DNA from: Syntrophus sp. (in: bacteria)
GTDB taxonomy: Bacteria; Desulfobacterota; Syntrophia; Syntrophales; UBA8958
Direction of reading: 5' to 3'
NCBI GenBank assembly: GCA_025355725.1
Contig: JANXZC010000034.1
Span: 1 to 57,794, forward strand
DNA length: 57,794 nt
Part shown: positions 1 to 57,794 of the stretch, one piece after another
Position numbering within the stretch: the first letter of the stretch is position 1
Layout: each line of letters opens with the position of its first letter
The notes under the pieces: model-generated
Database searches by the model: none
What the model was told of the DNA's origin: nothing
The model's input: only the letters and a program-made list of their open reading frames with translations
Made by a program: the position numbers and the translations under genes

Positions 1-91
1 TTTGCACTTATTAGGCAAATTTTCAAACACAGCACCAGTGAACTCGCCCTACGTTCTCTGCACTGCTGCATGACTTTTTACGAGGGCATCA
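1..91. mobile_element. possible IS/MITE terminus at window edge
   Basis: GACTTTTTACGAGGGCATCA (72-91) resembles the terminal repeat of the element at 40644-40796. A + strand frame entering from the edge stops (TGA 71-73) right at it. Confidence 0.3.
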
Positions 92-139
92 TACTTGGTT
101 ATATCAAGGAAACTTGTCTTTTTTTTGTTACGGAGAGGG

Positions 140-285
140 AAAAAGGTCTTGCGATTAAAAAACATTAAGAGATACCCCCAGTTATTACAGCCACCATAGA
201 AATACCTGGCAAAATACCGATGTTGAAAACATATTGCCCAAAACAGGTCCTTACAGATAACCGCCCATAAGGCCTATTACCTCCC
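140..285 (-). pseudogene. decayed fragment of a TVP38/TMEM64 (VTT/DedA superfamily) gene
   Basis: Minus strand reads REVIGLMGGYL*GPVLGNMFST...FLIARPF, matching GEATGLIGGYLYGPILGTIYST...FIIARFF of the intact gene at 54563-55234. In-frame TAA at 251-253 plus frameshift(s). Confidence 0.75.
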
Positions 286-297
286 TATGTATTACAT

Positions 298-492
298 TCA
301 TTCTTTCTTATTCTCGTTCTTTTTGGCCTCCGTAAGCTCCCCCGGCTTCTCTTCCGGTTCAGCCATAGATCTTTTGAAATCCTTAATCGCTTTCCCCACG
401 GAGCTTCCCAGATCGGGAAGCTTGCCGGGACCGAAGACGATCAAGGCAATGACCAATACGATAACCAATTCCTGCATGCCTATTCCAAACAT
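298..492 (-). CDS. tatA: twin-arginine translocase TatA/TatE subunit (copy 1)
   Basis: MFGIGMQELVIVLVIALIVFGPGKLPDLGSSVGKAIKDFK: TM helix, FGP hinge, amphipathic helix. Start at ATG 492 with AAGGGGA RBS. Confidence 0.93.
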   Translation of the reverse strand: MFGIGMQELVIVLVIALIVFGPGKLPDLGSSVGKAIKDFKRSMAEPEEKPGELTEAKKNENKKE

Positions 493-514
493 ATATTCCC
501 CCTTGTTGTGACGA

Positions 515-880
515 TCAATGTTCCAGGGCTTCCACGATGGCCTTATCCAGCACATTCATATCAATAGGCTTCTTGATGTATTTTAAAACACCCTTCTTGA
601 TGGCTTCATCAATCGTATTTTCATCGTGAAAAGCCGTAATCATAATAACTTTCGCCTGATGATCCTGTTTCCTAAGTTCGTCGTAAACAAAAAACCCGCT
701 TACGTCGGGAAGGCGGATGTCAAGGATCACCAGTTCTGCTCGTGAGGCGGTATATTTGCTGATGCCCGCCCATCCATTGTCCGCGACTTCAACGTCATAA
801 CCTTCTTCAGTCAAATACATGTCAAGCGATTCACGGATGGAATCGTCATCGTCAATGATCAGAATCCTCGACATTGTCAC
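515..880 (-). CDS. single-domain response regulator (receiver only)
   Basis: ILIIDDD, LDIRLP (phospho-acceptor Asp), MITA, KP motifs; no output domain. Start may be ATG 874. Confidence 0.92.
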   Translation of the reverse strand: MTMSRILIIDDDDSIRESLDMYLTEEGYDVEVADNGWAGISKYTASRAELVILDIRLPDVSGFFVYDELRKQDHQAKVIMITAFHDENTIDEAIKKGVLKYIKKPIDMNVLDKAIVEALEH

Positions 881-894
881 CTCGTTTCATTTCT

Positions 895-937
895 TTAACA
901 GATAACCCTGGTATTACCAGGATCATGCAAAGGTTAA
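895..937 (-). promoter_or_regulatory. RNA hairpin between RAPP leader and response regulator
   Basis: mRNA AUGAUCCUGG-UAAUA-CCAGGGUUAU forms a 10-bp stem with two G-U pairs (only pairable on the minus strand), extended by UUAAC/GUUAA. Confidence 0.5.
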
Positions 938-971
938 TGGAGATAGACTATTTGGTTTTCCGCTAATTAAA

Positions 972-1298
972 CTAAAAAAAGGAGGGTGGAGCGCGAGTAT
1001 GAGACGGGCTTAGGTAAATGAGACTTACTTGCCACTTGATTTCTTCGAGGCAGGCTTGAGAGAAAGACAGTTGTTGTGAAAAATTATTTGCGTCTCTCCG
1101 GGCAGGATGAATAAACACCACCTTGACGCTGTGATCATCGGTATCAGCCTGACCGTTCCCACTTTGAATCATGGGAACACTGATATTTAAAGGCTGCCAG
1201 AATCCCGAAATGTCATCTATCCCCGTCAACAGGCATAAAATCATGATGCCAAGGCAGATTATCGGTTTTTGGGAAGAGATTTTTTTATGTATGGCCAT
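972..1298 (-). CDS. RAPP-motif leader protein, putative translation-arrest peptide (copy 1)
   Basis: 108 aa: basic N-terminus, hydrophobic segment, spacer, C-terminal HTRAPPSFF* (RAPP at 984-995). First ORF after a promoter. Confidence 0.7.
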   Translation of the reverse strand: MAIHKKISSQKPIICLGIMILCLLTGIDDISGFWQPLNISVPMIQSGNGQADTDDHSVKVVFIHPARRDANNFSQQLSFSQACLEEIKWQVSLIYLSPSHTRAPPSFF

Positions 1299-1341
1299 AA
1301 GGCGTCTTGCTCTCCGTCAAAGCCCTTAACTCTCAGGGCAG

Positions 1342-1370
1342 ACTATAAGGCGGACAACTTCCGAAGTCAA
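1342..1370 (-). promoter_or_regulatory. sigma70-type promoter for RAPP leader 1 unit
   Basis: TTGACT-N17-TATAGT on minus strand, ~45 nt upstream of ATG 1298. Confidence 0.7.
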
Positions 1371-1423
1371 TTAAAATGATGGGATACCTATCAATCAACT
1401 CGCGTGAATTGGTTGGACCAGAA

Positions 1424-3283
1424 TCACATCACCTGTTTTTCTCCAAATTCGCAGGACAGGACAAAAAAGTCCTCTTCCAGAGCAGTCTTGACGGCATAGG
1501 GAAGTTTCTTGAACAGGCGGATCATGGCGGCGTTACGGTGCGAGGTATAGGCCACCATGCCGGAATAACCATTCCCCATGGCCCCTTGGGCGAGTTTGGT
1601 CAAAATGACATGGGCAATCCCCTTGCCCTGCCAGTCTTTGGAGACGGAAAAAGCGACTTCCACCCGGTTCTGTGCCGGTTCGAGATTATATTCACCAACG
1701 GCGATCACCCTTTCCAGTCCCCCTTCCCCCGTGGCGGCAACAACAGTCATATTCTTGATGTAGTCCACCTGATACATGTCCGCCAGTTGTTCCTGATAGA
1801 AGGTCGAGCGCAACTGGAAGAATCTTGTTGCCACATCCTTGTCGTCCATGGTGTAGAAGTGTTCCTGGATGGGGCGGATATCGGTCGGTTTGACGGGACG
1901 GAAGGTAACCCGGACGCCGCCATATTCCCGGATTTCTTCCAGCCGGACGGGATAGACGCCGAAGAGGGATTCGTTCAGGGTGCGCTCCGGACTGATCAAA
2001 CCCAGTTCCCCGGCCTGCCGGAAAAGCTCTTCCCGAAAGGCGGGATGGGCGATGCTGATCAGGGCCATGGCCCGTTCTTGGAGACTTTTACCGAAGAGAT
2101 TGACCATGCCGTATTCCGTGATGACGTACTGAATATAGCTTTTCGATATGAACACCGCCCCGCAGTCCAGTTCGGGAACAATGTTGCTCTTCTTGCCGTC
2201 GGTTGTAGCGGCAGACAGGACGATTATTGATTTTCCCTCCGGGTTAGCCTGGGCGCCGATGACAAAATCGGCCATCCCGGTAACCCCGGAGAAATAATTC
2301 TCGGGCAGGGCATCAGCGGCAATCTGTCCGGTCAGATCTATGGCCGTGGCGGCATTTACAGAGGTCATCCGCTCCTGCCCAGCAATAATGATAGGGTTAT
2401 TTACATAGTCGGCAGGGTGAAATTCAATGGCGGGATGGTTATGGAGGAATCGGTACAATTCCTCCCCGCCGATGGCCGACTCCGCCACCAATTTTCCTTC
2501 GTGACTGCTCTTATAGCGATTCGTAACCACCCCTTCCTTCATGAGGTGCATGAATCCGTCCGTCATAAACTGGGTATGGACTCCCAGGTCACGCTTGTCC
2601 TTTAAGGCTCTGAGGATGGGGCCGTTATATTCACTCAGCCCCACATGAATCGTAGCGCCGTCCTCAATCAGGCAGGCCACCAGTTCGGCAATCTTCCGGG
2701 CCTCTTCCGTTTCCGGATGTTCCTGAACCGTCGGCAGCGGGGCGTCCCATTCCACAAACACATTTATGTCCCGGACATGGAGAAAGGTGTTCCCATTGAT
2801 GCGGGGCATCTGCGGGTTGACCTGGGCGATCACGAGATCCGCCGCCTGGGCTGCGGCTCTCGTGATATCGACGGATACCCCCAGGCTCATCCATCCGTAT
2901 TCATCGGGCGGGCTGACTTGAATTAGGGCGCAGTTGATCGGCAACTTCCGGGAACGAAAAAGTCGGGGGATGGAGGAAAAACCCATGGGGGTGAGAAAGC
3001 GGCGGATGCCTCTGAGCTGTTCCGTCCGTCCCGACCCCTGATAGATACTCCGGAAGGAAAAGATATGCTCCAGCTCCTGCCGATGCTTCGCCAAGTCGAT
3101 GGTTGCTTCCAATGCCAGGAGGCGGATAATCTCCAGATCGGAGAAGCGATCGCGGTTCTTAATGAGTGCTTCCACAAGATGGCGGGGCGAGCCGCAGGTG
3201 GAGCTAATGAAGACCCGCTGGCCGGAGTGGATCATGGCAATGGCTTCCTCTGCGGTCCTCAATTTTTGCCGGTATTCTTCCAT
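1424..3283 (-). CDS. acetyl-CoA hydrolase/transferase family protein with C-terminal GNAT domain
   Basis: QVSPPDEYGWMSLGVSVD, DLGVHT, IDLTGQ, YVITEYG, ALISIAHP (Cat2/ACH1-like). C-terminal EVAFSVSKDWQGKGIA acetyl-CoA-binding motif A. Confidence 0.9.
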   Translation of the reverse strand: MEEYRQKLRTAEEAIAMIHSGQRVFISSTCGSPRHLVEALIKNRDRFSDLEIIRLLALEATIDLAKHRQELEHIFSFRSIYQGSGRTEQLRGIRRFLTPMGFSSIPRLFRSRKLPINCALIQVSPPDEYGWMSLGVSVDITRAAAQAADLVIAQVNPQMPRINGNTFLHVRDINVFVEWDAPLPTVQEHPETEEARKIAELVACLIEDGATIHVGLSEYNGPILRALKDKRDLGVHTQFMTDGFMHLMKEGVVTNRYKSSHEGKLVAESAIGGEELYRFLHNHPAIEFHPADYVNNPIIIAGQERMTSVNAATAIDLTGQIAADALPENYFSGVTGMADFVIGAQANPEGKSIIVLSAATTDGKKSNIVPELDCGAVFISKSYIQYVITEYGMVNLFGKSLQERAMALISIAHPAFREELFRQAGELGLISPERTLNESLFGVYPVRLEEIREYGGVRVTFRPVKPTDIRPIQEHFYTMDDKDVATRFFQLRSTFYQEQLADMYQVDYIKNMTVVAATGEGGLERVIAVGEYNLEPAQNRVEVAFSVSKDWQGKGIAHVILTKLAQGAMGNGYSGMVAYTSHRNAAMIRLFKKLPYAVKTALEEDFFVLSCEFGEKQVM

Positions 3284-3402
3284 TGTTTAAAGCCTCCCTA
3301 TAATCGCTAACGGCGATATTGCACATAAAACATAATAATTCACCAACTTTTCTCCTGTTTTCTTTCCTTGTGCAGAAATGACAATCCATTGTATATTATT
3401 AT

Positions 3403-4853
3403 ATGGTTGACTATGCCCTGACCGACAAAAAAAGCCAGTTCGCCCTCATCGCCCTGGCCGGCTCCCTTGCGGGCGTGGCCAATCTCGATTATTCCCTGGT
3501 AAATATCTCCATCATTCCCATTTCTAAATACTTTAACGTTTCCACATCCTTAAGCGACTGGGTGCTGATCATCCTCGGTCTCATTTCCGTGGCCACCCCC
3601 GTGGGATTCGGAAAACTGGGGGATCTCAGGGGTTATCGGAACGTTTTGAATATCGGCCTGGTTATTTACGCCACCGGAAACATCATGTGCGCCTTCGCCC
3701 CCAGTATCCAGGTGCTGATTGCCTTTCATACCCTGAAGTCAGTAGGCTACGCTATGATTCTGCCCATGTCCCTCGCCATTACGACGGTTTTTCTCCCGGG
3801 CCGCATGATCGGTCTGGCCCTGGGTGTTGTCGCCGCCATGGCGGCCCTCGGTTTCGCCATGGGACTTGCCGTCGGCGGTTACGTCGCCCTGGCCTTCGGC
3901 TGGCAATACAATTTCCTGGTTTCCGTCCCCATTCTGGCTGCGGCGCTGCTTGCCTCCTTTATCATCGTCCCCTCCAGGCAGGCGGAGGCCCCCGACGCCC
4001 GTTTTGATCTGCCCGGCGCCGTCTGGCTCTTCTTGGCCCTGCTTCCTCTGATCTTTGCGCTGAATTCCGGCGCCAAAGCGGGATGGAGTAATCCGATCAT
4101 CCTGACGGCCTTTGTTATCTCCGCCGTCGGTTTCGTTTTGTTTTTCCGCCAGGAACAGCGCATATCTTACCCCCTCGTGGACCTGAACCTTTTTAAAAAA
4201 AGGAGGTTTTCCTATTCTGTCGCAGCGGTGGCCATGGTTTACTTTCTCATGGGAGGGGTAATGTTCCTCTTTCCTTTTTATCTCCTCCTCGTTCGCCACC
4301 TCGACATGTCCCAGGCCGGACTGGTCACCATGATTTTCCCCATCACGGCGGCCGTTGTGGCCCCTTTCGCCGGAAGCCTGGCCGACCGTTTCGGCTCCCA
4401 CCTCCTCTGTACGGCAGGCATGTTGATCGCTGCCGCCGGTAATATCCTTGTCGCTCTTCTGAGTGCTGATTCCGGCCTTGCCCATGTCATTGCCGCCCTG
4501 TGCCTGATGGGGGTGGGCATCGGCCTGTTTTTTGCGCCCAACAATAAACTGATCATGGCCCTTACCCCGAAGGAGAAACAGGGTATGGCATCCGGCATCT
4601 ACCGGATGACGACAAACGCCGGATCAGTCCTAGGCATCGTTTTTTTGTCCTCGTCGGCCAGCAGGTCATCTACATTGATTGCAGTCGGTGGTACATTGCC
4701 CCGTCCGCTTACAAACTGCACCCGGAGATCCTCATGCATGGCTTTCAGGTGGTTTTTATAATCGGAGCGGCATTGATGCTGGTGAACGCCTTCTTCGCAT
4801 TTCAGGCCAAAGATGTTGCCAAAGACGCTGTCGAACCGGCCCCTGCCCTATGA
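3403..4853 (+). pseudogene. DHA2-type (14-TMS) MFS transporter, frameshifted near the 3' end
   Basis: GKLGDLRGYR and GSLADRFG motif A. The ORF goes out of frame at the T7 run 4640-4646. One extra T restores FFVLVGQQ...HGFQVVFIIGAALMLVNAFFAF...* ending at 4853. Confidence 0.75.
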
Positions 4854-4890
4854 GAACAAAAGTTTTATCATTTATGGAGGTACTTAATAG

Positions 4891-6888
4891 ATGGAAAATG
4901 CTACACACCCAATGCTGGCGCTTCAGGCAGCCATCAAACAGCGGACGGGCAAGATCGTCTCCTCCAGTGAGGCGGTCCGGATTATCCTAAATGGCGACAC
5001 TATCGCCTTCAGCGGCTTTCTCGGCGCCGTCTTTGCCGAAGAGATCGCCCGGAAAATCGAGGAATCTTATCTTAAATGTGGAAATCCGAGGGATTTGACC
5101 CTCGTCTATGCTGCGGGAATCGGCGACGGCAAAGAAAAGGGCGTCAACATCCTGGCCCACGAAGGGCTGCTGAAGAAGGTCGTCTGCGGTCATGTCGGTC
5201 TGGCCCCGAAGCTTCAGAAGCTCATCCGGGAGAACAAGATTCTGGCCTATAACCTTCCCCAAGGGGTGATCAACCACCTCACCCGGGACATCGCTGCCCA
5301 CAAGCCAGGAACGCTTTCTTTCGTCGGGTTGGGAACCTTCATAGATCCCCGTCTGGACGGGGGGAAACTCAATGACCTGACAAAAGCGGAGGGGGAAGAT
5401 CATGTCCAGCTTATGAGCGTAGAGGGGAAGGAATGCCTGTTCTACAAGGCCTTCCCTATTAACGTGGCCGTGATCAGGGGTACCACTGCCGATCCTGACG
5501 GCAACATCACCATGGAAAAGGAGGCTCTGACTCTGGAGACCCTATCTTTGGCCATGGCCGCCAAGAATTCCGGGGGTTTTGTCATCGCCCAGGTGGAACG
5601 CATCGCCGACCGGGGAACCCTCAACGCCCGGCAGGTAAAGATACCAGGGATATTCGTGGACTGCATTGTCGTCGCCAGACCAGAATATCATTGGCAGACC
5701 AACATCGAGGTCTATAATCCCGCCTACAGCAGCGAAATCCGCATCCCCATGCGGTCCATTGCCCCTATGGAGATGAGCGAGCGGAAAATCATCGCCCGGC
5801 GCGCCGCCTTCGAACTCCGTCCCAACAGCGTTGTGAACCTCGGCATCGGCATGCCCGAGGGGGTTGCTCAGGTAGCCAACGAAGAGAAGCTCATCGAGTA
5901 TCTGACCCTGACCGCCGAGCCGGGCGTGATCGGTGGGATGCCCAACAGCGGCCCCAATTTCGGCACGGCGGTAAATATCGACGCCCTCATCGACCAGCCA
6001 TATCAGTTCGATTTCTACGATGGCGGCGGTCTGGATATGGCATTTCTCGGCATGGCCCAGGCGGACCGCGAAGGAAACATCAACGTCAGCCGCTACGGCC
6101 CCCGCTTCGTCGGTCCCGGCGGCTTCATCGACATCAGCCAGAACTCGAAAAAGGTAATTTTTACCGGGACATTTACGGCCGGGGGGCTTAATGTCGGCGT
6201 CGAGGACGGAAAGCTGCGCATCCTCAGCGAGGGAAAGGAACGGAAATTTATCCAAGCGGTAGAACAGAAAACCTACAGCGGGGCTTACGGGGCGAAGAGC
6301 GGCCGACCGGTCCTGTATGTGACGGAACGATGCGTCTTTCGCCTCACCACGGAAGGGATGGAACTCACCGAGATCGCTCCGGGGGTTGACCTGGAGAAAG
6401 ACATCCTCGCCCTGATGGACTTCACGCCGGTGATGAAGGAGGAACCCCGTCTTATGGACGCTCGCATCTTCCGTCCCGAACCGATGAATCTGAAGGACGA
6501 TCTTCTGTCGGTGCCCTTGGAGGAACGCTTTACCTATAATCCCGAAGAGAACATCTTCTTTGTCAATTTCGAGAACTTCTTTGTCCGTTCCCGGGGGGAC
6601 ATCGAAAAGATCAGAGACACGGCGGAAAAGATCCTCGTCCCCATCGGCAAAAAGGTCTTTACTATCGTCAATTACGATAATTTCAACATCCTGCCGGAGT
6701 TAGTGGACGAATACGCCGATATGGTAAAGTATATCATGGGCTACTACGAGAAGACGACCCGCTACACGACGAGCACGTTCCTTAGGATGAAGCTGGGCGA
6801 CGAGCTCCAGGAACGGGGGGTGGCGCCCCACATCTGTGAAAACAGGGATGAAGCCCGGCGGAAATTACTCTTTGAGATGGATGGATAA
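4891..6888 (+). CDS. acyl-CoA:acetate CoA-transferase (propionate CoA-transferase/YdiF type) with extra C-terminal domain
   Basis: YNLPQG, RGTTADPDGN, VNLGIGMPEG, AEPGVIGG (catalytic Glu), QFDFYDGGGLD, GPGGFIDISQ, TERCVF. About 125 extra aa follow. Confidence 0.9.
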   Translation: MENATHPMLALQAAIKQRTGKIVSSSEAVRIILNGDTIAFSGFLGAVFAEEIARKIEESYLKCGNPRDLTLVYAAGIGDGKEKGVNILAHEGLLKKVVCGHVGLAPKLQKLIRENKILAYNLPQGVINHLTRDIAAHKPGTLSFVGLGTFIDPRLDGGKLNDLTKAEGEDHVQLMSVEGKECLFYKAFPINVAVIRGTTADPDGNITMEKEALTLETLSLAMAAKNSGGFVIAQVERIADRGTLNARQVKIPGIFVDCIVVARPEYHWQTNIEVYNPAYSSEIRIPMRSIAPMEMSERKIIARRAAFELRPNSVVNLGIGMPEGVAQVANEEKLIEYLTLTAEPGVIGGMPNSGPNFGTAVNIDALIDQPYQFDFYDGGGLDMAFLGMAQADREGNINVSRYGPRFVGPGGFIDISQNSKKVIFTGTFTAGGLNVGVEDGKLRILSEGKERKFIQAVEQKTYSGAYGAKSGRPVLYVTERCVFRLTTEGMELTEIAPGVDLEKDILALMDFTPVMKEEPRLMDARIFRPEPMNLKDDLLSVPLEERFTYNPEENIFFVNFENFFVRSRGDIEKIRDTAEKILVPIGKKVFTIVNYDNFNILPELVDEYADMVKYIMGYYEKTTRYTTSTFLRMKLGDELQERGVAPHICENRDEARRKLLFEMDG

Positions 6889-6902
6889 GGATGACTGATG
6901 AG

Positions 6903-6925
6903 GCGGGAGAACACTGTTTCCCCGC
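6903..6925. terminator. GC-rich hairpin after CoA-transferase
   Basis: GCGGGAGAACA..TGTTTCCCCGC imperfect stem followed by an A-rich run. Confidence 0.4.
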
Positions 6926-7073
6926 TCCATAAAAAAAAATGAATTTTCCCCTTGAAGGTTGGATAATTAACTGGTATTAAATTCCGGAAAGAAAGTTGCG
7001 GCAGGCCGGACGGTGATCGAAAGGGATAATTCAAGGAAGTTTGAAATTTCATACCAATAAGGAGGATACGTTT

Positions 7074-8201
7074 ATGAAAAGTAGTGGGTTACGGCTTTTA
7101 TTAGTGGTTTTTCTGTGTTTGCTCTTTGCAGGTTGTGCGACAAAAAAGGCGGCTTTTTCGCCCGACACTCTCGATGGGCAAGTGAAAGCAGGTAAATTAA
7201 TACAGAAAACAGAGAATTTTGTTGTCCTCTTTGATAAGTCTTCCTCCATGGACGACCCCTATGGCAAATCAACGGAGCTGGCTTTGGCAAGAGAAGTGAC
7301 CCAGAGAATGATCCAGACGATTCCGGATATCAAGCTGACCGCGGGACTCCGGGATTTCTATAACGATAAGACAACGCTTCTCTACGGGATGGCCCCCTTT
7401 GACAAAACAGCTTTTGTCAAAGGCATGGAAACCCTGCAATGGGGCAGCGGTCCGACCCCGATGGAGAAGGCTATTGACGGGGCCGCAATCGACCTCCAAG
7501 GAAAAACGGGAAATTCGGCTGTAATTATTGTCAGCGATTTCGAGAATATACCGGGCGTTGACGACCTTCAGCCCGCAAAGGTAATTCCCTCCGTAGCCAG
7601 ATTAAAGGCGCAGTATGGCGACAGGGTCTGCATCTACACCATCCAGGTAGGCAAGTACCCGAGGGCGAAAGAAATGACCGACGCGATCAGGCAGGAGGCC
7701 AAGTGCGGCGCCGATGTTAACGCCGATGATTTAGCTACTCAGGCGGCCATGGATGCATTTGTGGCAAAGATATTCCTCACAACCCCGCAGCCGGCAGCCG
7801 CCGCGCCGGTCGTAGAGCAGGTACAAGAAGCAAAAGCGGAAGCAGCGGCCCCGGCAGTGGCTCTGGAACTGGCAAATATCCACTTTGATTTTGACAAATC
7901 CGCAATCAGAACCCCGGATAGAGAAATCCTGAAAGGTCATGCCGACTGGCTTATGAAGAATAAGGATTATTCGCTGACCGTTGAGGGTTATTGCGACGAA
8001 AGAGGCACTTCGGAATACAACTTGGCCCTGGGAGAAAGACGGGCCATGGAAGCCAAGAAGTATCTCGTCGGGCTTGGTATTGACGAAAAAACAATCAAAA
8101 CCATCACTTATGGTTCAGAACGGCCCCTTGATCCGGGACACAACGAGGCAGCCTGGGCCAAGAACCGGCGGGCACAGTTTGTCCCGGCCCAGAACAAATG
8201 A
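7074..8201 (+). CDS. lipoprotein with VWA-like domain and C-terminal OmpA/Pal peptidoglycan-binding domain
   Basis: Lipobox FAGC; MIDAS-like FDKSSSM...IIVSD; IHFDFDKS, EGYCDERGTSEYNLALGERRA, KNRRA. GGAGG RBS before ATG 7074. Confidence 0.85.
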   Translation: MKSSGLRLLLVVFLCLLFAGCATKKAAFSPDTLDGQVKAGKLIQKTENFVVLFDKSSSMDDPYGKSTELALAREVTQRMIQTIPDIKLTAGLRDFYNDKTTLLYGMAPFDKTAFVKGMETLQWGSGPTPMEKAIDGAAIDLQGKTGNSAVIIVSDFENIPGVDDLQPAKVIPSVARLKAQYGDRVCIYTIQVGKYPRAKEMTDAIRQEAKCGADVNADDLATQAAMDAFVAKIFLTTPQPAAAAPVVEQVQEAKAEAAAPAVALELANIHFDFDKSAIRTPDREILKGHADWLMKNKDYSLTVEGYCDERGTSEYNLALGERRAMEAKKYLVGLGIDEKTIKTITYGSERPLDPGHNEAAWAKNRRAQFVPAQNK

Positions 8202-8230
8202 TTTTGCATCTGTAATTCATTGATCATGGC

Positions 8231-8331
8231 GGCGGAGCTTTTAAAGCTCCGCCAATAGATCAGTGACAGACGAAGACGTCGTTATTTATCGGCCGCCTCT
8301 CTGAGTAGAATTACTACCCGGAGAGGCGGCC
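8231..8331. terminator. two hairpins between convergent genes
   Basis: GGCGGAGCTT-TT-AAAGCTCCGCC (8231-8253) and GGCCGCCTCTC..GAGAGGCGGCC plus T-rich tail (8291-8331). Confidence 0.6.
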
Positions 8332-8361
8332 TTGTTTTTACTGACAAGCTTCTAATCTAAG

Positions 8362-8482
8362 TCCGATTCTAAATCAAAGATGATATCAAGGCGGCGAGAA
8401 AGAGGCGACGAAGGCGTATTGTTCATACGTCGAGGAGCCGATGACGAAGCCAACGAAGATAGCGCTTTGATTTATAATCGGA
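8362..8482. repeat. MITE-like element with 18-bp terminal inverted repeats
   Basis: TCCGATTCTAAATCAAAG (8362-8379) versus CTTTGATTTATAATCGGA (8465-8482), one mismatch; 121 bp with no convincing ORF. Confidence 0.65.
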
Positions 8483-8488
8483 ATAAGT

Positions 8489-9091
8489 CTATCTCGGAGA
8501 CTGCACCGCAACGGCAATCTCGCGGCTTAGCGTCCCCAAGGCCCGGCTCAGGGCCGCTGCGAAACTGGCATAGTCGCCGCCGTTGACCGGTTCGGAGATG
8601 TCCGATCGTCTGACCAGGATGGTCTTTGTCCCGCTTTCCGTTAGGATTGCCCAGTTTGCCTTCAGGGTCACCGTTTTCCCTAATACCCCGTCCAGACGGA
8701 GAATATCAATAGTGATCTGGCTGCTGAGGCTTACCCTGCGACCCCAGGCATAGGAAACTACCCGTTGCGATGGAAGGAGCGTGGACAGGTTCTCCGTCAT
8801 CACCCGGGCGATTTCATCCCGATAGGAACCACTGGACCAGCGGTCAAATTCTGCAATTTTGACCTCATTTTCCCCGGAAAGGGTGACAATCTGGGGGCGA
8901 TCCAGGCTGTCGGGAATGGAAATCGGTCCTACGCCGATTATTTCAGCCTTTCCTGCCGCCACCGAGGAAATATTATCCGGCTTGCTGATCCCATTCAGGG
9001 TATAGAACCTTGCCGGTTGCGACGTCGTACACCCGGCCATGACAAGTGTTAAAATAAACAATAATACTAAGATTTTCAGTCTTTTTTTCAT
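8489..9091 (-). CDS. PqiC-family / ABC transport auxiliary lipoprotein
   Basis: Lipobox MAGC, FYTL, VGPISIPDSLDRPQIV, FDRW. Confidence 0.85.
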   Translation of the reverse strand: MKKRLKILVLLFILTLVMAGCTTSQPARFYTLNGISKPDNISSVAAGKAEIIGVGPISIPDSLDRPQIVTLSGENEVKIAEFDRWSSGSYRDEIARVMTENLSTLLPSQRVVSYAWGRRVSLSSQITIDILRLDGVLGKTVTLKANWAILTESGTKTILVRRSDISEPVNGGDYASFAAALSRALGTLSREIAVAVQSPR

Positions 9092-9103
9092 GCCCTTTCC
9101 TCC

Positions 9104-10105
9104 TTAAGGCCCCTTCTTTCCCTTCAGAATCGCCTCGGGATGGCGTTCCAGATAATCGGTCAGCACCCGCAGAGACCGGGCGATATTGGAAAACTCCCGG
9201 AGAGTGTCTCCCAACTGGAAGGATACCTCCGTATTCTCCTGGGTAAAGCGATTCAGGGCGGCAAGGCTATCGTCCATTTTTTTCAGCGTCCCCTTCGCCT
9301 GATCAAGAGTATCCTTGGCCTTCGCCGCCACTTGACCGGGAACCCCTTCATTCATGGCAAGGGTCTTTTCCGCCTGCCGGAAGGTTCCCCGGGCCGCCTC
9401 GGAGGTTGCCCGCAGATCCTTTAGGGTCGGGCCGATCTCTTCGTTCATCTTTTTTATAAGCCCCTCGGCCTCTTTAGCCGCCTTGGCAAGGGACCTGACG
9501 CCTTCCTGGGTATCCTTGGAATTGACGAGGCCTTCGATGCCCGAGATTATTTTGTCCAGTTTCTGCACCATGTCCTTAAGCGGGAGATCTTGCAAGGCCT
9601 TGGTAAGCTGCTCAAACTGCGTCGGGATCGTCGGGATCTCCTCATATTGTTTCATGAAATTATGGAGATCCATGGGTTTGTCGGGATAAAAATCGAGGGT
9701 GATAACCAACAGGCCGGTCACCAGGCTCTGGATATCCAACTGTCCCTTCAGACCCTTTTTTTCCACCAGGTACTTAATGTCTCCCGCTTCAGCCGTTTCC
9801 TTCCTACCGGTGCTGAGATTAATGACCCGACTCGGGTCAAGCTCAATGACCACGGCGCTATGGAGCGCCTCAATCTCTGGTTTGTAATAGAGCCGGACGT
9901 CGGTGACAACACCGACCTTCACACCTTTGAAATACACGGGGGCCCCCGTGTTCAGGCCCCGGACGGATTCATCAAAGTAGAGGGCATAGAAGTTCTGCTT
10001 TTTAAAGAATTGCCCGGAGGAAAAAATGACAATGGCCGCTGTCAGCAAAACCACCGCCCCGACGACAAAGACGCCGATCATTTTCATACTGGCCTGTTTG
10101 CTCAT
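9104..10105 (-). CDS. mlaD: MCE (MlaD-like) protein with long helical tail
   Basis: N-terminal TM; FDESVRGLNTGAPVYFKGVKVGVV, QSLVTGLL; C-terminal DYLERHPEAILKGK. Confidence 0.85.
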   Translation of the reverse strand: MSKQASMKMIGVFVVGAVVLLTAAIVIFSSGQFFKKQNFYALYFDESVRGLNTGAPVYFKGVKVGVVTDVRLYYKPEIEALHSAVVIELDPSRVINLSTGRKETAEAGDIKYLVEKKGLKGQLDIQSLVTGLLVITLDFYPDKPMDLHNFMKQYEEIPTIPTQFEQLTKALQDLPLKDMVQKLDKIISGIEGLVNSKDTQEGVRSLAKAAKEAEGLIKKMNEEIGPTLKDLRATSEAARGTFRQAEKTLAMNEGVPGQVAAKAKDTLDQAKGTLKKMDDSLAALNRFTQENTEVSFQLGDTLREFSNIARSLRVLTDYLERHPEAILKGKKGP

Positions 10106-10146
10106 GGGTTGCTCCCCTGTCTATGGTCCTTGTTTTACTTTTTGAA

Positions 10147-10962
10147 TCAACAACCGTCCACTGTTAAGTTCTTTTCGGGAAACTCCCCACCCCGGGTCAG
10201 AAAGCTATGGACGATGGGGTTGGTGCACTCCTTCAGCAGCAGCTTCGGATCACCGGAGGCAATCATGGTTTTTGCCGTCGCGTCGAGAAATACGGAGTTA
10301 TTGCCAATAGTAAAAATACTTGCCAGCTCGTGGGTTACCACGACGATGGTCGTCCCCAGACTGTCCCGGAGTTGGAGGATCAGATCATCGAGAAGACGGG
10401 AACTGATGGGGTCCAGTCCTGCCGACGGCTCGTCGAAAAAGAGGATCTCCGGGTCCATGGCCATCGCCCGGGCTAGTCCTGCCCGCTTCATCATGCCCCC
10501 GCTTATCTGGGCGGGATAATAGTCCTCGAACCCCTTCAGCCCCACGAGAGCCAGCTTCAGGGAGGCAATCTCGCCGATATCCTGAGGCGAAAGATCCGTA
10601 TATTCCTCCAGGGGCAAGGCAATATTTTCCGCCAGGGTCATGGAGCTCCATAGGGCGCCGCTCTGGTAGAGGACGCCGAAGCCCCGGGTGATCTCGTCCC
10701 GCTGCTGCTGTTCCGCCCGCCAGTAATCAACATCATTGAAAAGTATCGCCCCCTTGGCCGGATTATTGAGGCCGATGAGGTGCTTGAGGAGGGTGGTCTT
10801 TCCACAGCCGCTTCCCCCCATGATGATGAAGACATCGCCAGTGTATATGGTGAAGTTCAGATCCCGCTGGAGAATGAAATCCCCAAAGGCCATCGTCAGA
10901 TCTTCAACCACTATGTGTGGTTTTTTGTTACCGTTTGTCGGCATATATACAGATACACTCAC
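10147..10962 (-). CDS. mlaF: MlaF-like ABC ATPase
   Basis: GGSGCGKTT Walker A, ISGGM signature, FFDEPSAGLDP, VVVTHE. Confidence 0.9.
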   Translation of the reverse strand: MSVSVYMPTNGNKKPHIVVEDLTMAFGDFILQRDLNFTIYTGDVFIIMGGSGCGKTTLLKHLIGLNNPAKGAILFNDVDYWRAEQQQRDEITRGFGVLYQSGALWSSMTLAENIALPLEEYTDLSPQDIGEIASLKLALVGLKGFEDYYPAQISGGMMKRAGLARAMAMDPEILFFDEPSAGLDPISSRLLDDLILQLRDSLGTTIVVVTHELASIFTIGNNSVFLDATAKTMIASGDPKLLLKECTNPIVHSFLTRGGEFPEKNLTVDGC

Positions 10963-10987
10963 AAATAGTCGTCATAAAATGAGATTG

Positions 10988-12148
10988 TCAGATTCCCAGG
11001 ACATTGCACAAAACGGTTATAATCGCCGTAGCAATCACGATGCTCACGATCCCCGTTACCACCGCAGAAGTAGTAGCCTCCCCGACGGCGGAAGCGCTCC
11101 GTTCGCACTGGAGTCCCCGGAGACATCCTGTAACAGCAACAAGAATTCCAAAAACCCCGCTCATGAACAGGCCGACCCACATATCGTTGAGCCTGATAGC
11201 GTCCGTCGTCTGATTGTAGTAGGCCATGAAATTCAGATCCAGCACTGTCACCCCCACGATAAGCCCCCCGAGGACACCCATGAAATCGGCATAGAGGCAC
11301 AGGAGGGGCATCATAACGGCCAGGGCGATCATTCTCGGCAGGACGAGGAATTCCATCGGTGGGATGCCCATGGTCTTGAGGGCGTCGATCTCTTCATTTG
11401 TCTGCATGGTTCCCAATTGGGCGGCGAAGGCCGCCCCCGTCCGTCCGGCCATGATCACCCCTGTCATGATCGCCCCCATCTCCCGAAAGACGCCGATCCC
11501 GACCAGATTGGCAATATAGATCTGGGCGCCGAACATGCTCAACTGGATAGCCCCGACAAAGGCGAGGATAAGACCGACCAGCAGGCTGATCAGCGAGACA
11601 ATGGGGAGGGCCTGAATTCCGCATTCCTGCATGGCGACAAACAGATCGCGACGGCGGAAGCGGGCCTGGCCCCTGAGCAACTTCCCGAAGGCCACGGTCG
11701 CCTCGCCGATAAAGGCGAAGACTTCCTGGGTGCCCTGCCAAAAGGCGTAAACTTCCTGTCCTATCTGTTCCAGAACGGACGTCCGGACCTTTTCACGCCT
11801 GGCCCCGGCCCGCTCCGGGACTGCATAAGCCAGATTCAGAAGCCCCTGGACTCCCTGGGGAAGACCTCCCCGGTCCACGGAGACATCCCGCTGTTGACCA
11901 TAGTCAATGGTATTGATGAGGAAGGTGATCAGGACGCTGCTCCAGCCGACCAGCCCGGAACATTCAAAGGCGACGTTTTTCGTCACCGGGGCCTGCTCAA
12001 TTTGCCGGAAAACATCTGCGACAGGGGGCAATTCCTCTCCTGTCCGCCAGTTGCCCCGGAGGACAATCTGCAGTTTTCCTACATCAGGACGGACGAAGGA
12101 GAGCATGCTCTCGTTAACTTGCATTTTTAAGGAGGACCCCATAACCAC
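10988..12148 (-). CDS. mlaE: MlaE-like ABC permease with N-terminal STAS-like domain
   Basis: REMGAIMTGVIMAGRTGAAFAAQLGTM..EEIDALKTMG, VGEATTSAVV. True start may be 12142 or 12124. Confidence 0.88.
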   Translation of the reverse strand: MVMGSSLKMQVNESMLSFVRPDVGKLQIVLRGNWRTGEELPPVADVFRQIEQAPVTKNVAFECSGLVGWSSVLITFLINTIDYGQQRDVSVDRGGLPQGVQGLLNLAYAVPERAGARREKVRTSVLEQIGQEVYAFWQGTQEVFAFIGEATVAFGKLLRGQARFRRRDLFVAMQECGIQALPIVSLISLLVGLILAFVGAIQLSMFGAQIYIANLVGIGVFREMGAIMTGVIMAGRTGAAFAAQLGTMQTNEEIDALKTMGIPPMEFLVLPRMIALAVMMPLLCLYADFMGVLGGLIVGVTVLDLNFMAYYNQTTDAIRLNDMWVGLFMSGVFGILVAVTGCLRGLQCERSASAVGEATTSAVVTGIVSIVIATAIITVLCNVLGI

Positions 12149-12177
12149 CCTGACCCTCCCCCCCGCCGGGGAGGGAA
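12145..12177. repeat. REP-like CCCTCCCC..GGGGAGGG hairpin repeat
   Basis: Related copies at 17251-17290 (inverted) and 42901-42944. Confidence 0.55.
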
Positions 12178-12201
12178 GTATGTTTTTTTAGGCCCTTTGC
12201 C

Positions 12202-14871
12202 TTAAGTAGCTACAACAAAATGCTTTTTGACGTCCAGATTGAGGGCCTTGGCCACTTTGGCAGCAAGGCGGCCGTTGGGATCAATCTCGGCGTCGCTGAT
12301 CATCATGACCTCCATGGTCAATTTTATGGCTTCTTCACGCTCTTTCCGGGTCGGCAGGAGCTTGGCGAGGGAGGCAATCGCACGATCTTCATCGATAAGG
12401 ACCATAAAATATTGCTCTCGAATCGTCTTTCTTAACTCCTGCTTGTTCACATCTTCAGTTCCCAGGCGCTTCCTGATCTGCTTGCCGATGAGCCGGGAAC
12501 GGTAGTCAATCGCCCCGATATGGATCATGCAGAGCATAATCAGGCGAATCAGGGCCTCACCGAACCCGCCCTTGTCCATATTGTTTTTCAGACGCTCAAC
12601 TTCCGCATGGATCGCCGCCTCCTGCGCCTCATTTTCCTCTTCAATCATCTGGGCCTTCTTTCCCGGGAAGAGCGGCGCCAGTCCCAGTGGCCCGTACATA
12701 GCCTTAAACATATTACGGTAACGGTCGTCCCGGGAATCACGATAACCATTGAGACGATCCTCGATTGTCTGGGCCATGTCTCTTTGCATGGCCAGAAAGT
12801 AGTTGCTGTCCGACACCGGTTTACGGTTTTTTCTGACCATGTCCGCCCATATCTTGAAGGTCGCCATGAAGGGATTCACCTGCTCCGAAAAGATGTAATA
12901 TTTCCGGCGACTCTTGTTGAGCCAGCGCAGCATCTCCGCGCTCTTTTCCGTTGTCATCATACGGACCCAGGGCTGGAGAAAGGTCCGGTACAATTCATCA
13001 TTGAAATCGGACACCTCCGCCACGGAGGCAAAATAATCATCATCCCGATGAGAGTCATTGAGGTCCATGATGCTGGCAATCTTTCGCATCTCAAAACGGA
13101 CGGTATAGTCGCCCTGGATCAGTTCCCCCCGCTCCGCAAAGGGATTCTTCTTCTCAATGATCATCTCATAGAGTCCCGGCGGCAGGTCATCGATCATATC
13201 GAGGGTCGTGACAAACTCGGTGTGCTGCTTCCTGGCAATAGAGGTGCCTACAAAGATCCCCAGGTGGCCCACATCGGGGTGGAGGGTGTAGATGATCACC
13301 TGACCATCCTTCAAGATGGCCTCATCACTGCCGTAAACGTCAACGATCCAGTTGAGGGCCTGTTGAGGAGGGGTAATGTTGTCGCCAAAAGAGGCAAAGA
13401 TGACGATGGGACACTTGATATTCTTCAGGTTGACACGCCTGCCGTCAGGTGTGACAATTCCACCCCTGGCCAATTTATTTCCGATGAAAAGGTTGGTTAC
13501 GATGGAATCGATCTCCTCGGCGTTCATCAGGAAGAAGCCGCTCCACCACTTTTCGAAATGGAGATAGCGCTCCGTCTCCGTATCGATTTTGGAATACAGG
13601 TTATACTCCTTGGCAAAGAGAGTATTGGCCGGATTGAGATTCTCGAAATTCTGAACGAGATAGGAACCGTCGAATATGCCGTTGCCCAGATCACAGGTCA
13701 TCGTGGTGAGCCACTTACCGCCCAGAAGGCCGCCTGAGTAGCGCATGGGGTTTTTGTTCTTGTATCCCGCCCAGTAGGACATGGGGGCGCCATTTAAGAT
13801 AATGGTTCCCATAATGTCCGGCTCAACGGCGGCGAGGGCGGCGACGGCCCATCCAGCCTGGCAGTTTCCCATGACGCAGGGTTTCTCCGCCTCCGGATGC
13901 CGGCGGATGACTTCCCGGAGAAACAGGGCCTCGGCATGGCCGACATCGTTCAGGGTTTGCCCCGGTTCCGGCTTGGGAAAGAACATGACAAAATAGGTTG
14001 GGTGACCAGCTTTTAAGGAGACGCCCACCTGGGATTCCTGTTTGGAACCACCGATTCCCGGCCCGTGCCCCGCCCGGGGATCAACGATGACGAAGGGACG
14101 CTTCTTGGGATCAATTGTCATGCCTTCTTCGGGAATGATCCTGAGGAGGGCGTAATTGACTGGATTATCCATGGTCCGGCCGTCGAGGATCGTTTCATAC
14201 TTGAACTCTAATACCGGCGGCTTTCCTGCCTTGATATGCTCCAGAAAGTTATCGCCCCGCTGACGCATGACATCCCAGAAAAGTATTTGCCGTTGGATCA
14301 TATCCACGCCATATTCCCAGAGGTCTTTCGCAGCAGCGTTGCCCTTCCATGCGTCTCCAAATCCCTTGAAAAAAGTGGACGGATCAGAAGGGGCAAAATA
14401 TTTTTCCCATGATGCAGACTGCCCCGGCGTTTTTACGGCCCCCTGGAACATGACCATTCCCGACTTCCAGAGGTCTTTTAAAAGGACGTTGTCCTTCCAC
14501 ATATTCTCCAATCCCTTGAGGAAAGAGGACGGATCGAGACCGGCGAAAGGTTTCTTCACCTCTTCCTCTTTCTTGTCCGCCCCAGCTGCCTTGGGAGCCG
14601 CAGCGGTTTTTTCCGGCACCTCCTGCTTTACGGTTTTTGAGGGCGGTTTCGCTGCTCCTGAAGTTTTACCGGCGGCTACGGCCTGTTCGGGAGCCGCAGC
14701 TTTTTCTTTTTTTACCGGCTTCACAGCTTTTACGGGTTCAGAAGACGCAGCCTCTGTGGTCTTTTTTATTTCCGGATCGAGAACTGACGACACGGCGGCT
14801 TTAATCTTGGATGCCTTTCCTTTAACCGGCACTGATGTCTTGCCTTTAACTGGCGCTGGTGTCTTGGCCAT
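12202..14871 (-). CDS. DUF3141-family PHA-synthase-like alpha/beta protein with long Lys/Ala/Pro-rich N-terminus
   Basis: VDPRAGHGPGIGG, GNCQAGW (Cys lipase box), NFENLNPAN, SFGDNITPPQQAL, VGHLGIF. AGGAGG RBS before ATG 14871. Confidence 0.85.
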   Translation of the reverse strand: MAKTPAPVKGKTSVPVKGKASKIKAAVSSVLDPEIKKTTEAASSEPVKAVKPVKKEKAAAPEQAVAAGKTSGAAKPPSKTVKQEVPEKTAAAPKAAGADKKEEEVKKPFAGLDPSSFLKGLENMWKDNVLLKDLWKSGMVMFQGAVKTPGQSASWEKYFAPSDPSTFFKGFGDAWKGNAAAKDLWEYGVDMIQRQILFWDVMRQRGDNFLEHIKAGKPPVLEFKYETILDGRTMDNPVNYALLRIIPEEGMTIDPKKRPFVIVDPRAGHGPGIGGSKQESQVGVSLKAGHPTYFVMFFPKPEPGQTLNDVGHAEALFLREVIRRHPEAEKPCVMGNCQAGWAVAALAAVEPDIMGTIILNGAPMSYWAGYKNKNPMRYSGGLLGGKWLTTMTCDLGNGIFDGSYLVQNFENLNPANTLFAKEYNLYSKIDTETERYLHFEKWWSGFFLMNAEEIDSIVTNLFIGNKLARGGIVTPDGRRVNLKNIKCPIVIFASFGDNITPPQQALNWIVDVYGSDEAILKDGQVIIYTLHPDVGHLGIFVGTSIARKQHTEFVTTLDMIDDLPPGLYEMIIEKKNPFAERGELIQGDYTVRFEMRKIASIMDLNDSHRDDDYFASVAEVSDFNDELYRTFLQPWVRMMTTEKSAEMLRWLNKSRRKYYIFSEQVNPFMATFKIWADMVRKNRKPVSDSNYFLAMQRDMAQTIEDRLNGYRDSRDDRYRNMFKAMYGPLGLAPLFPGKKAQMIEEENEAQEAAIHAEVERLKNNMDKGGFGEALIRLIMLCMIHIGAIDYRSRLIGKQIRKRLGTEDVNKQELRKTIREQYFMVLIDEDRAIASLAKLLPTRKEREEAIKLTMEVMMISDAEIDPNGRLAAKVAKALNLDVKKHFVVAT

Positions 14872-14890
14872 GATGGATCCCCTCCTTTTA

Positions 14891-17227
14891 TTAGACAAAT
14901 CGACGATGTTCTATGGATTCAATATATCCCGTGTCTCCCGCCTTGATTTCGGCGGCATTGCCTTCATCCGTATCAAGGTGCATGTCGAGGCGGAAGTTCT
15001 GGTCCACTCGGATCAAGACATCGCCGAAGATGAGCCCCCGCCCTCCTTCCTTTCGGACCCGGACAACGTCCTTATCCCGGAGGCCGAACTTGAGGGCATC
15101 ATCGGTGGACATGTGGATGTGGCGCTTGGCGCAGATTACCCCTTTTTCCAAATCAATCTTTCCCTGGGGGCCCACCACCGTAATACCCGGTGTTCCCTCG
15201 ATATCACCGGAATCCCGGATCGGGGGATCGATGCCGAGCTTGAACTGTTCCGTCCGGGAAATTTCCAACTGGCTGTATTTTCTCGCCGGGCCGAGAATCC
15301 GGACCTTCTCCAGGTTTCCCTTGGGGCCGACAAGATTGACCGTTTCATCGGCGGCAAACTGCCCCGGCTGACTGAGAGGCGACTTCGGCGTCATCGTTTT
15401 CCCCTTGCCAAAGAGGAGTTCGAAATTCTCCTGGGTCAGGTGGATATGGTGGGCCGAGATGCTCAGGGGGATAGGAGTGGTCTTGAAAACCTTGATATCA
15501 GCCTCGGAACGGACCAGGCCAACAGTGTGGAGCGTGTTCCGGGCAATCATTCGCTCCTCGTCAGCGGGAATCACCAACACCCGGAGCTTGGCGTTTGGTT
15601 CCGCGATGTCGACGACCTGTCCCCGCTCCGGCCGGGCCTCGCGGTTTACCTTATGATCAATGGTCATGCCAAAGGCCTCGAATCCCTGAAAGATCCTGGC
15701 CCGGATCTCCGGGGAGTTTTCCCCGATGCCGCCGGTAAACACTACCACGTCCAGGCCGCCCAGGGCTACAGTATAGGCGCCGATGTACTTCTTGATCCGG
15801 TAACAGAAGACGCTGATCGCTTCCAGGGCATGGGCGTCGCCACTTTCCGCCGCTGCGAGTAGTTCCCGCATATCGTTGGTCAGGCCGCTGATTCCCTTGA
15901 GACCACTTTCTTTATTGAAGATGTTTTCCAGATCGGCGGCGTTCCTGCCCTTCCGGAGAAGATGGAAGATAACCCCCGGATCCACATCCCCGGGACGCGT
16001 CCCCATGACGAGGCCCTCCAGGGGGGTCATCCCCATGCTGGTGTCGATGCTCCGACCATGATCGATGGCGCAGACCGAGGCGCCGCTGCCCAGGTGGCAG
16101 GTGATCATCTTGAGTTCACTCAGGGGTTTTTTGAGAAAAGTGGCGGCATTCAGGGCAACGTATTCGTGATTTGTCCCGTGGAATCCATACCGGCGGATTT
16201 TTTCCTCCGTGCAGAGCTGCCGGGGCAGGGCATAAGTCGCCGCTGCCACCGGGATGGTCTGATGAAAGGTGTTGTCGAAGACGGCGACCTGTTTCGCCCC
16301 GGGAAGAAGTTTCCGGAAGAGCTCGATTCCCTCGATGTTATAGGGGTTATGTAGGGGGGCAAGATCGGATACTGATCTGATCTGTTCCAGGACCTGGTCG
16401 TCGATGACTACGGGACCATTGAAGAGTCCGCCGCCGTGGGTTACCCGGTGACCGACGGCCTTGAATTCCCGGACATCCCGGACGGCGCCGACTGCCGGAT
16501 CGGCAATGGCTGCCACCATGAACTCGAAGGCCTTCTCCATGTTGGGAACCGCCCCCAGGGATACCGATTTTTTTGACTTAGGGGTGACAACCTTGTGATG
16601 GGCGTCGGCGGAACCGATCCGCTCGATGGTCCCCTCAATGAGCGGGTCTCGTTGCGTCGTATCGAAGATGGTGTATTTCAGAGAGGAACTCCCGCAGTTG
16701 ATGACGGAGATCTTCATCGGCTCCGAGGCGGAGGTAAAATAAAGATCGTAGGGATCCGGGCTGGCCAGCATGGCCGCCGCGCGAACCTCCTGCTCCTTCT
16801 GATAAAGGCCCATTTTAAAGACAATCTCCATCAAATTTTTGGTGAATAGCAGCGCCGCCGCAGGGTTTTTCTTGACCGCAGCCATAAGAACCGGCCGGGG
16901 AATACGGATCAGGGTACTGGGCTTGGTCGTCTTATAATCGAAAGCCACCAGATTCCCCGTAAAAACGGACATATCACCAAAGATCCGCCCCTTCTCCAAA
17001 TGGGTCAATAACTCTTCCGTCACGCCCTCGCCGGGGATGGATACGCCCACCTCGCCATCGTAGACAATCCAGCTGTAATTGTGTGTCTCCCCTCTTTTCT
17101 CTACGTCAACACCAGACGCAAACTCAACGCTTTCGGACGCTTCTACACACTCATCAAGTTCCTCGTCGGAAAACAGGGCCATTAAAGGGTTACTCTGAAA
17201 AAATGTCTTCAGGTCGCTGGCAGCCAT
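14891..17227 (-). CDS. ackA: fusion protein: cNMP-binding-like domain + acetate/propionate kinase + PduL phosphate acyltransferase
   Basis: N-terminal CAP-like fold (IVYDGEV..IFGDM). AckA motifs INCGSSSLK, GHRVTHGG, APLHNP, YGFHGTNH, TPLEGLVMGTR, FTGGIGENS. PduL motifs SAHHIHL, VRILGPAR, RDSGD, KRHIHM, MHLDTDEGNA. Confidence 0.9.
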   Translation of the reverse strand: MAASDLKTFFQSNPLMALFSDEELDECVEASESVEFASGVDVEKRGETHNYSWIVYDGEVGVSIPGEGVTEELLTHLEKGRIFGDMSVFTGNLVAFDYKTTKPSTLIRIPRPVLMAAVKKNPAAALLFTKNLMEIVFKMGLYQKEQEVRAAAMLASPDPYDLYFTSASEPMKISVINCGSSSLKYTIFDTTQRDPLIEGTIERIGSADAHHKVVTPKSKKSVSLGAVPNMEKAFEFMVAAIADPAVGAVRDVREFKAVGHRVTHGGGLFNGPVVIDDQVLEQIRSVSDLAPLHNPYNIEGIELFRKLLPGAKQVAVFDNTFHQTIPVAAATYALPRQLCTEEKIRRYGFHGTNHEYVALNAATFLKKPLSELKMITCHLGSGASVCAIDHGRSIDTSMGMTPLEGLVMGTRPGDVDPGVIFHLLRKGRNAADLENIFNKESGLKGISGLTNDMRELLAAAESGDAHALEAISVFCYRIKKYIGAYTVALGGLDVVVFTGGIGENSPEIRARIFQGFEAFGMTIDHKVNREARPERGQVVDIAEPNAKLRVLVIPADEERMIARNTLHTVGLVRSEADIKVFKTTPIPLSISAHHIHLTQENFELLFGKGKTMTPKSPLSQPGQFAADETVNLVGPKGNLEKVRILGPARKYSQLEISRTEQFKLGIDPPIRDSGDIEGTPGITVVGPQGKIDLEKGVICAKRHIHMSTDDALKFGLRDKDVVRVRKEGGRGLIFGDVLIRVDQNFRLDMHLDTDEGNAAEIKAGDTGYIESIEHRRFV

Positions 17228-17250
17228 TTGTATCTCCTTCTCGTTTCATC

Positions 17251-17290
17251 TTCCTCCCCTTCAAGGGGGAGGCGGGGGTGGGGATGGGTT
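17251..17290. repeat. REP-like hairpin repeat overlapping the OMF 3' end
   Basis: Minus strand CCCATCCCCACCCCCGCCTCCCCCTTGAAGGGGAGGAA, similar to 42901-42944. Confidence 0.6.
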
Positions 17291-18787
17291 GAGTTCTTTT
17301 GTCGTGGTGTAGCCACTGGCCATCTTGTCCGCCTCGGTGATCCATCCTCCTCCCATGGTCTTATAGACATTAACCAGGGATTGGAACAGGCCTCCCTTGG
17401 TCTGGACCTGGGATAGCTGGCCGTTGAAGAGGCTGCGCTCCGCATCCAGCACCTCCAGGTAGCTGCTGTAACCATTATCATACCTGAGACCGGCCAGGCG
17501 CCGGGTGTTCTTGAGGGCTTTCACCTGAGCACCCTGGACGGCAAGGCGTTCCCGGGTTTTCCGCTGATCCACCAGGGAGTCGTCCACTTCCCGAAACGCC
17601 GTCTGCACCGTTTGCAGGTATTTAACCAGGGCCTGCTGCTGGATTGCCTCAGCCTGCTTCACCTGGCCCCTGATTTTGCCGGCGGTGAAGATGGGGGCGG
17701 TGAGAGAGGCGGCATAGCTCCATGTCTTGGCCGGTCCCGTTAGGAGGTCGCTGAGATCGGCGCTGGCGAAACCGAAGAGCCCCGTCAGGGAAATGGAGGG
17801 AAAGTACAGGGCCTTCGCCACGGCAATCCGGGCGTTGGCGGCTACCAGATCCTGCTCCGCCTGACGGATATCGGGGCGGCGATCGAGGAGATCCGAAGGA
17901 AGCCCCTCCGGCACCGTCGGCAGGACCAGCTCGTCAAGGGTCCTGCCCCGGGTGATGGGACCGGGATTGCGGCCGAGGAGCAGATTGAGGGCATTTTCCT
18001 GCTGGGCGATATTCTTTTCCAACTGGGGGATAACCGCCCGGGCGTCTTCATATTCCGACCGGGACTGGTTCAGTTCAAGTTCCGAAATGACGCCTCCCGC
18101 ATAACGTTTTTCGAAAATATCCAGGGAATCCTTGCGGCTATTGAGAGTTTCCTTGGCGATCACCAGTTGCTGGTCATAATTGAGGAGGTTGATATAACCG
18201 TTAGCTACGGAGGCCACCAGGGTCATGATCACGGCCCGGCGGGCCTCGTCGGTGCTCAAGAGATCGGCGCGGGCTCCTTCCGTCGCCCGTCTGAGCTTGC
18301 CCCAGATGTCGAGTTCCCAGCTAGCGTTGAGACTGGCCTGATAGGTGTAGGAAGTGGGCGACAAACCCGGTGACCAGCCTGTGGGGCCAACTTCCGTCAA
18401 GCGCTGCCGCCCTGCATTTACTGGCCCCAATCCCACCTGGGGAAAGAGATCAGACCTCGTAACGCCGAGCTTTCCCATATATTCTTCCACCCGGGCCGTA
18501 GCGATACGGATATCCTTGTTTTCCTTCAGGGCCGTCTGGATCAATTCATTAAGGGCCGGGTCCTGGAATTGCCCCCACCAGGCGGTGTTGGCCAGGGCCT
18601 TGGCGTCTTTCTCCTCGAATCGCCAGTTCTGGGGCGTATCCACGGTCGGACGCTTGTAATCCTTGCCGAGCATACAGCCCCCCAAAAGCAAGGGAAGAGC
18701 GAAGAGGACAAAAATACTTTTGATCCTCAGGACTTGAAATTTGCGACTTGCGATTTGTGGCCCTTTTAGCAGACCTGAAATCTTCAT
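17261..18787 (-). CDS. RND efflux outer membrane factor lipoprotein (NodT/OprM family)
   Basis: Lipobox LGGC, ASWELDIWG, LLDRRPDIRQAE, AFREVDD, YKTMGGGW. Start uncertain (ATG 18787 abuts the RND stop). Confidence 0.9.
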   Translation of the reverse strand: MKISGLLKGPQIASRKFQVLRIKSIFVLFALPLLLGGCMLGKDYKRPTVDTPQNWRFEEKDAKALANTAWWGQFQDPALNELIQTALKENKDIRIATARVEEYMGKLGVTRSDLFPQVGLGPVNAGRQRLTEVGPTGWSPGLSPTSYTYQASLNASWELDIWGKLRRATEGARADLLSTDEARRAVIMTLVASVANGYINLLNYDQQLVIAKETLNSRKDSLDIFEKRYAGGVISELELNQSRSEYEDARAVIPQLEKNIAQQENALNLLLGRNPGPITRGRTLDELVLPTVPEGLPSDLLDRRPDIRQAEQDLVAANARIAVAKALYFPSISLTGLFGFASADLSDLLTGPAKTWSYAASLTAPIFTAGKIRGQVKQAEAIQQQALVKYLQTVQTAFREVDDSLVDQRKTRERLAVQGAQVKALKNTRRLAGLRYDNGYSSYLEVLDAERSLFNGQLSQVQTKGGLFQSLVNVYKTMGGGWITEADKMASGYTTTKELNPSPPPPPP

Positions 18788-18788
18788 C

Positions 18789-21700
18789 TCAGTTGCCCTC
18801 CTTTCCCGGCGAAGATTCATGCGCCGGTTCTCCACCCGCCTTTGCGCTTGGCCGTCCGCCTTCCTTCTTCTTATCGGAACGGGCGCCCAGGTTTTCAAAA
18901 AACTGGTAGAACATGGGAATAAAGAAAATGGCGATCACCGTCGCCCCCAGCATACCGCCAACGACGCCGGTGCCGATGGAGTGACGACTGTTGGCCGAGG
19001 CGCCGGAGGCGATGGCCAGGGGTACGCAGCCCAGAATAAAGGCGATGGAGGTCATGACGATGGGCCGGAGCCGGAGCCTTGCCGCCTCAAGGGCGGCGTC
19101 GTAAACGGACATCCCTTCATCCCGCTTCATGACGGCAAACTCCGTAATCAGAATGCCGTTCTTGGCCGCCAGGGCGATCAGGGTCAAGAGCCCGATCTGG
19201 AAATAGACGTCATTTTCTATTCCCCGCATGAGAATCGACAACAACGCCCCGAAGAGGGCGAATGGCACGGCCATCAGGACGCCGAATGGTAAAGACCACT
19301 TCTCATACTGGGCCGCCAGGATCAGGAATACCATGATCAGACCAAACACAAAAACCAGACCGGAAGTGCCGCCGGCCTTCTTCTGATAGAAGGCCTCGCC
19401 ACTCCAGCTATAGCTGAAATCCTCCGGCAGTACCTCTTTGGCCGCCCTTTCCATGGCGTCAATGGCCTGACCGGAACTGAAACCGGGGGCGGCGCCGCCG
19501 ATGATGTTTGCCGCCGGAAAATTATTGAAACGGTTAACGATATCGGGGCCCGATTCATATTTCGTGGTAACAACAGACTGGAGGGGTAACATGCGGCCGT
19601 CGGTGGAGCGCACATATGCCTTCGTCAAATCCTGAGGGCGGGAGCGGTACTGGGGTTCCGCCTGGAGGATGACCTGCCAGAGGCGGCTGAACTTGTTGAA
19701 CTGACTGACATAGGAAGACCCGAAGAGGATCTGGAGGGTCTCATAGACATTCTGGACGGGTACCCCCAGGGTCTCGGACTTCTCCCGGTCCACATCTACT
19801 CTCAACTGCTGGGAGTAAGCGTTTATGGTAGAGTTAACCCCATGCAATTCCGGTTGTTTTTTGCAATGGGCAATAAATTTATTTGTAACTTCCTGAAGTT
19901 TTATCGCATCCCCTTCACCGCGGTTAAGTATCCAAAACTGGAATCCCCCCATGTTGCCCAAGCCGGGAATGGAAGGTGGATTCACAGGCATGACCACGCC
20001 TTCCTTGATCTGGGAAAAATTCTTGAAGGCCGCATTAATGATCGCCGGGGCCTGGAGTTCCTCCTTTTTCCTTTCCTCGAAATCCTTGAGGGATATGAAC
20101 AGAATGCCGGCGTTCGATTTCTGGGCGTTATCCACGAGACTGAAGCCGGCAAACTCGCTGACGTCTTGAACCGCCGGGTGGTTCATGAAAAACTTGGCCG
20201 CCCTGGCCCCGACATCCTCAGTCCGGTCCAGAGACGCCGTATCGGGAAGAAAACTTACCCCGAAGAGATATCCCTGGTCTTCCACGGGCACAAAACTGGT
20301 GGGGGTAATGTAAAACATAAAGCCCGTCAGGCTCAACATGATGATAAAGACAATCATGGCAATCTTCGTATGTTTAAGCATTTTGGCAACCCCAGCGGTG
20401 TAACCGTGGGTCACCTTCAGGAAGAAGGCCTCAAACCACTTGAAGAAGCCCTTCTTTTCTCCTACCTTGTGCTGGAGAAGGAGGGCTGCCAGGGCCGGGG
20501 ACAGGGTCAGGGCGACAATCCCGGAAAAAACGACGGAAATGGCGATGGTCACGGCAAATTGCTTGTAGAGCTGTCCCGTCATGCCGCCCAGAAAGGCAAC
20601 AGGAATGAAAACGGCGCACAGAACGAGCATAATAGCGATAACAGGACCTGTCACCTCGTCCATGGCCTTTTTTGCCGCTTCATTAGGGGACAGGTGAAAC
20701 TCCTCCATATTCCGCTCCACGTTCTCGATGACGACTATGGCATCGTCCACGACAATCCCGATGGCAAGGACCATTCCGAATAACGTCAGCATGTTTACAG
20801 AAAAGCCCAGAAGGATCATCCCCGTGGCGGTTCCGATGATGGAGATGGGGACGGCGAGGATGGGAATAATAGTGGCCCGGGCGCTCTGGAGAAAGATGTA
20901 AACAACCAGGATAACGAGGAGGCAGGCCTCAAAGAAGGTAATGATGACGTCCTTGATCGACGCCCGGACGAACTTGGTGGAGTCCATAGCGATCTTGTAG
21001 TCGATCCCGTCGGGGAAATTCTTTTTCATCTGCTCCAGGGTTTTATTCACCTGGTCCGAGACCTGAACAGCGTTAGCCCCCGGTTGCTGATATACCGCCA
21101 GCAGGGTCGCCGTCTTGCCGTTCATCCGGGTGCGGATGGAGTAGTCCTTGGATCCCAACTGCGCCCGTCCGACGTCTTTCAGGCGGACTACAGCGGAGCC
21201 ATCCTTGGTTGCCCGGAGGATAATGTTCTCGAATTCCTGAGGGGTCGTCAGACGACCCTTGGTGGTCACGGAGAAGGTCTGTTCCACCCGGCCGTCCGTG
21301 GGTGACTGGCCGATTTTGCCGACGGCGAACTGCTGATTCTGCTGCTGAATGGCGTTGGAGACATCCGAAGCCGTAATGCCAAGCTGGGCCATCCGGTCCG
21401 GTTTCAGCCAGATGCGCATGGCGTAGTCGGGAACTCCCAGGACGGCCGTCTGATTGGCCCCTTCGATGCGTTTGAGGGCGTCGAGAACATAAAGATTGGC
21501 GTAATTGGCCACGTAGGTCTCGTCATAGCGGCCATCGGGGGAATAGAGGCCGATGATCATCAGAAAGGAACTCGATTTTTTCTGCACCGATACCCCCTGT
21601 TGCTGTACCGATTGGGGCAACTGGGGCATGGCGAGGTTAACCCGGTTCTGGACATCGACCTGGGCCATCTCCGGATTCGTACCGATATCGAAGAACACCG

Positions 21701-21974
21701 ACAGGGTCATCATCCCCGCGCCCGTGGAGGTGGAGTTCATGTAGATCATATTGTCGGCGCCATTGACCTGCAATTCAATCGGGGCGGCGACATTCTGGGC
21801 GATGACATCGGCGCTGGCCCCGGGATAGGTGGCCGAGATCTGGATCTGGGGAGGGGTGATTTCCGGATACTGGGCAATAGGAAGGTTGAACAATGCCACC
21901 CCGCCGGCAATGACAATCACGATGGAAATGACAGCAGCAAAGATGGGCCGATCGATGAAAAATCTCGAAATCAT
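18789..21974 (-). CDS. HAE1-family RND efflux permease (AcrB/MexF-like)
   Basis: MISRFFIDRPIFA, LAIGIVVDDAIVVIEN, AAKNGILI, RLRPIVMTS; 1061 aa. Confidence 0.95.
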   Translation of the reverse strand: MISRFFIDRPIFAAVISIVIVIAGGVALFNLPIAQYPEITPPQIQISATYPGASADVIAQNVAAPIELQVNGADNMIYMNSTSTGAGMMTLSVFFDIGTNPEMAQVDVQNRVNLAMPQLPQSVQQQGVSVQKKSSSFLMIIGLYSPDGRYDETYVANYANLYVLDALKRIEGANQTAVLGVPDYAMRIWLKPDRMAQLGITASDVSNAIQQQNQQFAVGKIGQSPTDGRVEQTFSVTTKGRLTTPQEFENIILRATKDGSAVVRLKDVGRAQLGSKDYSIRTRMNGKTATLLAVYQQPGANAVQVSDQVNKTLEQMKKNFPDGIDYKIAMDSTKFVRASIKDVIITFFEACLLVILVVYIFLQSARATIIPILAVPISIIGTATGMILLGFSVNMLTLFGMVLAIGIVVDDAIVVIENVERNMEEFHLSPNEAAKKAMDEVTGPVIAIMLVLCAVFIPVAFLGGMTGQLYKQFAVTIAISVVFSGIVALTLSPALAALLLQHKVGEKKGFFKWFEAFFLKVTHGYTAGVAKMLKHTKIAMIVFIIMLSLTGFMFYITPTSFVPVEDQGYLFGVSFLPDTASLDRTEDVGARAAKFFMNHPAVQDVSEFAGFSLVDNAQKSNAGILFISLKDFEERKKEELQAPAIINAAFKNFSQIKEGVVMPVNPPSIPGLGNMGGFQFWILNRGEGDAIKLQEVTNKFIAHCKKQPELHGVNSTINAYSQQLRVDVDREKSETLGVPVQNVYETLQILFGSSYVSQFNKFSRLWQVILQAEPQYRSRPQDLTKAYVRSTDGRMLPLQSVVTTKYESGPDIVNRFNNFPAANIIGGAAPGFSSGQAIDAMERAAKEVLPEDFSYSWSGEAFYQKKAGGTSGLVFVFGLIMVFLILAAQYEKWSLPFGVLMAVPFALFGALLSILMRGIENDVYFQIGLLTLIALAAKNGILITEFAVMKRDEGMSVYDAALEAARLRLRPIVMTSIAFILGCVPLAIASGASANSRHSIGTGVVGGMLGATVIAIFFIPMFYQFFENLGARSDKKKEGGRPSAKAGGEPAHESSPGKEGN

Positions 21975-21986
21975 GGCGGCCTCCCC

Positions 21987-23234
21987 TTACTTCTTTGCCG
22001 GTGGGCTGGTTTTCGTAGCAGGTGGAGACGGCGGGGCCGCCTGCGTTTGCTTGTCTCCCGGAGCTGACGGCTGGCCGCCACCTGCGGCTCCGGCCGCCTT
22101 TTTATCCACAATCTTTACCGGCATTCCCACCGCTAGCATCATGACGCCATCAACCATCACCCGGTCTTTGGCAGCCAGACCGCTTTCAATAAAGACGTCG
22201 TCGCCGATCCAGTCGCCCACGGTAACATTGCGGACCTCTGCCTTCCCTTCCTTATCGACGCACCAGACAAAATGACCTTTGGCCCCTTCGAAGACCGCCC
22301 GTCGGGGGGCGACGATGGCATTGGGACGAATGGCGCCCTTGAGGCGAACCCGGACAAACTGACCCGGTTTCAGGAGTCCCTGGGGATTATTCATGGTGGC
22401 CTTGAGGAGAAACGTCCCCGTTTCCTTGCTGAAAGAGGGATCAGCAAAGATCAGGTGCCCCTGAAGTGGATAAATAGAGCCGTCGGCCAGGACCAGTTCC
22501 ACAACAAACTTTTCCCCCCCCGGCATAATGAGAGTTCCTTTTTTGACGGCCTCCCTGGAGACTAGGTATTCATTCTCGGAGACGCTGAAGGTAACCCACA
22601 TGGGATTCATCTTGGCCACATAGGTAAGGAGGCTGTCCGTTGCGGAAATGTAGGTCCCATCCTGCTTTTTGGCCTGACTGGAGAGGCCCGTCACGGGAGA
22701 GGTTATAACGGTATAGCTGAGATTCAACTCCGCTATTCTGACATTTCCCTGAGCGGAAAGAACCGAGGCGGCGGCCTGCTGTTCGTTGCCTGTGGCGTCG
22801 TCGAGGTCCTTTTTGCTGACGGCGTTCTGATCCGCCAGGGGCTTTATCCTGGCCAGATTGGCCTTGGCCGTTGTCCATCGGGCCTGTTGCTGGGCCAACT
22901 CACCATTCGCCTGCTGGAGAGCAGCCTGGAAATTACGGGGGTCGATCCGGAACAAGACCTGACCGGCCTTGACGAACGATCCTTCTTCGTAAACCCGCTT
23001 ATCGAGGAAACCCTCGACTCGGGAACGAATCTCCACCAAGTGGGAACTCTCCGTCTGACCGACCCATTCAAAAACCACGGGCGTGTCCTTGGGCGTGATC
23101 GTGACGGCAGTCACCTCGGCTGGCGGTCGCTGGGCGCCCCCCTTCTGATCCTTCCCGCATCCCGTCATGAGGCCGACAGCAAGAACGATACAAAATAAAG
23201 AAATAATAGCATGGCGACGGCTTGCCGTTTTCAT
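21987..23234 (-). CDS. RND periplasmic adaptor (membrane fusion) lipoprotein
   Basis: Lipobox MTGC, VEIRSRVEGFL, LSYTVITSPVTG, LKPGQFVRV. Confidence 0.92.
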   Translation of the reverse strand: MKTASRRHAIISLFCIVLAVGLMTGCGKDQKGGAQRPPAEVTAVTITPKDTPVVFEWVGQTESSHLVEIRSRVEGFLDKRVYEEGSFVKAGQVLFRIDPRNFQAALQQANGELAQQQARWTTAKANLARIKPLADQNAVSKKDLDDATGNEQQAAASVLSAQGNVRIAELNLSYTVITSPVTGLSSQAKKQDGTYISATDSLLTYVAKMNPMWVTFSVSENEYLVSREAVKKGTLIMPGGEKFVVELVLADGSIYPLQGHLIFADPSFSKETGTFLLKATMNNPQGLLKPGQFVRVRLKGAIRPNAIVAPRRAVFEGAKGHFVWCVDKEGKAEVRNVTVGDWIGDDVFIESGLAAKDRVMVDGVMMLAVGMPVKIVDKKAAGAAGGGQPSAPGDKQTQAAPPSPPATKTSPPAKK

Positions 23235-23262
23235 AACTTACCCCCAAAATTAAATTTGCGGA

Positions 23263-23291
23263 ATACTATATCATTTTCTCCGGCCTGTCAA
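23263..23291 (-). promoter_or_regulatory. sigma70-type promoter upstream of the RND/ackA/DUF3141/mla run
   Basis: TTGACA-N17-TAGTAT on minus strand. Confidence 0.6.
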
Positions 23292-23408
23292 AAAAAAGTC
23301 AACAAAGAACGGCCTCTCTAAATTATGGATTTCTTTCTCTCCTTCACAAAAATGTGGCCTCCTTTCAGCCCATAATGTGATACCCGGCCATGGGAGTTAA
23401 TACTCCAT

Positions 23409-24482
23409 TCATGTTTCTTCCGGCACATCACCGTCTTCATCTTCGACCCAGGCTTTAAGCAGGGTAAAAGCGACAGCCAGCACCACCGGACCAATAAATA
23501 TACCTACGATACCGAAGGCGATAAGGCCTCCGATAACACCGGCAAAGACGAGGAGGAGCGGCAGGTCCGCCCCTTTCCTGATGAGCACGGGGCGGAGCAC
23601 ATTATCAAGGGTTCCGACGACGAGACTCCACACGAGCAGAACTGATCCAGCCATATTGTGGCTGCCCCAGAAAAGCCAGATGATAGCGGGAATCAGCACC
23701 AACCCCGGCCCAAGCTGGGCCACACAAAGCATGAACATGACGGCCGTAAGGACCGCTGCCGACGGTACGCCGGTCACCGCAAGACCGATGCCCCCCAGGA
23801 GGGACTGCGCCAGGGCTGTAACAACTACACCGAGGGCAACACCCCGGATCGCCTTTCCAGCGAGGATGGTGACCTCTTCACTGCGCCGACCGCCCAGGCG
23901 TCTCGCGAAGCGGCGGATACCGGCGGCGGCAGTATCTCCCGTAGTGTACAGGATCGCGGAGATGATCACGGTCAGGAGAAACTGAATGAATATTTTACCC
24001 AGGTTGCCGGCCTGATCAACAAACCATTTGGCCACCTTTCCGGAGTATGGCTTGATCTGCAAGATTATCCCCTCGGGACCGGCAGTCGCAACCTCCTGCC
24101 ATGCCGCTGAAAGCTTGGGACCCATCATTGGTAAATTCTGTACCCAGGCAGGAGGTGATGGTACGGTACTTGTGCGTAGAGATGCTGCCAAGTCGTCGAT
24201 CCGGTGAGCATTGTCCACAATGGTCGACAAGGCGATCCAGAATGGTATTACCAAAACAAGGAGAAGGCCCACGGTCATCACCAGGGCCGCGAGGCCCCGT
24301 TTCCCCCACAACCGCGCCTGAACGAGTAGCAAGACCGGCCAGGTCGTTACAACGATCGTGGTCGCCCATATCAACGCGGGGATGAAGGGTTGGAGTATTC
24401 CGAAAACGGCGATGATGAGAATGGCAATCAACAAAACGGTCAGTGTGGTGTGTGTGATGTCTCGATAATTCGGTTCTCTCAT
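23409..24482 (-). CDS. ydiK: AI-2E family transporter (YdiK-like)
   Basis: PFIPALIWATTIVVTTWP, AIRGVALGVVVTALAQ, DNVLRPVLIRKGADLP, GIFIGPVVLA. AGGAG RBS at 24482 start. Confidence 0.85.
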   Translation of the reverse strand: MREPNYRDITHTTLTVLLIAILIIAVFGILQPFIPALIWATTIVVTTWPVLLLVQARLWGKRGLAALVMTVGLLLVLVIPFWIALSTIVDNAHRIDDLAASLRTSTVPSPPAWVQNLPMMGPKLSAAWQEVATAGPEGIILQIKPYSGKVAKWFVDQAGNLGKIFIQFLLTVIISAILYTTGDTAAAGIRRFARRLGGRRSEEVTILAGKAIRGVALGVVVTALAQSLLGGIGLAVTGVPSAAVLTAVMFMLCVAQLGPGLVLIPAIIWLFWGSHNMAGSVLLVWSLVVGTLDNVLRPVLIRKGADLPLLLVFAGVIGGLIAFGIVGIFIGPVVLAVAFTLLKAWVEDEDGDVPEET

Positions 24483-24740
24483 GATTCTCCTTTTTGTTGC
24501 CCCCCGCATAAAATTTATATTTGAAGCCCTTCCGTTGTGTGTAAATATTTGGTTTTTGTCAATGGAAAATGTGTAGTATAAGAAAGTGTATCGAGTCCCT
24601 ATTTTCATTGTAGATTATGATCATTGAGTATGATAGAACACTACGCAAAAGATGTACGCTTATGAAACGTTTAAGGATAAACAGGAATTATTACCCATAA
24701 TTCCATCTAAACGAGACCATTATGTACAGAGCCTTTACTG

Positions 24741-25409
24741 ATGCCCGATAATCCCGTCGCCTGTCCCGATTGCGATCTGCTGCAACATATCCCCTTGCTG
24801 CCATCGCGGGGGAAGGCGCTTTGTTGCCGGTGCGGCAAGGTGCTGGCAATAAATAAGCCGGGGGGCAACGAACGGACCCTGGCCTTGGCAATTGGTGCGG
24901 CGATTGTTTTTGTTATTGCCAATGCCTTTCCCCTGATGGGCATTTCAGCGGCAGGACGCGAGGTTGATACGACGATTATCGGCGGCGCTTGGGCGATGTG
25001 GCAGGAGGGTAATCAGCTTACGGCAGCCCTTGTCGGGTTGTGCGCCGTAGTTGCCCCGGCCGGATATATCATGGTCACAATGGTGGTGCTAGTCGCAGCC
25101 CGCAGGTATCCCTCGGTGCCAAGCTGGGTTGGCGAGCTGCTTCACTGGACGAAGCTGGCGCAGGAGTGGGCGATGGCCGAGGTAATGATGCTCGGTATTC
25201 TTGTCGCCCTGATCAAGATCGCCGATCTCGCGACCGTCGTCATCGGCTTGGGAATGTTTGCCGCCGGGACGCTCATTGCTCTCCTTGCGGCGATGGCGAT
25301 TAATTTCGACCCCGAGGAGATCTGGACGCACGTACAATGGACCGACGACGGTGCACGGTTGCTCGCAAATTCCACACAAACCATTGATTACCAAGAGGCA
25401 AAGAAATGA
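24741..25409 (+). CDS. pqiA: paraquat-inducible protein A (half 1)
   Basis: CPDCDLL..CCRCG Zn motif, ANAFP, WAMAEV, LVALIKI. Confidence 0.88.
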   Translation: MPDNPVACPDCDLLQHIPLLPSRGKALCCRCGKVLAINKPGGNERTLALAIGAAIVFVIANAFPLMGISAAGREVDTTIIGGAWAMWQEGNQLTAALVGLCAVVAPAGYIMVTMVVLVAARRYPSVPSWVGELLHWTKLAQEWAMAEVMMLGILVALIKIADLATVVIGLGMFAAGTLIALLAAMAINFDPEEIWTHVQWTDDGARLLANSTQTIDYQEAKK

Positions 25410-26047
25410 CCGCACGGGAACCGATGGCCATGCCGTCAGGGCTTGCCTTGTGCAAGCACTGCGGACTCTTGTCAAAGCTTATGACAACGCATGAAACGAG
25501 CTATTGTCTCCGCTGTGGCAACGAACTCTCATTCCGCCGCCATGAGGCAATTCAGCGCACCTGGGCCTTCATCATCGCGGCGGCAATCTGTTACATACCG
25601 GCCAATATCTTACCCGTCATGACATCTATAACCTTGACAGGCGCCGAAGATGATACGATCCTCGACGGCGTTGTCATGCTTTACGCGACAGGATCATGGC
25701 CCTTGGCGCTCATTGTCCTGATTGCCAGCGTGATGATTCCCATGTCGAAACTATTCGCTCTTGCCTATTTACTGGTTACGGTGCAGCGACGTTCGCTGAA
25801 AAGCAACCGCGAACGGGTGCAACTCTATCGCATCGTCGAGTTCATCGGCCGTTGGTCCATGCTCGACGTCTTTGTCATTTCTTTTACAGTCGCCCTGGTA
25901 CAGATGAAGCCGCTTATGGCCGCCCAGCCCCAAACCGGCATCGTTTTTTTTGCGGCCGTAGTAGTCTTGACCTTATTCGCCGCCCAATCCTTTGACCCCC
26001 GGCTGATCTGGGATTCCGCTAATAGCATGGAGAACCGAAATGAGTGA
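25406..26047 (+). CDS. pqiA: paraquat-inducible protein A (half 2)
   Basis: CKHCG..CLRCG, YIPANILP, IGRWSMLDVF, FDPRLIWD; ATGA overlap with half 1. Confidence 0.9.
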   Translation: MTAREPMAMPSGLALCKHCGLLSKLMTTHETSYCLRCGNELSFRRHEAIQRTWAFIIAAAICYIPANILPVMTSITLTGAEDDTILDGVVMLYATGSWPLALIVLIASVMIPMSKLFALAYLLVTVQRRSLKSNRERVQLYRIVEFIGRWSMLDVFVISFTVALVQMKPLMAAQPQTGIVFFAAVVVLTLFAAQSFDPRLIWDSANSMENRNE

Positions 26048-27713
26048 AAACAACGACATCTCGAACATCCCCCAGGCGACAACCGTACCCCACAAGCGGG
26101 CAAGATTCTCGGTGATCTGGATCATTCCCATCATCGCCGCCCTGGTCGGCATCGGCATCGCGGTGCAACGGTTTCTGAATGAAGGACCGACAATTACGAT
26201 CATCTTCAAAGTAGCCGAGGGCATCGAGGCCGGCAAGACGTTCGTCAAGTACAAGGACGTCAACATCGGCCAAGTTACGAAGGTAAGCCTCTCGGATGAC
26301 TATTCCCAGGTCGTCGTGACGGCAAAGATCGCCAAAAATGCAAGGAATCTCATGGTCAAAGACACCAAGTTCTGGGTCATGCAACCGCGCATCACCTTGA
26401 GCGGTGTTTCCGGCATGAGCACCTTGCTATCGGGAAATTATATCGGACTGGAAGCTGGAAAATCAACGGAAAAACAAAGGGAATTTAAAGGTCTCGATAC
26501 GCCCCCGATCATCATGAGCACGGAGCCGGGACGGCAGTTCTTAATGAAGGCGGATAACCTCGGCTCCCTGGGTTTCGGCTCCCCTGTTTATTACCGACGC
26601 CTGAATGTCGGCCAGGTCGTCGGCTATGATCTGGCTAAAGACGGCAAATCGGTCGATATCAAGGTCTTCGTGAATGCGCCCTACGACAAACATGTAAACA
26701 AAGGCACCAGGTTCTGGCAGGCGAGCGGCATCGACATCTCAATGGGGGCAAACGGGTTTACCGTCCATACCCAATCATTGGCGGCACTACTCGCCGGCGG
26801 CATTGCCTTCGAGACACCCCCTTTCTCCCAGACTGCGGAACAGGCAGCAGAAAACACCGTCTTCCTCCTCTTTGACAACCGGGAAATGGCGACGACAAAT
26901 CAAGACATGGAGGCTGATCCTTATGTGCTCATATTCCATGAATCATTAAGGGGGCTATCCGTCGGCGCTCCCGTTACTTACCTTGGCCTCGATATTGGCG
27001 AAGTAAAGCAAGTCGGTTTTCATTACGATCCGGTCGCTCGTACACTCAAACCCCGAGTGCTGATCGTATATTATCGGGATCTCTTCCTCTCACGAGCTGA
27101 CAATCGCCAACTTCTCAAGCTGAACAGGAGCCGGCCGACCACGCTTCAGGAGCGTCACGGCAATATGCAGCATCTGATCGATCAGGGGTTGCGGGCGCAA
27201 CTACGCCTCGGCAATCTGGTCACGGGGCAACTTTATATCGCCTTCGATTACTTCCCCCGCGCTCCCAAGGTCGAGGTCGACTGGGGAAGTGACCCCCCGC
27301 AACTGCCGGTAATGCCGAGCGGCCTGGCGGAATTTCAGCTAAAGGTCACCAACATACTTGATAAAATTGAGAAAATCCCCTTTGACGATATCGGCAAAGA
27401 CGCGAAGAAGGCAATTGCCACCCTTGATGAAACGCTAAAAGACGCTAAGAAGATCCTGGGACGTATCGATACGGAGATAGTACCGGAAGCGAAAACGACG
27501 CTGGAAAACTTGAAACGGGCGGTTGCCGCGGCAGAGCGCGCGCTGGTCAATGCCGACAAGACGTTGGTCGGGCCGGATGCGCCGGCAAATCAAGAACTGC
27601 GGGAGGCTTTGCAAGAGATATCCAGCGCCGCCCGCGCCTTGAAGGTATTTGTTGAATACATGGACAGCCACCCGGAAGCATTTATTCGCGGTAAAACGCA
27701 GGAGAAACCATGA
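26040..27713 (+). CDS. pqiB: PqiB multi-MCE-domain protein
   Basis: IWIIP, AEGIEAGKT, LGSLGFGSPVYYR, FHESLRGLSVGAPV, HPEAFIRGK. Confidence 0.92.
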   Translation: MSENNDISNIPQATTVPHKRARFSVIWIIPIIAALVGIGIAVQRFLNEGPTITIIFKVAEGIEAGKTFVKYKDVNIGQVTKVSLSDDYSQVVVTAKIAKNARNLMVKDTKFWVMQPRITLSGVSGMSTLLSGNYIGLEAGKSTEKQREFKGLDTPPIIMSTEPGRQFLMKADNLGSLGFGSPVYYRRLNVGQVVGYDLAKDGKSVDIKVFVNAPYDKHVNKGTRFWQASGIDISMGANGFTVHTQSLAALLAGGIAFETPPFSQTAEQAAENTVFLLFDNREMATTNQDMEADPYVLIFHESLRGLSVGAPVTYLGLDIGEVKQVGFHYDPVARTLKPRVLIVYYRDLFLSRADNRQLLKLNRSRPTTLQERHGNMQHLIDQGLRAQLRLGNLVTGQLYIAFDYFPRAPKVEVDWGSDPPQLPVMPSGLAEFQLKVTNILDKIEKIPFDDIGKDAKKAIATLDETLKDAKKILGRIDTEIVPEAKTTLENLKRAVAAAERALVNADKTLVGPDAPANQELREALQEISSAARALKVFVEYMDSHPEAFIRGKTQEKP

Positions 27714-28324
27714 TGAAAAAGTTCACAGTCGTTATGATCCTGTGCGCCCTGGCCGTGCTTACGGTCGGATGCGCATCCACATCAACGCGATTATACACGC
27801 TCAGCCCCACTGCAAAACCGGTGACAGAGACGTTAATCCTCACAATCACCGTAGGTCCCGTGTCCTTACCGGCAGCCGTCGATCGCCCCCAACTTGTGCT
27901 GAGCCCTGCCCCCAATCAGGTTTCCATCGACGAATTCAACCGCTGGGCCTCACCTCTGAAAAGCGACATCGCCCGCGTCGTAGCCGAGAATCTTTCCCTG
28001 CTCCTGGGCTCGCCTTATGTCTCCGTATTTCCCCAGTCCGTATCCGTATCTCCATCCTACCGTGTCGTCATCGATGTAATGCGTTTTGAATCCGTCCCGG
28101 GAGAGACGGCCAAGCTGAGCGCCATCTGGTCGGTACGGTCAACAGCAGACGGACAATCACAAGGGGGTAGCACGACATTGGCCGAACCAGTCCGGGAAAA
28201 TTCCTACGCCGCCCTGATCGCCGCCCATAGCAGGATGCTGGGTGGTTTGAGCAGCGACATTGCGGCGGCCATCCGCACGCTGGCGGCGGCCGGTCGGAAA
28301 GGAAACCCCGAGGTTGCTAAATAG
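27710..28324 (+). CDS. pqiC: PqiC-family lipoprotein
   Basis: Lipobox TVGC, VGPVSLPAAVDRPQLV, NRWASPL. Confidence 0.85.
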   Translation: MMKKFTVVMILCALAVLTVGCASTSTRLYTLSPTAKPVTETLILTITVGPVSLPAAVDRPQLVLSPAPNQVSIDEFNRWASPLKSDIARVVAENLSLLLGSPYVSVFPQSVSVSPSYRVVIDVMRFESVPGETAKLSAIWSVRSTADGQSQGGSTTLAEPVRENSYAALIAAHSRMLGGLSSDIAAAIRTLAAAGRKGNPEVAK

Positions 28325-28365
28325 ACGGAGATGGCAAGGGGTCGGAAATACTGCTTACGCCAGCA

Positions 28366-29481
28366 TTACGAATAAATGAGTTCATAACTGACGGACCTTC
28401 CCTTTCCGATCCGTTTCAACACCCCCAGTTGATGGAGTTGATCCAGTTCCCTGTATGCGGTAGCCGGGCTGACCTTTGCGATTGAGGCATATTTCCGGGT
28501 CGTCAGGTTCCCTTCAAATCCACCCGGTTCATCTAGAACACGGTTAATCACCTTGAGTTGCCGCTCCGTCAGCGGCGTTTGGAGATGTTGTTGCCAAAAC
28601 CGCACCTTCGCAGCTACTTCGCCAAGAACCGTCGCTGAGTGCTCAACGGCCCTTTTGAAACAGTCCAGGAACCAGAGCAGCCATTCGGTGACATTACCGC
28701 TCCTTTTTGATGTTTTTTCCAGAATTCGATAATAATCGTCCCGATCGACCATGATCTGCGCCGATAAGCTGTAATAGCGGATTCGCTGCCCGTCGTCCTG
28801 CGCCAACGCCATATCCGTCAAGGCACGGGCGATTCTGCCGTTGCCGTCATCAAAGGGATGGATGGCTACAAACAAGAAATGGGCAATGGCCGCTCTGACG
28901 ATACCCTCCAAGGCGCCTTGGCTGTCTTTCCACCAGAGAAGGAAGCGGTTCATTTCCAAGTCTATTCTGTCTGCGGGCGGCGCTTCGTAGTGGATTATTT
29001 CCTTGCCGAGCGGCCCGGATACCACCTGCAGCGCCTCCGCGCTTTTGCGCCATGAACCAACTTGTATCTTGTGAAGACCGGAATAGCCCGTTGGGAAAAG
29101 GGAGGCCTGCCATCCCCACAGGCGCGTAGGCGTCAGCGGTTCTGCATGATTCCGGGTGGCGTCGAAAAGTATTGCCATCAGGTCGTCTATACGCCGATCG
29201 ACGGGAAGACCGGCAGCGGGAAGGCCCAGTTTGCGGGCAACGGATGAACGTACAGAGCGTACATCCAGGGATTCTCCTTCAATTGCCGAGGTTTTCAGGA
29301 TTTCTTCTGTAAAAAATGCCGCTTGAACTTGATTCTCCAAATCAAAACCAATAGAACTGACGGCATGGAGAAGTCCTCCCTGCAATTGGCGGCATACACC
29401 CAGAGAAGAGAGGAGCGCCTCCGCGTTCCACGTCAATTGGGGCCAATCAGGCTGCTGCCATACATATTGATTTGATTTCAT
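28366..29481 (-). CDS. Fic family protein (DUF4172 N-terminus, C-terminal winged HTH)
   Basis: WQQPDWP, TSAIEGE, HPFDDGNGRIAR Fic motif, ATAYREL helix. Confidence 0.9.
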   Translation of the reverse strand: MKSNQYVWQQPDWPQLTWNAEALLSSLGVCRQLQGGLLHAVSSIGFDLENQVQAAFFTEEILKTSAIEGESLDVRSVRSSVARKLGLPAAGLPVDRRIDDLMAILFDATRNHAEPLTPTRLWGWQASLFPTGYSGLHKIQVGSWRKSAEALQVVSGPLGKEIIHYEAPPADRIDLEMNRFLLWWKDSQGALEGIVRAAIAHFLFVAIHPFDDGNGRIARALTDMALAQDDGQRIRYYSLSAQIMVDRDDYYRILEKTSKRSGNVTEWLLWFLDCFKRAVEHSATVLGEVAAKVRFWQQHLQTPLTERQLKVINRVLDEPGGFEGNLTTRKYASIAKVSPATAYRELDQLHQLGVLKRIGKGRSVSYELIYS

Positions 29482-29566
29482 CGCCTAATCAATTCACGTT
29501 ATGATACGATTAGCGGTTATTATCACATCATGCCAAAGAATAGCAATGGCCTTTCAGACGTATATT

Positions 29567-30190
29567 TCAAGGCAGCATCATACCTATCAGGAACGTTATG
29601 ATAGAGCGGAATACTCGAATTACCGGGTCTAATGCGCCAAAGAACAATAATCCGATGATAATGAAAAATCCATAGGGTTCAAGTTTGGACAGGGCGTATT
29701 GCATCCTTTCTGAAACAAAGCCCATGAGGATTTTCGATCCATCGAGTGGCGGTATGGGGATCAGGTTGAAGGCGGCCAAGATAATGTTGATCTGAGCAGT
29801 GTAATAAAGGGCTTTGGCGGTGACGCTGGACGGCATAGGTTGTAATATCTGGGACAAGAGTATTGCTATAAAAGCGATCGCTATGTTGGCAATAATACCC
29901 GCTGAGGAAACCAGTATCAGTCCTTGCCGATAATTGCGGATGTTGCCAAGATCAACCGGAACAGGCCTGGCCCATCCAAAACCGGCAAGAAAAAGCATCA
30001 GCGTACCGATCGGATCAAGATGCTTCAGGGGATTCAGAGTCAATCTGCCCATCATTTTCGCTGTTGGATCACCCATTTTGGATGCAACCCACCCATGTGC
30101 AAGTTCATGAAGGATGATAGAGTAGAGTAGTGGTATGGCAATCAGAATAAAAGTTGTCGGATCGGAAATCAGTAGATTGAGTAGTCCCAT
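29567..30190 (-). CDS. site-2 protease (peptidase M50)
   Basis: [26 protein letters not shown]. Confidence 0.92.
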
Positions 30191-30553
30191 AATGGCAAAA
30201 TGAATACTAGATAAAAATAATCTGCTTGTTAAACCGGCGCATGGTAGCTGCGCCTGGTTGATGATAATTTCCCGCTTCCTACCTTGGAGCGCTTATATAA
30301 TCTCTGATCCATTTTGTATATCGTTATTTCAGATAATAAAAAACCTGGTTTGCAAACCGTTGTCAAAAACAATCCATTGGACTTTTCTGAGGTTTTGACT
30401 ATAACGGGATGCAAAATGTAACTTTTCCAACCATTCCGGATCGCCAAGGACCTGCCGGATCTTGGCCAGGTGACGGTGCTTATGGGTGGCGTCAACTTAC
30501 AGATGGACCCTCATTGTGCATGATTGTTGGGATTACTCCAAGAAGGCGGAACC

Positions 30554-32203
30554 ATGAAACTGGTCCTGGCGGCCATTCACATCAAACCATCACCCCGGGC
30601 CATGCCCCTGGGCCCCGCCATGCTCGCGGCGGTGCTTAGGAGGGCTTTCGGGGATGAGATCCATACCCGCATCCTGAATCTCTTTATGGATCAAACGGCG
30701 GGCGAGTGCGCGGATCGAATCCTCGCATCGGATCCGGACCATGTCGGGTTTTCGATGTATGTCTGGAACCGCGACCTGACCCTGGAGATTGCCTCGCTCC
30801 TGAAACAACGGCGACCGGGCCTCGTCACCTTCGTAGGAGGGGCCGAAGCCACGGCGGATCAAGTGAGCGTCCTGGGCGATCCCGCGATGGATTTCGTCCT
30901 GATGGGTGAAGGGGAGGAGCTCATCGTCGAGAGCTTGGGCCGCCTCCTCAAGGGAGCGACACCCCAAGAGATCGCCGCCTCCGCAAAACCGATCCCCGTG
31001 AAGGATCTCGCCACCCTGCCCTCCCCGTTCCTTGATGGCACGCTAAGGCTGGCCGACTACGGCGGCGCACTCTGGGAATTGTCCCGGGGCTGCCCTTTCA
31101 CCTGCGATTTCTGTTTTGAATCCCGCGGCACAGCGGGCATCCGCAGGGTTCCCATGGACCGGGTGGAAGCCGAGTTGGATCTCTTCGCCGCCAGCGGAAT
31201 CAGCGAGGTCTTCGTACTGGACCCCACCTTCAACTATCACAAGGCCAACGCGAAGAAGGTGCTGCGCCTCATTGCGGTGAAGGCCCCGGATATCCACTTC
31301 TTCTTCGAGATTCGCAGCGAGTTCATCGACCGGGAAATGGCCGGACTCTTCGCAGCCATCCGGTGCTCCTTGCAGATCGGCCTGCAGAGCGCCCATGACC
31401 AGGTGCTCCGGAACATCAGCCGCAGCTTTGATCCCGCAGCTTTCGAGGCCAAGATTCTCCTCCTTCACAATGCTGACGTCACCTACGGCTTCGACCTCAT
31501 CTACGGGTTGCCCGGCGACTCCCTGGAAGGCTTCCGCGCCAGCCTGGATTTCGCCATGAGCCTTGTCCCCAATCACATAGACGTCTTCCGCCTCGCCGTC
31601 CTCCCGGGCACCCGCCTGGCCGAAACCGCACCGGCGCTGAATCTGGAATACGAGGCGTCAAACCCCTATCATGTAATCGCCTCACCGACCTTCAGCGGGG
31701 AGGACATGGCGCTGGCCGCGCGGATCGCTCACGGCTGCGATGTCCTCTACAACCAAGGCAAGGCCGTGCCCTGGTTCGGCATCATCCTGGAAGCCCTGGA
31801 AATGTCGCCGGCAGAGATGTTCGAGCGCTTCGCCACCTGGCTGGAAGCCCACCCCTCCGAAGATCTCACCCAAACCCAACGGGATTTCATTGGCTCCCTC
31901 TTCGAGGAAGGGGGTGATTCCCTGCTGGGAAGCATCACCGCAGACATCATCAGCTACTTCGGCTATTCTGCAGAGCTGATGGATGACCGGCCGATGGAGT
32001 CGGACCGCCACGATCCGCCTTCCCGCCGCGTGGCCTTCAACCATGATCCCATAGATCTGCTGGCGCAGATGGAGGCCGGAACGATCAGCCTGGAGGAACT
32101 CGCCCTCACCCTGCCGGGGAAGGCCTGCGATGCAGTGCTTTCTATAAGTGGCGGAACGATCCGTATCGAGACTCTGCACGTGCCACAGGCCGGGCGCCGC
32201 TAG
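30554..32203 (+). CDS. B12-binding domain radical SAM protein
   Basis: GFSMYVWN, GGAE, GEGEE, SRGCPFTCDFC, DLIYGLPG. Confidence 0.88.
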   Translation: MKLVLAAIHIKPSPRAMPLGPAMLAAVLRRAFGDEIHTRILNLFMDQTAGECADRILASDPDHVGFSMYVWNRDLTLEIASLLKQRRPGLVTFVGGAEATADQVSVLGDPAMDFVLMGEGEELIVESLGRLLKGATPQEIAASAKPIPVKDLATLPSPFLDGTLRLADYGGALWELSRGCPFTCDFCFESRGTAGIRRVPMDRVEAELDLFAASGISEVFVLDPTFNYHKANAKKVLRLIAVKAPDIHFFFEIRSEFIDREMAGLFAAIRCSLQIGLQSAHDQVLRNISRSFDPAAFEAKILLLHNADVTYGFDLIYGLPGDSLEGFRASLDFAMSLVPNHIDVFRLAVLPGTRLAETAPALNLEYEASNPYHVIASPTFSGEDMALAARIAHGCDVLYNQGKAVPWFGIILEALEMSPAEMFERFATWLEAHPSEDLTQTQRDFIGSLFEEGGDSLLGSITADIISYFGYSAELMDDRPMESDRHDPPSRRVAFNHDPIDLLAQMEAGTISLEELALTLPGKACDAVLSISGGTIRIETLHVPQAGRR

Positions 32204-32409
32204 AACCACCGGCCCCTGCGTTTTGATGTGCTCACAAGCATGGGCTGGCCGCAGGTTCCACAAGGGATGGGTTCGGTGCGTGTGAAGGGAGGCAGGTGCC
32301 TCCCCCCAGGCATGATCGGAAAATATCTGAAATGAAATTTGGCTGCTTCTGAACCGGCTAGGCATCGTCCAGGAAGGATCTCATAGCCGGTACATGTTTT
32401 ATTACTTTT

Positions 32410-33003
32410 TTACTTCTTGGACTTGGCGTCCTGCGCGGCGTAGTAGTAGTCAAACTCCTGCACGGCAATCACGCCGTCGCCGTTTTTGTCAATATCTTTA
32501 AACTGTTTCTTCGCCGCCGCCAGGAATTCATCCATGGTCAGCTTCCCGTCCTTGTTGGTATCCATATCACTGTAACGGGCCACCCAAAAGGCTACGCACT
32601 CATCCTTCGAGATTTTGCCGTCCTTGTTGGCAGCGATTTTCTTCATCGGTTTCGCCTTCGCCTTTTTCGGGACCTTGGCGTCGGGGCCGCAATAGTAGGC
32701 GACAAACTCCTGGGCCACCAGGGTGCTGTCCTTGTTGGCATCCATGCTGCTGAACTGCTGCTTCGTACTGGCCTCGAATTCGGCGGCCATGATCTTGCCG
32801 TCCTTATTGGCGTCGATGTCAGCGAAACGTCCCTTCCAGTAGGCGTCATATTCCGCCACGGTTATGATGCCGTCGCCGTTGGTGTCGATCTTGGCAAACG
32901 CCGTCTGCGTAACAACGGGCGACTTCCCCTGGGCCATGGCGACTCCCAGACCAACTGCCAGGACCAGCATGACAACCAATCCCATTCCCCATACCTTTTT
33001 CAT
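32410..33003 (-). CDS. exported multi-EF-hand protein
   Basis: Signal peptide ending AMA; repeated DxNxDG loops (DTNGDG, DANKDG, DTNKDG, DKNGDG). Confidence 0.85.
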   Translation of the reverse strand: MKKVWGMGLVVMLVLAVGLGVAMAQGKSPVVTQTAFAKIDTNGDGIITVAEYDAYWKGRFADIDANKDGKIMAAEFEASTKQQFSSMDANKDSTLVAQEFVAYYCGPDAKVPKKAKAKPMKKIAANKDGKISKDECVAFWVARYSDMDTNKDGKLTMDEFLAAAKKQFKDIDKNGDGVIAVQEFDYYYAAQDAKSKK

Positions 33004-33085
33004 AACATTCCTCCTTGAAATTCCACCATCGCGGTTATGACTGCCCTACTAACATCCCTGCCCAAAATGGGCACAACGAAGCATG

Positions 33086-33140
33086 AAAATCACCCCTTAC
33101 TCCCCCTTTGCCAAAGGGGGCGGTAAGGGGCACTGATTTT
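33086..33140. terminator. long inverted repeat / REP-like hairpin
   Basis: AAAATCA-CCCCTTAC-TCCCCCTTTG/CAAAGGGGG-CG-GTAAGGGG-CAC-TGATTTT. Confidence 0.55.
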
Positions 33141-33152
33141 TATATAAATACT

Positions 33153-33740
33153 TTACTTCTTGGGGGCCTCAACAACTATTGCCAGGGCCTCGGTGTACCG
33201 GACTACAATATCATCACCCTTCTTCAGAGCTTTGAGCCCCTTGACTTTCTTGTCGACCTTCATGGTTTTGGTCTCGCCGGCAGGAGTGGTAATCGTCACG
33301 GTGCCTTTCTTGGCGTCCACAGCGTCAATCTTGGCTTTGAGGACGATGGTATCCGTCACGAGCACACCCGGCTTGGAGCCTTTGGGCGCCAGGGTCACAG
33401 TTCTGACTTCTTCGCCGCCGGCCGGAGCTCCGGCCTTCTGGAGGTAAACCGCCAGGGCTTCCACGAAGGTGACCTTAAGCAGGTCTCCCACTTTGATCTG
33501 GTCGAAATTCCTGACCTCGGGCCCGCAGGTAATGGTCTTGGACTTGCCGTCCATCTCGAGGGTCACCGTCCGCTTGGCCGCGTCGATGGCCGTCACTTTC
33601 GCCGTCGCCTTAACGGTGTCAACCACCACGGCTCCCGGCTCTCCTGCCGGTTTCTTTGCCGCCTTATCGGCCGCAAACGCGAACTGCGTACCCACCGCCA
33701 GTATCGCGGCCATTGCTAATACAATAAATCTTTTCTTCAT
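33153..33740 (-). CDS. exported hypothetical protein with two OB-fold-like repeats
   Basis: Signal peptide ending AFA; internal repeat KVTAIDAAKRTVTL..KVGD..EALAV / KIDAVDAKKGTVTI..KKGD..EALAI. Confidence 0.75.
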   Translation of the reverse strand: MKKRFIVLAMAAILAVGTQFAFAADKAAKKPAGEPGAVVVDTVKATAKVTAIDAAKRTVTLEMDGKSKTITCGPEVRNFDQIKVGDLLKVTFVEALAVYLQKAGAPAGGEEVRTVTLAPKGSKPGVLVTDTIVLKAKIDAVDAKKGTVTITTPAGETKTMKVDKKVKGLKALKKGDDIVVRYTEALAIVVEAPKK

Positions 33741-33963
33741 TTACTACCTCCTGTTGGTAAATTTTCTCACGGGCAATCCCGCGGAGTCTATCTTGAATGG
33801 TTTTGCCGCAGTCTGCAAGTCAACACTGTCGGCTACTTCTCTTGATAACATATAACTTATTCAAGGCCGGACATTAAAAGGTCCAGTCCTTCATGTCAAG
33901 GAAATACTGCCCGCGACAGGGAAACGCGCAAGCTACATAGCGCCTGCACGATCATTTATGGTG

Positions 33964-34284
33964 CTATCTGTTATCTTCATAAACGAAGGAATCATCAGGG
34001 ATCGCAGTGGCCGGTCCCCAGCCATACCCAAGCCCTTTCATACAGTCATTCATTCGACCTGTAACGGCAGCTTCATCCAGCGGCTTTCCCGCATCGGCCT
34101 TGAACTTAGCCAAATCATCCTCACACTGCAACTTGTCATTCTGAAAGTTCAACGGCGCCTTCTGGTCATGATGATACCAGACATAACTGGTGCAACCGCT
34201 GAAGCTAATCAGCGAAAAAACGATGATTAACCCGATTAAAATACCCTTTGCCGAGATACGATTTCCATAAGACCGCATATCCAC
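33964..34284 (-). CDS. small lipoprotein, hypothetical
   Basis: Lipobox FSGC; C..CMKGLGY motif; GGAGG near start. Confidence 0.65.
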   Translation of the reverse strand: MDMRSYGNRISAKGILIGLIIVFSLISFSGCTSYVWYHHDQKAPLNFQNDKLQCEDDLAKFKADAGKPLDEAAVTGRMNDCMKGLGYGWGPATAIPDDSFVYEDNR

Positions 34285-34321
34285 CTCCCTTTAAAAAAGC
34301 TTTTGTACTGCCCTGTGACGA

Positions 34322-35209
34322 TTATTGATCGTAACCAAATTCCTTAACCAGTCGCTCGCTGTGCGTCCAGTCCTTTTGAACCCGCACAAACAACTCGAGG
34401 AATATCTTGGTGGCAAAAAAATGTTCCATATCGAGACGGGCCGCCGTCCCGATCCTTTTCATCATAGATCCTTTCTGGCCGATAAGGATCTTTTTCTGGG
34501 AATCCCGTTCCACATGAATGGTGGCCTGGATGCGGATCAGATCCTTCCCTTCCACTTCCTGGAAGGACTCTACGACGACAGCCGTCGCATAAGGTATTTC
34601 GCGGTGTGTCAAAAGAAGTATTTTTTCTCTGACAATCTCAGCGGCGATAAATCTTTCCGAGCGGTCGGTGAGCATGTCTTCGGGGAAGTAGGGTGGTCCC
34701 TCGGGGAGGAGATCCTGGATTTCCTGAAGGAGGGCCGGGACGCCGTCGCCGGTCCGGGCGCAAACGGGAAAGAACGCATGGAAGGGAAAGGCCAGGCGAG
34801 CTTCTTCAATAAGAGGTAGGAGCGTGTCTTTTATGACAAGATCGATCTTGTTGATTACCAGGATCGCCCGTTGATGATAAGGTGCGAGAGATTCGAACAA
34901 GGCCAGGTCATCGGGGTAAATACGGTTGCCAGCCTCAATAAGCACCATGAGGACATCGACATCGCCAAAAACATTTCTGGCTGTTTTCACCATGGCTGTA
35001 TTCAGGGGCTTATGGGGATCATGAATCCCCGGGGTGTCCAAGAAAATCATCTGTCCATCGACAAGATGCTTGATCCCCATGATCTTGTTTCTCGTTGTTT
35101 GCGGTTTGGGGCTCGTGATGGCAATGGTTTCCCCCATGATGCTGTTGAGAAGCGTTGATTTGCCGACATTCGGTCTGCCCACGATGCCGATGAAGCCCGA
35201 TTTGAACAT
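34322..35209 (-). CDS. era: GTPase Era
   Basis: GRPNVGKSTL, KPQTTR, DTPG, NKID, KH domain ILIGQKG. Confidence 0.97.
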   Translation of the reverse strand: MFKSGFIGIVGRPNVGKSTLLNSIMGETIAITSPKPQTTRNKIMGIKHLVDGQMIFLDTPGIHDPHKPLNTAMVKTARNVFGDVDVLMVLIEAGNRIYPDDLALFESLAPYHQRAILVINKIDLVIKDTLLPLIEEARLAFPFHAFFPVCARTGDGVPALLQEIQDLLPEGPPYFPEDMLTDRSERFIAAEIVREKILLLTHREIPYATAVVVESFQEVEGKDLIRIQATIHVERDSQKKILIGQKGSMMKRIGTAARLDMEHFFATKIFLELFVRVQKDWTHSERLVKEFGYDQ

Positions 35210-35229
35210 GCTTATTTTCCCTCGTCCTT

Positions 35230-36237
35230 TCAGGAGATGCTGTAATTGAAGGTCTGATTCCCGGGTTTGATCTCCAGCGCTGCAAACTGGAATTGCTTCT
35301 GTAATAAATCGATATTGCGGTTCTTATTGCCGCGGAAGGCGCTTTCCTGCCTTGCGGGCACATACATGATCAGCCTTTTGTTCCGGACATCGGTGCCATC
35401 AAGTAATGTCACTGCCCGCTCCAGCCAGATGGCCTCGGCAACCAGGGATCCGAAGGCGGGGTGATATGGCCCCCCAAGAACGGCGCCGGGACTGGTCATC
35501 ATATCCGTTGTCTGGAGGCCCAGGCGGATGACCGGGATCCCTTCCTTTTGAAAGCACCGGCAGGCCTCCTTGGAGAGATCAACTGCCTCCCCGAGAGACA
35601 AGGGCTGGTAGCGTCCCCGCCGGAAGTCCTCTGCCAGCGGCGTATCGGTTAGAACCAGGGTGGGATGAATCCGCACGCCGTCAGGGCGGAGTGCTATCGT
35701 TCGAGCTACGGTTTCACCAAAGCTCGTGCGGTTATCTCCGGGCAAACCAACCATCAGGTGCAGGATCACTTCAAAGCCATAATTTTGTAAGAGTTCGACG
35801 GCGTATTCAACATCCTCCCCGGTGTGTCCCCGCTGTGAGGCCTCCAGAACACTGTTGACAAAGGACTGAGCGCCCAGTTCGACGGTTTTGACGCCAAAAG
35901 CTGCCAGGCGTTCCATATCAATAATATGCAGGGCGTCGGGGCGGGTCGAAATCCTGATCCCTTCCACAGCGCAATTTTCCACATGACGATGGGCCAGGCC
36001 AAGGAGGCGATCCTGTTCCGCTGCCTCCAGGCCCGTAAAATTTCCCCCGTAAAAAGCAATCTGTACCCCTTTTGCCGGCTTTGCCCTGGGGGTGTGAGAA
36101 GCTAAAAAGGTTCTGATCTTTTCATTAAAAGACTCGTCCGTCCAATCAGCCGGTCCCTGGTTCCCGGAGATCTGCTGGTTACAGAAGACGCAACGGTGTG
36201 GACAACCCCGGTTTTGAATAAAGAAAGGGATAATCAT
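35230..36237 (-). CDS. radical SAM protein (Elp3/YhcC-like, rnc-era linked)
   Basis: GCPHRCVFCNQ, FYGG, ISTRPD, VELGAQS, GPYHPAFG. Confidence 0.85.
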   Translation of the reverse strand: MIIPFFIQNRGCPHRCVFCNQQISGNQGPADWTDESFNEKIRTFLASHTPRAKPAKGVQIAFYGGNFTGLEAAEQDRLLGLAHRHVENCAVEGIRISTRPDALHIIDMERLAAFGVKTVELGAQSFVNSVLEASQRGHTGEDVEYAVELLQNYGFEVILHLMVGLPGDNRTSFGETVARTIALRPDGVRIHPTLVLTDTPLAEDFRRGRYQPLSLGEAVDLSKEACRCFQKEGIPVIRLGLQTTDMMTSPGAVLGGPYHPAFGSLVAEAIWLERAVTLLDGTDVRNKRLIMYVPARQESAFRGNKNRNIDLLQKQFQFAALEIKPGNQTFNYSIS

Positions 36238-36956
36238 GATGCGGTTTCCGTGGTCTCAAAATATTCCAGCACTTTTCTGGCGGCCTGCTGCTCCGCTTCC
36301 TTCCTGCTTTTGCCTGTCCCCGTTTCTTTCACGGATTCGACTACCGCCAATTCCACTTCAAAGGTCTTGTCATGATCAGGTCCGTATTCATTGAGGAGTT
36401 GATATTTTGGCGTCTCGTGAAAACGGCTCTGGCAGAGTTCCTGGAGGGCCGATTTATAATCTCGAAAAGTGGTAACCCCTCCTTGCCCGGTGATGATCAT
36501 TTCTGCAAACAGGTCGGCAATAAGCCGGGAGGCTTGTGAATATCCACCGTCGAGATAGACGGCGGCCATGATAGCCTCGAAGGTGTCGGCGATGAGGGAT
36601 GTTTTTTCCCGGCCCCCGGATGCCTCCTCCCCTTTGCCCAGGAAGAGATGATTCCCCAGGCCGAATCTCCTGCCCAGGGCCGCCAGGGATTGTTCATTGA
36701 CCAGGGCCGCCCGCAGTTTGGAAAGCTGTCCTTCCGCATAATCGGGAAAACGCCTCATCAGAAGATCGCTGATGCATAGCTGCAGAACGGCATCCCCGAG
36801 GAATTCCAGGCGTTCATTGTCCTGGCAGGACAGGGACGGATTCTCATTGGTATAAGATCGATGGGTAAAGGCGTTGACAAGAAGCAGGGAATCCTGAAAA
36901 ACATATCCCAACGCCTGTTCGAGATCTTCAAATGCCGGTGTTTTTTCATTATCCAT
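36234..36956 (-). CDS. rnc: ribonuclease III
   Basis: NERLEFLGDAVL signature; dsRBD DYKSALQE..GPDHDKTF..SRKEAEQ. Confidence 0.97.
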   Translation of the reverse strand: MDNEKTPAFEDLEQALGYVFQDSLLLVNAFTHRSYTNENPSLSCQDNERLEFLGDAVLQLCISDLLMRRFPDYAEGQLSKLRAALVNEQSLAALGRRFGLGNHLFLGKGEEASGGREKTSLIADTFEAIMAAVYLDGGYSQASRLIADLFAEMIITGQGGVTTFRDYKSALQELCQSRFHETPKYQLLNEYGPDHDKTFEVELAVVESVKETGTGKSRKEAEQQAARKVLEYFETTETAS

Positions 36957-38286
36957 GATGTGCTCTTCCCACCAGTCCCCCGGAAATCAGCGATTCAGGT
37001 TTTACGGAGACAATGGTGTTGATCATTTCAGCGCGTCCGTCCTGAAGCAGCACGGGCAGGTAATTGTGCGAAAACCCCTTTAAATAGCCGCTGGCGCGAT
37101 CTTTTCTTTTTTCAATAAGCACCGGCAGGGTTGATCCGATAAATCTTCCCAGGAAGGCCTGGCGTTTCATCATTCCTAGTTTCCGGAGCGTCTGTCCCCG
37201 CCTTTTTTTGTCTTCCTCCCGCACCTGGCTTCCCATCCGGGCCGCCGCCGTTCCCGGACGCCGCGAGTAGGGAAAAACGTGGAGATAAGCGATGGGCAAG
37301 GACTCAATCAGGGCCGCTGTATTTTCAAATGCCTTTTCATCTTCTCCCGGGAAACCGACCATAACGTCCATTCCCACGGTCATATCAGGTCTGCTCGCAC
37401 AAACCTTCCCTACCAGGTCACGGGAAAAGGCGGCATCGTAATTGCGCCCCATCCTGGACAATATTCCGTCATCCCCGCTTTGCAGGGGGATATGGAGGTG
37501 TGGACATACGATCCGGGCGCTTTTCATGATTTCCAGGATCTCCTCGGTAATCTCCGTGGGTTCAAGGGAACTCAGGCGCAGACGTTCAATGGTCCGGTGT
37601 TCTTCCACCTGACGCAATATCCCGGCGAGAGAAGATCCATCCTGCCGGTCCTCTCCGTAGACCCCAAGGTGGATACCGGTCAGGACAACCTCACGGTATC
37701 CGTTTCGGGCCAGGGACTGAATCCTTTCCAGAACCTCTTCCTTCCCGATGCTGCGGCTTCGTCCCCGGGCATACGGGACTATGCAGTAGCTGCAAAAGGC
37801 GTTGCATCCATCCTGAATCTTCAGAAAGGCTCGCGTGTGCCCTGGGAATCCGGATACGGAACGGATTCCCCACTCCGTTATTTCCCTCCCGACGTCGCCT
37901 ACCTGGACGGATGGGACTGGTTCAGATGCCTTCCCGGACTGCGAGTTTTTCTGAATTTTCCCGATAATTTCGACAATACGATCTTTTTCCAGGGTTCCCG
38001 CCACGACCGTCACCCCGGGCATGCCGGTAAATACATGCGGAGCGGTCTGGGCGTAGCACCCCGTGACAATAATGGCGGCCTGGGGATTTCGTTTTCCGGC
38101 CCGGCGGATCAGTTGACGTGACTGGTAATCTGTCCGCCCGGTTACCGTACAGGTGTTGATAATGTAAAAATCGGCCTCCTCAAGGAACGGTACGAGGATA
38201 AATCCCTGTTTTTCAAGGGATTCGCCCATTGCCGCCGATTCATATTGATTCACTTTACAGCCCAAAGTCGTGATCGCTACCCGCAT
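36949..38286 (-). CDS. mtaB: tRNA t6A37 methylthiotransferase MtaB
   Basis: TLGCKVNQYE, INTCTVT, VTGCYAQ, KIQDGCNAFCSYC, LHVFPYSRRPGT. Confidence 0.92.
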   Translation of the reverse strand: MRVAITTLGCKVNQYESAAMGESLEKQGFILVPFLEEADFYIINTCTVTGRTDYQSRQLIRRAGKRNPQAAIIVTGCYAQTAPHVFTGMPGVTVVAGTLEKDRIVEIIGKIQKNSQSGKASEPVPSVQVGDVGREITEWGIRSVSGFPGHTRAFLKIQDGCNAFCSYCIVPYARGRSRSIGKEEVLERIQSLARNGYREVVLTGIHLGVYGEDRQDGSSLAGILRQVEEHRTIERLRLSSLEPTEITEEILEIMKSARIVCPHLHIPLQSGDDGILSRMGRNYDAAFSRDLVGKVCASRPDMTVGMDVMVGFPGEDEKAFENTAALIESLPIAYLHVFPYSRRPGTAAARMGSQVREEDKKRRGQTLRKLGMMKRQAFLGRFIGSTLPVLIEKRKDRASGYLKGFSHNYLPVLLQDGRAEMINTIVSVKPESLISGGLVGRAHHG

Positions 38287-38429
38287 GTCGATAACTTTAG
38301 CCGTTGCTCGATTCTTTTGTCAAGACGAAAGGATAACTGGATTTTTTTTAAATTTTCCGCTAAGAAAATACTCATCGTACTGGAATGTTATACCAGTTTG
38401 CATTCAAAAGGATAAAGAGGCGTCGATTC

Positions 38430-38786
38430 ATGGAAACAATATGGTCCTTCATTCATAGTCATCAGTTTGCCGTCATTGCCGTTATTACTGTTGCCTTGAT
38501 TATTATTTACTTTCTATTCAAGAATCTGATCAAGCTGGCCCTGTTATTTCTTCTTATCCTGATACTGACGGGGAGCTATTTCTATTTTACGGCCCCCAGG
38601 AAATCCCCGGATGATCTCACCAACGCCATTAAAAAGACACAGGAACAGGCAGGGCAGGTGATCGACAAAGGGAAAGGCGCCTACGATAAGGGCAAGGAAA
38701 TCATTGGTAAGGGCGTGGAGATCACCGACAGCGTCGGCAAGGCGATCAGTAAAGACAAGGACAAGGAGGCGACTCGCAAAGATTGA
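38430..38786 (+). CDS. hypothetical membrane protein
   Basis: Two TM segments and a charged amphipathic tail; ATG 38430. Confidence 0.65.
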   Translation: METIWSFIHSHQFAVIAVITVALIIIYFLFKNLIKLALLFLLILILTGSYFYFTAPRKSPDDLTNAIKKTQEQAGQVIDKGKGAYDKGKEIIGKGVEITDSVGKAISKDKDKEATRKD

Positions 38787-38792
38787 GCATGT

Positions 38793-39218
38793 TTAGAAAA
38801 TATTGACCTCCATGGCCCGGACCGGACAGGCTGAGACGCAGAGTTCGCAACCGTTACACTTCTCGGCGTCAAATAACACCCGTTGTGTATCCATTTCAAA
38901 GAACAGGGCATCGGTGGGGCAGAAGGCGGTACATGCACCGCAGTGAACGCATTTGTCGGCGTTCTGGTTTACGCTCTTGGATAGGGGCTCGACCTTAAGA
39001 CCTTGCTCTTTGAGATAGCGGATCCCGTTGTTAAAATTTTCCGGGCTGCCGCTCAATTCCAGGACGATGATGCCTTCCCGTTTGGGGAAGATCCGGGCTT
39101 TAAGAATATTGAAGACCAGGTCATGGATTTTAACAAGCTGACAAATGATTGGTTGATCAACATTCTCAGCGGTATAATGAATTACAATTTTCCTGGACAC
39201 TCGCTGTTCATTCTCCAT
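38793..39218 (-). CDS. NIL domain + 2x[4Fe-4S] ferredoxin
   Basis: PIICQLVK..FNILKA (NIL domain); CVHCGACTAFCP and CNGCELCVSACP. Confidence 0.88.
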   Translation of the reverse strand: MENEQRVSRKIVIHYTAENVDQPIICQLVKIHDLVFNILKARIFPKREGIIVLELSGSPENFNNGIRYLKEQGLKVEPLSKSVNQNADKCVHCGACTAFCPTDALFFEMDTQRVLFDAEKCNGCELCVSACPVRAMEVNIF

Positions 39219-39302
39219 GATCTCTCTCCCGTCTCCTTTTCTTGGGGTGATGTTATGGGAATGGTCGTTTCTTGTCAAGGTTTTCATGAAAATGCTCGTT
39301 CT

Positions 39303-39761
39303 CTATGCCTTTTCCGTTTTGCCGTCTCTTTTTTCCGGGGAATCGGGAGGGATCGGGAAAATGTCAAAGAAAGGCTTGAAGGGATTTATGGCTGAGTAGT
39401 CAATGTCCCGATCCAGCCACTTTTTGAACTGGCTATCCGTCATCGTCCGATAGGACAGATAGTTTTTCAGTATCTGTTCCAGGTATTTTTGAAAAAATTC
39501 GTTGAGAATATTTTCGCCATACTGGATAATGAGATGAAGAAGCGGCAAGGGGAGAAGGAAATTTCGTTTTCTTGATTCTTCAAGAATAATCTGAGTCAGG
39601 ATGAAGGAGGTAACGTCTTCCTTGGTCTTGGCATCGACGACTTGGACCTGTCGGCCCTCCCGGATGGCACGGGTGATATCATCTAGATTCACATAGCTGC
39701 TTTGTGCCGTGTCGTAGAGCCGGCGGTTTCCGTATTTTTTGTAGAGGAGCTTTTCTTGCAT
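39303..39761 (-). CDS. phaR: PHA synthesis regulator PhaR (DNA-binding)
   Basis: KKYGNRRLYDTAQSSYVNL, VVDAKTKEDVT..LTQIILEE. Confidence 0.88.
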   Translation of the reverse strand: MQEKLLYKKYGNRRLYDTAQSSYVNLDDITRAIREGRQVQVVDAKTKEDVTSFILTQIILEESRKRNFLLPLPLLHLIIQYGENILNEFFQKYLEQILKNYLSYRTMTDSQFKKWLDRDIDYSAINPFKPFFDIFPIPPDSPEKRDGKTEKA

Positions 39762-39945
39762 ATTTCTTTTTCTCAATTATTGGTTATCCCTTTAACAAGG
39801 ATATTGACATAACGCAACAAATATTTTTTTATTTAGTGCGTTGGCTCACCGGTCACATTTTATAGTATAGCAAGATGCATTCAATATTAAAGCATATTTT
39901 AAATTAATATGGAAAATGATGTGTGTTTCGTTTGGGGAAAAAATA

Positions 39946-39996
39946 TTGTGCGTTGCAACATTTTTCCCTTGACAAACCGAAAAATGGGCTTATATT
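39946..39996 (+). promoter_or_regulatory. phasin promoter with adjacent PhaR-like box
   Basis: TTGTGCGTTGCAACA (TGC-N3-GCA, 39946-39960) directly upstream of TTGACA-N16-TATATT (39969-39996). Confidence 0.65.
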
Positions 39997-40028
39997 AGGC
40001 ACAAAAACAAGCAGGAGGTATTACAACC

Positions 40029-40328
40029 ATGGAACAAGGAAAGATTGCAAAACAGATGGTCGATTTTCATAAGGCCACATTCGACAACACCTTTAACGCA
40101 ATGTCGATTTTACAGGAGCAGACGGAACGGATGGTGGGCATGTTTCTCGAACAGTCCCCCTGGGTACCGGAAGAAGGTAAAACTGCGATTCAGGATTGGG
40201 TAAAGGCTTACAAGAAGGGCCGGTCGGATTTTAAGACTTCTGCCAACGATAGTTTCAAGAAAGTGGAAGACTTTTTTGTTACTTTTAACAAGCAGGGCGG
40301 GGAAACAAAGGTAAAATCGGGCAAATAG
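40029..40328 (+). CDS. phasin-like small helical protein 1
   Basis: 99 aa amphipathic protein, divergent from phaR, GGAGG RBS; paralog of the next gene. Confidence 0.65.
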   Translation: MEQGKIAKQMVDFHKATFDNTFNAMSILQEQTERMVGMFLEQSPWVPEEGKTAIQDWVKAYKKGRSDFKTSANDSFKKVEDFFVTFNKQGGETKVKSGK

Positions 40329-40359
40329 CCTGAACAAACAAGAAAAAGGAGGAAACAAA

Positions 40360-40626
40360 ATGGATCCGAAGCAGATTTCAAAACAGATGTTCGATTTCAA
40401 CAAGATGGCTTTTGAAAAGTCCTTAGCGGCCATGGTCGTCATGCAGGATCAGGCGGAAAAGATGTTCAACATGTGGATGGAACAGAACAAGTGGTTTCCC
40501 GAGGAAGGCAAAAAGGCCATGGAGGAATGGGTTAAAACCTACCGAAAAGGCCGTGAGGATTTCAAGGCCAAGGTTGAAGATGGTTACAAGAAAATGGAAG
40601 AATACCTGGCGCCAAAGGAAAAGTGA
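40360..40626 (+). CDS. phasin-like small helical protein 2
   Basis: Shares KQMxDFxK..F, Q.Q.E.M, W.PEEGK.A..WVK.Y.KGR.DFK with 40029-40328. Confidence 0.65.
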   Translation: MDPKQISKQMFDFNKMAFEKSLAAMVVMQDQAEKMFNMWMEQNKWFPEEGKKAMEEWVKTYRKGREDFKAKVEDGYKKMEEYLAPKEK

Positions 40627-40643
40627 AAAAATAACCAAAGTTT

Positions 40644-40796
40644 GACGGCGGCGCAAAAAGTCTGAAATTGCCTTTTTAGTCATTCCGGCGGAAGCCGGAA
40701 AACGAAGTTTAATGTTCACAATCCAGCATTTGCGAATAGTTCTGGCCCCCGGCTTTCGCCGGGGTGACGGTGTGTGTGGCTTTTTGCGAGCTTGTC
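40644..40796. repeat. composite REP/MITE-like element
   Basis: Outer IR GACGGCGGCGCAAAAAGTC / GGCTTTTTGCGAGCTTGTC; inner GTCATTCCGGCGGAAGCCGG and CCCCGGCTTTCGCCGGGGTGAC palindromes. Confidence 0.65.
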
Positions 40797-40826
40797 TGTC
40801 TTGATGGGGAGAGAAATATTGTTTTT

Positions 40827-42392
40827 ATGCTGTCTAATTTTAATCAACAGGCATTAAGCCGCGTAGCGTCCGCCTATACCGGGAGGTTCAGAGAAACTCC
40901 CGGGAAGATGCTGGAGGTTACCACGGATATGCTCAAGGCCGGCCAGCTCTACAGTCTGGGTGTACTTGTCTATATGGCCGATTTTATGGTCCCCTTCTGG
41001 ACGGCATGGGAAGGCTTCAACCGACTCGAAAAGAAAAAGCTGTCAAACACCCTCCCCATCCAGAGCGCGGCCGACTACTATGAATTATTACAGTTTAATC
41101 TCCAGATTGCCGAGCAGGGAATGACGGGTTCCCTAAGGGGATTCCGTGATTTCTACAAGAAAGAAACAGCGAGAGTCTTCATTTCTCTTCTCAATAGCCT
41201 CTATGGAGATGAAGACGACAACATTCCTGATTATGCAGCCAATCTGGCTCGCCTTACCGATAACGTCATCAATCGGTATCCCGAAGCCATAAGAAAGATA
41301 GGCGGGGAATTCGGATTTCACTTCGATGACGGGGGGTACATCAAGACGGCAGAAACGGAGCGGTTTGTCCTGTACCAGGTTCTCTCCCGGGATCAGAGCA
41401 TCCATCCCCGGAAGGATGGAAAACCGATCATGATTATCCATCCATACGTCCTGGGGCCGAATATTCTGGCCTTTTTGCCCGACGAGAAGAAAAGCTATGT
41501 CCACGCCTTTGCCGATCAGGGGATTCCGACCTACATCCGGATTCTCAAGGACATCCAGACGACGGAGGCGGTACAAGTAATGACGGGTGAAGACGATGCC
41601 CGCGATACCCGTCGGCTCTGTGAATTGCTGAAAGCAACCCATGGTCGTTCCGTTACCCTGAATGGTTTCTGTCAGGGCGGGTTCATGGCCGTCCTGGATA
41701 TCCTCTCCGGCGAACTCGATGGTCTTGTGGACGCCCTCATCACCTGTGTCGCCCCCATGGACGGTACCCGGAGCAAATCCCTCGTGGAATACATGCAGCA
41801 TTTACCATCCCGATTCCGGGATCTCAATTATGCCGGCAAGAGTCTGCCCAATGGGAACAGAATTGTCGACGGTAAGGTTATGAGCTGGGTCTATAAGTTA
41901 AAAAGCATGGAGAAAGAGGCGCCCCTTGTAATTCTCCATCGTGATCTCAGCAATATTAGAGGTTCGGAAATCGGTAAAACGGCAGCGGCCATGAATCATT
42001 GGCTGATCCATGACCGGATGGACCTTCCGGAAGGGATCACTAAACTCAGCTTCGATTCCTATACAATTCCTGTGGCTGAAGATGGAACCCTGCCGGTCAA
42101 GCTTTTCGGTAAAACCCTGAACTTTAAAGGTATCAAGGAAAAGGGAATCCCCTGGCTCCTCTGTTATGCCGAAGGGGATGATCTTGTTGACAAGGATGCC
42201 GCCCTGGTTCCTGCGGATTATGTCGATGTGGAAGTGACGCCCTTTCCGAAAGGACACGGGGCGATTGCCACATCCTGGTCTGATCCGCGTTCGGCGTGCG
42301 CTCTCCACACCCGGTTCGGTAATGGTTACCGGGGGCCGGTGCGTTTCCAGCTTGATCTGGAAGAAGGGAAGAGGAACAGCAATGGATCGTAA
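40827..42392 (+). CDS. atypical PHA-synthase-like alpha/beta hydrolase-fold protein
   Basis: IIHPYV, GFCQGG (Cys lipase box), VAPMD, EGDDLV (Asp), KGHGA (His); lies in the PHA cluster. Confidence 0.72.
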   Translation: MLSNFNQQALSRVASAYTGRFRETPGKMLEVTTDMLKAGQLYSLGVLVYMADFMVPFWTAWEGFNRLEKKKLSNTLPIQSAADYYELLQFNLQIAEQGMTGSLRGFRDFYKKETARVFISLLNSLYGDEDDNIPDYAANLARLTDNVINRYPEAIRKIGGEFGFHFDDGGYIKTAETERFVLYQVLSRDQSIHPRKDGKPIMIIHPYVLGPNILAFLPDEKKSYVHAFADQGIPTYIRILKDIQTTEAVQVMTGEDDARDTRRLCELLKATHGRSVTLNGFCQGGFMAVLDILSGELDGLVDALITCVAPMDGTRSKSLVEYMQHLPSRFRDLNYAGKSLPNGNRIVDGKVMSWVYKLKSMEKEAPLVILHRDLSNIRGSEIGKTAAAMNHWLIHDRMDLPEGITKLSFDSYTIPVAEDGTLPVKLFGKTLNFKGIKEKGIPWLLCYAEGDDLVDKDAALVPADYVDVEVTPFPKGHGAIATSWSDPRSACALHTRFGNGYRGPVRFQLDLEEGKRNSNGS

Positions 42393-42888
42393 TTTCTATG
42401 AATTCTGGGGGCAGCTTTTTACGAATCTGGCCAAAGGTCAGAAACAGATCGAGGATTTCAGAAAGTGGTTCGGTCAGGGACTGGTAGGATACGAATCTTT
42501 GAACGCTATGTTCCGCAAGGCTTACAATATGGACATGGTCGAAGAGGGATCTTCCGATTACAAGGAATTCTGGCAGAAGTCAGTGGAAACCTTCCAGAAA
42601 TCCTTTCGGGAAAGCCTTGCCCTGATGGAGGTGGTACCCAAGAAGGAGTATGATACACTGGCCCTGAAATGCGCCGCCCTCGAAAAGACCGTGGCCGAGC
42701 AGGAAGAGACCATTCGCAACCTGAGGAGGCTCCTGTCTGAAGAGGGGCTCGGGTCTCCCGCCGCCCTCGATGACCTCCAGGAGCTGATGAAAAAGCAGCA
42801 CAACCAGTTCCAGGATCTCGTGAAAAATATGGCGGTCCTATTCGATCAGGAAACCAAGGTCGACCGCTCCGGGAAAAAGAAGCACTAG
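42382..42888 (+). CDS. PhaE-like / PHA granule coiled-coil protein
   Basis: Overlaps the upstream synthase-like gene; aromatic-rich helices, VVPKKEYDTL followed by a coiled coil resembling the PhaE C-terminus. Confidence 0.55.
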   Translation: MDRNFYEFWGQLFTNLAKGQKQIEDFRKWFGQGLVGYESLNAMFRKAYNMDMVEEGSSDYKEFWQKSVETFQKSFRESLALMEVVPKKEYDTLALKCAALEKTVAEQEETIRNLRRLLSEEGLGSPAALDDLQELMKKQHNQFQDLVKNMAVLFDQETKVDRSGKKKH

Positions 42889-42900
42889 CAGGGAGGGAAA

Positions 42901-42944
42901 CACCACCCCATCCCCATGCTGCCCTCCCCTTGGAGGGGAGGGAA
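42901..42944. repeat. REP-like hairpin repeat
   Basis: CCCATCCCCATGCTGCCCTCCCCTTGGAGGGGAGGGAA, related to 17251-17290 and 12145-12177. Confidence 0.55.
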
Positions 42945-43140
42945 CTACAGGGGTAGCTGCGTCTCTTTACCCATCACCAAAGCATCCCCATCTTGGACAT
43001 GCAATTGAGACACTATTTGATGGTGTCCCCAGCCCGTAGGGGTCGGAACGCGTCTTCGGATGAAAGCAGTCCATGACGAAGGCGGAAGCGCAACGCAGCA
43101 GAAGCCTGCCCCCGTGAAGACGGTTTTTTTTGCAAAACCG

Positions 43141-43569
43141 TTAAACTTTCGGAGCTTTGGGTGGGCTTACCAGCGCCTCGCCGTCCAGAACAAGGGTCCC
43201 GTCCTGATTCCGGCAGGTGGTCCGGAGGCGGAGCCGGTTCTTCTCCTTAATGATTTCTACAACCTCAGCCCTGCCGGTAATTGTGTCTCCCATACGCACG
43301 GGGGCGAGAAAGTTCAATTCCTGACGAAGATAGATTGTCCCCGGACCAGGCAATTGCATGCCCAGAATGGAGGATATGAAACCCGCCGTCAACATCCCGT
43401 GGGCGATCCGGGTCTTAAAAAATGTCCCGGCGGCATAGGATTCATTGATATGGGCCGGATTGAGATCCCCGGTTATCCCGGCATACAGGTAAACATCGGT
43501 TTCCGTCACTGTCTTGGCAAACTCGGCCGCGTCCCCTACTTTAATGGCATCAATGGTTTTCCCGATCAT
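43141..43569 (-). CDS. phaJ: MaoC-family (R)-specific enoyl-CoA hydratase
   Basis: TGDLNPAH hydratase-2 motif, RIAHGML, LPGPGTIYLRQELNFLAPV. Confidence 0.85.
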   Translation of the reverse strand: MIGKTIDAIKVGDAAEFAKTVTETDVYLYAGITGDLNPAHINESYAAGTFFKTRIAHGMLTAGFISSILGMQLPGPGTIYLRQELNFLAPVRMGDTITGRAEVVEIIKEKNRLRLRTTCRNQDGTLVLDGEALVSPPKAPKV

Positions 43570-43656
43570 TTTTCCCTCCCCATAAATTGATGATTCCCGC
43601 AACGCAACGCCGCAGGCGCCTGCCCTCGTATAGATGGGAAACTTTCCCCATAGTCG

Positions 43657-44703
43657 CTAAAACCAGCACTTGTAGGTCCAGGCCGATTCCTTCATATCCT
43701 GCAGATCATTCTTCAACATAAGGTAGAGGCTGGCATTCTGAATGGCCAGCCCTCCCTGGTAGGCAAGTGCCGTGACGAGTTCGATTTCGTCCTCCGAAAA
43801 AACCTTCTTCATGCTGCTGTAAAGGCGCAGGACGCCAATGACATCCTCCTTGGCCTTTATCGGTACACAGAGGATAGAGACAATGCCTTCTTCCTTTTTC
43901 TCCTGCTTATATTGAACACCCTTGTCCGTATATGCGTCGATTATGGCAACGGGTTTGCCCTTGAGGGCTACGGCAATGCTTTTTTCCGCTGATATTGGAC
44001 CTTTTTTCAGATACTTCTCACTTAGACCGTAACTTGCCACCAGTTGCAGAACCGTCTTTTCATCATTAAGCAGGCGGATCGAAGCGGCCTTCACACCCAG
44101 GGACTTGGCCACATCTTCCGTCAGGATCTGGAGAATAGCCTTGATATCGAGACTCGAGGCGATATTTGCCGCCAGATTCAGGAAAAGCCTGGTATTACTC
44201 CGGAGTTTCTCAACCAAACGGGCATTTTCAATGGCCAGGCCCCCCTGTTCCGCCAGGACACGGAGAAACTCGATCTCTTCCTTGTCAAATTCCCTGATTT
44301 TTGAGGTATACATGGAGAGCACGCCGATGAGCTCGCCCTTGACCTTGGCCGGGACGACAAGGATGGAACCGATACCTTCAGCCTTTTTTTTATCCAGATT
44401 GTTCAGGCGCGGATCTGTCGTCGCATCGTGGTAATAGATGAAGCCGTCCTTCAGCAGGGTCGGGGCAATCTTGTCGGCATGTCCATAACCTGCGTGTAGA
44501 TAATGCTGCGATAATCCCTTTTGCGCGACTACCGTATAGTTTTCCTTTCCCTCGTCAACCAGAAACAGGCAGACCGCCTTCACCTTCATGGTATCCAGGG
44601 CGCTATCCACGATCAACTGGAACAGGACTTCCATGTCCTTGGTTGTCCCAAATGTTTCACTGATTTTTCTGATGGTCCTGAAATAGCTTTGTTTTTCCGC
44701 CAT
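43657..44703 (-). CDS. tandem GAF-GAF protein without output domain
   Basis: Two repeats: GIGSILVVP..LAEQGGLAIENA and GIVSILCVP..LAYQGGLAIQNA. Confidence 0.85.
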   Translation of the reverse strand: MAEKQSYFRTIRKISETFGTTKDMEVLFQLIVDSALDTMKVKAVCLFLVDEGKENYTVVAQKGLSQHYLHAGYGHADKIAPTLLKDGFIYYHDATTDPRLNNLDKKKAEGIGSILVVPAKVKGELIGVLSMYTSKIREFDKEEIEFLRVLAEQGGLAIENARLVEKLRSNTRLFLNLAANIASSLDIKAILQILTEDVAKSLGVKAASIRLLNDEKTVLQLVASYGLSEKYLKKGPISAEKSIAVALKGKPVAIIDAYTDKGVQYKQEKKEEGIVSILCVPIKAKEDVIGVLRLYSSMKKVFSEDEIELVTALAYQGGLAIQNASLYLMLKNDLQDMKESAWTYKCWF

Positions 44704-44718
44704 GGTTTTGTCCCCCTC

Positions 44719-46005
44719 CTATATCGTTTCCTGAATGACCTGCGTTAAGGACGGCTTGATGGTTTGTTCTTTCCGCGTGGGTCTTGGCCTTTCGGACCTT
44801 TGCCTTGCGGTTCGTACGGGCTTTTTCTCTGCCGCCGGACGGGAAGGCCTTTTTAATCGTGAGGCTGGGGATGGCTGCTCCCCTATTGCTTCACTAACCA
44901 CGGCAACGGGCCTCTGCTCCCCGTCCCGCTCCCGCAGCCACCTGATGATCTTGGGGGCAAATTCCCGCTGGCACTTGGAGCTGACATAAATTCCGATATG
45001 CCCGGTGTCCAGGCTGACATCCTCGGTGTCGGAACTGCCGACACATTTTGTCAGCATATTGCAGGCCTCCGGGGGAACGAGGTGATCGTACATTCCATAG
45101 TAATTCAACAGGGGCATGGTGATTTTCTTCAGATCAACGCGGCGTCCCCCGATCTCAAGCTTGTTCTGGATCAGGAGGTTCTTTTTGTAGAAATCATTGG
45201 CAAACTGGCGGAAAGTTTCCCCGGGAACATCGGGACTGTCGAAAATCCATTTCTCCATGCGGACGAAATTCTCCACAAAGGACTTACTCCCCATGCTCTC
45301 GAAGAACCCCACATATTTGTCGATCATGAGCCGGGCCGGATTCAGCATCAGAAAACCGAGATTCATCACATCGCCGGGGAGGTTGCCGAAGGTGTCAATG
45401 ATCTTGTCCGTGTCGATGGCCCGCATCCAGATATGGAGGAGGCCCTTGTCCGTATCGAAGTTGGTCGGAGTCACCGTGGTAATGAGATTTTTGATCTTTT
45501 CCGGATGGAGGGCGGAATAGATCACACAGAACGTGCCTCCCATGCAGATCCCCATGAGATTAATCTGGGGGGCGCCAGTCTTTTCGAGGATGTAATCCAC
45601 GATATTGTCCATGTACCCGTTGATATGGTCGTCAATGGTGACGAAACGGTCCTGTCTGGTCGGATAGCCCCAGTCGATCATGTAGAGATCGATGCCGCCA
45701 TTGAGAAAGGTCTGGACGACGCTCCGGTCGGGCTGCAGATCCAGCATCGTTTCCCGGTTGATGAGGGCGTAGGTCACCAGGAGGGGAGTTTTCATGGTTA
45801 CATCGCCGGGGGTGCGGTAATGTTTCAGCTTAACCCGGTCCTCTTCATAGACCACATCATAGGGCGTCGTGGCCATAGCGGTTTCAAGGGGGCCAAGGAG
45901 CACCTCGGAGGCCTTGGTCGCCGTATCCTGAGCTTTCTCGGCTTCCGCAGCAATATTGGCCAAAATCAGGTCCAGGGAAATCTTCTGTTGGTCCATAATA
46001 TCCAC
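44719..46005 (-). CDS. phaC: class III PHA synthase subunit PhaC
   Basis: YALINR..LDLQPDRS, IDWG, GICMGG, MEKWIFDSPD, YDHLVPP, TGHIG. Confidence 0.93.
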   Translation of the reverse strand: MDIMDQQKISLDLILANIAAEAEKAQDTATKASEVLLGPLETAMATTPYDVVYEEDRVKLKHYRTPGDVTMKTPLLVTYALINRETMLDLQPDRSVVQTFLNGGIDLYMIDWGYPTRQDRFVTIDDHINGYMDNIVDYILEKTGAPQINLMGICMGGTFCVIYSALHPEKIKNLITTVTPTNFDTDKGLLHIWMRAIDTDKIIDTFGNLPGDVMNLGFLMLNPARLMIDKYVGFFESMGSKSFVENFVRMEKWIFDSPDVPGETFRQFANDFYKKNLLIQNKLEIGGRRVDLKKITMPLLNYYGMYDHLVPPEACNMLTKCVGSSDTEDVSLDTGHIGIYVSSKCQREFAPKIIRWLRERDGEQRPVAVVSEAIGEQPSPASRLKRPSRPAAEKKPVRTARQRSERPRPTRKEQTIKPSLTQVIQETI

Positions 46006-46029
46006 CTCTTTTTTAACCAGTTAAGCTGA

Positions 46030-46947
46030 TTATGCTGCCTGCGACTTATCTTTTTGGGCGAGTTTTTTTTCCAGCACCTTTATCCTCTTTTTCATCAGGT
46101 AAAGGTCCTTGTAGATATTATCCATATCCTTGTTGGTAGGAATCGGAAGACCTTGCAGTAAGTCCTGAAGTACATCATTTTTAGCCCCGACATAGACTTC
46201 CATCTGTTTGATCAGCTCTTCCATGGCGGCAAGATATTCGGGTGATTTGAATAGATTCATGTAATGCCCCTCGAGAATTTTGATCCAGAGGTTGTAATAG
46301 TCTTTTGCCTTGTCGGGGGCATTTCCCTCTTTGGAGAGGTCCTCTATCTTGTCCTGGAAGACCTTCATTGATTTTTCCATGGGCAGGTAGATGAGATAAA
46401 GGAATTCGGAAAGGGTCGGTTTGAGGATGTTGGCCTGGTCCAGCAGATGATTTAACCTTTCCTGGTAATAACGGGTCAATCCTAACTGGGGAATCTTGAA
46501 ATATTGACTGAATTCCTCCTCATAAATTTCCCGCCAGGCCTTGAAGATACCCTGATCCAGATTCTCGAACTGATAGGCCTCGGTTTTATGGCCGATCTTC
46601 CCGGCTTTTTCCGCGACCTTTTTCTGGAGACGCGCCGATGCTTCCCAACCCGCTTTGGATATTTTCATGAAAAATTCCGGCAGGGTGTTGAGACCCTTGA
46701 GAATAGCATCGGCCATCTGGGGATCATTGAGGGCGGACGAGGCGGACTGCATACGCTTCAGCGTTGCTTCCATGGATTCGGTATAGCGATTTTTCTTGCC
46801 CTCCTGATCGGGGGGGACAAAGTCTGCCGCCGCTCCGGGATCTCCCTTGATCATTGAGGTCCAGAAACCCGTGGAGGCCTTCATCCACTCCTGCATCATG
46901 GCATCCATATTGTCTTTTCCCGATTTATTATCTTCCATCCGAAGCAC
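46030..46947 (-). CDS. phaE: class III PHA synthase subunit PhaE
   Basis: PQLGLTRYYQE, YYNLWIKILE, LPIPTNKDMD..LKKRIK; directly upstream of phaC. Confidence 0.85.
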   Translation of the reverse strand: MLRMEDNKSGKDNMDAMMQEWMKASTGFWTSMIKGDPGAAADFVPPDQEGKKNRYTESMEATLKRMQSASSALNDPQMADAILKGLNTLPEFFMKISKAGWEASARLQKKVAEKAGKIGHKTEAYQFENLDQGIFKAWREIYEEEFSQYFKIPQLGLTRYYQERLNHLLDQANILKPTLSEFLYLIYLPMEKSMKVFQDKIEDLSKEGNAPDKAKDYYNLWIKILEGHYMNLFKSPEYLAAMEELIKQMEVYVGAKNDVLQDLLQGLPIPTNKDMDNIYKDLYLMKKRIKVLEKKLAQKDKSQAA

Positions 46948-47025
46948 CTCTTTTTTTATAAGAAAGCTAATGAGACTTTTTGCCTGTTAAAGATCGAGGG
47001 GTGAGACTACTGAAATACGTGTCTC

Positions 47026-47054
47026 ATGATATTATGGGCAGGCCCTTTTGTCAA
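47026..47054 (-). promoter_or_regulatory. sigma70-type promoter for phaEC
   Basis: TTGACA-N17-TATCAT on minus strand. Confidence 0.6.
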
Positions 47055-47130
47055 TAAGATGTTATCAACATTGTTCTCGCCGTTCGCCAAAATATGTTCG
47101 CCCCAAGATTAATCGTCGTGACCGGGCACC

Positions 47131-47610
47131 TCACTCCTTGAGCAGCTCATCCCAGGGCATCCCGGGAAAGGTCTCATGGAGGGAATGATCGTCTTCCACG
47201 AGACAATATGTCAGATCGTTAAAGGTCCCCTCGGCAACCGGCCGGACCTCGCCGGGAGGGACCACGTCATCCTGGCGGCCGTGATAGAGATGGACGGGCA
47301 TGTTCAAGACCTGCCCTGCATATGATTCAAATTCATCAAGATTGATCGCCGGGGCCAGGAGGATAAGGCGTCGGACCTTTCCCGGATGCAGACAGGCGTA
47401 GATAGCTGCCATCAGGCCGCCGTAGCTGGAGCCGACAAGAATCAGCTTCTCTTTCCCCATCAGGACGGCCTCCAGTTTTTCCATCCGCGTCTCTAAATGC
47501 CCGATATAATCCTCGATGATCATTTCGGGATAACGTTCCCGGAAATATATTCCTTTCGTACCCTGGCTGGTGCTTTCCAGTCCATGAATGAAAACCCTTG
47601 TTGGCGTCAT
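47131..47610 (-). CDS. small alpha/beta hydrolase (YqiA/YcfP-like esterase)
   Basis: FIHGLES, GSSYGG nucleophile elbow, HGRQDDVVP, DDHSL. Confidence 0.82.
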   Translation of the reverse strand: MTPTRVFIHGLESTSQGTKGIYFRERYPEMIIEDYIGHLETRMEKLEAVLMGKEKLILVGSSYGGLMAAIYACLHPGKVRRLILLAPAINLDEFESYAGQVLNMPVHLYHGRQDDVVPPGEVRPVAEGTFNDLTYCLVEDDHSLHETFPGMPWDELLKE

Positions 47611-47764
47611 AAGCGTCCTCCTCAGTATGTCCTTACTGTATGACAACCTGTCCGTCCGTGTCCAGCGAAGATTCCCCTCTGCATAAGCGAAGATTTCCTT
47701 CCCGTTGCTTTCAGGATGGGACTGTGGTAGAAGCCCGCCATATCCCATTTGAAAGGCTTTATCC

Positions 47765-49003
47765 ATGGCATGCATCACCCCCTTCCGGGCCCTCCGGCCT
47801 CACCGTCAATACGCGCAGGCAGTCGCCGCGCCTCCCTATGATGTCGTCAATGTCGAGGAGGCCAGGGCGCTGGTCGGCAATGACCCCTTGAGTTTTCTGC
47901 ACGTGGAAAAATCAGAGATCGACCTGCCTGAGTATCCTCATGTTGAAGAACAAGCCATCTTCCGGACCGCAAATAATAACCTCCTGAAACTAAAGGGAGA
48001 CAAGATCCTTTTCCAGGACCAGGGGCCTTGTTTCTATGTCTATTCCCAGCAGCTGGGAGGGCATCGCCAGTATGGCATCGTCACGGGGGCCAGCGTCCGG
48101 GAATATGAAACGGGACTTATCAAAAAGCACGAAAACACCCGGGCAGACAAGGAACTGGAGCGGATCAACCATGTGGATACCGTCAGCGCACAAACAGGGC
48201 CAGTTTTCATTACCTACAGAAAGAGTAACATAATCGACGGCATCGTCGCCAAGATCGCTCAGACGCCGTCGGAATACGCCTTTGTCGCCTCCGACGGCGT
48301 CGCCCATGAGGCCTGGGTCGTGTCCGATGGGGATACGATTGACCAATTGACCGCGGCCTTTGCCAAGGTTCAGACAATGTACATCGCCGACGGCCACCAC
48401 CGGGCGGCGGCGGCGGCCTCCGTCGCCCGCATGCGACGGGAGAAGGACCCTGCCCCATCGGAGACCAGGGATTATGAAACATTTCTGGCCGTTCTTTTCC
48501 CCCACGATCAGATCCGGATCATGGATTACAACCGGGCGGTCAAAGACCTGAACGGTCTCCAACCTCAGGATTTTCTGTCCCGTATTTCCAGGGATTTCGA
48601 GATTACCGACAGCTTCGCGGACCGATCGCCAAAGAGAATGCATGATTTCGGGATGTATCTCAACGGGAAGTGGCGGCGCCTCGCCTTTAGGAAAGACGGC
48701 TTGGCGGCAGGCGATCCGGTGCGCTCCCTCGATGTCTCGATCCTCCAGGAATACCTGCTGGGACCCGTGCTCGGCATTGCCGATCCCCGCACGGACAAAC
48801 GCATCGACTTCATCGGCGGCATCCGGGGAATGGAGGAACTGGAGCGTCTTGTGGATTCGGGCCGCTTTGCCGTCGCCTTTTCCCTCTGTGCCACGACGCT
48901 CTCTGAGCTTATGGACGTGGCCGACGCCGACCTGGTAATGCCCCCCAAGTCGACGTGGTTTGAACCCAAACTCCGGAGCGGCCTCTTCGTCCATCTCATT
49001 TAA
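47765..49003 (+). CDS. DUF1015 family protein
   Basis: APPYDVV, KKHENT, YIADGHHR, MPPKSTWFEPKLRSG. Confidence 0.88.
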   Translation: MACITPFRALRPHRQYAQAVAAPPYDVVNVEEARALVGNDPLSFLHVEKSEIDLPEYPHVEEQAIFRTANNNLLKLKGDKILFQDQGPCFYVYSQQLGGHRQYGIVTGASVREYETGLIKKHENTRADKELERINHVDTVSAQTGPVFITYRKSNIIDGIVAKIAQTPSEYAFVASDGVAHEAWVVSDGDTIDQLTAAFAKVQTMYIADGHHRAAAAASVARMRREKDPAPSETRDYETFLAVLFPHDQIRIMDYNRAVKDLNGLQPQDFLSRISRDFEITDSFADRSPKRMHDFGMYLNGKWRRLAFRKDGLAAGDPVRSLDVSILQEYLLGPVLGIADPRTDKRIDFIGGIRGMEELERLVDSGRFAVAFSLCATTLSELMDVADADLVMPPKSTWFEPKLRSGLFVHLI

Positions 49004-49046
49004 GTCTCAATAAATAAGGGTTTATCCATATTTTCCGGAATCATTT

Positions 49047-49838
49047 ATGAACATGGAATCTGCCTGCGGCGACAATAGCCTGATCGGGGATGGGGAAACA
49101 GCGGATGACATCCTGGACGGTCGCTTCCGGGTCATCCAGAAAAAAACGGGGTATCGCTTTTCCCTGGATGCCTTGCTCCTGGCCCATTTTGTCCGCATGA
49201 AGAAAGGGGATGCCCTCCTGGACCTGGGAACGGGAAGCGCCGTGATTCCACTGCTCCTGTCCCATCGCTGGGGATGCTCCCGGGTTGCGGGGATCGAAAT
49301 CCAGCCCGAGCTTGCCGACATGGCCGGACGGACATTGGCCCTAAACGGTCTGTCCGATCAGATCGAGATTATCGAGGGCGATATCCGGTCCATAGAACAA
49401 CCCATCGCCCCCCGCTCCTTTGATGCCGTGACCTTTAACCCCCCCTACCGAAAGTTGCAATCGGGGAAGATCAATCCCCTCCCCGAGAAGGCCCAGGCCA
49501 GGCACGAGATTCACGGGTCCGTCGGGGATTTCATCCGGGTCGCCGCCTGTGCCGTGCGAGCTTCCGGGCGTATTTTTCTGATCTATCCGGCCCGCCGCCT
49601 GGCAGAGCTGATTTCCCAGATGCGCCGTTTCCAGGTAGAACCGAAGCGATTGCGGATAGTCCATTCCCGTGCCGAGTTGGAGGGGGAATTTGTTTTAATG
49701 GAGGGCATCGTCGCTGGCGGCGAGGAATTGGCGGTCTTGCCGCCCCTGATCATCTATGAAGAGAACGGCGTCTATACCCCGGCGATGCAAGAAGTTTTCA
49801 GCGACCTTTGCGTCGCTGCAGAAACCGGCGCCGGCTGA
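49047..49838 (+). CDS. tRNA1(Val) A37 N6-methyltransferase-like (TrmN6/YfiC)
   Basis: GYRFSLDALLL, LDLGTGSA, NPPY, ARHE. Confidence 0.82.
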   Translation: MNMESACGDNSLIGDGETADDILDGRFRVIQKKTGYRFSLDALLLAHFVRMKKGDALLDLGTGSAVIPLLLSHRWGCSRVAGIEIQPELADMAGRTLALNGLSDQIEIIEGDIRSIEQPIAPRSFDAVTFNPPYRKLQSGKINPLPEKAQARHEIHGSVGDFIRVAACAVRASGRIFLIYPARRLAELISQMRRFQVEPKRLRIVHSRAELEGEFVLMEGIVAGGEELAVLPPLIIYEENGVYTPAMQEVFSDLCVAAETGAG

Positions 49839-50307
49839 TTTCCCTGATCATTACCCGCTGCAGGATATCCTTCAGCTCCGGATCGTTGATGGCAGCGAGG
49901 CTTTCCGCCATGAGGCGTTCATCCCGCTCCTTGAGGAAAGACACCCATGTGGACAAAGGAACGACGGCAGCGTTTTCGGCATGGTTTGCCGGGACCTCGC
50001 CAATGGAAAAATTCAGTTTCTCGACGGTTCCTTCTCCATAGAGGCTGTTGAATTTCTGGATGATATCTTTCTTCAGGAACTGAAGCTGGTGCATCCAGAC
50101 CGAAGAGGCCACCTTGACGGAAAGGACGCCTCTCCTGATCTGCTCCGGCAGGGTCTGGGCGGCAATCTGGGGACCCACTGCTTCACTCCAGACCCGGCGC
50201 AGGGATGTGCTTGCCCCGGCAACAGGAATCCCCTGTTTTTTCATGATCTTCTGAAGAACATCAGCTATGGGCAGGGGTTTGAATTGGGGGCGTCGGCGCG
50301 GGGGCAT
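49798..50307 (-). CDS. dciA: DUF721 / DciA replicative helicase loader
   Basis: WSEAVGPQIA, GVLSVKVASSVWMHQL. Confidence 0.78.
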   Translation of the reverse strand: MPPRRRPQFKPLPIADVLQKIMKKQGIPVAGASTSLRRVWSEAVGPQIAAQTLPEQIRRGVLSVKVASSVWMHQLQFLKKDIIQKFNSLYGEGTVEKLNFSIGEVPANHAENAAVVPLSTWVSFLKERDERLMAESLAAINDPELKDILQRVMIREISRRRFLQRRKGR

Positions 50308-50374
50308 ACCTTTTTACCTTATCTACAGTTCTCAGGATGGGGTTGCGTATTTTGTCCGTTCACGGTAGCATTAA

Positions 50375-50767
<393 letters not shown>

Positions 50768-51298
50768 TCAGAGGATCTTTCTCAGTTCCTTCACAAAGAC
50801 TTCATAGGTCTCGCGGCCAAAGAGGACGAAACGGACCAGTTCGATATCTTCGTGCTCCCCCAGGTAATCCACCGCCGTCTTCAGGGCGATATGGGCGGCC
50901 TCGGCCAGGGGGTAACTGTAGACCCCCGCGCTGATGGCGGGAAAGGCGATGCTCTTTAGTTTTCTGGCGGAAGCGAGCTTCAGACTCTCCAGATAGGCGC
51001 TCCGCAACAGGTTGGCCTCCCCTCTCCCCCCTCCCTGGTAGACCGGTCCGACGGTGTGGATAACGTACTTCGCCTTCAGGGCGCCTCCGGAGGTGATAAC
51101 CGCCTGACCGGTGGGACAACCGCCGATCTTCCGGCATTCCTCCATGATGGACGGCCCCCCGGCCTCATGGATTGCCCCATCCACCCCCGCCCCCCCGGCC
51201 AGGCCGGAGTTGGCGGCATTGACGATAACATCCGTCTCCTCCCGGGTAATATCCCCCTGCACCAGCGACAGCATCCCTTTGTTGACCTTCACGTCCAT
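50768..51298 (-). CDS. macrodomain O-acetyl-ADP-ribose deacetylase (YmdB-like)
   Basis: GDIT, IVNAANSGLAGGAGVDGAIH, VIHTVGP, AFPAISAGVY. Confidence 0.92.
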   Translation of the reverse strand: MDVKVNKGMLSLVQGDITREETDVIVNAANSGLAGGAGVDGAIHEAGGPSIMEECRKIGGCPTGQAVITSGGALKAKYVIHTVGPVYQGGGRGEANLLRSAYLESLKLASARKLKSIAFPAISAGVYSYPLAEAAHIALKTAVDYLGEHEDIELVRFVLFGRETYEVFVKELRKIL

Positions 51299-51468
51299 AA
51301 TTCTCACCTCCTCGTCCAAAACTACGTTAAGGGTGTTTGAGAAATTTAACCTTCTCTTCCGGCTTATGCAAGGGAAAAATCGGGCAATGTATAATTCTTC
51401 TAGACACCCAACCTTTCAGATGTTACTTAATATTCGTACCGATAATTTCGGTTAACAGGGATAATCAG

Positions 51469-53082
51469 ATGCAGGATCAACGCAAGACAAAACAGGAACT
51501 GATTGAGGAGCTGGCTTCTCTAAGACGAAAGATTGCAGAGCAGGAGCGATCGAAGCCGGCACCAACACTGGCAGAGCTCTTAATCCGCGTAAGCGAGGCA
51601 AAATACCAAAGACTCTTTGATATTGCCACAATCGGAATCTTCCAGTCATCGGCGGAAGGAAAGGTAATCACTGCCAATTCTGAATTTGCGCATCTGTTCG
51701 GCTACGAATCTCCGGAAGACGTTATTGCCTCTGTAAATGATGTCACCGTCGATATGTACGTAGATCCACAGCGCCGCGCGGAAATTGTACGCCTGATGAT
51801 GGAAAATCCAAGCTTGAGAAGCTTTGAAAACTTATATCGCCGCAAGGATGGCAGCACTTTCACGGGCAACCTGCACATATGGCCGGTCCAGGATGCAGAT
51901 GGCCGCCTGTTGACGATAGAGGGTTTCGTTGAAGACATCTCAGAGCGTAAACGGGTGGAGGAGGCGCTGCAACGGGCCCGCAATGAATTGGAACAGCGCG
52001 TCGCGGAGCGGACAGAGGAATTGGTGCGGGTTAATGAGGACCTACAGAATGAGGTTGCCGAGCACAAGCGAGCTGAGGAGGCGCTCCGGGAGAGTGAAGC
52101 GAATTATAGACGACTTTTTGACAGCTCACCATCGGTGATATACCAAATTGATTTTAGGACGGGAAAGTTTTTAAAAGCAAACGATATCGTCTGCGAATAT
52201 CTTGGCTGTAGTCAAGGAGAAATAACTTCACGATCTCCATACGACTTACTGACCGATGAAAGCAAAGTGCAATTTTTTGAACATTTAAGAAAAATGTCTT
52301 TAGGCGAGGAAGTAACAGAAAATCCGGAATACGAGGTAATGGATAAAGACGGGAGGCGATGGTGGCTCCAGTTAAGTAGCAAAAATGTTTATGATAAAGA
52401 AGGTCTTGCCGGAACCGACGTTGTTGCCCATGATATCACCGCTCGCAAGCAGGCAGAAGAAAAGCTGAATAACCGTATGGAATTTGTAACAACACTTCTC
52501 GATACCATTCCCAGCCCAGTCTTCTACAAGGATATCTCCGGAAAATACTTGGGCTGTAACCATGCCTATGAGGAGCTCATTGGCAAGTCCAGAGAAGAGA
52601 TTGTAGGTAAGGACATTTACGAGATATATCCTGCTGAATTAGCTTATTTATATGATAAAAAAGATCAGGAACTGTATGAATGCCCAGGCAGCCAAATCTA
52701 TGATGGTAGTTTTAGCGCCGCAGATGGCTCAATCAGGGACGTGATCATCAATAAGGCTACCTATACAGATGCGAGCAAGAATATTGTCGGAGTAATTGGG
52801 GTATTCATAGACATCACCGATCGCAAACAGGCCGCAGCGGCACTTGAAGAAGAACGCAGGCGACTCCAACAGTCACTGGATGAGGTCAGGACATTGCGTG
52901 GGATTGTGCCTATCTGTGCAAACTGTAAGAAAATCCGCGATGACAAGGGTTACTGGAACCAGGTGGAGAAGTATGTCAGCGAGCGCACCGATGCCGAGTT
53001 CAGCCATGGGATTTGTCCTGATTGTGCGAAAAAACTGTATCCCGAATTCTATGGAGAGAAACAAGGAGACGATAAACTCTAA
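51469..53082 (+). CDS. multi-PAS sensor protein with C-terminal Cys/His motif, no kinase domain
   Basis: Three PAS/PAC units (EDISERK, HDITARK, IDITDRK); C-terminal PICANCKKIRD..W..FSHGICPDC. Confidence 0.85.
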   Translation: MQDQRKTKQELIEELASLRRKIAEQERSKPAPTLAELLIRVSEAKYQRLFDIATIGIFQSSAEGKVITANSEFAHLFGYESPEDVIASVNDVTVDMYVDPQRRAEIVRLMMENPSLRSFENLYRRKDGSTFTGNLHIWPVQDADGRLLTIEGFVEDISERKRVEEALQRARNELEQRVAERTEELVRVNEDLQNEVAEHKRAEEALRESEANYRRLFDSSPSVIYQIDFRTGKFLKANDIVCEYLGCSQGEITSRSPYDLLTDESKVQFFEHLRKMSLGEEVTENPEYEVMDKDGRRWWLQLSSKNVYDKEGLAGTDVVAHDITARKQAEEKLNNRMEFVTTLLDTIPSPVFYKDISGKYLGCNHAYEELIGKSREEIVGKDIYEIYPAELAYLYDKKDQELYECPGSQIYDGSFSAADGSIRDVIINKATYTDASKNIVGVIGVFIDITDRKQAAAALEEERRRLQQSLDEVRTLRGIVPICANCKKIRDDKGYWNQVEKYVSERTDAEFSHGICPDCAKKLYPEFYGEKQGDDKL

Positions 53083-53178
53083 GGTCAGTTCCAGTCGTGA
53101 GAACCTGTAGGGTATGCCGTGTCTTGCTCTTCCATGGAAGGTGGCATTCGGTAATAATAACGCTTATCACATGCGCGA

Positions 53179-53330
53179 TTATAAAATGGTAGCCTCCTTG
53201 AGTTCCCGGGCTTAGGCAGCGGCCTGCGGGAGAATGTCCTGCTCCTGGCTGTGCCGGGCGATCCCTTTGACAAAGGCGCTGCCGATAACGACCCCGTCGG
53301 CAAGGGCGGCGAATACAGTCCTGGTTGCCG
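53179..53330 (-). pseudogene. trpA: tryptophan synthase alpha chain 3' remnant
   Basis: Minus strand FAALADGVVIGSAFVKGIARH..AAA*ARELKEATIL*: TrpA C-terminal ADG-V-V-x-GS motif with premature TAA (53212-53214) and no N-terminal part. Confidence 0.65.
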
Positions 53331-53567
53331 GCCTGAAGGGTTGCGTGTTACATTTTTAGCACCGGTTCGTTGACATCTCCTCTGGTTAGTGTATCATTTT
53401 TGCAGTAGGAAGTTTTTTATCTCTGCGTTTAAATCGAATCTGACACTTACGAGGAAGGCAGCCATATTGCCTCACCCAAAGTAAAGCCTCTTTCGGCATT
53501 GCATATTTCAATCGACCATCGATAATTCCATCTGATGATCAGTCATAGCTCAATAAACAATGAATGT

Positions 53568-54437
53568 TTAAATAACTTTTTCCATAGCAGCAATCGCCAC
53601 TTCGATTTGATCATCGGTCGGTTGTCGAGTTGTGATCTTCTGTAACATCAATCCCGGCCAGCTTAAAAATTGCACCCATGTCCATTCTTGGTGTTTTCCT
53701 GTGTAGCGTATCACCTCGTATGAAATACCGGCAACCACAGGAAGAAGGAGAAGTTTGTATAAAACGCGGTGGGCAAAATCAGGGCGGCCAAGTAGCGAGA
53801 ATACGAGAATAGAGACAATCATGACCACCAAAATAAAACTCGTTCCGCAACGCGGATGACGTGTCGAATATTTTCGAACGTTTGCAACCGTCAATTCCTG
53901 TCCGTTTTCCCACGCGAATACTGTCTTATGTTCAGCGCCATGATACATGAACACCCGCCGCATGTCTTCCATGAGCAGAGTGGAACCCAAGAAGCAAAGA
54001 AATAGACCGAGACGTATGCAACCTTCAATGATATTCAAGAGAAAAGTACTGGCGATAACGCTTCTTAGTAGAGAAAAGATGTAGGCGGGAATAACAATAA
54101 AAAAGCAAATCGATACGGTAAGACTGATCAACATGGATAGGGGCATTTCCCACCGCCCCGGTTTTTTATCGTTCTCAGTCAGAGCCATCTCAGCAGAAAA
54201 CATAAGGCTTTTCATTCCGATGACCATCATTTCGATAAGCGAAACCGAGCCGCGAATAAACTTGAATCCCAGTAATTTGTAACGTTTGGCAAGAGGAACA
54301 TGATACTTTTCCTGGATGATGATTTCATTATCGGGTCTTCTCACAGCTGAGGCAATTTTGTTTTCGTGGCGCATCATGACGCCTTCAATGAGTGCCTGCC
54401 CACCAGCAATATCATTGGTCCGCTTTTCGTTATTCAT
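53568..54437 (-). CDS. DUF1385 membrane protein
   Basis: GGQALIEGVMMR, VFMYHGAEHK, HPRCGTSF, GLMLQKITT. Confidence 0.9.
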   Translation of the reverse strand: MNNEKRTNDIAGGQALIEGVMMRHENKIASAVRRPDNEIIIQEKYHVPLAKRYKLLGFKFIRGSVSLIEMMVIGMKSLMFSAEMALTENDKKPGRWEMPLSMLISLTVSICFFIVIPAYIFSLLRSVIASTFLLNIIEGCIRLGLFLCFLGSTLLMEDMRRVFMYHGAEHKTVFAWENGQELTVANVRKYSTRHPRCGTSFILVVMIVSILVFSLLGRPDFAHRVLYKLLLLPVVAGISYEVIRYTGKHQEWTWVQFLSWPGLMLQKITTRQPTDDQIEVAIAAMEKVI

Positions 54438-54562
54438 TTTAACATCTCCATATCTTTGCTTGGGTGCGTACTCCGCTATCCCTGCCCTTGTAGATTTGGT
54501 AGGGTGTGTAATGTAAACAACCTTCCATGCCGCAAAGGCCGCTCTTGGGCTCGTGTGTTGCC

Positions 54563-55234
54563 TTATGCAGCTTTTTTCTTTAGTTTTTCAAGCAATTTAT
54601 CTCGATAAAAATAAGCAGCTACGAAAACGATCGAGCTTACTCCGACGAGAATGAATAAAGCGCGATACTGCCCATTGCGGACACAGCTTCCGGTTATAGT
54701 TAGCATCAGTGTTCCGAGTAAACGTCCAACTGTCGAAATGGTCAAGAAATGCCACGTCTTCATATGACTTAAACCCATGATGTAGCAGAGGTAATCTTTT
54801 GGTAAACCAGGGATAAGAAAGAGGAGAAATGAAACGAGAATTCCTCTATGTTCCATAAAATGATCAAATTTTTTTAAGACATCTGACGAAACAACTTTTT
54901 CCACCAAAGGCATGCCGAAGAACCTTGCTATTATAAATGCCAGCCAGGAACCAATTGTAAGACCAATTGTTGAATAAATTGTCCCCAGGATTGGACCATA
55001 AAGATAACCGCCAATGAGGCCCGTCGCTTCCCCAGGTATTGGCGCTGCCACCACCTGCATGATCTGAAGCAAAATGAAGACGATTTCATCATAGGGATGA
55101 AATGAATTAATGAATCCTATGCCTTTTTCTTTATTGACAAAGAATTCATACAAATCATGATGGATGAAAACATAAGTCAACAGAAAGACAATCAGAAATA
55201 AGAAAATGATCCTGAAGGCAAGACGTCTATTCAT
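54563..55234 (-). CDS. TVP38/TMEM64 family (VTT domain, DedA superfamily) membrane protein
   Basis: LQIMQVVAAPIPGE, GGYLYG, FLIPGLPKDYLCY, GRLLG. Confidence 0.88.
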   Translation of the reverse strand: MNRRLAFRIIFLFLIVFLLTYVFIHHDLYEFFVNKEKGIGFINSFHPYDEIVFILLQIMQVVAAPIPGEATGLIGGYLYGPILGTIYSTIGLTIGSWLAFIIARFFGMPLVEKVVSSDVLKKFDHFMEHRGILVSFLLFLIPGLPKDYLCYIMGLSHMKTWHFLTISTVGRLLGTLMLTITGSCVRNGQYRALFILVGVSSIVFVAAYFYRDKLLEKLKKKAA

Positions 55235-55252
55235 TGAACAGAAATAGGTGTG

Positions 55253-55453
55253 CTATTCTTTTTTATCATTAATTTTCTTCGCTTCTGAAGTATCTTCCTT
55301 CTTATTCTCAGGTTCTTGCATAGCCTTCTGGAATCCTTTGATTGATTTGCCGAGAGTGCTCCCTAAATCTCCAAGCTTCCCCGGTCCGAAAATGACGAGG
55401 ACAATAATCAAAATTACCAGCAAATGCATCGGTTGAAAAAGACCTTGAAACAT
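55253..55453 (-). CDS. tatA: twin-arginine translocase TatA/TatE subunit (copy 2)
   Basis: HLLVILIIVLVIFGPGKLGDLGSTLGKSIKGFQKAM; AGGAGG RBS. Confidence 0.92.
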   Translation of the reverse strand: MFQGLFQPMHLLVILIIVLVIFGPGKLGDLGSTLGKSIKGFQKAMQEPENKKEDTSEAKKINDKKE

Positions 55454-55728
55454 CTCGCACTACCTCCTGTTCCTTGTGTTTATGGTTTCTTATAGTGCTT
55501 CAAGAGGAAAGTCAATCGAACGGTCACAACAGCTGTCGATGGGAGGACTACATTTCTGTGAATCCCACTTCTTCCTCTGAGTGTAAAGGATTCTTCCCAA
55601 ATATTGGCTCGTAAAATAAGCCTCTGCCAATACGGGAAATGCTTAAATATACCAACTGAGACCGCCATGGATACTAACAATAATCACAGTCACATGAACA
55701 TAACCAGATCTCCAAATGACCAACTCAT

Positions 55729-56229
55729 CTACTTGGAAGAACGCACCGGCAGTGCACGGCCGTTGATGCTGTTCGACTTGGGACTCAAGGCCTGTTCGCC
55801 ATCGAGGAATCGGAGGTAGGCAGCATAGGAGTCGTTAGTTTCAGATGCCCATGGTGCGAAACAGGTAATGTCTATCAACTCCGTTGCTACATGAATGTTA
55901 TTGATAGGATCGCATGCTCCCTGACGGGATTTATTCGCATCATACAGCCCCGCCAGCTCACTCTGTGTCGGCATCCGCCAGTCGGTATAGCCACCCTCAC
56001 GATAATTCTCGCAATAGGACTTAGCGTTCTGCCAGTTAATATCCGAACCGTTGTCCTTTGCCGCCCACATCAGGTTCGTCCGTGTGTCCAGTACTGTCCT
56101 ATTGTCATAGGTGATAAAGCGACCATCCTTGCCAATTTCTCCTGCTGTTGCATACTTCGTTGTAATAAAAGTTCCTGCTAAAATAGCCACCACCATTAAC
56201 ACTACTATCGTTCCTAATGCCCTTTTCAT
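55729..56229 (-). CDS. exported DUF1566 (Lcl-like) domain protein
   Basis: Signal/TM segment; TVLDTRTNLMW, NWQNAKSYC, GYTDWRMPT..EL, ALPVR. Confidence 0.82.
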   Translation of the reverse strand: MKRALGTIVVLMVVAILAGTFITTKYATAGEIGKDGRFITYDNRTVLDTRTNLMWAAKDNGSDINWQNAKSYCENYREGGYTDWRMPTQSELAGLYDANKSRQGACDPINNIHVATELIDITCFAPWASETNDSYAAYLRFLDGEQALSPKSNSINGRALPVRSSK

Positions 56230-56288
56230 CAGTTTGTACCTCCTCCAAGGTTTAACTTGGTTTCTGTTTCATAATTGATTACGCCAAA

Positions 56289-56462
56289 TTATGTTCTTGA
56301 GTCTAGGTTCGGGTAGATTAGCCCTGCTTGCAAGGCGATAAATTTGCTAATCTCCGCCAATCCCTTGTACGCGACTTCAACGTCACAATTTTCTTCTGTC
56401 AAGCACATGTCCAGTGATTCCCGGATGGAATCGTCATCTCCAATAATCAGGATATTCGCCAC
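56289..56462 (-). pseudogene. truncated paralog of the receiver-only response regulator at 515-880
   Basis: GTG start with AGGAGA RBS; ANILIIGDDDSIRESLDMCLTEENCDVEVAYKGLAEISKF matches SRILIIDDDDSIRESLDMYLTEEGYDVEVADNGWAGISKY. It diverges before the phospho-acceptor Asp and stops after 57 aa. Confidence 0.85.
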
Positions 56463-56512
56463 GGTCTCCTTGACTTCTTTTGAAAAATATTTCAGCCTCC
56501 GCTTATGATAGA

Positions 56513-56553
56513 ACCCTCCTCCCGATCTTGATCAGCGGAATCGGAAGGAGGGT
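56513..56553. terminator. hairpin downstream of the small exported protein
   Basis: ACCCTCCT-CCCGAT...ATCGG-AAGGAGGGT imperfect inverted repeat. Confidence 0.45.
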
Positions 56554-56586
56554 AGTCAAGGAGGGACCTTGACAACTTTAACTACT

Positions 56587-56796
56587 CTATTTGTTAATTT
56601 CCGTGTTTTTCACTTCCTCCTGAGGAGCTGGGGCCGATGGAGGTGCTTGCTGATCGGTACTCTGATCGGTGGGTGCGACTATCTTCTGCTGCTCCGGAGG
56701 TGATGTCTGAGGTTCATCGGCATAGGACAGCAAGGGGGCGGCACCAAAGAGGGCCGCCATAAAAGCGGCAAACACTATTTTCTTCATTTTTTTCAT
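56587..56796 (-). CDS. small exported Pro/Gln-rich protein
   Basis: Sec signal peptide MKKMKKIVFAAFMAALFGAAPLLSYA; AAGGAG RBS; low-complexity mature part. Confidence 0.75.
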   Translation of the reverse strand: MKKMKKIVFAAFMAALFGAAPLLSYADEPQTSPPEQQKIVAPTDQSTDQQAPPSAPAPQEEVKNTEINK

Positions 56797-56810
56797 GGGA
56801 ATTATCTCCT

Positions 56811-56924
56811 TTAAGAAAGTTTCATTTTTTTAATTGAGCAATCTGGCCTTTTGTTCGTTAATTTCGTCACGAAGACCAAAAGGGCATAAGATACAAACAG
56901 AATCATCATCGCGGATTCATCCAT
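56811..56924 (-). CDS. 37-aa single-TM small protein (absent from ORF track)
   Basis: GAGGT RBS; MDESAMMILFVSYALLVFVTKLTNKRPDCSIKKMKLS*; the stop overlaps the RBS of the next gene. Confidence 0.5.
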   Translation of the reverse strand: MDESAMMILFVSYALLVFVTKLTNKRPDCSIKKMKLS

Positions 56925-57063
56925 GGCAGTTTACCTCATTTGTTGCCAAGTCAGGGACCCATTGACAAAACCACTAATCTTGCCGAAGGCGTTTTCTCAA
57001 AACCGGTCTATGATGGCCGATACAATAACTTCTTAAGAGGTTACGAAAAGGTAAAGGAACAAA

Positions 57064-57399
57064 CTATAGAGATGAAACTGGGGGTGCCCGGTCTGGTTGG
57101 AAAAAAATTGCAGGTGTGTCAGGAATCAAAAGCCCCATCTCCTGATCAAGATAGGTCTTGATAACGAGATGGGGCAGATAATATTTATTACCATTTTTCG
57201 GGACAAGGTTAGGTGCCTTCCAGGTATGATGTTTGGAATCTCCCGAATCATCATTGTTCAATGATTGGATAAGGGTGGGGTTTGTTTTATAGAATATATT
57301 CTGCGCCACGAGGTCGTCCACCGTTACCGCTGCCACGATAAAGAACAACAGCAATATCTTCAAAACATGGGGTACGACCTGCTTACGCAGCCAAAACAT
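57064..57399 (-). CDS. RAPP-motif leader protein, putative translation-arrest peptide (copy 2)
   Basis: 111 aa from ATG 57399 (GAGGT RBS): basic N-terminus, TM segment, spacer, C-terminal QPDRAPPVSSL* (RAPP at 57079-57090). Confidence 0.7.
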   Translation of the reverse strand: MFWLRKQVVPHVLKILLLFFIVAAVTVDDLVAQNIFYKTNPTLIQSLNNDDSGDSKHHTWKAPNLVPKNGNKYYLPHLVIKTYLDQEMGLLIPDTPAIFFQPDRAPPVSSL

Positions 57400-57430
57400 C
57401 GTTAACCTACCTCTCTGAGTATTGATCGGC

Positions 57431-57459
57431 ATTATATAGAACCATTTCCGGAAAAACAA
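57431..57459 (-). promoter_or_regulatory. sigma70-type promoter for RAPP leader 2 unit
   Basis: TTGTTT-N17-TATAAT on minus strand, ~30 nt upstream of ATG 57399. Confidence 0.6.
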
Positions 57460-57611
57460 GGTCTTCTTTTGCAACGGGAATGGATGGAAATCGTGAAAAT
57501 AATAAACAACAGGAAAATTTGCATCTACCTTACTCGCAGGTCGGAGTTCGTTCTGAATTATCTTTTTTTACGTTCGACATACGAAATAAAGCATTAAGTC
57601 TTAACCGAACT

Positions 57612-57794
57612 CAGTAATGTCCGGTTAAGTAATTGCATATGAGTTTTGTGAACCAGGCGGCTGATATAACCATACGCTGGTATCGTTGACAATATCAGCG
57701 AGGCTCCTTTCGTTACGGATTTTGATACAGATTTCCCTTAGCCGCTTGACGGAAACATGTTCCTGATATTCATCATGGCAATAGATAGCCAAGA
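57612..57794 (-). mobile_element. end of an IS4-family-like element (transposase C-terminus + terminal repeat), truncated by window edge
   Basis: Open frame LAIYCHDEYQEHVSVKRLREICIKIRNE...AIT* (stop 57625-57627) runs into TTAACCGGACATTACTG, which resembles IS4-family termini (recalled, not searched). Confidence 0.55.

Follow-up and report, generated by a model that had tools for sequence, protein, structure and literature searches.

The tetrapeptides RAPP and RGPP are described as versatile arrest cores (Fujiwara et al., EMBO J 2025, PMC12992588), and small secretory or membrane ORFs carrying either motif at the C-terminus stand, according to the same paper, upstream of diverse genes. ApdA and ApdP are reported to be oriented N-in, C-out, without a cleavage site (PMC7897499), and in CruR of Bordetella pertussis a RAPP arrest is coupled to Rho-dependent termination (Roy et al., mBio 2022, PMC9426467). 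The surveys presented in PMC7897499 and PMC10987492 (Fujiwara et al. 2024) looked upstream of sec and yidC genes only. The original prediction for the locus studied here took RAPP leaders to be confined to positions upstream of sec and yidC, a view overtaken by the diverse genes already described in PMC12992588 and PMC9426467.

Here we describe two ORFs of Syntrophus sp. that end in RAPP. By analogy with the systems above, it is moderately probable that both are RAPP arrest-peptide leaders of a family restricted to Syntrophales and that they control tatA-bearing operons. The overall interpretation advanced in the original prediction, an arrest-peptide-regulated Tat module, is supported in part.

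Two leader-headed units at the ends of one contig

The window, that is, the whole stretch of DNA analysed, comprises 57,794 nt of contig JANXZC010000034.1 (forward strand, positions 1-57,794) of the Syntrophus sp. assembly GCA_025355725.1, which consists of 183 contigs with a completeness of 98.4% and a contamination of 2.1%. Two minus-strand units, one near each contig end, share the order promoter-like site, RAPP ORF, CheY-like receiver, tatA and VTT/DedA gene, and the originally predicted gene positions in both hold up in ORF translations and profile searches. The receiver is intact in copy 1 only and the VTT gene in copy 2 only. All unit features described below lie on the minus strand.

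Copy 1 begins with a sigma-70-like promoter (1342-1370; TTGACT-17-TATAGT, 10/12 consensus matches), which represents a consensus match only, with 3 such sites found in positions 1-1500 versus 3.2 expected in shuffled sequences. The RAPP1 leader ORF (972-1298) encodes 108 aa with an N-terminal TM helix and the C-terminus HTRAPPSFF, its RAPP codons being CGC GCT CCA CCC (984-995). The spacer from the RAPP1 stop to the receiver start (881-971) holds a small hairpin and the Shine-Dalgarno (SD) sequence GAGGTG, and its pairwise identity among 4 species is 75-92%; a site scan from the RAPP1 ORF to the receiver found no terminator-like site. The single-domain CheY-like receiver (515-880; PF00072, 98.2 bits) keeps, as read from its translation, the acidic cluster D10-D13, D54, T82 and K104-P105, and among its paralogues it most resembles the N-terminus of a 464-aa open frame encoded by contig C180 (52% identity). 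Only 22 nt separate the receiver stop from the start of the type-1 accessory tatA (298-492; PF02416 61.9 bits, TIGR01411 68.8 bits), which leaves limited space for tatA to have a promoter of its own. The decayed VTT/DedA remnant that follows (221-283), detected by tblastn, contains an in-frame stop and matches residues 69-89 of the copy-2 VTT protein at 13 of 21 residues.

Copy 2 starts at a promoter-like site read from the sequence (57431-57459; TTGTTT-17-TATAAT), which is kept in 5 of 6 aligned RAPP2 loci and is omitted by the promoter scan because its first hexamer matches at just 3/6 bases. The RAPP2 leader ORF (57064-57399) encodes 111 aa with an N-terminal TM helix and the C-terminus PDRAPPVSSL (FFQPDRAPPVSSL, followed by the stop), and its RAPP codons are CGG GCA CCC CCA (57079-57090). 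Two small ORFs come next: a 37-aa TM peptide (56811-56924), kept in G004 C19, G004 C22 and L060, and a Pro/Gln-rich ORF of 69 aa (56587-56796) with, by eye, a hydrophobic signal-peptide-like N-terminus, kept in G004 C22 (67% identity) and L060, with remnants in G004 C63 and L061. The truncated receiver (56289-56462) has 57 aa, of which 49 align with the copy-1 receiver at 67% identity; it stops short of the phospho-acceptor Asp and is followed by an Lcl_C/DUF1566 gene (55729-56229; PF07603, 67.5 bits), which belongs to a multi-copy family and has matching DNA on 11 or more further contigs. The 275-nt gap between this gene and tatA holds, by eye, a TTGACT-15-TATAAG site, and the copy-2 tatA may therefore have its own transcription. 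This type-2 accessory tatA (55253-55453; N-terminus MFQGLFQPMH) scores 65.5 bits with TIGR01411 and 59.4 bits with PF02416; both tatA genes of the window thus exceed the cut-offs of these profiles (53.9 and 21 bits, respectively). An intact gene for a VTT/DedA-family membrane protein (54563-55234; PF09335, 92.8 bits against a gathering score of 33.9) comes after tatA. The next ORF call, a 289-aa membrane protein (53568-54437) originally labelled DUF1385, had no match in an NCBIfam profile search, and its orthologue (96% identity) follows the RAPP1 cassette in G002. Elsewhere in the genome, tatB-tatC are located on contig C117 and one more tatA on contig C102.

At the DNA level the copies resemble each other only over 147 nt of the receiver (80%) and 73 nt of the VTT gene (71%), and each leader subfamily has its own orthologues in other Syntrophales. 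Judging from these comparisons, the units are ancient paralogues: in place of the recent duplication with reciprocal loss originally envisaged, there are two leader subfamilies of long standing, with cassettes that decay in different ways from lineage to lineage. Both units adjoin the ends of the 57.8-kb contig, which are made of multi-copy repeats. The repeat at the contig start (1-98) recurs with 98-100% identity close to the ends of contigs C129, C183, C91 and C59. That at the contig end (57611-57794) is 99.5% identical to C163 2889-3072, a segment upstream of the gene for an integron integrase (TIGR02249, 417.6 bits), and also occurs at the ends of C166 and C62. By eye, from N-terminal residues, the approximately 53 kb separating the units encode ordinary chromosomal genes.

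Conservation and architecture of the RAPP leaders

Among the genome's 29,731 stop-to-stop frames (50 aa or longer), 7 have RAPP within their last 12 residues, and 2 of the 7 are the ORFs of the window. The motif is avoided: a crude proteome, made up of the 2,621 ORFs that reach 120 aa, contains RAPP once, in RAPP2 itself, versus approximately 9.8 occurrences expected from composition, and AAPP 31 times. As a separate observation, one genome carries at least 5 copies of this putative arrest-peptide family.

BLASTP detected no similarity between RAPP1 and RAPP2 (E 0.99), and hhalign aligned them with 53% probability in the N-terminal part only. Within the RAPP1 family, which has 21 database relatives, RAPP is kept in 23 of 23 aligned sequences and provides 4 (R102, A103, P104 and P105) of just 6 invariant columns. 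In the RAPP2 family it is kept in 9 of 10 aligned homologues, the exception being P0025 with RASP; RAPP is also present in G238, G069, G083, L060 and L061, and G240 has RPPP. Homologues thus retain the motif and, as described below, the synteny, the lack of which the original prediction had named as evidence against it. Third codon positions of the motif vary between loci and orthologues while the residues stay constant, and the two copies in the window differ in their RAPP codons, so conservation acts on the peptide. In most loci, 1-4 residues separate RAPP from the stop (3 in RAPP1 and 4 in RAPP2 of the window), and total leader length is held at approximately 106-117 aa. The leaders are under purifying selection, weaker than that on the neighbouring gene, with dN/dS of 0.33-0.44 (0.41-0.44 for RAPP1; 0.33 for RAPP2 against the G004 copy) versus 0.11-0.16 for the receiver. 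Mean column identity of the whole leader within the genus is 59-64%; given this conservation along the entire length, a function of the mature protein is possible. Because the family is small and restricted to a single order, Syntrophales, kinship inflates these conservation counts as well as the synteny counts given below.

The leaders combine a positively charged N-terminus, a single TM helix in a Leu-, Phe- and Ile-rich hydrophobic region, and a tail of approximately 75 residues that is acidic just past the helix, from which we infer an N-in, C-out topology. In RAPP1 the Kyte-Doolittle profile peaks at 2.09 over residues 13-31, and AlphaFold2 models a helix at residues 10-33 (pLDDT 75-84) and, with a mean pLDDT of 57.6, no globular domain; in RAPP2 the hydrophobic N-terminal stretch read from the translation is VLKILLLFFIVAAVTV. 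Neither ORF matched a Pfam family at E up to 0.1, and both lack a DUF2946 profile match and the CXXC motif, as judged from Pfam and the sequences themselves. The leader alignments contain no conserved twin-arginine motif of a Tat signal peptide: RAPP2 N-termini read LRKQ, LRRR, LRER, LRKR or LLRR, and RAPP1 has no Arg pair. The ORFs show sequence features of the RAPP/RGPP leader class, namely, a length below 300 aa, an N-terminal TM segment, a C-terminal RAPP and preservation of the motif while the rest diverges.

Genes downstream of the leaders

Same-strand genes lie downstream of the leader in all 15 evaluable loci, and a same-strand tatA is among them in 8 (7 of the 15 have none). The 8 loci (two in G000, and one each in G011, G002, G069, G004 C22, G004 C19 and G238) belong to families f1, f15 and f16, so that the order of leader followed by tatA, anticipated in the original prediction, recurs in three Syntrophales families. 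Leader type agrees with tatA type in 7 of these 8 loci, and the type-2 tatA follows RAPP2 leaders also in G004 C19 and G238. The further proposed linkage to VTT/DedA is borne out in 4 of the 8 loci, where such a gene or its remnant follows tatA. In G069, after a gap of 130 nt, and in G238, tatA is the first gene behind the leader, and in G004 C19 a small TM-peptide ORF alone intervenes. No tatA is present in G010 or in G004 C63, the latter of which does have a receiver, and elsewhere REC or VTT persist only as fragments.

Other leader copies precede a [NiFe] hydrogenase operon or genes that have no relation to Tat: sugar epimerase genes, an HU-like gene, a prepilin gene and a receiver with a DHDPS-family gene. 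The leader would thus be a portable regulatory module rather than part of a Tat-specific unit as first supposed. A hybrid histidine kinase gene is located directly upstream of the leader in G004 C63. One leader copy follows a large ORF that, by eye only, resembles a Mg2+-type P-type ATPase.

RNA structure behind the leaders

Untranslated spacers after the leader measure 97-336 nt. RNA folds from leader to next gene were no better than those of shuffled sequences (z of -0.51 for copy 1 and +0.97 for copy 2). Among 4 close relatives of the copy-1 type, RNAalifold paired the arrest-site CCCUCC with the SD GAGG, with 1 covarying pair. In a duplex test of the 30-nt arrest window against the next ribosome-binding site, the arrest window ranked 81 of 123 for copy 1 and 16 of 140 for copy 2, and was top-ranked only in G035 (1 of 143). 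These ranks do not support the classical design, in which arrest-site codons mask the downstream SD, for the cassettes of the window.

A multi-locus alignment revealed a conserved hairpin, CCCUCCUUCCGAU...AUCGGGAGGAGGG, before the next gene (56514-56552 in copy 2). It is present in all 7 RAPP2-type loci with sequence at this position, with 92.9% of cells paired versus 50-66% when the partners are slid and with 2 compensatory pairs, and it occurs once in this genome. With only 12-55 nt between it and the start codon that follows, there is scant space for a promoter.

Alternative explanations

The RAPP ORFs could be ordinary small bitopic membrane proteins that accompany the receiver or the Tat components, for instance as accessory subunits or as sensor partners, and in which RAPP is a structural or interaction motif and pausing is non-regulatory. 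Conservation of the whole protein within the genus, dN/dS below 1, a second helix predicted by AlphaFold2 at residues 65-96 and the histidine kinase gene next to the leader of G004 C63 would all fit such proteins. However, RAPP makes up most of the invariant columns (4 of just 6), occupies the very C-terminus and is a motif that the proteome otherwise avoids; subfamilies too distant for BLASTP still share the TM helix, length and RAPP, and the same ORF precedes unrelated genes, all of which makes this explanation unlikely. We give slightly less credence to a CruR-like ligand sensor in place of a monitor of export capacity. In such a sensor, the conserved acidic/His stretch of the nascent chain (NDDPGDSxxH in RAPP2, GQxDxxDH in RAPP1) would be bound by a cue from the periplasm, such as a metal cation, and binding would free the arrest, after which Rho would terminate transcription before the downstream genes. 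The leaders contain neither a Cys pair nor a known metal site, the acidic/His stretch is modelled by AlphaFold2 at pLDDT below 50, and most downstream genes (tatA, receiver, DedA and prepilin) are not metal-related, even though the block is kept in both subfamilies and is the part aligned by hhalign, the untranslated spacers are long (97-336 nt), single copies precede the [NiFe] hydrogenase operon or follow the putative Mg2+-type P-type ATPase ORF (by eye), and CruR provides a precedent (PMC9426467).

It is also conceivable, if improbable, that the leader controls the next gene only, either the receiver or the 37-aa peptide, and that tatA and VTT are separately transcribed passengers whose linkage reflects the ancestry of a drifting cassette. 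Consistent with this, the conserved hairpin sits between the leader block and the receiver or tatA, the 275-nt gap before the copy-2 tatA holds a possible promoter (by eye), and the cassettes are mosaic and eroding, as in G010 without tatA, G004 C63 with a receiver but without tatA, and the fragmentary REC and VTT genes. Yet tatA comes first after the leader in G069 and G238 and is separated from it only by the TM-peptide ORF in G004 C19, these loci span different families, and the hairpin, at 12-55 nt from the next start codon, leaves little promoter room. Finally, the apparent duplication might be an artefact of assembly or binning, in which one locus, present as two strain variants, ended up at both ends of the same contig. 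The contig ends consist of multi-copy repeats adjoining both units, and the assembly is in 183 contigs, but the copies are just 60-80% identical where alignable, each has its own orthologues in other genomes, the intervening 53 kb appear by eye to be ordinary chromosomal genes, and the assembly is 98.4% complete with 2.1% contamination; we consider such an artefact highly improbable.

Proposed mechanism

If the ORFs are arrest-peptide leaders, they would act as ApdA, ApdP and CruR do: with both Pro codons of RAPP occupying the P and A sites, the ribosome would halt until Sec/YidC-dependent membrane insertion and translocation exert a pull on the exported tail, or until a periplasmic event relieves the stall. 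During the stall, expression of downstream genes on the same transcript would rise, either through a block of Rho-dependent termination in the 100-300-nt spacer, as in CruR, or through opening of an RNA structure. In the window, the genes so regulated would be those for the CheY-like receiver, two accessory TatA paralogues and the DedA/VTT membrane protein; with the housekeeping tatA and tatBC elsewhere, the unit may serve as an envelope or export-stress module. The sequences themselves show the anatomy, the conservation, the synteny and the scarcity of the motif in the proteome; it is on such analogy that we infer that the ribosome stalls, that the genes are co-transcribed, what the signal is and in which direction regulation runs.

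Translocation or membrane energisation, put forward as the signal in the original prediction, is not supported by the results here. It is a rather doubtful, more speculative idea that the leaders are the first Tat-linked monitoring substrates and report the energised-membrane or export state to a small regulon. If so, this regulon would include the accessory TatA, the DedA-type protein, the receiver, the Tat-exported [NiFe] hydrogenase and the prepilin, Tat capacity would be matched to Tat cargo and proton-motive force, and the leader with its conserved anti-SD/SD hairpin would form a portable cassette moving between operons.

Comparison with known systems

The ORFs of PMC12992588 share with the leaders described here a length below 300 aa, an N-terminal localisation signal, a near-C-terminal RAPP, a same-strand gene downstream and a proteome that otherwise excludes the motif. 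In contrast, no sequence homology was found between our leaders and any member named there, and arrest of our leaders is predicted. The main text of that paper names no tatA, CheY-like receiver, DedA/VTT, [NiFe] hydrogenase or prepilin genes downstream, and the terms 'Tat', 'twin-arginine', 'response regulator' and 'DedA' are all absent from it (0 occurrences each). CruR (DUF2946), as described in PMC9426467, likewise is a small leader with a conserved C-terminal RAPP that heads an operon with a long spacer separating gene one from gene two; its arrest protects downstream transcription, a likeness that would extend to our loci by analogy. Unlike CruR, the leaders here have no DUF2946 match or CXXC, and the genes behind them are not for copper uptake. 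The leaders reported in PMC7897499 and PMC10987492 are also N-in, C-out signal-anchor proteins with an arrest motif near the C-terminus, and the logic by which a leader induces a secondary paralogue of an export component appears to be shared, but the downstream gene is secA, secDF or yidC there and tatA here.

More generally, SecM, MifM, VemP, ApdA, ApdP and ApcA directly precede secA, secDF or yidC, whereas the leaders of the window precede a receiver, tatA and others. As with TatE and other accessory TatA proteins, the short TatA/E-family proteins are encoded apart from tatBC; here, however, a RAPP leader precedes them, often together with a receiver and a DedA gene. To our knowledge, and as far as a literature search showed, no post-transcriptional control of a tatA gene has been described. 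The linkage to tatA appears to be new for the RAPP arrest-peptide class, and with the Syntrophales leaders this type of stalling leader, first described not long ago, probably reaches a third pathway of protein export, Tat.

Two leader-tatA units at opposite ends of the contig

The window spans an entire contig of 57,794 bp (C170). The genome to which it belongs (G000; 3.15 Mb in 183 contigs, completeness 98.4%, contamination 2.1%) carries the two units of the original prediction, each with a leader, a receiver domain, tatA and a gene for a VTT (DedA-family) protein, and both lie on the minus strand. Genes of the window were assigned to families using Pfam and NCBIfam. In copy 1, a promoter-like site (1370-1342) is followed by the RAPP1 leader ORF (972-1298; 108 aa, ending with HTRAPPSFF before the stop codon), a receiver gene (515-880), tatA (298-492) and a VTT remnant of 21 residues with an in-frame stop (221-283). 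Copy 2 consists of the RAPP2 leader ORF (57064-57399; 111 aa, ending with PDRAPPVSSL), a transmembrane (TM) peptide of 37 aa, a Pro/Gln-rich ORF of 69 aa with a signal-peptide-like N-terminus, a receiver fragment of 57 aa, an Lcl_C/DUF1566 gene (55729-56229), tatA (55253-55453), an intact VTT gene (54563-55234) and, at its end, a membrane protein of 289 aa (53568-54437). The Lcl_C/DUF1566 gene stands in for the C-terminal part of the receiver. It comes from a family with many paralogues; at least 11 further contigs of this genome contain sequence that matches it at the DNA level (76-82%). As noted in the original prediction, tatB and tatC are missing from the window; they are found together on contig C117, and a further tatA is located on C102. 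Thus, both tatA genes of the window are accessory paralogues.

The shared gene order had been taken to reflect a duplicated cassette. However, a recent duplication was not borne out by the sequences. Over 45 residues, the two tatA proteins share 60% identity, and over 49 residues the receiver fragment of copy 2 shares 67% with the intact receiver of copy 1, whereas the leader ORFs match each other with a BLASTP E value of only 0.99. Comparison of the leader profiles (53% probability) aligned only the TM helix and the acidic/His stretch next to it, and at the DNA level the copies resemble each other only in the receiver (147 nt) and the VTT gene (73 nt). Furthermore, each leader type has separate orthologues. 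Judging from these comparisons, copies 1 and 2 did not arise by recent duplication.

Leader proteins and the RAPP motif

The dN/dS ratios of 0.41-0.44 for RAPP1 and 0.33 for RAPP2, with 0.11-0.16 for the receiver, indicate that the leader ORFs are coding and under relaxed constraint. RAPP1 has a basic N-terminus; next come a strongly hydrophobic segment (Kyte-Doolittle 2.09) and an Asp-Asp pair. AlphaFold2, run with a 23-sequence alignment, predicted a helix at residues 10-33 (pLDDT 75-84), disorder at 34-69 and a second helix at 65-96; no globular or confident fold was found (mean pLDDT 57.6). RAPP lies approximately 70 residues beyond the TM helix, which would therefore have left the ribosome by the time RAPP is decoded. 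The leader itself was also considered as a Tat substrate, a possibility that was ruled out by the lack of a conserved Arg pair in the RAPP1 and RAPP2 alignments.

Of the genome's 29,731 frames with a length of 50 aa or more, 7 contain RAPP within the last 12 residues, and both leaders are among them. When 2,621 ORFs of 120 aa or more were taken as a crude proteome, RAPP was present a single time, within RAPP2, against about 9.8 occurrences expected from composition, and AAPP was present 31 times. This rarity matches the description in PMC12992588, according to which proteomes exclude RAPP and RGPP unless the motif lies close to the C-terminus of a small secretory or membrane protein. Only six columns of the RAPP1 alignment are invariant, and four of these are R-A-P-P; in the RAPP2 alignment, FFQPDRAPP is almost invariant, with a single exception, RASP. 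The motif that the original prediction expected in homologues is kept in distant copies, which end with RAPPSLVSVQTT (G035), RAPPSFS (G083), RAPPSC (G069) and RAPPV (G238), and in the two metagenome leaders, RAPPVSSL (locus L060) and RAPPASFR (L061); the leader of G240 has RPPP. From locus to locus the motif is spelt with different codons (CGC GCT CCA CCC, CGG GCA CCC CCA, CGA GCA CCC CCC and others), so the target of selection is the peptide. Taken together, RAPP1 and RAPP2 are most likely RAPP arrest-peptide leaders.

Spread of the leaders and the genes that follow them

Of 41 related genomes searched, 5 including G000 matched the RAPP1 query (4 of the 12 from the genus, and G035 from another family), and 3, all within the genus, matched the RAPP2 query. 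Database clusters numbered 21 for RAPP1 and 7 for RAPP2, its own cluster included, and the source label of the leader's database relatives was Syntrophales. At the level of the order (301 genomes including G000), profiles built from the RAPP1 and RAPP2 families matched 8 and 5 genomes, respectively, with matches extending to families f14, f15, f16 and f19; a match in G009 was marginal (E 0.0094, internal stop). At the level of the phylum, the RAPP2 profile matched only 2 of 401 genomes, G000 and one weak case (E 0.001, internal stop), and a scan of metagenome contigs with the same profile yielded 2 loci. One genome of the genus, G004, carries five RAPP2 copies (contigs C19, C22, C44, C63 and C70), of which two are nearly identical and several lie at contig ends.

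Downstream genes could be evaluated at 15 loci; G004 C70, G011 C47, L060 and the marginal G009 were left out for want of downstream sequence or examination. RAPP1 precedes a receiver and tatA in copy 1 of the window, G011 and G002, a frameshifted receiver and a DUF2147 remnant in G010, and tatA at a distance of 130 nt in G069. It is followed by an HU/IHF-like gene in G083 and by NAD-dependent epimerase genes in G035 and, in its RPPP form, G240. RAPP2 precedes tatA in copy 2 of the window, in G238 (at 300 nt) and in two of the G004 loci: on C22, after 37-aa and 69-aa ORFs, a receiver and DUF2147 and followed by DedA, and on C19, after an ORF of the 37-aa type. The C63 leader, with a hybrid histidine kinase upstream, is followed by a receiver and a DHDPS-family gene, the C44 leader by the small and large subunits of a [NiFe] hydrogenase and maturation genes, and the L061 leader by an N_methyl prepilin-type gene. 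The hydrogenase small subunit has a twin-arginine signal (SRRAFIK) at its N-terminus.

Thus, tatA lies downstream of the leader at 8 of the 15 loci and a receiver or its remnant at 7, and where tatA is present, its type agrees with that of the leader at 7 of 8 loci (RAPP1 with type 1; RAPP2 with type 2, marked by MF[QE]GLFQPMH); G004 C22 is mosaic. These counts indicate that the link between leader and tatA is old and recurrent, but not exclusive. The expected order of leader, receiver, tatA and VTT therefore held in part: tatA and the receiver recur, whereas a VTT/DedA gene or remnant follows tatA at 4 of the 8 tatA loci (the fragment in G004 C22 scoring under the Pfam gathering score), and some leaders head genes unrelated to Tat.

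Several observations bear on mobility. Each end of the window (1-98 and 57611-57794) is a multi-copy repeat that recurs with near identity at the ends of further contigs in the genome (C129, C183, C91, C59, C163, C166 and C62). On C163, an integron integrase gene (TIGR02249, 417.6 bits) starts about 60 nt downstream of the repeat 57611-57794, which is not taken to mean that the leader cassettes are integron cassettes. In L061, a 478-aa ORF (180-1616), IS4-family transposase-like by eye, is located directly upstream of the leader. The RAPP2-tatA unit of G238 (L043 4400-6193) is flanked on one side by a DsbA-like gene and on the other by a 72-aa ORF. The final ~30 residues of this ORF duplicate the C-terminus of the DsbA-like gene, a copy of its 3' end, and the arrangement resembles a scar left by insertion or recombination. 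On G004 C70, too, the leader is preceded by a gene that reads by eye as DsbA-like. Finally, the cassette regions (1-2000 and 52001-56000) have a G+C content of about 43-47%, compared to 52-58% for most of the contig. The end repeats, integrase, transposase-like ORF, DsbA flanks and low G+C together suggest that the RAPP module moves or recombines. The repeat 1-98 contains, by eye, an imperfect palindrome, and further G+C dips occur at 38-42 kb of the window.

Upstream sites, spacers and a conserved hairpin

Promoter-like sites precede both leaders, and the block upstream of RAPP2 is conserved in 5 of the 6 loci that were aligned. Within the promoter-like spacer of copy 2 (57443-57452) there is a perfect 8-bp palindrome, TTCCGGAA, which is imperfect in the G004 copies. 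The spacer between RAPP1 and the receiver is 75-92% identical in four species, and RNAalifold pairs the CCCUCC in the leader's Pro-Pro-Ser codons with the GAGG of the receiver, with only one covarying pair. Single-sequence folds from leader to next gene were no more stable than shuffles. When the 30-nt arrest window was ranked as a partner of the next ribosome-binding site, it came 81st of 123 in copy 1, 16th of 140 in copy 2, 3rd of 197 in G004 C63 and 1st of 143 in G035 (-21.7 kcal/mol). Masking of the Shine-Dalgarno (SD) sequence is thus plausible in some loci and unsupported for the cassettes of the window, for which the shuffle-like folds and mixed ranks led us to reject a simple RNA-switch reading and to make no claim of SD masking. 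At gathering thresholds, Rfam gave no matches in the entire window.

A conserved GC-rich hairpin, CCCUCCUUCCGAU...AUCGGGAGGAGGG, was found on the minus strand at 56514-56552; its 5' arm resembles the 16S anti-SD and its 3' arm carries a strong SD-like run. It recurs at L033 7873-7911, L035 1396-1434, L030 3502-3540, L043 5562-5601, L060 1067-1105 and L061 2534-2572, and in all 7 RAPP2-type loci with sequence there it lies 12-55 nt ahead of the next start codon, always directly 5' of the gene after the leader block, whatever that gene is. Pairing is kept in 92.9% of cells, compared to 50-66% with the partners slid. Covariation support is modest, with only two compensatory pairs and a score reached by 44 of 500 shuffles. 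A canonical terminator was ruled out, most copies having only a weak U-tract or none, and so was a genome-wide repeat, G000 containing only the cassette copy and two unrelated GC hairpins.

Implications and comparison with known arrest peptides

Feedback by arrest peptides is an established principle for Sec and YidC. For Tat, our search of the arrest-peptide and translation-arrest literature with tatA and twin-arginine found no such case, nor did we find a paper joining the RAPP motif with TatA; the main texts of PMC10987492, PMC12992588 and PMC7897499 contain neither 'Tat' nor 'twin-arginine', and the supplements of PMC12992588 may list TatA downstream. This agrees with the original prediction, which knew of no RAPP leader described for tat genes. 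Leaders of this kind are known; in the literature searched, this family and its targets are undescribed.

If the leaders stall and control tatA, post-transcriptional sensing through the nascent chain would reach a third export pathway. It would also offer a handle on why bacteria retain accessory TatA paralogues and why DedA proteins connect with Tat export, a link noted in PMC3836016, citing Sikdar and Doerrler (2010). The signal could be the pull of Sec/YidC on an exported tail or, alternatively, the proton-motive force or a periplasmic ligand bound at the acidic/His block. The family is a compact natural experiment, with the same leader ahead of very different genes and subfamilies that share nothing beyond a TM helix, their length and RAPP; such diverse targets and minimal shared features should be useful for finding what these leaders sense. 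If they do not stall, the leader would simply be a small lineage-specific membrane protein adjoining tatA.

According to PMC12992588, the RAPP motif is arrest-competent in several peptide contexts and resistant to EF-P, and stalling in vitro is reported there for seven Streptomyces RAPP/RGPP ORFs and for CruR, the Bordetella pertussis leader that couples arrest to Rho-dependent termination (PMC9426467). In topology, RAPP1 and RAPP2 can be likened to ApdA and ApdP, which are described in PMC7897499 as N-in, C-out and without a cleavage site. In the arrangement of the transcript, the untranslated spacers after the leaders are long (97-336 nt) and would suit SD unmasking no better than a CruR-like mechanism.

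Follow-up and report, generated by a model that had tools for sequence, protein, structure and literature searches.

A conserved RAPP-ended leader upstream of a CheY-like regulator and an accessory TatA/E paralog in Syntrophus: a candidate export-released arrest peptide

Introduction

Arrest-peptide control of protein export has so far been described for components of Sec and YidC, and leaders ending in RAPP have been described for copper and other genes. A leader that travels by the very pathway of which it controls a component is termed a monitoring substrate (PMC10987492). Selection for strong stalling yielded the motif RxPP (PMC10951233), and RAPP and RGPP are reported to be under-represented in proteomes and enriched at the C-termini of small secreted proteins, with small secreted or membrane proteins of this kind found upstream of diverse genes (PMC12992588). 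In the copper-linked leader CruR, a Rho-utilisation site maps to a region of C>G and the ribosome stalled at RAPP blocks Rho, with a release that is described as independent of the CruR signal peptide (PMC9426467).

Our study concerns two RAPP-ended leaders in a window of 57,794 nt, the whole stretch of DNA analysed, from Syntrophus sp. (assembly GCA_025355725.1, contig JANXZC010000034.1). The first of these, copy 1, heads an operon that encodes a receiver-only response regulator and an accessory TatA/E paralog, and its sequence, its relatives and its neighbourhood are compared here with those of the described systems.

Results

Leader gene and N-terminal region

An earlier note on this DNA had described the leader as the first ORF behind a near-consensus TTGACT-N17-TATAGT promoter, and both were found as described, on the minus strand (Table 1). 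The promoter agrees with the consensus at 10 of 12 positions and scores best among three promoter-like sites in positions 1..1500; a scan of this interval is by itself not above chance (three sites vs a mean of 3.2 in shuffled sequences), and both hexamers, together with the 17-nt spacing, are kept in 9 of 10 aligned homolog upstream regions, including that of one 36 %-identical relative. The putative ribosome-binding site, GGAG, lies 13 nt 5′ of the ATG and is also conserved in homologs. Twenty-one homologs were found for the copy-1 leader, and 21 pairs of these gave dN/dS values of 0.26–0.65, which indicated purifying selection along the whole ORF. Judged by this sequence conservation, the copy-1 leader is a real, conserved gene.

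Table 1. Features of the two leader loci, with positions as numbered in the window
Feature	Position	Strand	Details
Sigma-70-type promoter of copy 1	1342..1370	minus	TTGACT 1370..1365, 17 nt, TATAGT 1347..1342
Leader ORF copy 1 (family 1)	972..1298	minus	ATG at 1298, TAG 974..972; 108 aa; MAIHKK...HTRAPPSFF
Hydrophobic signal/anchor segment of copy 1 (predicted)	1218..1262	minus	Residues 13–27, IICLGIMILCLLTGI; K5/K6/K11 before, D28 D29 after
Acidic cluster D52-T-D54-D55 of copy 1	1134..1145	minus	49–52 residues before the P-site Pro
RAPP codons CGC GCT CCA CCC	984..995	minus	R102 A103 P104 P105; then S-F-F and stop
C-rich, G-poor tract, candidate Rho-utilisation site	920..1049	minus	Leader 3′ end and spacer start; C/G 2.0–2.7 in 78-nt windows
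Intergenic spacer, leader to regulator	875..971	minus	97 nt; conserved element AACCTTTGCATGAT 935..922; hairpin core CCTGG-TAATA-CCAGG 921..907
Receiver-only (CheY-like) response regulator	515..874	minus	119 aa; Pfam PF00072, E 3.9e-28; ribosome-binding site GAGGTG 883..878
Accessory TatA/E paralog behind copy 1	298..492	minus	64 aa; PF02416, E 3.2e-17, 61.9 bits vs cut-off 21
Terminator-like hairpin	249..272	minus	26 nt after TatA stop; 9 base pairs, T-rich tail; consensus match only
Leader copy 2 (family 2)	57064..57399	minus	111 aa, MFWLRK...FFQPDRAPPVSSL then stop; RAPP codons 57090..57079, with R104, P106 and P107
Between copy 2 and its TatA/E			Two small ORFs, receiver remnant (56462..56289), Lcl_C gene
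Second accessory TatA/E paralog, behind copy 2	55253..55453	minus	66 aa; PF02416, E 2e-16; TIGR01411 65.5 bits

The lysine-rich N-terminus (K5, K6 and K11) and the hydrophobic segment of the earlier description were both present, the 15 residues of IICLGIMILCLLTGI having a mean Kyte–Doolittle hydropathy of 2.87, and the spacer between this segment and R102, put at about 70 residues, was found to be of 74. Among the 29 family-1 members whose N-region was evaluated, 28 have a net charge of +2 to +5 there and the remaining one is cut short at its N-terminus, as were three more sequences that were left out of the count. The positive N-terminus and the hydrophobic segment followed by DD point to an N-in/C-out orientation of the leader. 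The segment could be a cleaved signal peptide or a signal anchor, and from its sequence the protein is most likely exported.

Two absences that the earlier note had recorded were borne out across the family. The N-terminal twin-arginine motif is lacking, with an RR pair in none of the 29 family-1 members evaluated and KK in the window protein, and the CxxC of the copper-linked CutF/CruR (DUF2946)-type proteins was not found in copy 1; CxxC is not a conserved feature, being seen in 2 of 29 family-1 and 0 of 14 family-2 sequences. Searches against Pfam (E up to 10) and NCBIfam gave no family match for copy 1, the DUF2946 profile (PF11162) included, and among 12 members of the leader families the sole Pfam hit was one to DUF2946 with an E of 0.035, below any threshold.

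Close relatives conserve a number of residues in the spacer (W34, P36, N38, I44-Q45-S46, W67 and EEIKWQ). An AlphaFold2 model of copy 1 (pLDDT 57.9) placed a low-confidence helix at residues 10–29 and predicted no globular fold; for the spacer it was uninformative. A search for fused or longer forms of the leader gave none among 28 candidates of 190–2000 aa, which is weak evidence. Separately, one representative of 2440 aa was seen to match leader residues 35–81 in seven stretches.

Conservation of the RAPP motif

RAPP was found three codons before the stop, as had been reported (codons 995..984, then S-F-F), and its conservation in homologs, on which the earlier note had staked its reading, was borne out. 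The motif is invariant in all 22 close homologs and lies three residues before the stop in 21 of them, and among 12 distant relatives (28–58 % identity) the sole invariant columns are R102, P104 and P105, so that R-x-P-P alone is invariant; nine of these sequences have RAPP, and RGPP, RSPP and RPPP occur once each. The distance from motif to stop is three to four residues in 25 of 32 family-1 and 13 of 14 family-2 sequences. The Pro codons of the motif vary synonymously between loci which, together with the dN/dS values of 0.26–0.65, indicates that the constraint acts upon the peptide. By analogy with ApdA/ApdP (PMC10951233), the ribosome is predicted to stall with P104 as the P-site and P105 as the A-site residue.

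The likelihood of such a build arising by chance was estimated from the 11,817 six-frame ORFs of 60–300 aa in the genome. RAPP or RGPP lies within 12 residues of the stop in nine of these and an N-terminal hydrophobic 15-mer is present in 502, whereas both features coincide in two ORFs vs about 0.4 expected. Both of these lie inside the window, and no RAPP-ended ORF with a signal was found among six-frame ORFs of this size elsewhere in the genome. The conservation in homologs settles the question, on the evidence of the alignments, against a chance origin of motif plus signal.

A second leader family of the same build

Copy 2 has 13 homologs, and RAPP is kept in 13 of the 14 aligned sequences, with RASP in the remaining one. 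The two families are barely alignable (BLASTP E 0.99; hhalign probability 34 %, E 4e-4, over the N-terminal 61 columns only). A phage or viral origin of family 2 was considered and rejected, with no relative found in viral contigs.

Counted from the stall site, the build matches between the two families (32 and 14 sequences). In both, the hydrophobic segment lies about 80–92 residues before the stall (80–91 before the P-site Pro in family 1), with a Kyte–Doolittle value of about 2.5–3.6 over 12 residues, and is followed by DD, at about 76–78 residues, and not by a basic residue; a Lys is found at position 45. Between DD and this Lys lies an acidic cluster, at positions 53–49 in family 1 (62–72 % acidic except at position 51; 32 sequences) and at positions 56–50 in family 2 (14 sequences).

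This arrangement allows a reading in which the leader gauges membrane potential rather than general Sec capacity: an energised membrane, negative inside, would drive the acidic cluster out through SecY and free the ribosome, whereas a lasting stall at low proton-motive force would turn on the regulator and extra TatA. Both families keep the acidic cluster at a similar distance from the stall, each time ahead of the Lys at position 45. Segments 40–50 residues from the peptidyl-transferase centre are reported to reach the vicinity of SecYEG, where moving charges against the potential carries a cost (PMC7886326), and the transmembrane potential is reported to exert a pulling force on charged residues (PMC13307174). 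Tat itself uses the proton-motive force, and one family-2 leader directly precedes the small subunit of a [NiFe] hydrogenase with a twin-arginine signal. The electric force is said to have been placed at 47–49 residues by Ismail et al. in 2015. Nevertheless, we consider this reading unlikely, as the argument is purely positional, acidic residues are common in periplasmic loops and the alignment of distant relatives has no invariant acidic position. The fuller proposal, that the leaders are membrane-potential gauges made from an arrest peptide which turn on the CheY-like regulator and TatA for a Tat pathway run entirely by the proton-motive force, we hold to be more doubtful again.

Downstream genes and their linkage to the leader

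The genes downstream of the leader, which were unreported in the earlier note, are the most informative part of the locus. Behind copy 1, on one strand, follow the regulator, the TatA/E gene and the terminator-like hairpin; a Sec or YidC component is absent downstream, with the receiver domain and TatA/E in its place. The TatA/E assignment was also made by TIGR01411 (tatAE), with 68.8 bits vs a cut-off of 53.9.

A comparison of loci found TatA to be the most frequent gene downstream of these leaders, present at 8 of the 15 distinct family-1 loci and at 3 of the 8 family-2 loci; one of the family-1 loci with TatA (G069) belongs to a different family of the order. The genome has four TatA/B/E genes in 3.15 Mb; both of its RAPP leaders head TatA paralogs, and a TatA gene on contig C102 and a TatB–TatC pair on contig C117 have no leader. 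In six of six cases an ortholog of the regulator (at least 87 % identity) is found no more than 1.1 kb behind a RAPP leader, and this strict pairing suggests an unexplored link between nascent-chain sensing and phosphorelay signalling.

The prevalence of TatA raises the question of whether the leader itself travels by Tat as a true monitoring substrate, with TatBC recognising it and TatA-dependent transport pulling on it as direct feedback on Tat capacity, and RR does occur in 4 of 14 family-2 N-regions, in the context WLRRRVV. We regard this as extremely improbable: RR is found in none of the 29 family-1 N-regions and the window protein has KK, the segments are strongly hydrophobic and followed by DD rather than a basic residue, and Tat moves folded proteins after translation. 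A strongly hydrophobic segment without a following basic residue is more like a Sec/SRP signal. As it has no twin-arginine motif, the leader is best regarded as neither a Tat substrate nor a monitoring substrate in the strict sense. The monitoring-substrate architecture put forward in the earlier note thus stands as a build, namely a small operon-head ORF with a signal and RAPP, and falls as a definition, since the component predicted to be controlled is TatA/E and the twin-arginine motif is missing.

At the loci examined the leader gene always comes next to the promoter, and what follows it varies. Most of the downstream genes specify envelope proteins (TatA, DUF2147, Lcl_C, a DedA/VTT protein, DUF1385 and the hydrogenase small subunit), and at some loci the downstream genes are unrelated to Tat: two have an epimerase, and a radical SAM enzyme, a sensor and an IHF/HU-like protein are also encoded. 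No copper-homeostasis gene was found downstream in any locus examined. With envelope proteins prevailing downstream, the stall might tether the polycistronic mRNA to the membrane for envelope-protein synthesis, like XBP1u in eukaryotes, without acting as an on/off switch. We find this very improbable, given that the gene immediately downstream usually encodes a cytoplasmic receiver domain and that cytoplasmic enzymes are found at other loci. To our knowledge, mRNA tethering by a stall has no bacterial precedent.

The variety of downstream genes also bears upon another explanation, in which the leader would be a small exported or membrane protein of the ordinary kind with a function of its own, perhaps in partnership with the regulator or TatA. 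RAPP would then serve structure or recognition, and a pause there would be non-regulatory. The spacer residues conserved in close relatives and the purifying selection over the whole ORF are what such a protein would be expected to display. However, only R-x-P-P is invariant in distant relatives, the distance of three to four residues between motif and stop is fixed in most members of both families, the gene keeps its place after the promoter as the genes behind it change, and no globular fold is predicted, albeit by a low-confidence AlphaFold2 model. Furthermore, RAPP and RGPP are reported to be rare in proteomes and enriched at the C-termini of small secreted proteins (PMC12992588). Taken together, this evidence makes an ordinary protein rather unlikely.

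Spacer RNA and the C-rich tract

Two routes by which a stall could be coupled to the downstream genes were compared. The spacer between leader and regulator contains a hairpin of which both stem sides are changed in some homologs, and RNAalifold gave a weak consensus (−5.3 kcal/mol) with one compensatory pair. The single-sequence fold was not better than that of shuffled sequences (z = −0.54), Rfam gave no match at E up to 1 in positions 200..1450, and inspection of the spacer by eye gave no convincing match to a sigma-54 or internal promoter. Partition-function folding of seven homologs, with and without a 31-nt ribosome footprint at the stall, predicted the regulator ribosome-binding site to be paired in either state (unpaired probability 0.01–0.21), with a clear rise in accessibility only in locus L011. 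This absence of a consistent rise disfavours SecM-type unmasking of the ribosome-binding site.

The C-rich, G-poor tract offers the other route. Over 150 nt around the stall of copy 1 the C/G ratio is 1.91, which places it in the top 1.1 % of 83,522 genome windows, and C exceeds G around the stall site in all 19 leader loci (C/G 1.27–2.42, vs 0.76–1.34 in the rest of each ORF). The skew is weaker in family 2 (1.27–1.61), and the Pro, Ala and Ser codons that the motif requires account for part of it. The genome has a gene for Rho. By analogy with CruR, the tract fits shielding of the transcript from Rho by a stalled ribosome, and we favour this coupling step over a SecM-type opening.

Discussion

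Our study suggests, with a probability of about 0.6, that copy 1 is an exported leader which acts as a RAPP-type arrest peptide, is released by its own export and controls the regulator and the accessory TatA/E paralog. The sequence, conservation and neighbourhood of the leader were observed directly, and from these we infer for copy 1 the stall, its release by export, the sign of the regulation and the coupling step.

Under this model transcription would start at the TTGACT-N17-TATAGT promoter and the ribosome would stall at RAPP near the end of the leader. At that point the N-terminal signal or anchor would lie 77–91 residues from the peptidyl-transferase centre, SecYEG would have been engaged long before, and some 50 residues from that centre the conserved acidic cluster would be in or at the channel. 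The force of translocation would then pull upon the nascent chain and release the stall, and the dwell time of the stalled ribosome would set the output of the regulator and TatA. While stalled, the ribosome may keep Rho off the C-rich, G-poor tract, as in CruR, or alternatively bring about a SecM-type opening over the downstream ribosome-binding site. The geometry of copy 1 is compatible with release by export of the nascent chain. Why a Sec-dependent release should govern the dosage of TatA is not obvious, the leader being without a twin-arginine motif.

The energy metabolism of the Syntrophales relies on Tat-exported hydrogenases and formate dehydrogenases. If the leaders do stall, the Tat pathway would come under the same kind of control as that described for Sec and YidC components. 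The membrane-potential reading, if true, would furthermore make this the first arrest-peptide control of Tat and a counterpart in nature to laboratory force-sensor constructs. That two barely alignable families place the hydrophobic segment, DD, the acidic cluster and Lys at matching distances from the stall provides a concrete, mutable design for probing the force that releases a natural RAPP stall.

Comparison with described systems

ApdA/ApdP and leaders of the 'RQH' class upstream of secA or secDF (PMC7897499, PMC10987492, PMC10951233) share with copy 1 a small operon-head ORF in which a long spacer separates an N-terminal localisation signal from an R-A-P-P close to the stop codon, with the motif kept and the rest diverging. 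They differ in having no sequence homology to copy 1 and in their targets, as a regulator and TatA/E lie downstream here, rather than secA, secDF or yidC, and the stall of copy 1 is a predicted one. Neither 'Tat' nor 'twin-arginine' appears in the main text of the three papers.

CruR of Bordetella pertussis (DUF2946; PMC9426467) is likewise a RAPP leader that opens an operon and has more C than G around its stall site, and in both CruR and copy 1 the long intergenic spacer rules out translational coupling. In CruR the stalled ribosome blocks Rho-dependent termination, whereas copy 1 has no CxxC, no DUF2946 match at threshold and no copper genes.

The short SecM of Pasteurellaceae (Pfam SecM_small) is a secreted leader of similar size, about 105–110 aa, with a stall near the C-terminus, and the spacer of about 75 residues found here compares with a median of 71 in short SecM (PMC10987492). 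Protein-language-model features placed the leader near the SecM_small cluster (score 0.94, 173 shared features, rank 6), which is to be taken as a lead only. The arrest sequence differs (...GIRAGP vs RAPP), secA is not the target here and no SD-sequestering stem opened by the stall is predicted; the SecM and SecM_small Pfam profiles gave no match at E up to 10 in 12 members.

VemP of Vibrio alginolyticus, in which arrest is released by way of the ion-motive-force-driven SecDF, controls a paralog of an export component (PMC10987492), and it is this choice of a paralog as target that it has in common with copy 1. It differs in its arrest sequence and in its target, secDF2, and for the leaders described here a link to a motive force is a hypothesis only.

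The widest group is that of the small secreted proteins with RAPP or RGPP, which includes seven arrest peptides of Streptomyces lividans (PMC12992588). TatA and response regulators are absent from the 30 downstream product groups in the source table of Fig. 4B of that work, and 'twin' and 'TatA' are absent from the part of its supplements that was searched. With this group copy 1 shares its small size, a secreted or membrane-bound nature, a C-terminal RAPP and an association with genes outside Sec and YidC.

Architecture of the copy-1 leader

The earlier note described the copy-1 leader as having the architecture of a monitoring substrate, and its sequence partly supports this: the build is that of a predicted arrest leader, but the strict definition of a Tat monitoring substrate fails because there is no twin-arginine motif. 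Sec dependence of the leader and release of the stall by a pulling force, both proposed in that note, are putative. All of the elements listed in that note, namely the promoter, the N-terminus (MAIHKKISSQK), the hydrophobic stretch and RAPP (C-terminus ...SHTRAPPSFF), were found at this minus-strand locus, and the leader indeed contains neither an RR pair nor a CxxC. The promoter scan by itself was at chance level (3 sites vs 3.2 expected); the promoter hexamers and their spacing are shared by 9 of 10 aligned homolog upstream regions. Six-frame translation of the genome gives 11,817 ORFs with lengths of 60-300 aa. Nine of them have RAPP or RGPP no more than 12 residues from the stop, and 502 have an N-terminal hydrophobic 15-mer; the two features coincide in just two ORFs, both of them in the window.

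A short distance upstream of the -35 hexamer is a near-palindrome (GATAGGTATCCCATC, minus strand, 1378-1392) that is largely kept in close homologs and may serve as an operator for a dimeric regulator. The upstream neighbour (1424-3283, minus; 619 aa) encodes a fusion protein in which acetyl-CoA hydrolase/transferase domains are followed by a GNAT acetyltransferase domain at the C-terminus, and the same gene occupies this position in two relatives (L007 in G011 and L009 in G010).

Features of the two leader loci, all on the minus strand
Feature	Position	Details
Sigma-70-type promoter	TTGACT 1370..1365; TATAGT 1347..1342	17 nt spacing; 10/12 consensus positions
GGAG upstream of leader start codon	1315..1312	
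Copy-1 leader ORF	ATG 1298 to TAG 974..972	108 aa
Hydrophobic stretch, copy-1 leader	residues 13-27	IICLGIMILCLLTGI, then DD
RAPP codons	995..984	3 codons ahead of stop
Receiver-only response regulator	874..515	PF00072, E 3.9e-28
TatA/E protein	492..298	PF02416, E 3.2e-17; TIGR01411, 68.8 bits vs cut-off 53.9
Terminator-like hairpin behind TatA/E	272..249	
Copy-2 leader	57399..57064	111 aa, ...FFQPDRAPPVSSL; family distinct from that of copy 1
Hydrophobic ORF behind copy 2	56924..56811	37 aa
Pro/Gln-rich secreted ORF	56796..56587	69 aa
Truncated copy of the copy-1 receiver gene	56462..56289	
Lcl_C gene	56229..55729	
Second accessory TatA	55453..55253	
DedA/VTT gene	55234..54563	
DUF1385 gene	54437..53568	

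Conservation of the leader

Among 5.8 billion clustered proteins, 21 homologs of 90-120 aa were found. The earlier note had made its reading depend upon conservation of RAPP, and the motif proved invariant in a 22-sequence alignment of family 1, the family of copy 1, standing three residues from the stop in 21 of the 22. When 1.84 billion representatives were searched with a profile, 12 matched, comprising 11 small proteins and one of 2440 aa. When the window leader was aligned with the 11 small relatives (28-58 % identity), the only invariant columns were R102, P104 and P105, and the motif read RAPP in nine sequences and RGPP, RSPP and RPPP in one each. The Pro codons of RAPP vary synonymously between loci (CCA/CCG/CCC, then CCC/CCT). 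The dN/dS was 0.26-0.65 in 21 pairwise comparisons, which places the selection on the leader peptide. Sequence comparison indicates that the copy-1 leader is a real, conserved gene and that the RAPP motif is its conserved part.

The leader matched no family in Pfam or NCBIfam, and AlphaFold2 modelled it with low confidence (pLDDT 57.9) as helices at 10-29 and 64-96 flanking a disordered stretch at 30-63. The 2440-aa protein (representative P0046) matches leader-profile residues 35-81 in seven separate stretches (E 1.9e-8), and may be a repeat protein that has the acidic motif of the spacer in common with the leader; alternatively, the match may be compositional. At the G010 locus (L004/L009) the C-run of the Pro codons is one base short, with RAPP retained and the reading frame shifted beyond it (RAPPPFHSS...). 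Behind this leader stand a truncated regulator gene and a DUF2147 remnant, and no TatA. This locus is either decaying or affected by an assembly error in the homopolymer run.

A second family with the same layout

The two leader families are barely alignable (BLASTP E 0.99; hhalign probability 34 %, over 61 N-terminal columns only), yet they have the same layout relative to the predicted stall site. Counting backward from the predicted P-site Pro (Pro104 in copy 1), in 32 unique sequences of family 1 and 14 of family 2, respectively, the hydrophobic segment lies at 91-80 and 93-79, DD at 76-75 and 78-77, and the acidic cluster at 53-49 and 56-50; Lys occupies position 45 in 72 % and 100 %, and the tail after the motif has three residues in 25/32 and four in 13/14. 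The positive N-region and the DD behind the hydrophobic segment imply an N-in/C-out orientation. At the predicted stall, the signal would already have been engaged for long, and the acidic cluster would be at the channel.

RAPP is present in 13 of the 14 aligned family-2 sequences, the other having RASP. Four of the 14 (alignment A3) contain a twin-arginine-like RR within WLRRRVVPQ, where copy 2 of the window has RK instead (WLRKQVV); the family-2 hydrophobic core is strongly hydrophobic. The copy-2 locus spans 53568-57399 on the minus strand, its genes following the leader in the order of the table. On a metagenome contig (L019) a family-1 leader heads nearly this gene set, so the two leader types occupy equivalent positions.

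Genes behind the leaders

At copy 1, 97 nt separate the leader from the regulator gene, the first of the downstream genes, which the earlier note did not mention. The genome encodes four TatA/B/E proteins and one TatC: a TatA behind a RodZ-like gene (contig C102) and a TatB-TatC pair (C117) lie outside the window, and the remaining two TatA/B/E genes within it. After merging of duplicates there were 15 distinct family-1 loci, one of which stops within the regulator gene and four of which were covered for only ~1.5 kb downstream. TatA follows on the same strand in eight, including one from another family of the order (G069) with TatA directly behind the leader, and a receiver gene, whole or remnant, follows in nine. 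Further partners were a B12/radical SAM enzyme, an epimerase (2 loci), an IHF/HU-like protein and a sensor. Family 2 gave eight distinct loci, two of them cut by contig ends, with TatA in three and a receiver gene or remnant in three. One relative (G004) holds five family-2 copies (L022 on contig C44, and L025-L028). One of these, the single such case among the eight loci, stands directly ahead of a [NiFe] hydrogenase small subunit, whose N-terminal twin-arginine signal (SRRAFIK) marks it as a protein exported by Tat and not as a part of the Tat machinery.

Searching 21 genomes with the regulator protein yielded six orthologs of at least 87 % identity, each with a RAPP leader no more than 1.1 kb upstream of it, and a seventh match (53 % identity) within a 461-aa protein. 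The regulator orthologs (window 515-874, L037-L043) were found, in the genomes searched, only downstream of RAPP leaders; their identity (84-97 %) is far above that of the leaders (62-84 %). Decayed regulator copies stand behind intact leaders in the window (copy 2), L018 and L019. Both leader families are patchily distributed within the order: of 301 genomes, 9 gave a match to family 1, one of these matches lacking RAPP and probably being false, and 4 gave a match to family 2.

Coupling of the predicted stall to the downstream genes

In SecM-type coupling a stalled ribosome unmasks a downstream ribosome-binding site. For that of the regulator (GAGGTG, 883..878), folding predicts pairing in 7/7 homologs (probability unpaired 0.01-0.21), and a 31-nt mask at the stall site did not consistently free it in these seven. 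The consensus structure was weak, and no Rfam family gave a match. A spacer hairpin is retained (core 921..907, minus), its stem differing on both sides in some homologs, with neither a T-run behind it nor an Rfam match. On its 5' flank is a conserved element, AACCTTTGCATGAT (935..922, in the region 890-935, minus).

The predicted stall site lies in a C-rich, G-poor tract, whose C/G of 1.91 over 150 nt is among the highest 1.1 % when 83,522 windows of the genome are compared, and the same skew was seen in 19/19 leader loci (1.27-2.42 vs 0.76-1.34 in the remainder of each ORF), part of it being imposed by the motif codons. A Rho gene is present in the genome. In CruR, according to PMC9426467, a Rho-utilisation site lies in a C>G leader region and the RAPP-stalled ribosome keeps Rho off; by analogy, a ribosome stalled at RAPP would shield the C-rich tract here. 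Given this tract, the Rho gene, the CruR precedent and the lack of a consistently predicted SecM-type unmasking, we favour CruR-type coupling with low confidence. The boldest reading, that the leaders would act as a membrane-potential gauge tuning Tat capacity, is in our estimation quite unlikely.

Comparison with known systems

The terms 'Tat' and 'twin-arginine' are absent from the main text of PMC7897499, PMC10987492 and PMC12992588. Neither Tat nor a response regulator is among the 30 groups of downstream products in the source table of Fig. 4B in PMC12992588, and the readable portions of its supplements contain neither 'twin' nor 'TatA'. No paper listed in full-text searches links arrest peptides to tatA in its title or abstract; both terms occur together in a few reviews. 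By profile, the window leader belongs to neither DUF2946 nor SecM/SecM_small, and it differs from DUF2946/CruR in missing the CxxC. In the profile comparison with DUF2946, which the earlier note had proposed, the window leader gave no match, and 1 of 12 members touched the profile at E 0.035. A language-model feature search placed the leader near the SecM_small cluster (score 0.94, rank 6), as a lead only. We liken the predicted arrest leader to the RAPP class, which includes ApdA, ApdP, the RQH families, CruR and Streptomyces uORFs; what is new here is that two RAPP leader families are repeatedly paired with accessory TatA genes and a receiver-only regulator.

Follow-up and report, generated by a model that had tools for sequence, protein, structure and literature searches.

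Feedback by arrest peptides has been described for Sec and YidC and, lately, for metal uptake; neither the main texts of the key arrest-peptide papers nor a wider literature search yielded a report of such a link for the twin-arginine (Tat) pathway. Published RAPP upstream open reading frames (uORFs), as described in two reports, encode a small protein with an N-terminal localization signal and a C-terminal motif, and have a co-directional gene behind them (PMC12992588, PMC7897499). In ApdA and ApdP, RAPP by itself is insufficient to give a stable arrest (PMC7897499). In CruR, copper relieves the RAPP stall via a CXXC motif, and control takes a Rho route that involves a tract with more C than G (PMC9426467).

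Here, we examined a window of 57,794 nucleotides, a whole contig of a Syntrophus genome assembly, that carries two leader-like genes, copy 1 and copy 2. We consider it probable, at roughly 70%, that these genes represent a new family of translation-arrest leaders of the RAPP type, comparable to ApdA, ApdP, and CruR and predicted both to stall and to regulate. Leader copy 2 (57064..57399, minus strand) is an ORF of 111 codons plus stop whose ATG start lies 7 to 8 nt past AGAGGTAGG. A preliminary description had placed it as the first ORF after the promoter-like string TTGTTT-N17-TATAAT, and we found that string, read off the sequence, at 57431..57459 on the minus strand (TTGTTT at 57459..57454, a 17-nt spacer that contains the palindrome TTCCGGAA, and TATAAT at 57436..57431). 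Six of eight aligned relatives retain TTGTTT-N17-TA(T/C)A(A/C)T; a promoter scanner did not list the copy 2 site because its -35 hexamer matches at only three of six positions. A 136-aa ORF starting at TTG 57474 was considered as a longer form of copy 2 and rejected, because it spans the conserved -10 box and what relatives conserve here is the DNA, not a protein sequence. To judge from its sequence, copy 2 is a genuine small gene with the look of being expressed, and it encodes a putative bitopic leader peptide. A search for RNA sequencing runs that contain 55200..57600 returned none.

The hydrophobic N-terminal segment of copy 2 (residues 8 to 26; 57322..57378, minus strand) is a putative signal-anchor, with R5 and K6 before it, D28 and D29 after it, and a mean hydropathy of 2.37 in the best 19-residue Kyte-Doolittle window. 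AlphaFold2 models only residues 1 to 30 confidently, as an N-terminal helix (mean pLDDT, 72 to 89), and predicts the tail to be unstructured (pLDDT, 40 to 59). RAPP is encoded by CGG GCA CCC CCA (57079..57090, minus strand) and occupies residues 104 to 107, followed by VSSL and the stop codon. Tat signal peptides carry an S/T-R-R-x-F-L-K-type twin arginine and then a moderately hydrophobic h-region. A reading of the leader N terminus as such a signal was rejected, given that a twin arginine is not conserved across both families: copy 2 has LRKQVV, copy 1 has HKKISS, and relatives vary (RKR, RRR, RER, and KQ). Pfam returned no family for either leader at an E value of ≤0.01, DUF2946 and SecM_small included. 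A protein-language-model search, which we treat as a lead only, placed SecM_small (0.93) and the CruR-type family DUF2946 (0.92) among the nearest named clusters.

Leader copy 1 (972..1298, minus strand; 108 aa) ends in SHTRAPPSFF, with RAPP at residues 102 to 105, and has its own promoter-like site at 1342..1370 on the minus strand (TTGACT-N17-TATAGT; 10 of 12 matches). On its 3′ side stand a stand-alone CheY-like receiver gene (515..880, minus strand; Pfam PF00072, E = 4e-28), a 64-aa tatA paralog, here paralog 1 (298..492, minus strand; PF02416, E = 3e-17), and a short DedA-like remnant (221..283) with a VTT fragment of 21 aa (E = 0.002). The two ends of the contig do not overlap each other.

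The preliminary description had taken copy 2 for a diverged paralog of copy 1 that kept the same landmarks. The landmarks are there: the hydrophobic N termini end in VDD or IDD, (L/M)IQS occupies residues 43 to 46, and an acidic cluster is followed by His, in proteins of similar length (111 and 108 aa) and low overall identity. As had also been noted, the RAPP codons differ between the copies, all four of them (copy 1 has CGC GCT CCA CCC); contrary to that description, the motif is not terminal, with four residues before the stop in copy 2 and three, SFF, in copy 1. Paralogy failed the shuffle test of pairwise similarity, in that the semi-global score of copy 1 against copy 2 was 10, the same as the shuffle mean, with 972 of 2,000 shuffles scoring as high or higher, and the BLASTP match was not significant (E = 1.0). 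Together with a weak first profile-profile comparison of the two families (probability, 27%), these results are in line with independent leaders that converged on a transmembrane segment and RAPP and share the other landmarks by chance. Enriched family profiles argue otherwise, as hhalign aligned 99 collinear columns from the N terminus to RAPP (E = 1.2e-5; probability, 81%), taking in DD, IQS, the acidic/His cluster, and RAPP. So do the neighboring genes, since both loci share the order leader, CheY-like receiver, tatA paralog, DedA, as genes or as remnants; the two TatA paralogs are 54% identical, and the receiver remnant behind copy 2 is 63 to 66% identical to the copy 1 receiver. In one copy 2 relative (G132:C22), behind the leader come an intact receiver, 87% identical to that of copy 1, and then a copy-1-type tatA. 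Convergence therefore seems very improbable to us, and the family profiles and paralogous flanking genes support the reading of copies 1 and 2 as diverged paralogs.

Downstream of copy 2, a 139-nt spacer (56925..57063, minus strand), the 5′ part of which is C-rich and G-poor together with the leader 3′ end, leads to the first cistron on the same strand, a hydrophobic small ORF of 37 aa (56811..56924, minus strand). The same leader-gene layout recurs at copy 1 and in relatives. The 37-aa ORF is open and conserved in all four loci that have one (pN/pS of 0.33 to 0.42 against the most distant copy); in locus L037 it forms an in-frame fusion with the gene that follows. Behind it lies a 69-aa protein with a signal-peptide-like N terminus and a Pro/Gln-rich tail (56587..56796, minus strand), relatives of which occur in L036 and L037; Pfam found no family for either product. 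A conserved GC-rich hairpin of 13 bp (56514..56552, minus strand), carrying CCUCC and GGAGG strings, is present in the window and in L031, L035, L036, and L037, with one compensatory change, in L036. Rfam had no match at E ≤ 1 in 55000..57794, which includes this hairpin, or in 1..1500. Farther downstream are a truncated receiver-domain remnant (56316..56465, minus strand), which covers only residues 2 to 51 of the copy 1 receiver (66% identity over 50 aa by tblastn, no match beyond, and a weak Pfam Response_reg match), an Lcl_C-domain protein (55729..56229, minus strand; PF07603, E = 1.7e-18), the 66-aa tatA paralog 2 (55253..55453, minus strand; PF02416, E = 2e-16), and a DedA/VTT-domain membrane protein (54563..55234, minus strand; PF09335). 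A homologue of this protein follows tatA in four of six loci inspected, and DedA is found as a partner of the tatA-2 type in several further genomes of the order. Because the receiver is a truncated remnant and tatA stands 1.6 kb away behind the inserted Lcl_C gene, control of tatA by copy 2 is doubtful at this locus.

The RxPP motif is invariant among the leader-like representatives. From 27 matches, three long repetitive proteins were dropped, leaving 24 leader-like representatives of 50%-identity clusters, mostly 105 to 115 aa in length. All 24 carry R-[AGSP]-P-P 1 to 14 residues ahead of the stop (RAPP in 18, RGPP in 3, RSPP in 2, and RPPP in 1), and the x residues are the same four, A, G, S, and P, that PMC7897499 reports for RxPP stallers. 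RAPP is retained in 22/22 members of the copy 1 family and in 13/14 of the copy 2 family (P0004 has RASP), and its codons vary synonymously among relatives; the leader tail is frameshifted in one genome. Across a diverging family, these variants amount to a natural mutational record of what keeps the motif usable. Conservation is highest in the C-terminal 20 residues and the transmembrane segment and lowest in mid-protein. These counts bear out the earlier proposal that RAPP and its placement are under selection. The suggested comparison with homologs gave dN/dS values of 0.33 to 0.76 for the leaders (0.33 to 0.54 for copy 2 against seven relatives), which we take as evidence of coding. In all six frames of this genome, only three ORFs of at least 50 aa place RAPP no more than 8 residues from the stop, two of these being copies 1 and 2. 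Open frames of at least 200 codons contain 3 RAPP compared to 32 AAPP, and general avoidance of RAPP is described in PMC12992588. Scanning metagenomes with the copy 2 family returned only four short loci, and scanning the genome collection with the copy 1 family returned three loci, all found already; weak profile matches in G191 and G181 (E of about 0.005 to 0.007) were left out of the counts. The leader family is confined to a few Syntrophales-type genomes.

Selection of this kind could also act on an ordinary bitopic membrane protein of small size that has a function of its own, perhaps as an accessory of the TatA-DedA module, and in which RAPP is a conserved structural or slow-translation feature that has no regulatory effect. 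Such a protein would be expected to show the purifying selection seen over the full length and the conservation of positions beyond the arrest region (DD, IQS, and W/K), and it would sit comfortably with folding results, given below, that lend no support to unmasking of the ribosome binding site (RBS). It accounts less well for a motif that is strongly avoided in the long open frames of this genome, that is always close to the stop in a tail predicted to be unstructured, and in which the only x substitutions seen keep to the RxPP stalling class. The cassette moreover precedes unrelated genes, as would be expected of a cis-regulator more than of a dedicated partner protein. We rate the ordinary-protein account as improbable.

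For the arrest-leader reading, we infer a sequence of events in which stall geometry is taken from ApdA and ApdP (PMC10951233). Transcription would begin at the leader's own promoter-like site, and the signal-anchor (a positive N terminus, 19 hydrophobic residues, and DD) would bring the nascent chain to the membrane. Peptide-bond formation would stall once the P-site tRNA carries R104-A105-P106 and Pro107-tRNA has entered the A site, as in ApdA and ApdP. Once translocating, the acidic, unstructured extracytoplasmic tail may pull on the chain and release the stall; poor insertion or translocation, whether from limited Sec/YidC capacity or from low proton-motive force, would leave the ribosome parked on the last five codons. 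A parked ribosome would then raise expression of the genes behind, here the 37-aa peptide and the 69-aa secreted protein, and, in the putatively ancestral arrangement seen at copy 1 and in relatives, also the CheY-like receiver, the tatA paralog, and the DedA gene.

How a stall might be transmitted was examined at the RNA level. The pairing proposed earlier between UUUACCUU (57055..57048) and the RBS GAGGUAAA (56937..56930) exists, in that the minimum-free-energy fold pairs the start of the UUUACCUU tract with the RBS region, and only a 4-bp CCUU:RAGG core of it is kept in four relatives, without compensatory changes. It is weak, however, and the leader-to-spacer regions fold no more stably than shuffles (z = +0.97, at copy 2, and -1.0). 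Consensus folds from four sequences per family gave no useful covariation. When the footprint of a stalled ribosome was masked in partition functions for 10 loci, accessibility of the RBS and start shifted by at most 0.04 in 9 and was lowered in the 10th, so the fold comparison with and without a footprint gave no gain at the RBS. A model in which the stall unmasks the RBS was rejected on these three grounds. The base composition around the stall site is skewed: in 60-nt windows over 57130..57041, C makes up 33 to 35% versus 13% for G, partly as a side effect of Pro and Ser codons. A tract with more C than G surrounds the stall site in 16/16 loci, and Rho is present in the genome. By analogy, the C-rich, G-poor tract fits Rho-dependent control as in CruR. 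That the stall is transmitted by shielding this rut-like tract from Rho is a route we would put somewhat short of an even chance; a SecM- or MifM-like remodeling of the mRNA near the following start site seems appreciably less probable, and other routes would make up the rest.

That each of the two leaders precedes an additional tatA copy hints at an arrest-peptide switch acting on Tat export. In 8 of 16 informative loci, tatA is found within 2 kb on the same strand, in five different arrangements, and TatA/B-family matches number only four in the 3.15 Mb of this genome. In the other eight loci, the leader is followed by a [NiFe] hydrogenase, a His-rich membrane protein, a methyl-accepting chemotaxis protein (MCP), an epimerase, or an HU-like gene. 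Among the 30 closest tatA-2 relatives in the order, no ORF ending in RxPP was found in the 1.5-kb flanks; the window itself is one of the 30, with its leader just outside the flank. Tentatively, the family might be a portable membrane-coupled arrest cassette, the first such cassette to control Tat export, sensing translocation efficiency, membrane energization, or metal through the acidic/His tail. Its action would turn on additional TatA-DedA modules and, in sister copies, a [NiFe] hydrogenase exported by Tat together with a transporter-like protein rich in His; we consider this proposal possible but unlikely. Syntrophic organisms of this kind need Tat-exported hydrogenases and formate dehydrogenases for energy metabolism. 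If the proposal is true, syntrophic bacteria would link their Tat capacity to membrane state, and if both the stall and an effect on tatA are real, co-translational membrane targeting would be in cross-talk with post-translational Tat export.

The tail also invites a CruR-like account in which arrest is released by a ligand. Its Asp/His cluster (NDDxGDSxxH in copy 2 and QxDxxDH in copy 1) would bind a metal, for instance nickel, in the periplasm or cytoplasm, and relief would tune Tat capacity, the [NiFe] hydrogenase, and the metal-transporter-like protein. Beyond the copper precedent of CruR, acidic residues and His are retained in both families, and the gene neighborhoods are suggestive: family members stand upstream of a [NiFe] small subunit with a twin-arginine signal and then the large subunit, and one has behind it a DsbD_2-like membrane protein whose loop is rich in His, along with an Fe-S biosynthesis protein. 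The leaders nevertheless have neither Cys nor a canonical metal-binding motif, the His is near-invariant rather than invariant, the acidic cluster varies, and other products (MCP, epimerase, and HU-like protein) are also encoded downstream. Metal release strikes us as quite improbable.

Set beside described systems, the arrest-leader reading is closest to ApdA and ApdP, which lie upstream of secDF (Sakiyama 2021, Morici 2024). Those leaders likewise are ORFs of ∼100 to 130 aa with an N-terminal transmembrane segment or signal, R-A-P-P a few residues before the stop and conserved in homologs, and a co-directional gene after them. The leaders here differ in having no detectable sequence homology to them, forming a separate family that lacks a Pfam match, in preceding receiver, tatA, DedA, or other genes rather than secDF, and in that their stalling is predicted. 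SecM, MifM, and VemP share a membrane-targeted nascent chain, a C-terminal arrest point, and an export-pathway gene next in line, and MifM is anchored by a transmembrane segment as well. The arrest motifs of MifM and VemP are unlike RAPP, and the leaders here precede a Tat gene and lack computed RBS unmasking. Feedback by a substrate of the regulated machine is not obviously applicable, because Tat does not act on nascent chains. More generally, Sec/YidC monitoring substrates (SecM, MifM, VemP, ApdA, ApdP, and ApcA) regulate the gene of that Sec or YidC component which handles the leader, whereas copy 2 has neither a sec nor a yidC gene downstream.

CruR of Bordetella, a DUF2946 protein that controls a TonB-dependent transporter via Rho, resembles the leaders in its RAPP 3 residues before the stop, its exported leader, its tract of C over G at the uORF 3′ end and spacer, and a following operon that has no relation to Sec/YidC. 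It has a CXXC motif and DUF2946, whereas the leaders have neither, and their putative Rho dependence is drawn from base composition. As for the RAPP/RGPP uORFs (Fujiwara 2025, EMBO J), the source table of Fig. 4B lists 30 enriched downstream groups, none of which is tatA. The readable supplementary text of PMC12992588 contains none of the terms “TatA,” “twin-arginine,” and “Sec-independent”; its appendix PDFs and large source files may list tatA. The RAPP/RGPP uORFs of the Fujiwara set are otherwise alike in size (<300 aa), localization signal, C-terminal motif, and patchy distribution. By motif, as far as sequence can tell, the leaders belong to the published RxPP stalling class.

Leader copy 2 runs on the reverse strand from an ATG at 57399 to a TAG at 57064 (111 aa, MFWLRKQVVPHVLKILLLFFIVAAVTVDD...FFQPDRAPPVSSL) behind a Shine-Dalgarno-like AGAGGTAGG, and copy 1 lies on the same strand at 972..1298 (108 aa, C-terminal end ...SHTRAPPSFF). 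Every landmark that the preliminary description listed for the two was found in both sequences, except that RAPP, said to be terminal, is near-terminal, as in published RAPP leaders: four residues follow it in copy 2 and three in copy 1. The promoter-like motif 5' of copy 2, TTGTTT-17 nt-TATAAT (57459..57431, reverse strand), is absent from the scanner list because TTGTTT matches at three of six positions; copy 1 has a promoter-like site of its own (TTGACT-17-TATAGT). The copy-2 block, spacer included, is kept as DNA in 6 of 8 aligned relatives, which favors the ATG start and disfavors a longer, TTG-initiated frame. Such conservation from -35 to -10 exceeds the needs of the hexamers. The spacer contains a palindrome, TTCCGGAA (57437..57453, reverse strand), and palindrome or block may bind a regulator.

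RAPP strings occur 155 times in a six-frame translation of the 3.15-Mb genome, yet just three ORFs of at least 50 aa, copies 1 and 2 among them, carry one within eight residues of the stop. Within open frames of at least 200 codons RAPP was counted 3 times versus 32 for AAPP, a scarcity in line with PMC12992588, which reports that RAPP is avoided proteome-wide. The motif is present in all 22 members of the copy-1 family and in 13 of 14 members of the copy-2 family, the exception being one protein, P0004, with RASP. Searching a joint profile of both families against 1.84 billion cluster representatives gave 27 matches at E ≤ 0.001; three long repetitive proteins with partial matches were left out, and each of the 24 kept (84-141 aa) has R-x-P-P 1-14 residues ahead of the stop (RAPP in 18, RGPP in 3, RSPP in 2, and RPPP in 1). 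The x residues are exactly those of the RxPP stalling sequences (Ala, Gly, Ser, or Pro) named in the discussion section of PMC7897499. Since the RAPP codons also differ synonymously from locus to locus, the proposal that RAPP is under selection stands.

By column, conservation peaks in the hydrophobic segment and at the C-terminal end (last 20 residues), with its minimum in the middle. Pairwise dN/dS was 0.33-0.54 for seven copy-2 pairs and 0.33-0.76 for five copy-1 pairs, with two further pairs set aside for saturated dS, and AlphaFold2 (34 aligned sequences) gave a confident model for the N-terminal helix only, the remainder having block-mean pLDDT of 40-59. In motif, conservation, and fold, both copies have the anatomy of the leader peptide drawn in PMC10951233, which combines a regulator module with an arrest module. 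Neither family conserves a twin arginine, and the N-terminus is therefore no Tat signal.

The preliminary description had copy 2 as a diverged paralog of copy 1, and comparing the two proteins directly does not bear this out. BLASTP aligned 19 residues at E = 1.0, and in semi-global alignment with BLOSUM62 the pair scored 10, no more than the shuffle mean (972 of 2,000 shuffles scored as high or higher), so the pairwise similarity is not significant and, by the description's own measure, counts against paralogy at this level. Evidence at the level of families reverses this failure. Relatives in a set of 5.8 billion proteins numbered 6 for copy 2 (55-84% identity) and 21 for copy 1; once the profiles were enriched with members from genomes and metagenome contigs, hhalign aligned the two families at E 1.2e-5 and 81% probability (before enrichment, 6.7e-4 and 27%) over 99 collinear columns, running from the N-terminus through DD, IQS, and the acidic/His cluster to RAPP. 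Gene order agrees. Behind copy 1 come a 121-aa CheY-like receiver and a 64-aa TatA (TatA 1), 3' of which is a 21-aa DedA-like remnant (221..283, reverse strand). Behind copy 2 come a 37-aa ORF, a 69-aa secreted-looking protein, a receiver remnant (56316..56465, reverse strand; matching the copy-1 receiver at residues 2-51 only, with 66% identity), Lcl_C, a 66-aa TatA (TatA 2, 54% identical to TatA 1), and DedA/VTT. A bridging locus in a same-genus genome combines a copy-2-type leader, the 37-aa ORF, the 69-aa protein, an intact receiver 87% identical to that of copy 1, a DUF2147 protein, a copy-1-type TatA, and DedA. Taken together, profiles and synteny support paralogy of the two copies. On the 57.8-kb contig each leader locus is no more than 1.3 kb from one of the two ends (1 and 57794), and several of their relatives also sit at contig ends; no overlap was found between the two window ends. 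Paralogous leader copies may have caused such assembly breaks.

In the window genome the copy-2 leader is intact and conserved, and the operon behind it is decayed, with a truncated receiver and an inserted Lcl_C gene; copy 1 retains the compact leader-receiver-tatA form. The 37-aa hydrophobic ORF (56811..56924, reverse strand; MDESAMMILFVSYALLVFVTKL...) is open and conserved in all four loci that have it, two metagenome contigs show it fused in frame with the 69-aa gene, and it probably encodes a real small membrane peptide. This ORF and the 69-aa protein are probably what any control by copy 2 reaches; whether it extends over the 1.6 kb to tatA 2 is doubtful in this genome. A 13-bp GC-rich hairpin, CYCTCCTYCCGAT...ATCGGDAGGAGRG (56514..56552), 3' of the 69-aa gene and just 5' of the receiver gene, could be a second control point. 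It recurs in relatives' DNA (L031 6502..6540, L036 1396..1434, L037 1067..1105, and L035 6562..6601) and stands ahead of tatA in genome G238. One compensatory change was seen, in L036; the hairpin contains anti-SD and SD-like strings and had no Rfam match.

By analogy with ApdA and ApdP, in which RAP-tRNA occupies the P site and a fully accommodated Pro-tRNA the A site with no peptide bond formed (PMC10951233), a ribosome on copy 2 would stall with its P site on the CCC at 57084..57082 and its mRNA channel covering roughly up to the stop codon. As the signal-anchor and the classical monitoring substrates suggest, a pulling force from membrane insertion or translocation would release it. One way to transmit the stall would be RBS unmasking: the codons right after RAPP can form 9 bp with the region around the start of the 37-aa ORF in 4 of 4 copy-2-type loci, CCUU behind the leader stop can pair with the RBS there, and CCUUUGCAU pairs with the receiver start in copy-1-type loci. 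No compensatory changes were seen in these candidate pairings, single folds of the copy-1 and copy-2 regions were no better than shuffles, and the suggested footprint check (28 nt at RAPP forced unpaired, 10 loci) left the unpaired probability of RBS and start essentially unchanged in nine loci and lowered it in one. Alternatively, the stall could act as in CruR, where RAPP arrest protects from Rho (PMC9426467). Rho is encoded in the window genome, and all 16 loci share a tract rich in C (28-36%) and poor in G (11-20%), measured over 100 nt with the stall site at its center, a compositional signal partly due to Pro and Ser codons; the flanks show no consistent C/G bias across these loci. Both routes are candidates, and the Rho route has somewhat better odds.

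Of the 339 genomes of the class, 11 match the joint profile, spread over 5 of 24 families, and the distribution is therefore patchy; in the family to which the window belongs it is 5 genomes of 18, all of one genus, and one genome, G132, has five copies. Sixteen loci had enough downstream sequence to judge (six more, ending at contig edges, were left out), and in eight a co-directional tatA follows at no more than 2 kb: the two copies in the window, G175, G157, G055:C67 (directly behind the leader, 131-nt spacer), G132:C22, G132:C19, and G238. The others have an HU-like gene and DUF1003 (G070), an epimerase (G019 and G240, the latter's leader with RPPP), a receiver and a DHDPS-family gene (G132:C63), an sCache MCP behind a third, more diverged leader ending RAPPSFS (G055:C46; L086 1..1818), the small (SRRAFIK, twin-arginine signal) and large subunits of a [NiFe] hydrogenase (G132:C44; L032 6398..9894), a DsbD_2-like membrane protein with a His-rich loop plus an Fe-S biosynthesis protein (G334:C56; L085 759..1824), or a broken receiver (G150). 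This last locus looks decayed, because its receiver is broken and no tatA follows; a one-base difference right after RAPP shifts the leader tail and lengthens the frame (RAPPPFHSSISG...; G150:C20, L016 6097..6471). The cassette thus appears modular, with sister copies directly 5' of varied genes. Hydrogenase and His-rich-transporter neighbors would suit control of the leader by a ligand or metal through the Asp/His cluster, a far more tentative idea than our default reading, in which the leader senses translocation that depends on Sec/YidC and perhaps also has a proton-motive-force component; this preference follows from the conserved acidic residues, which have to cross the membrane. DSBA-like thioredoxin genes lie directly upstream of copy-2-type leaders in two genomes (L034 4694..5251 and L035 5400..5921).

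The link between leader and tatA is not general. The window genome has four TatA/B-family matches and one tatC, with no RAPP leader at the third tatA (contig C102) or the tatB-tatC pair, and no RxPP-ending ORF was found in the 1.5-kb flanks of the 30 best TatA 2 matches among 301 genomes of the order. In the window, DedA/VTT follows tatA 2 (54563..55453, reverse strand), and a homologue of this DedA lies 3' of TatA-2-type tatA in 4 of 6 inspected loci across the order (L047, L059, L068, and L073). From these leaderless flanks and DedA homologues, tatA-dedA looks like the older unit, which the leader cassette joined in only a few lineages. E. coli DedA mutants have Tat export defects.

Tat was not mentioned in the main texts of PMC10987492, PMC12992588, and PMC7897499 (term search) or in the readable part of the supplementary text, tatA is missing from the 30 top groups tabulated for Fig. 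4B of PMC12992588 (supplement 6), and a literature search on arrest peptide, TatA, and monitoring substrate returned nothing relevant. The association of leader and tatA paralog is unreported in the literature searched; it recurs across loci and is not universal. The leaders matched neither DUF2946 nor SecM_small nor any other Pfam family. The observation on copy 2 is confirmed, and its interpretation as a RAPP leader under selection is supported. Judged from sequence, copies 1 and 2 most likely represent a new family of arrest leaders of the RAPP type, the function being putative. They fall outside the Sec/YidC monitoring substrates, because the gene behind them is not sec or yidC, and by architecture and putative function they group with the RAPP/RxPP arrest uORFs.
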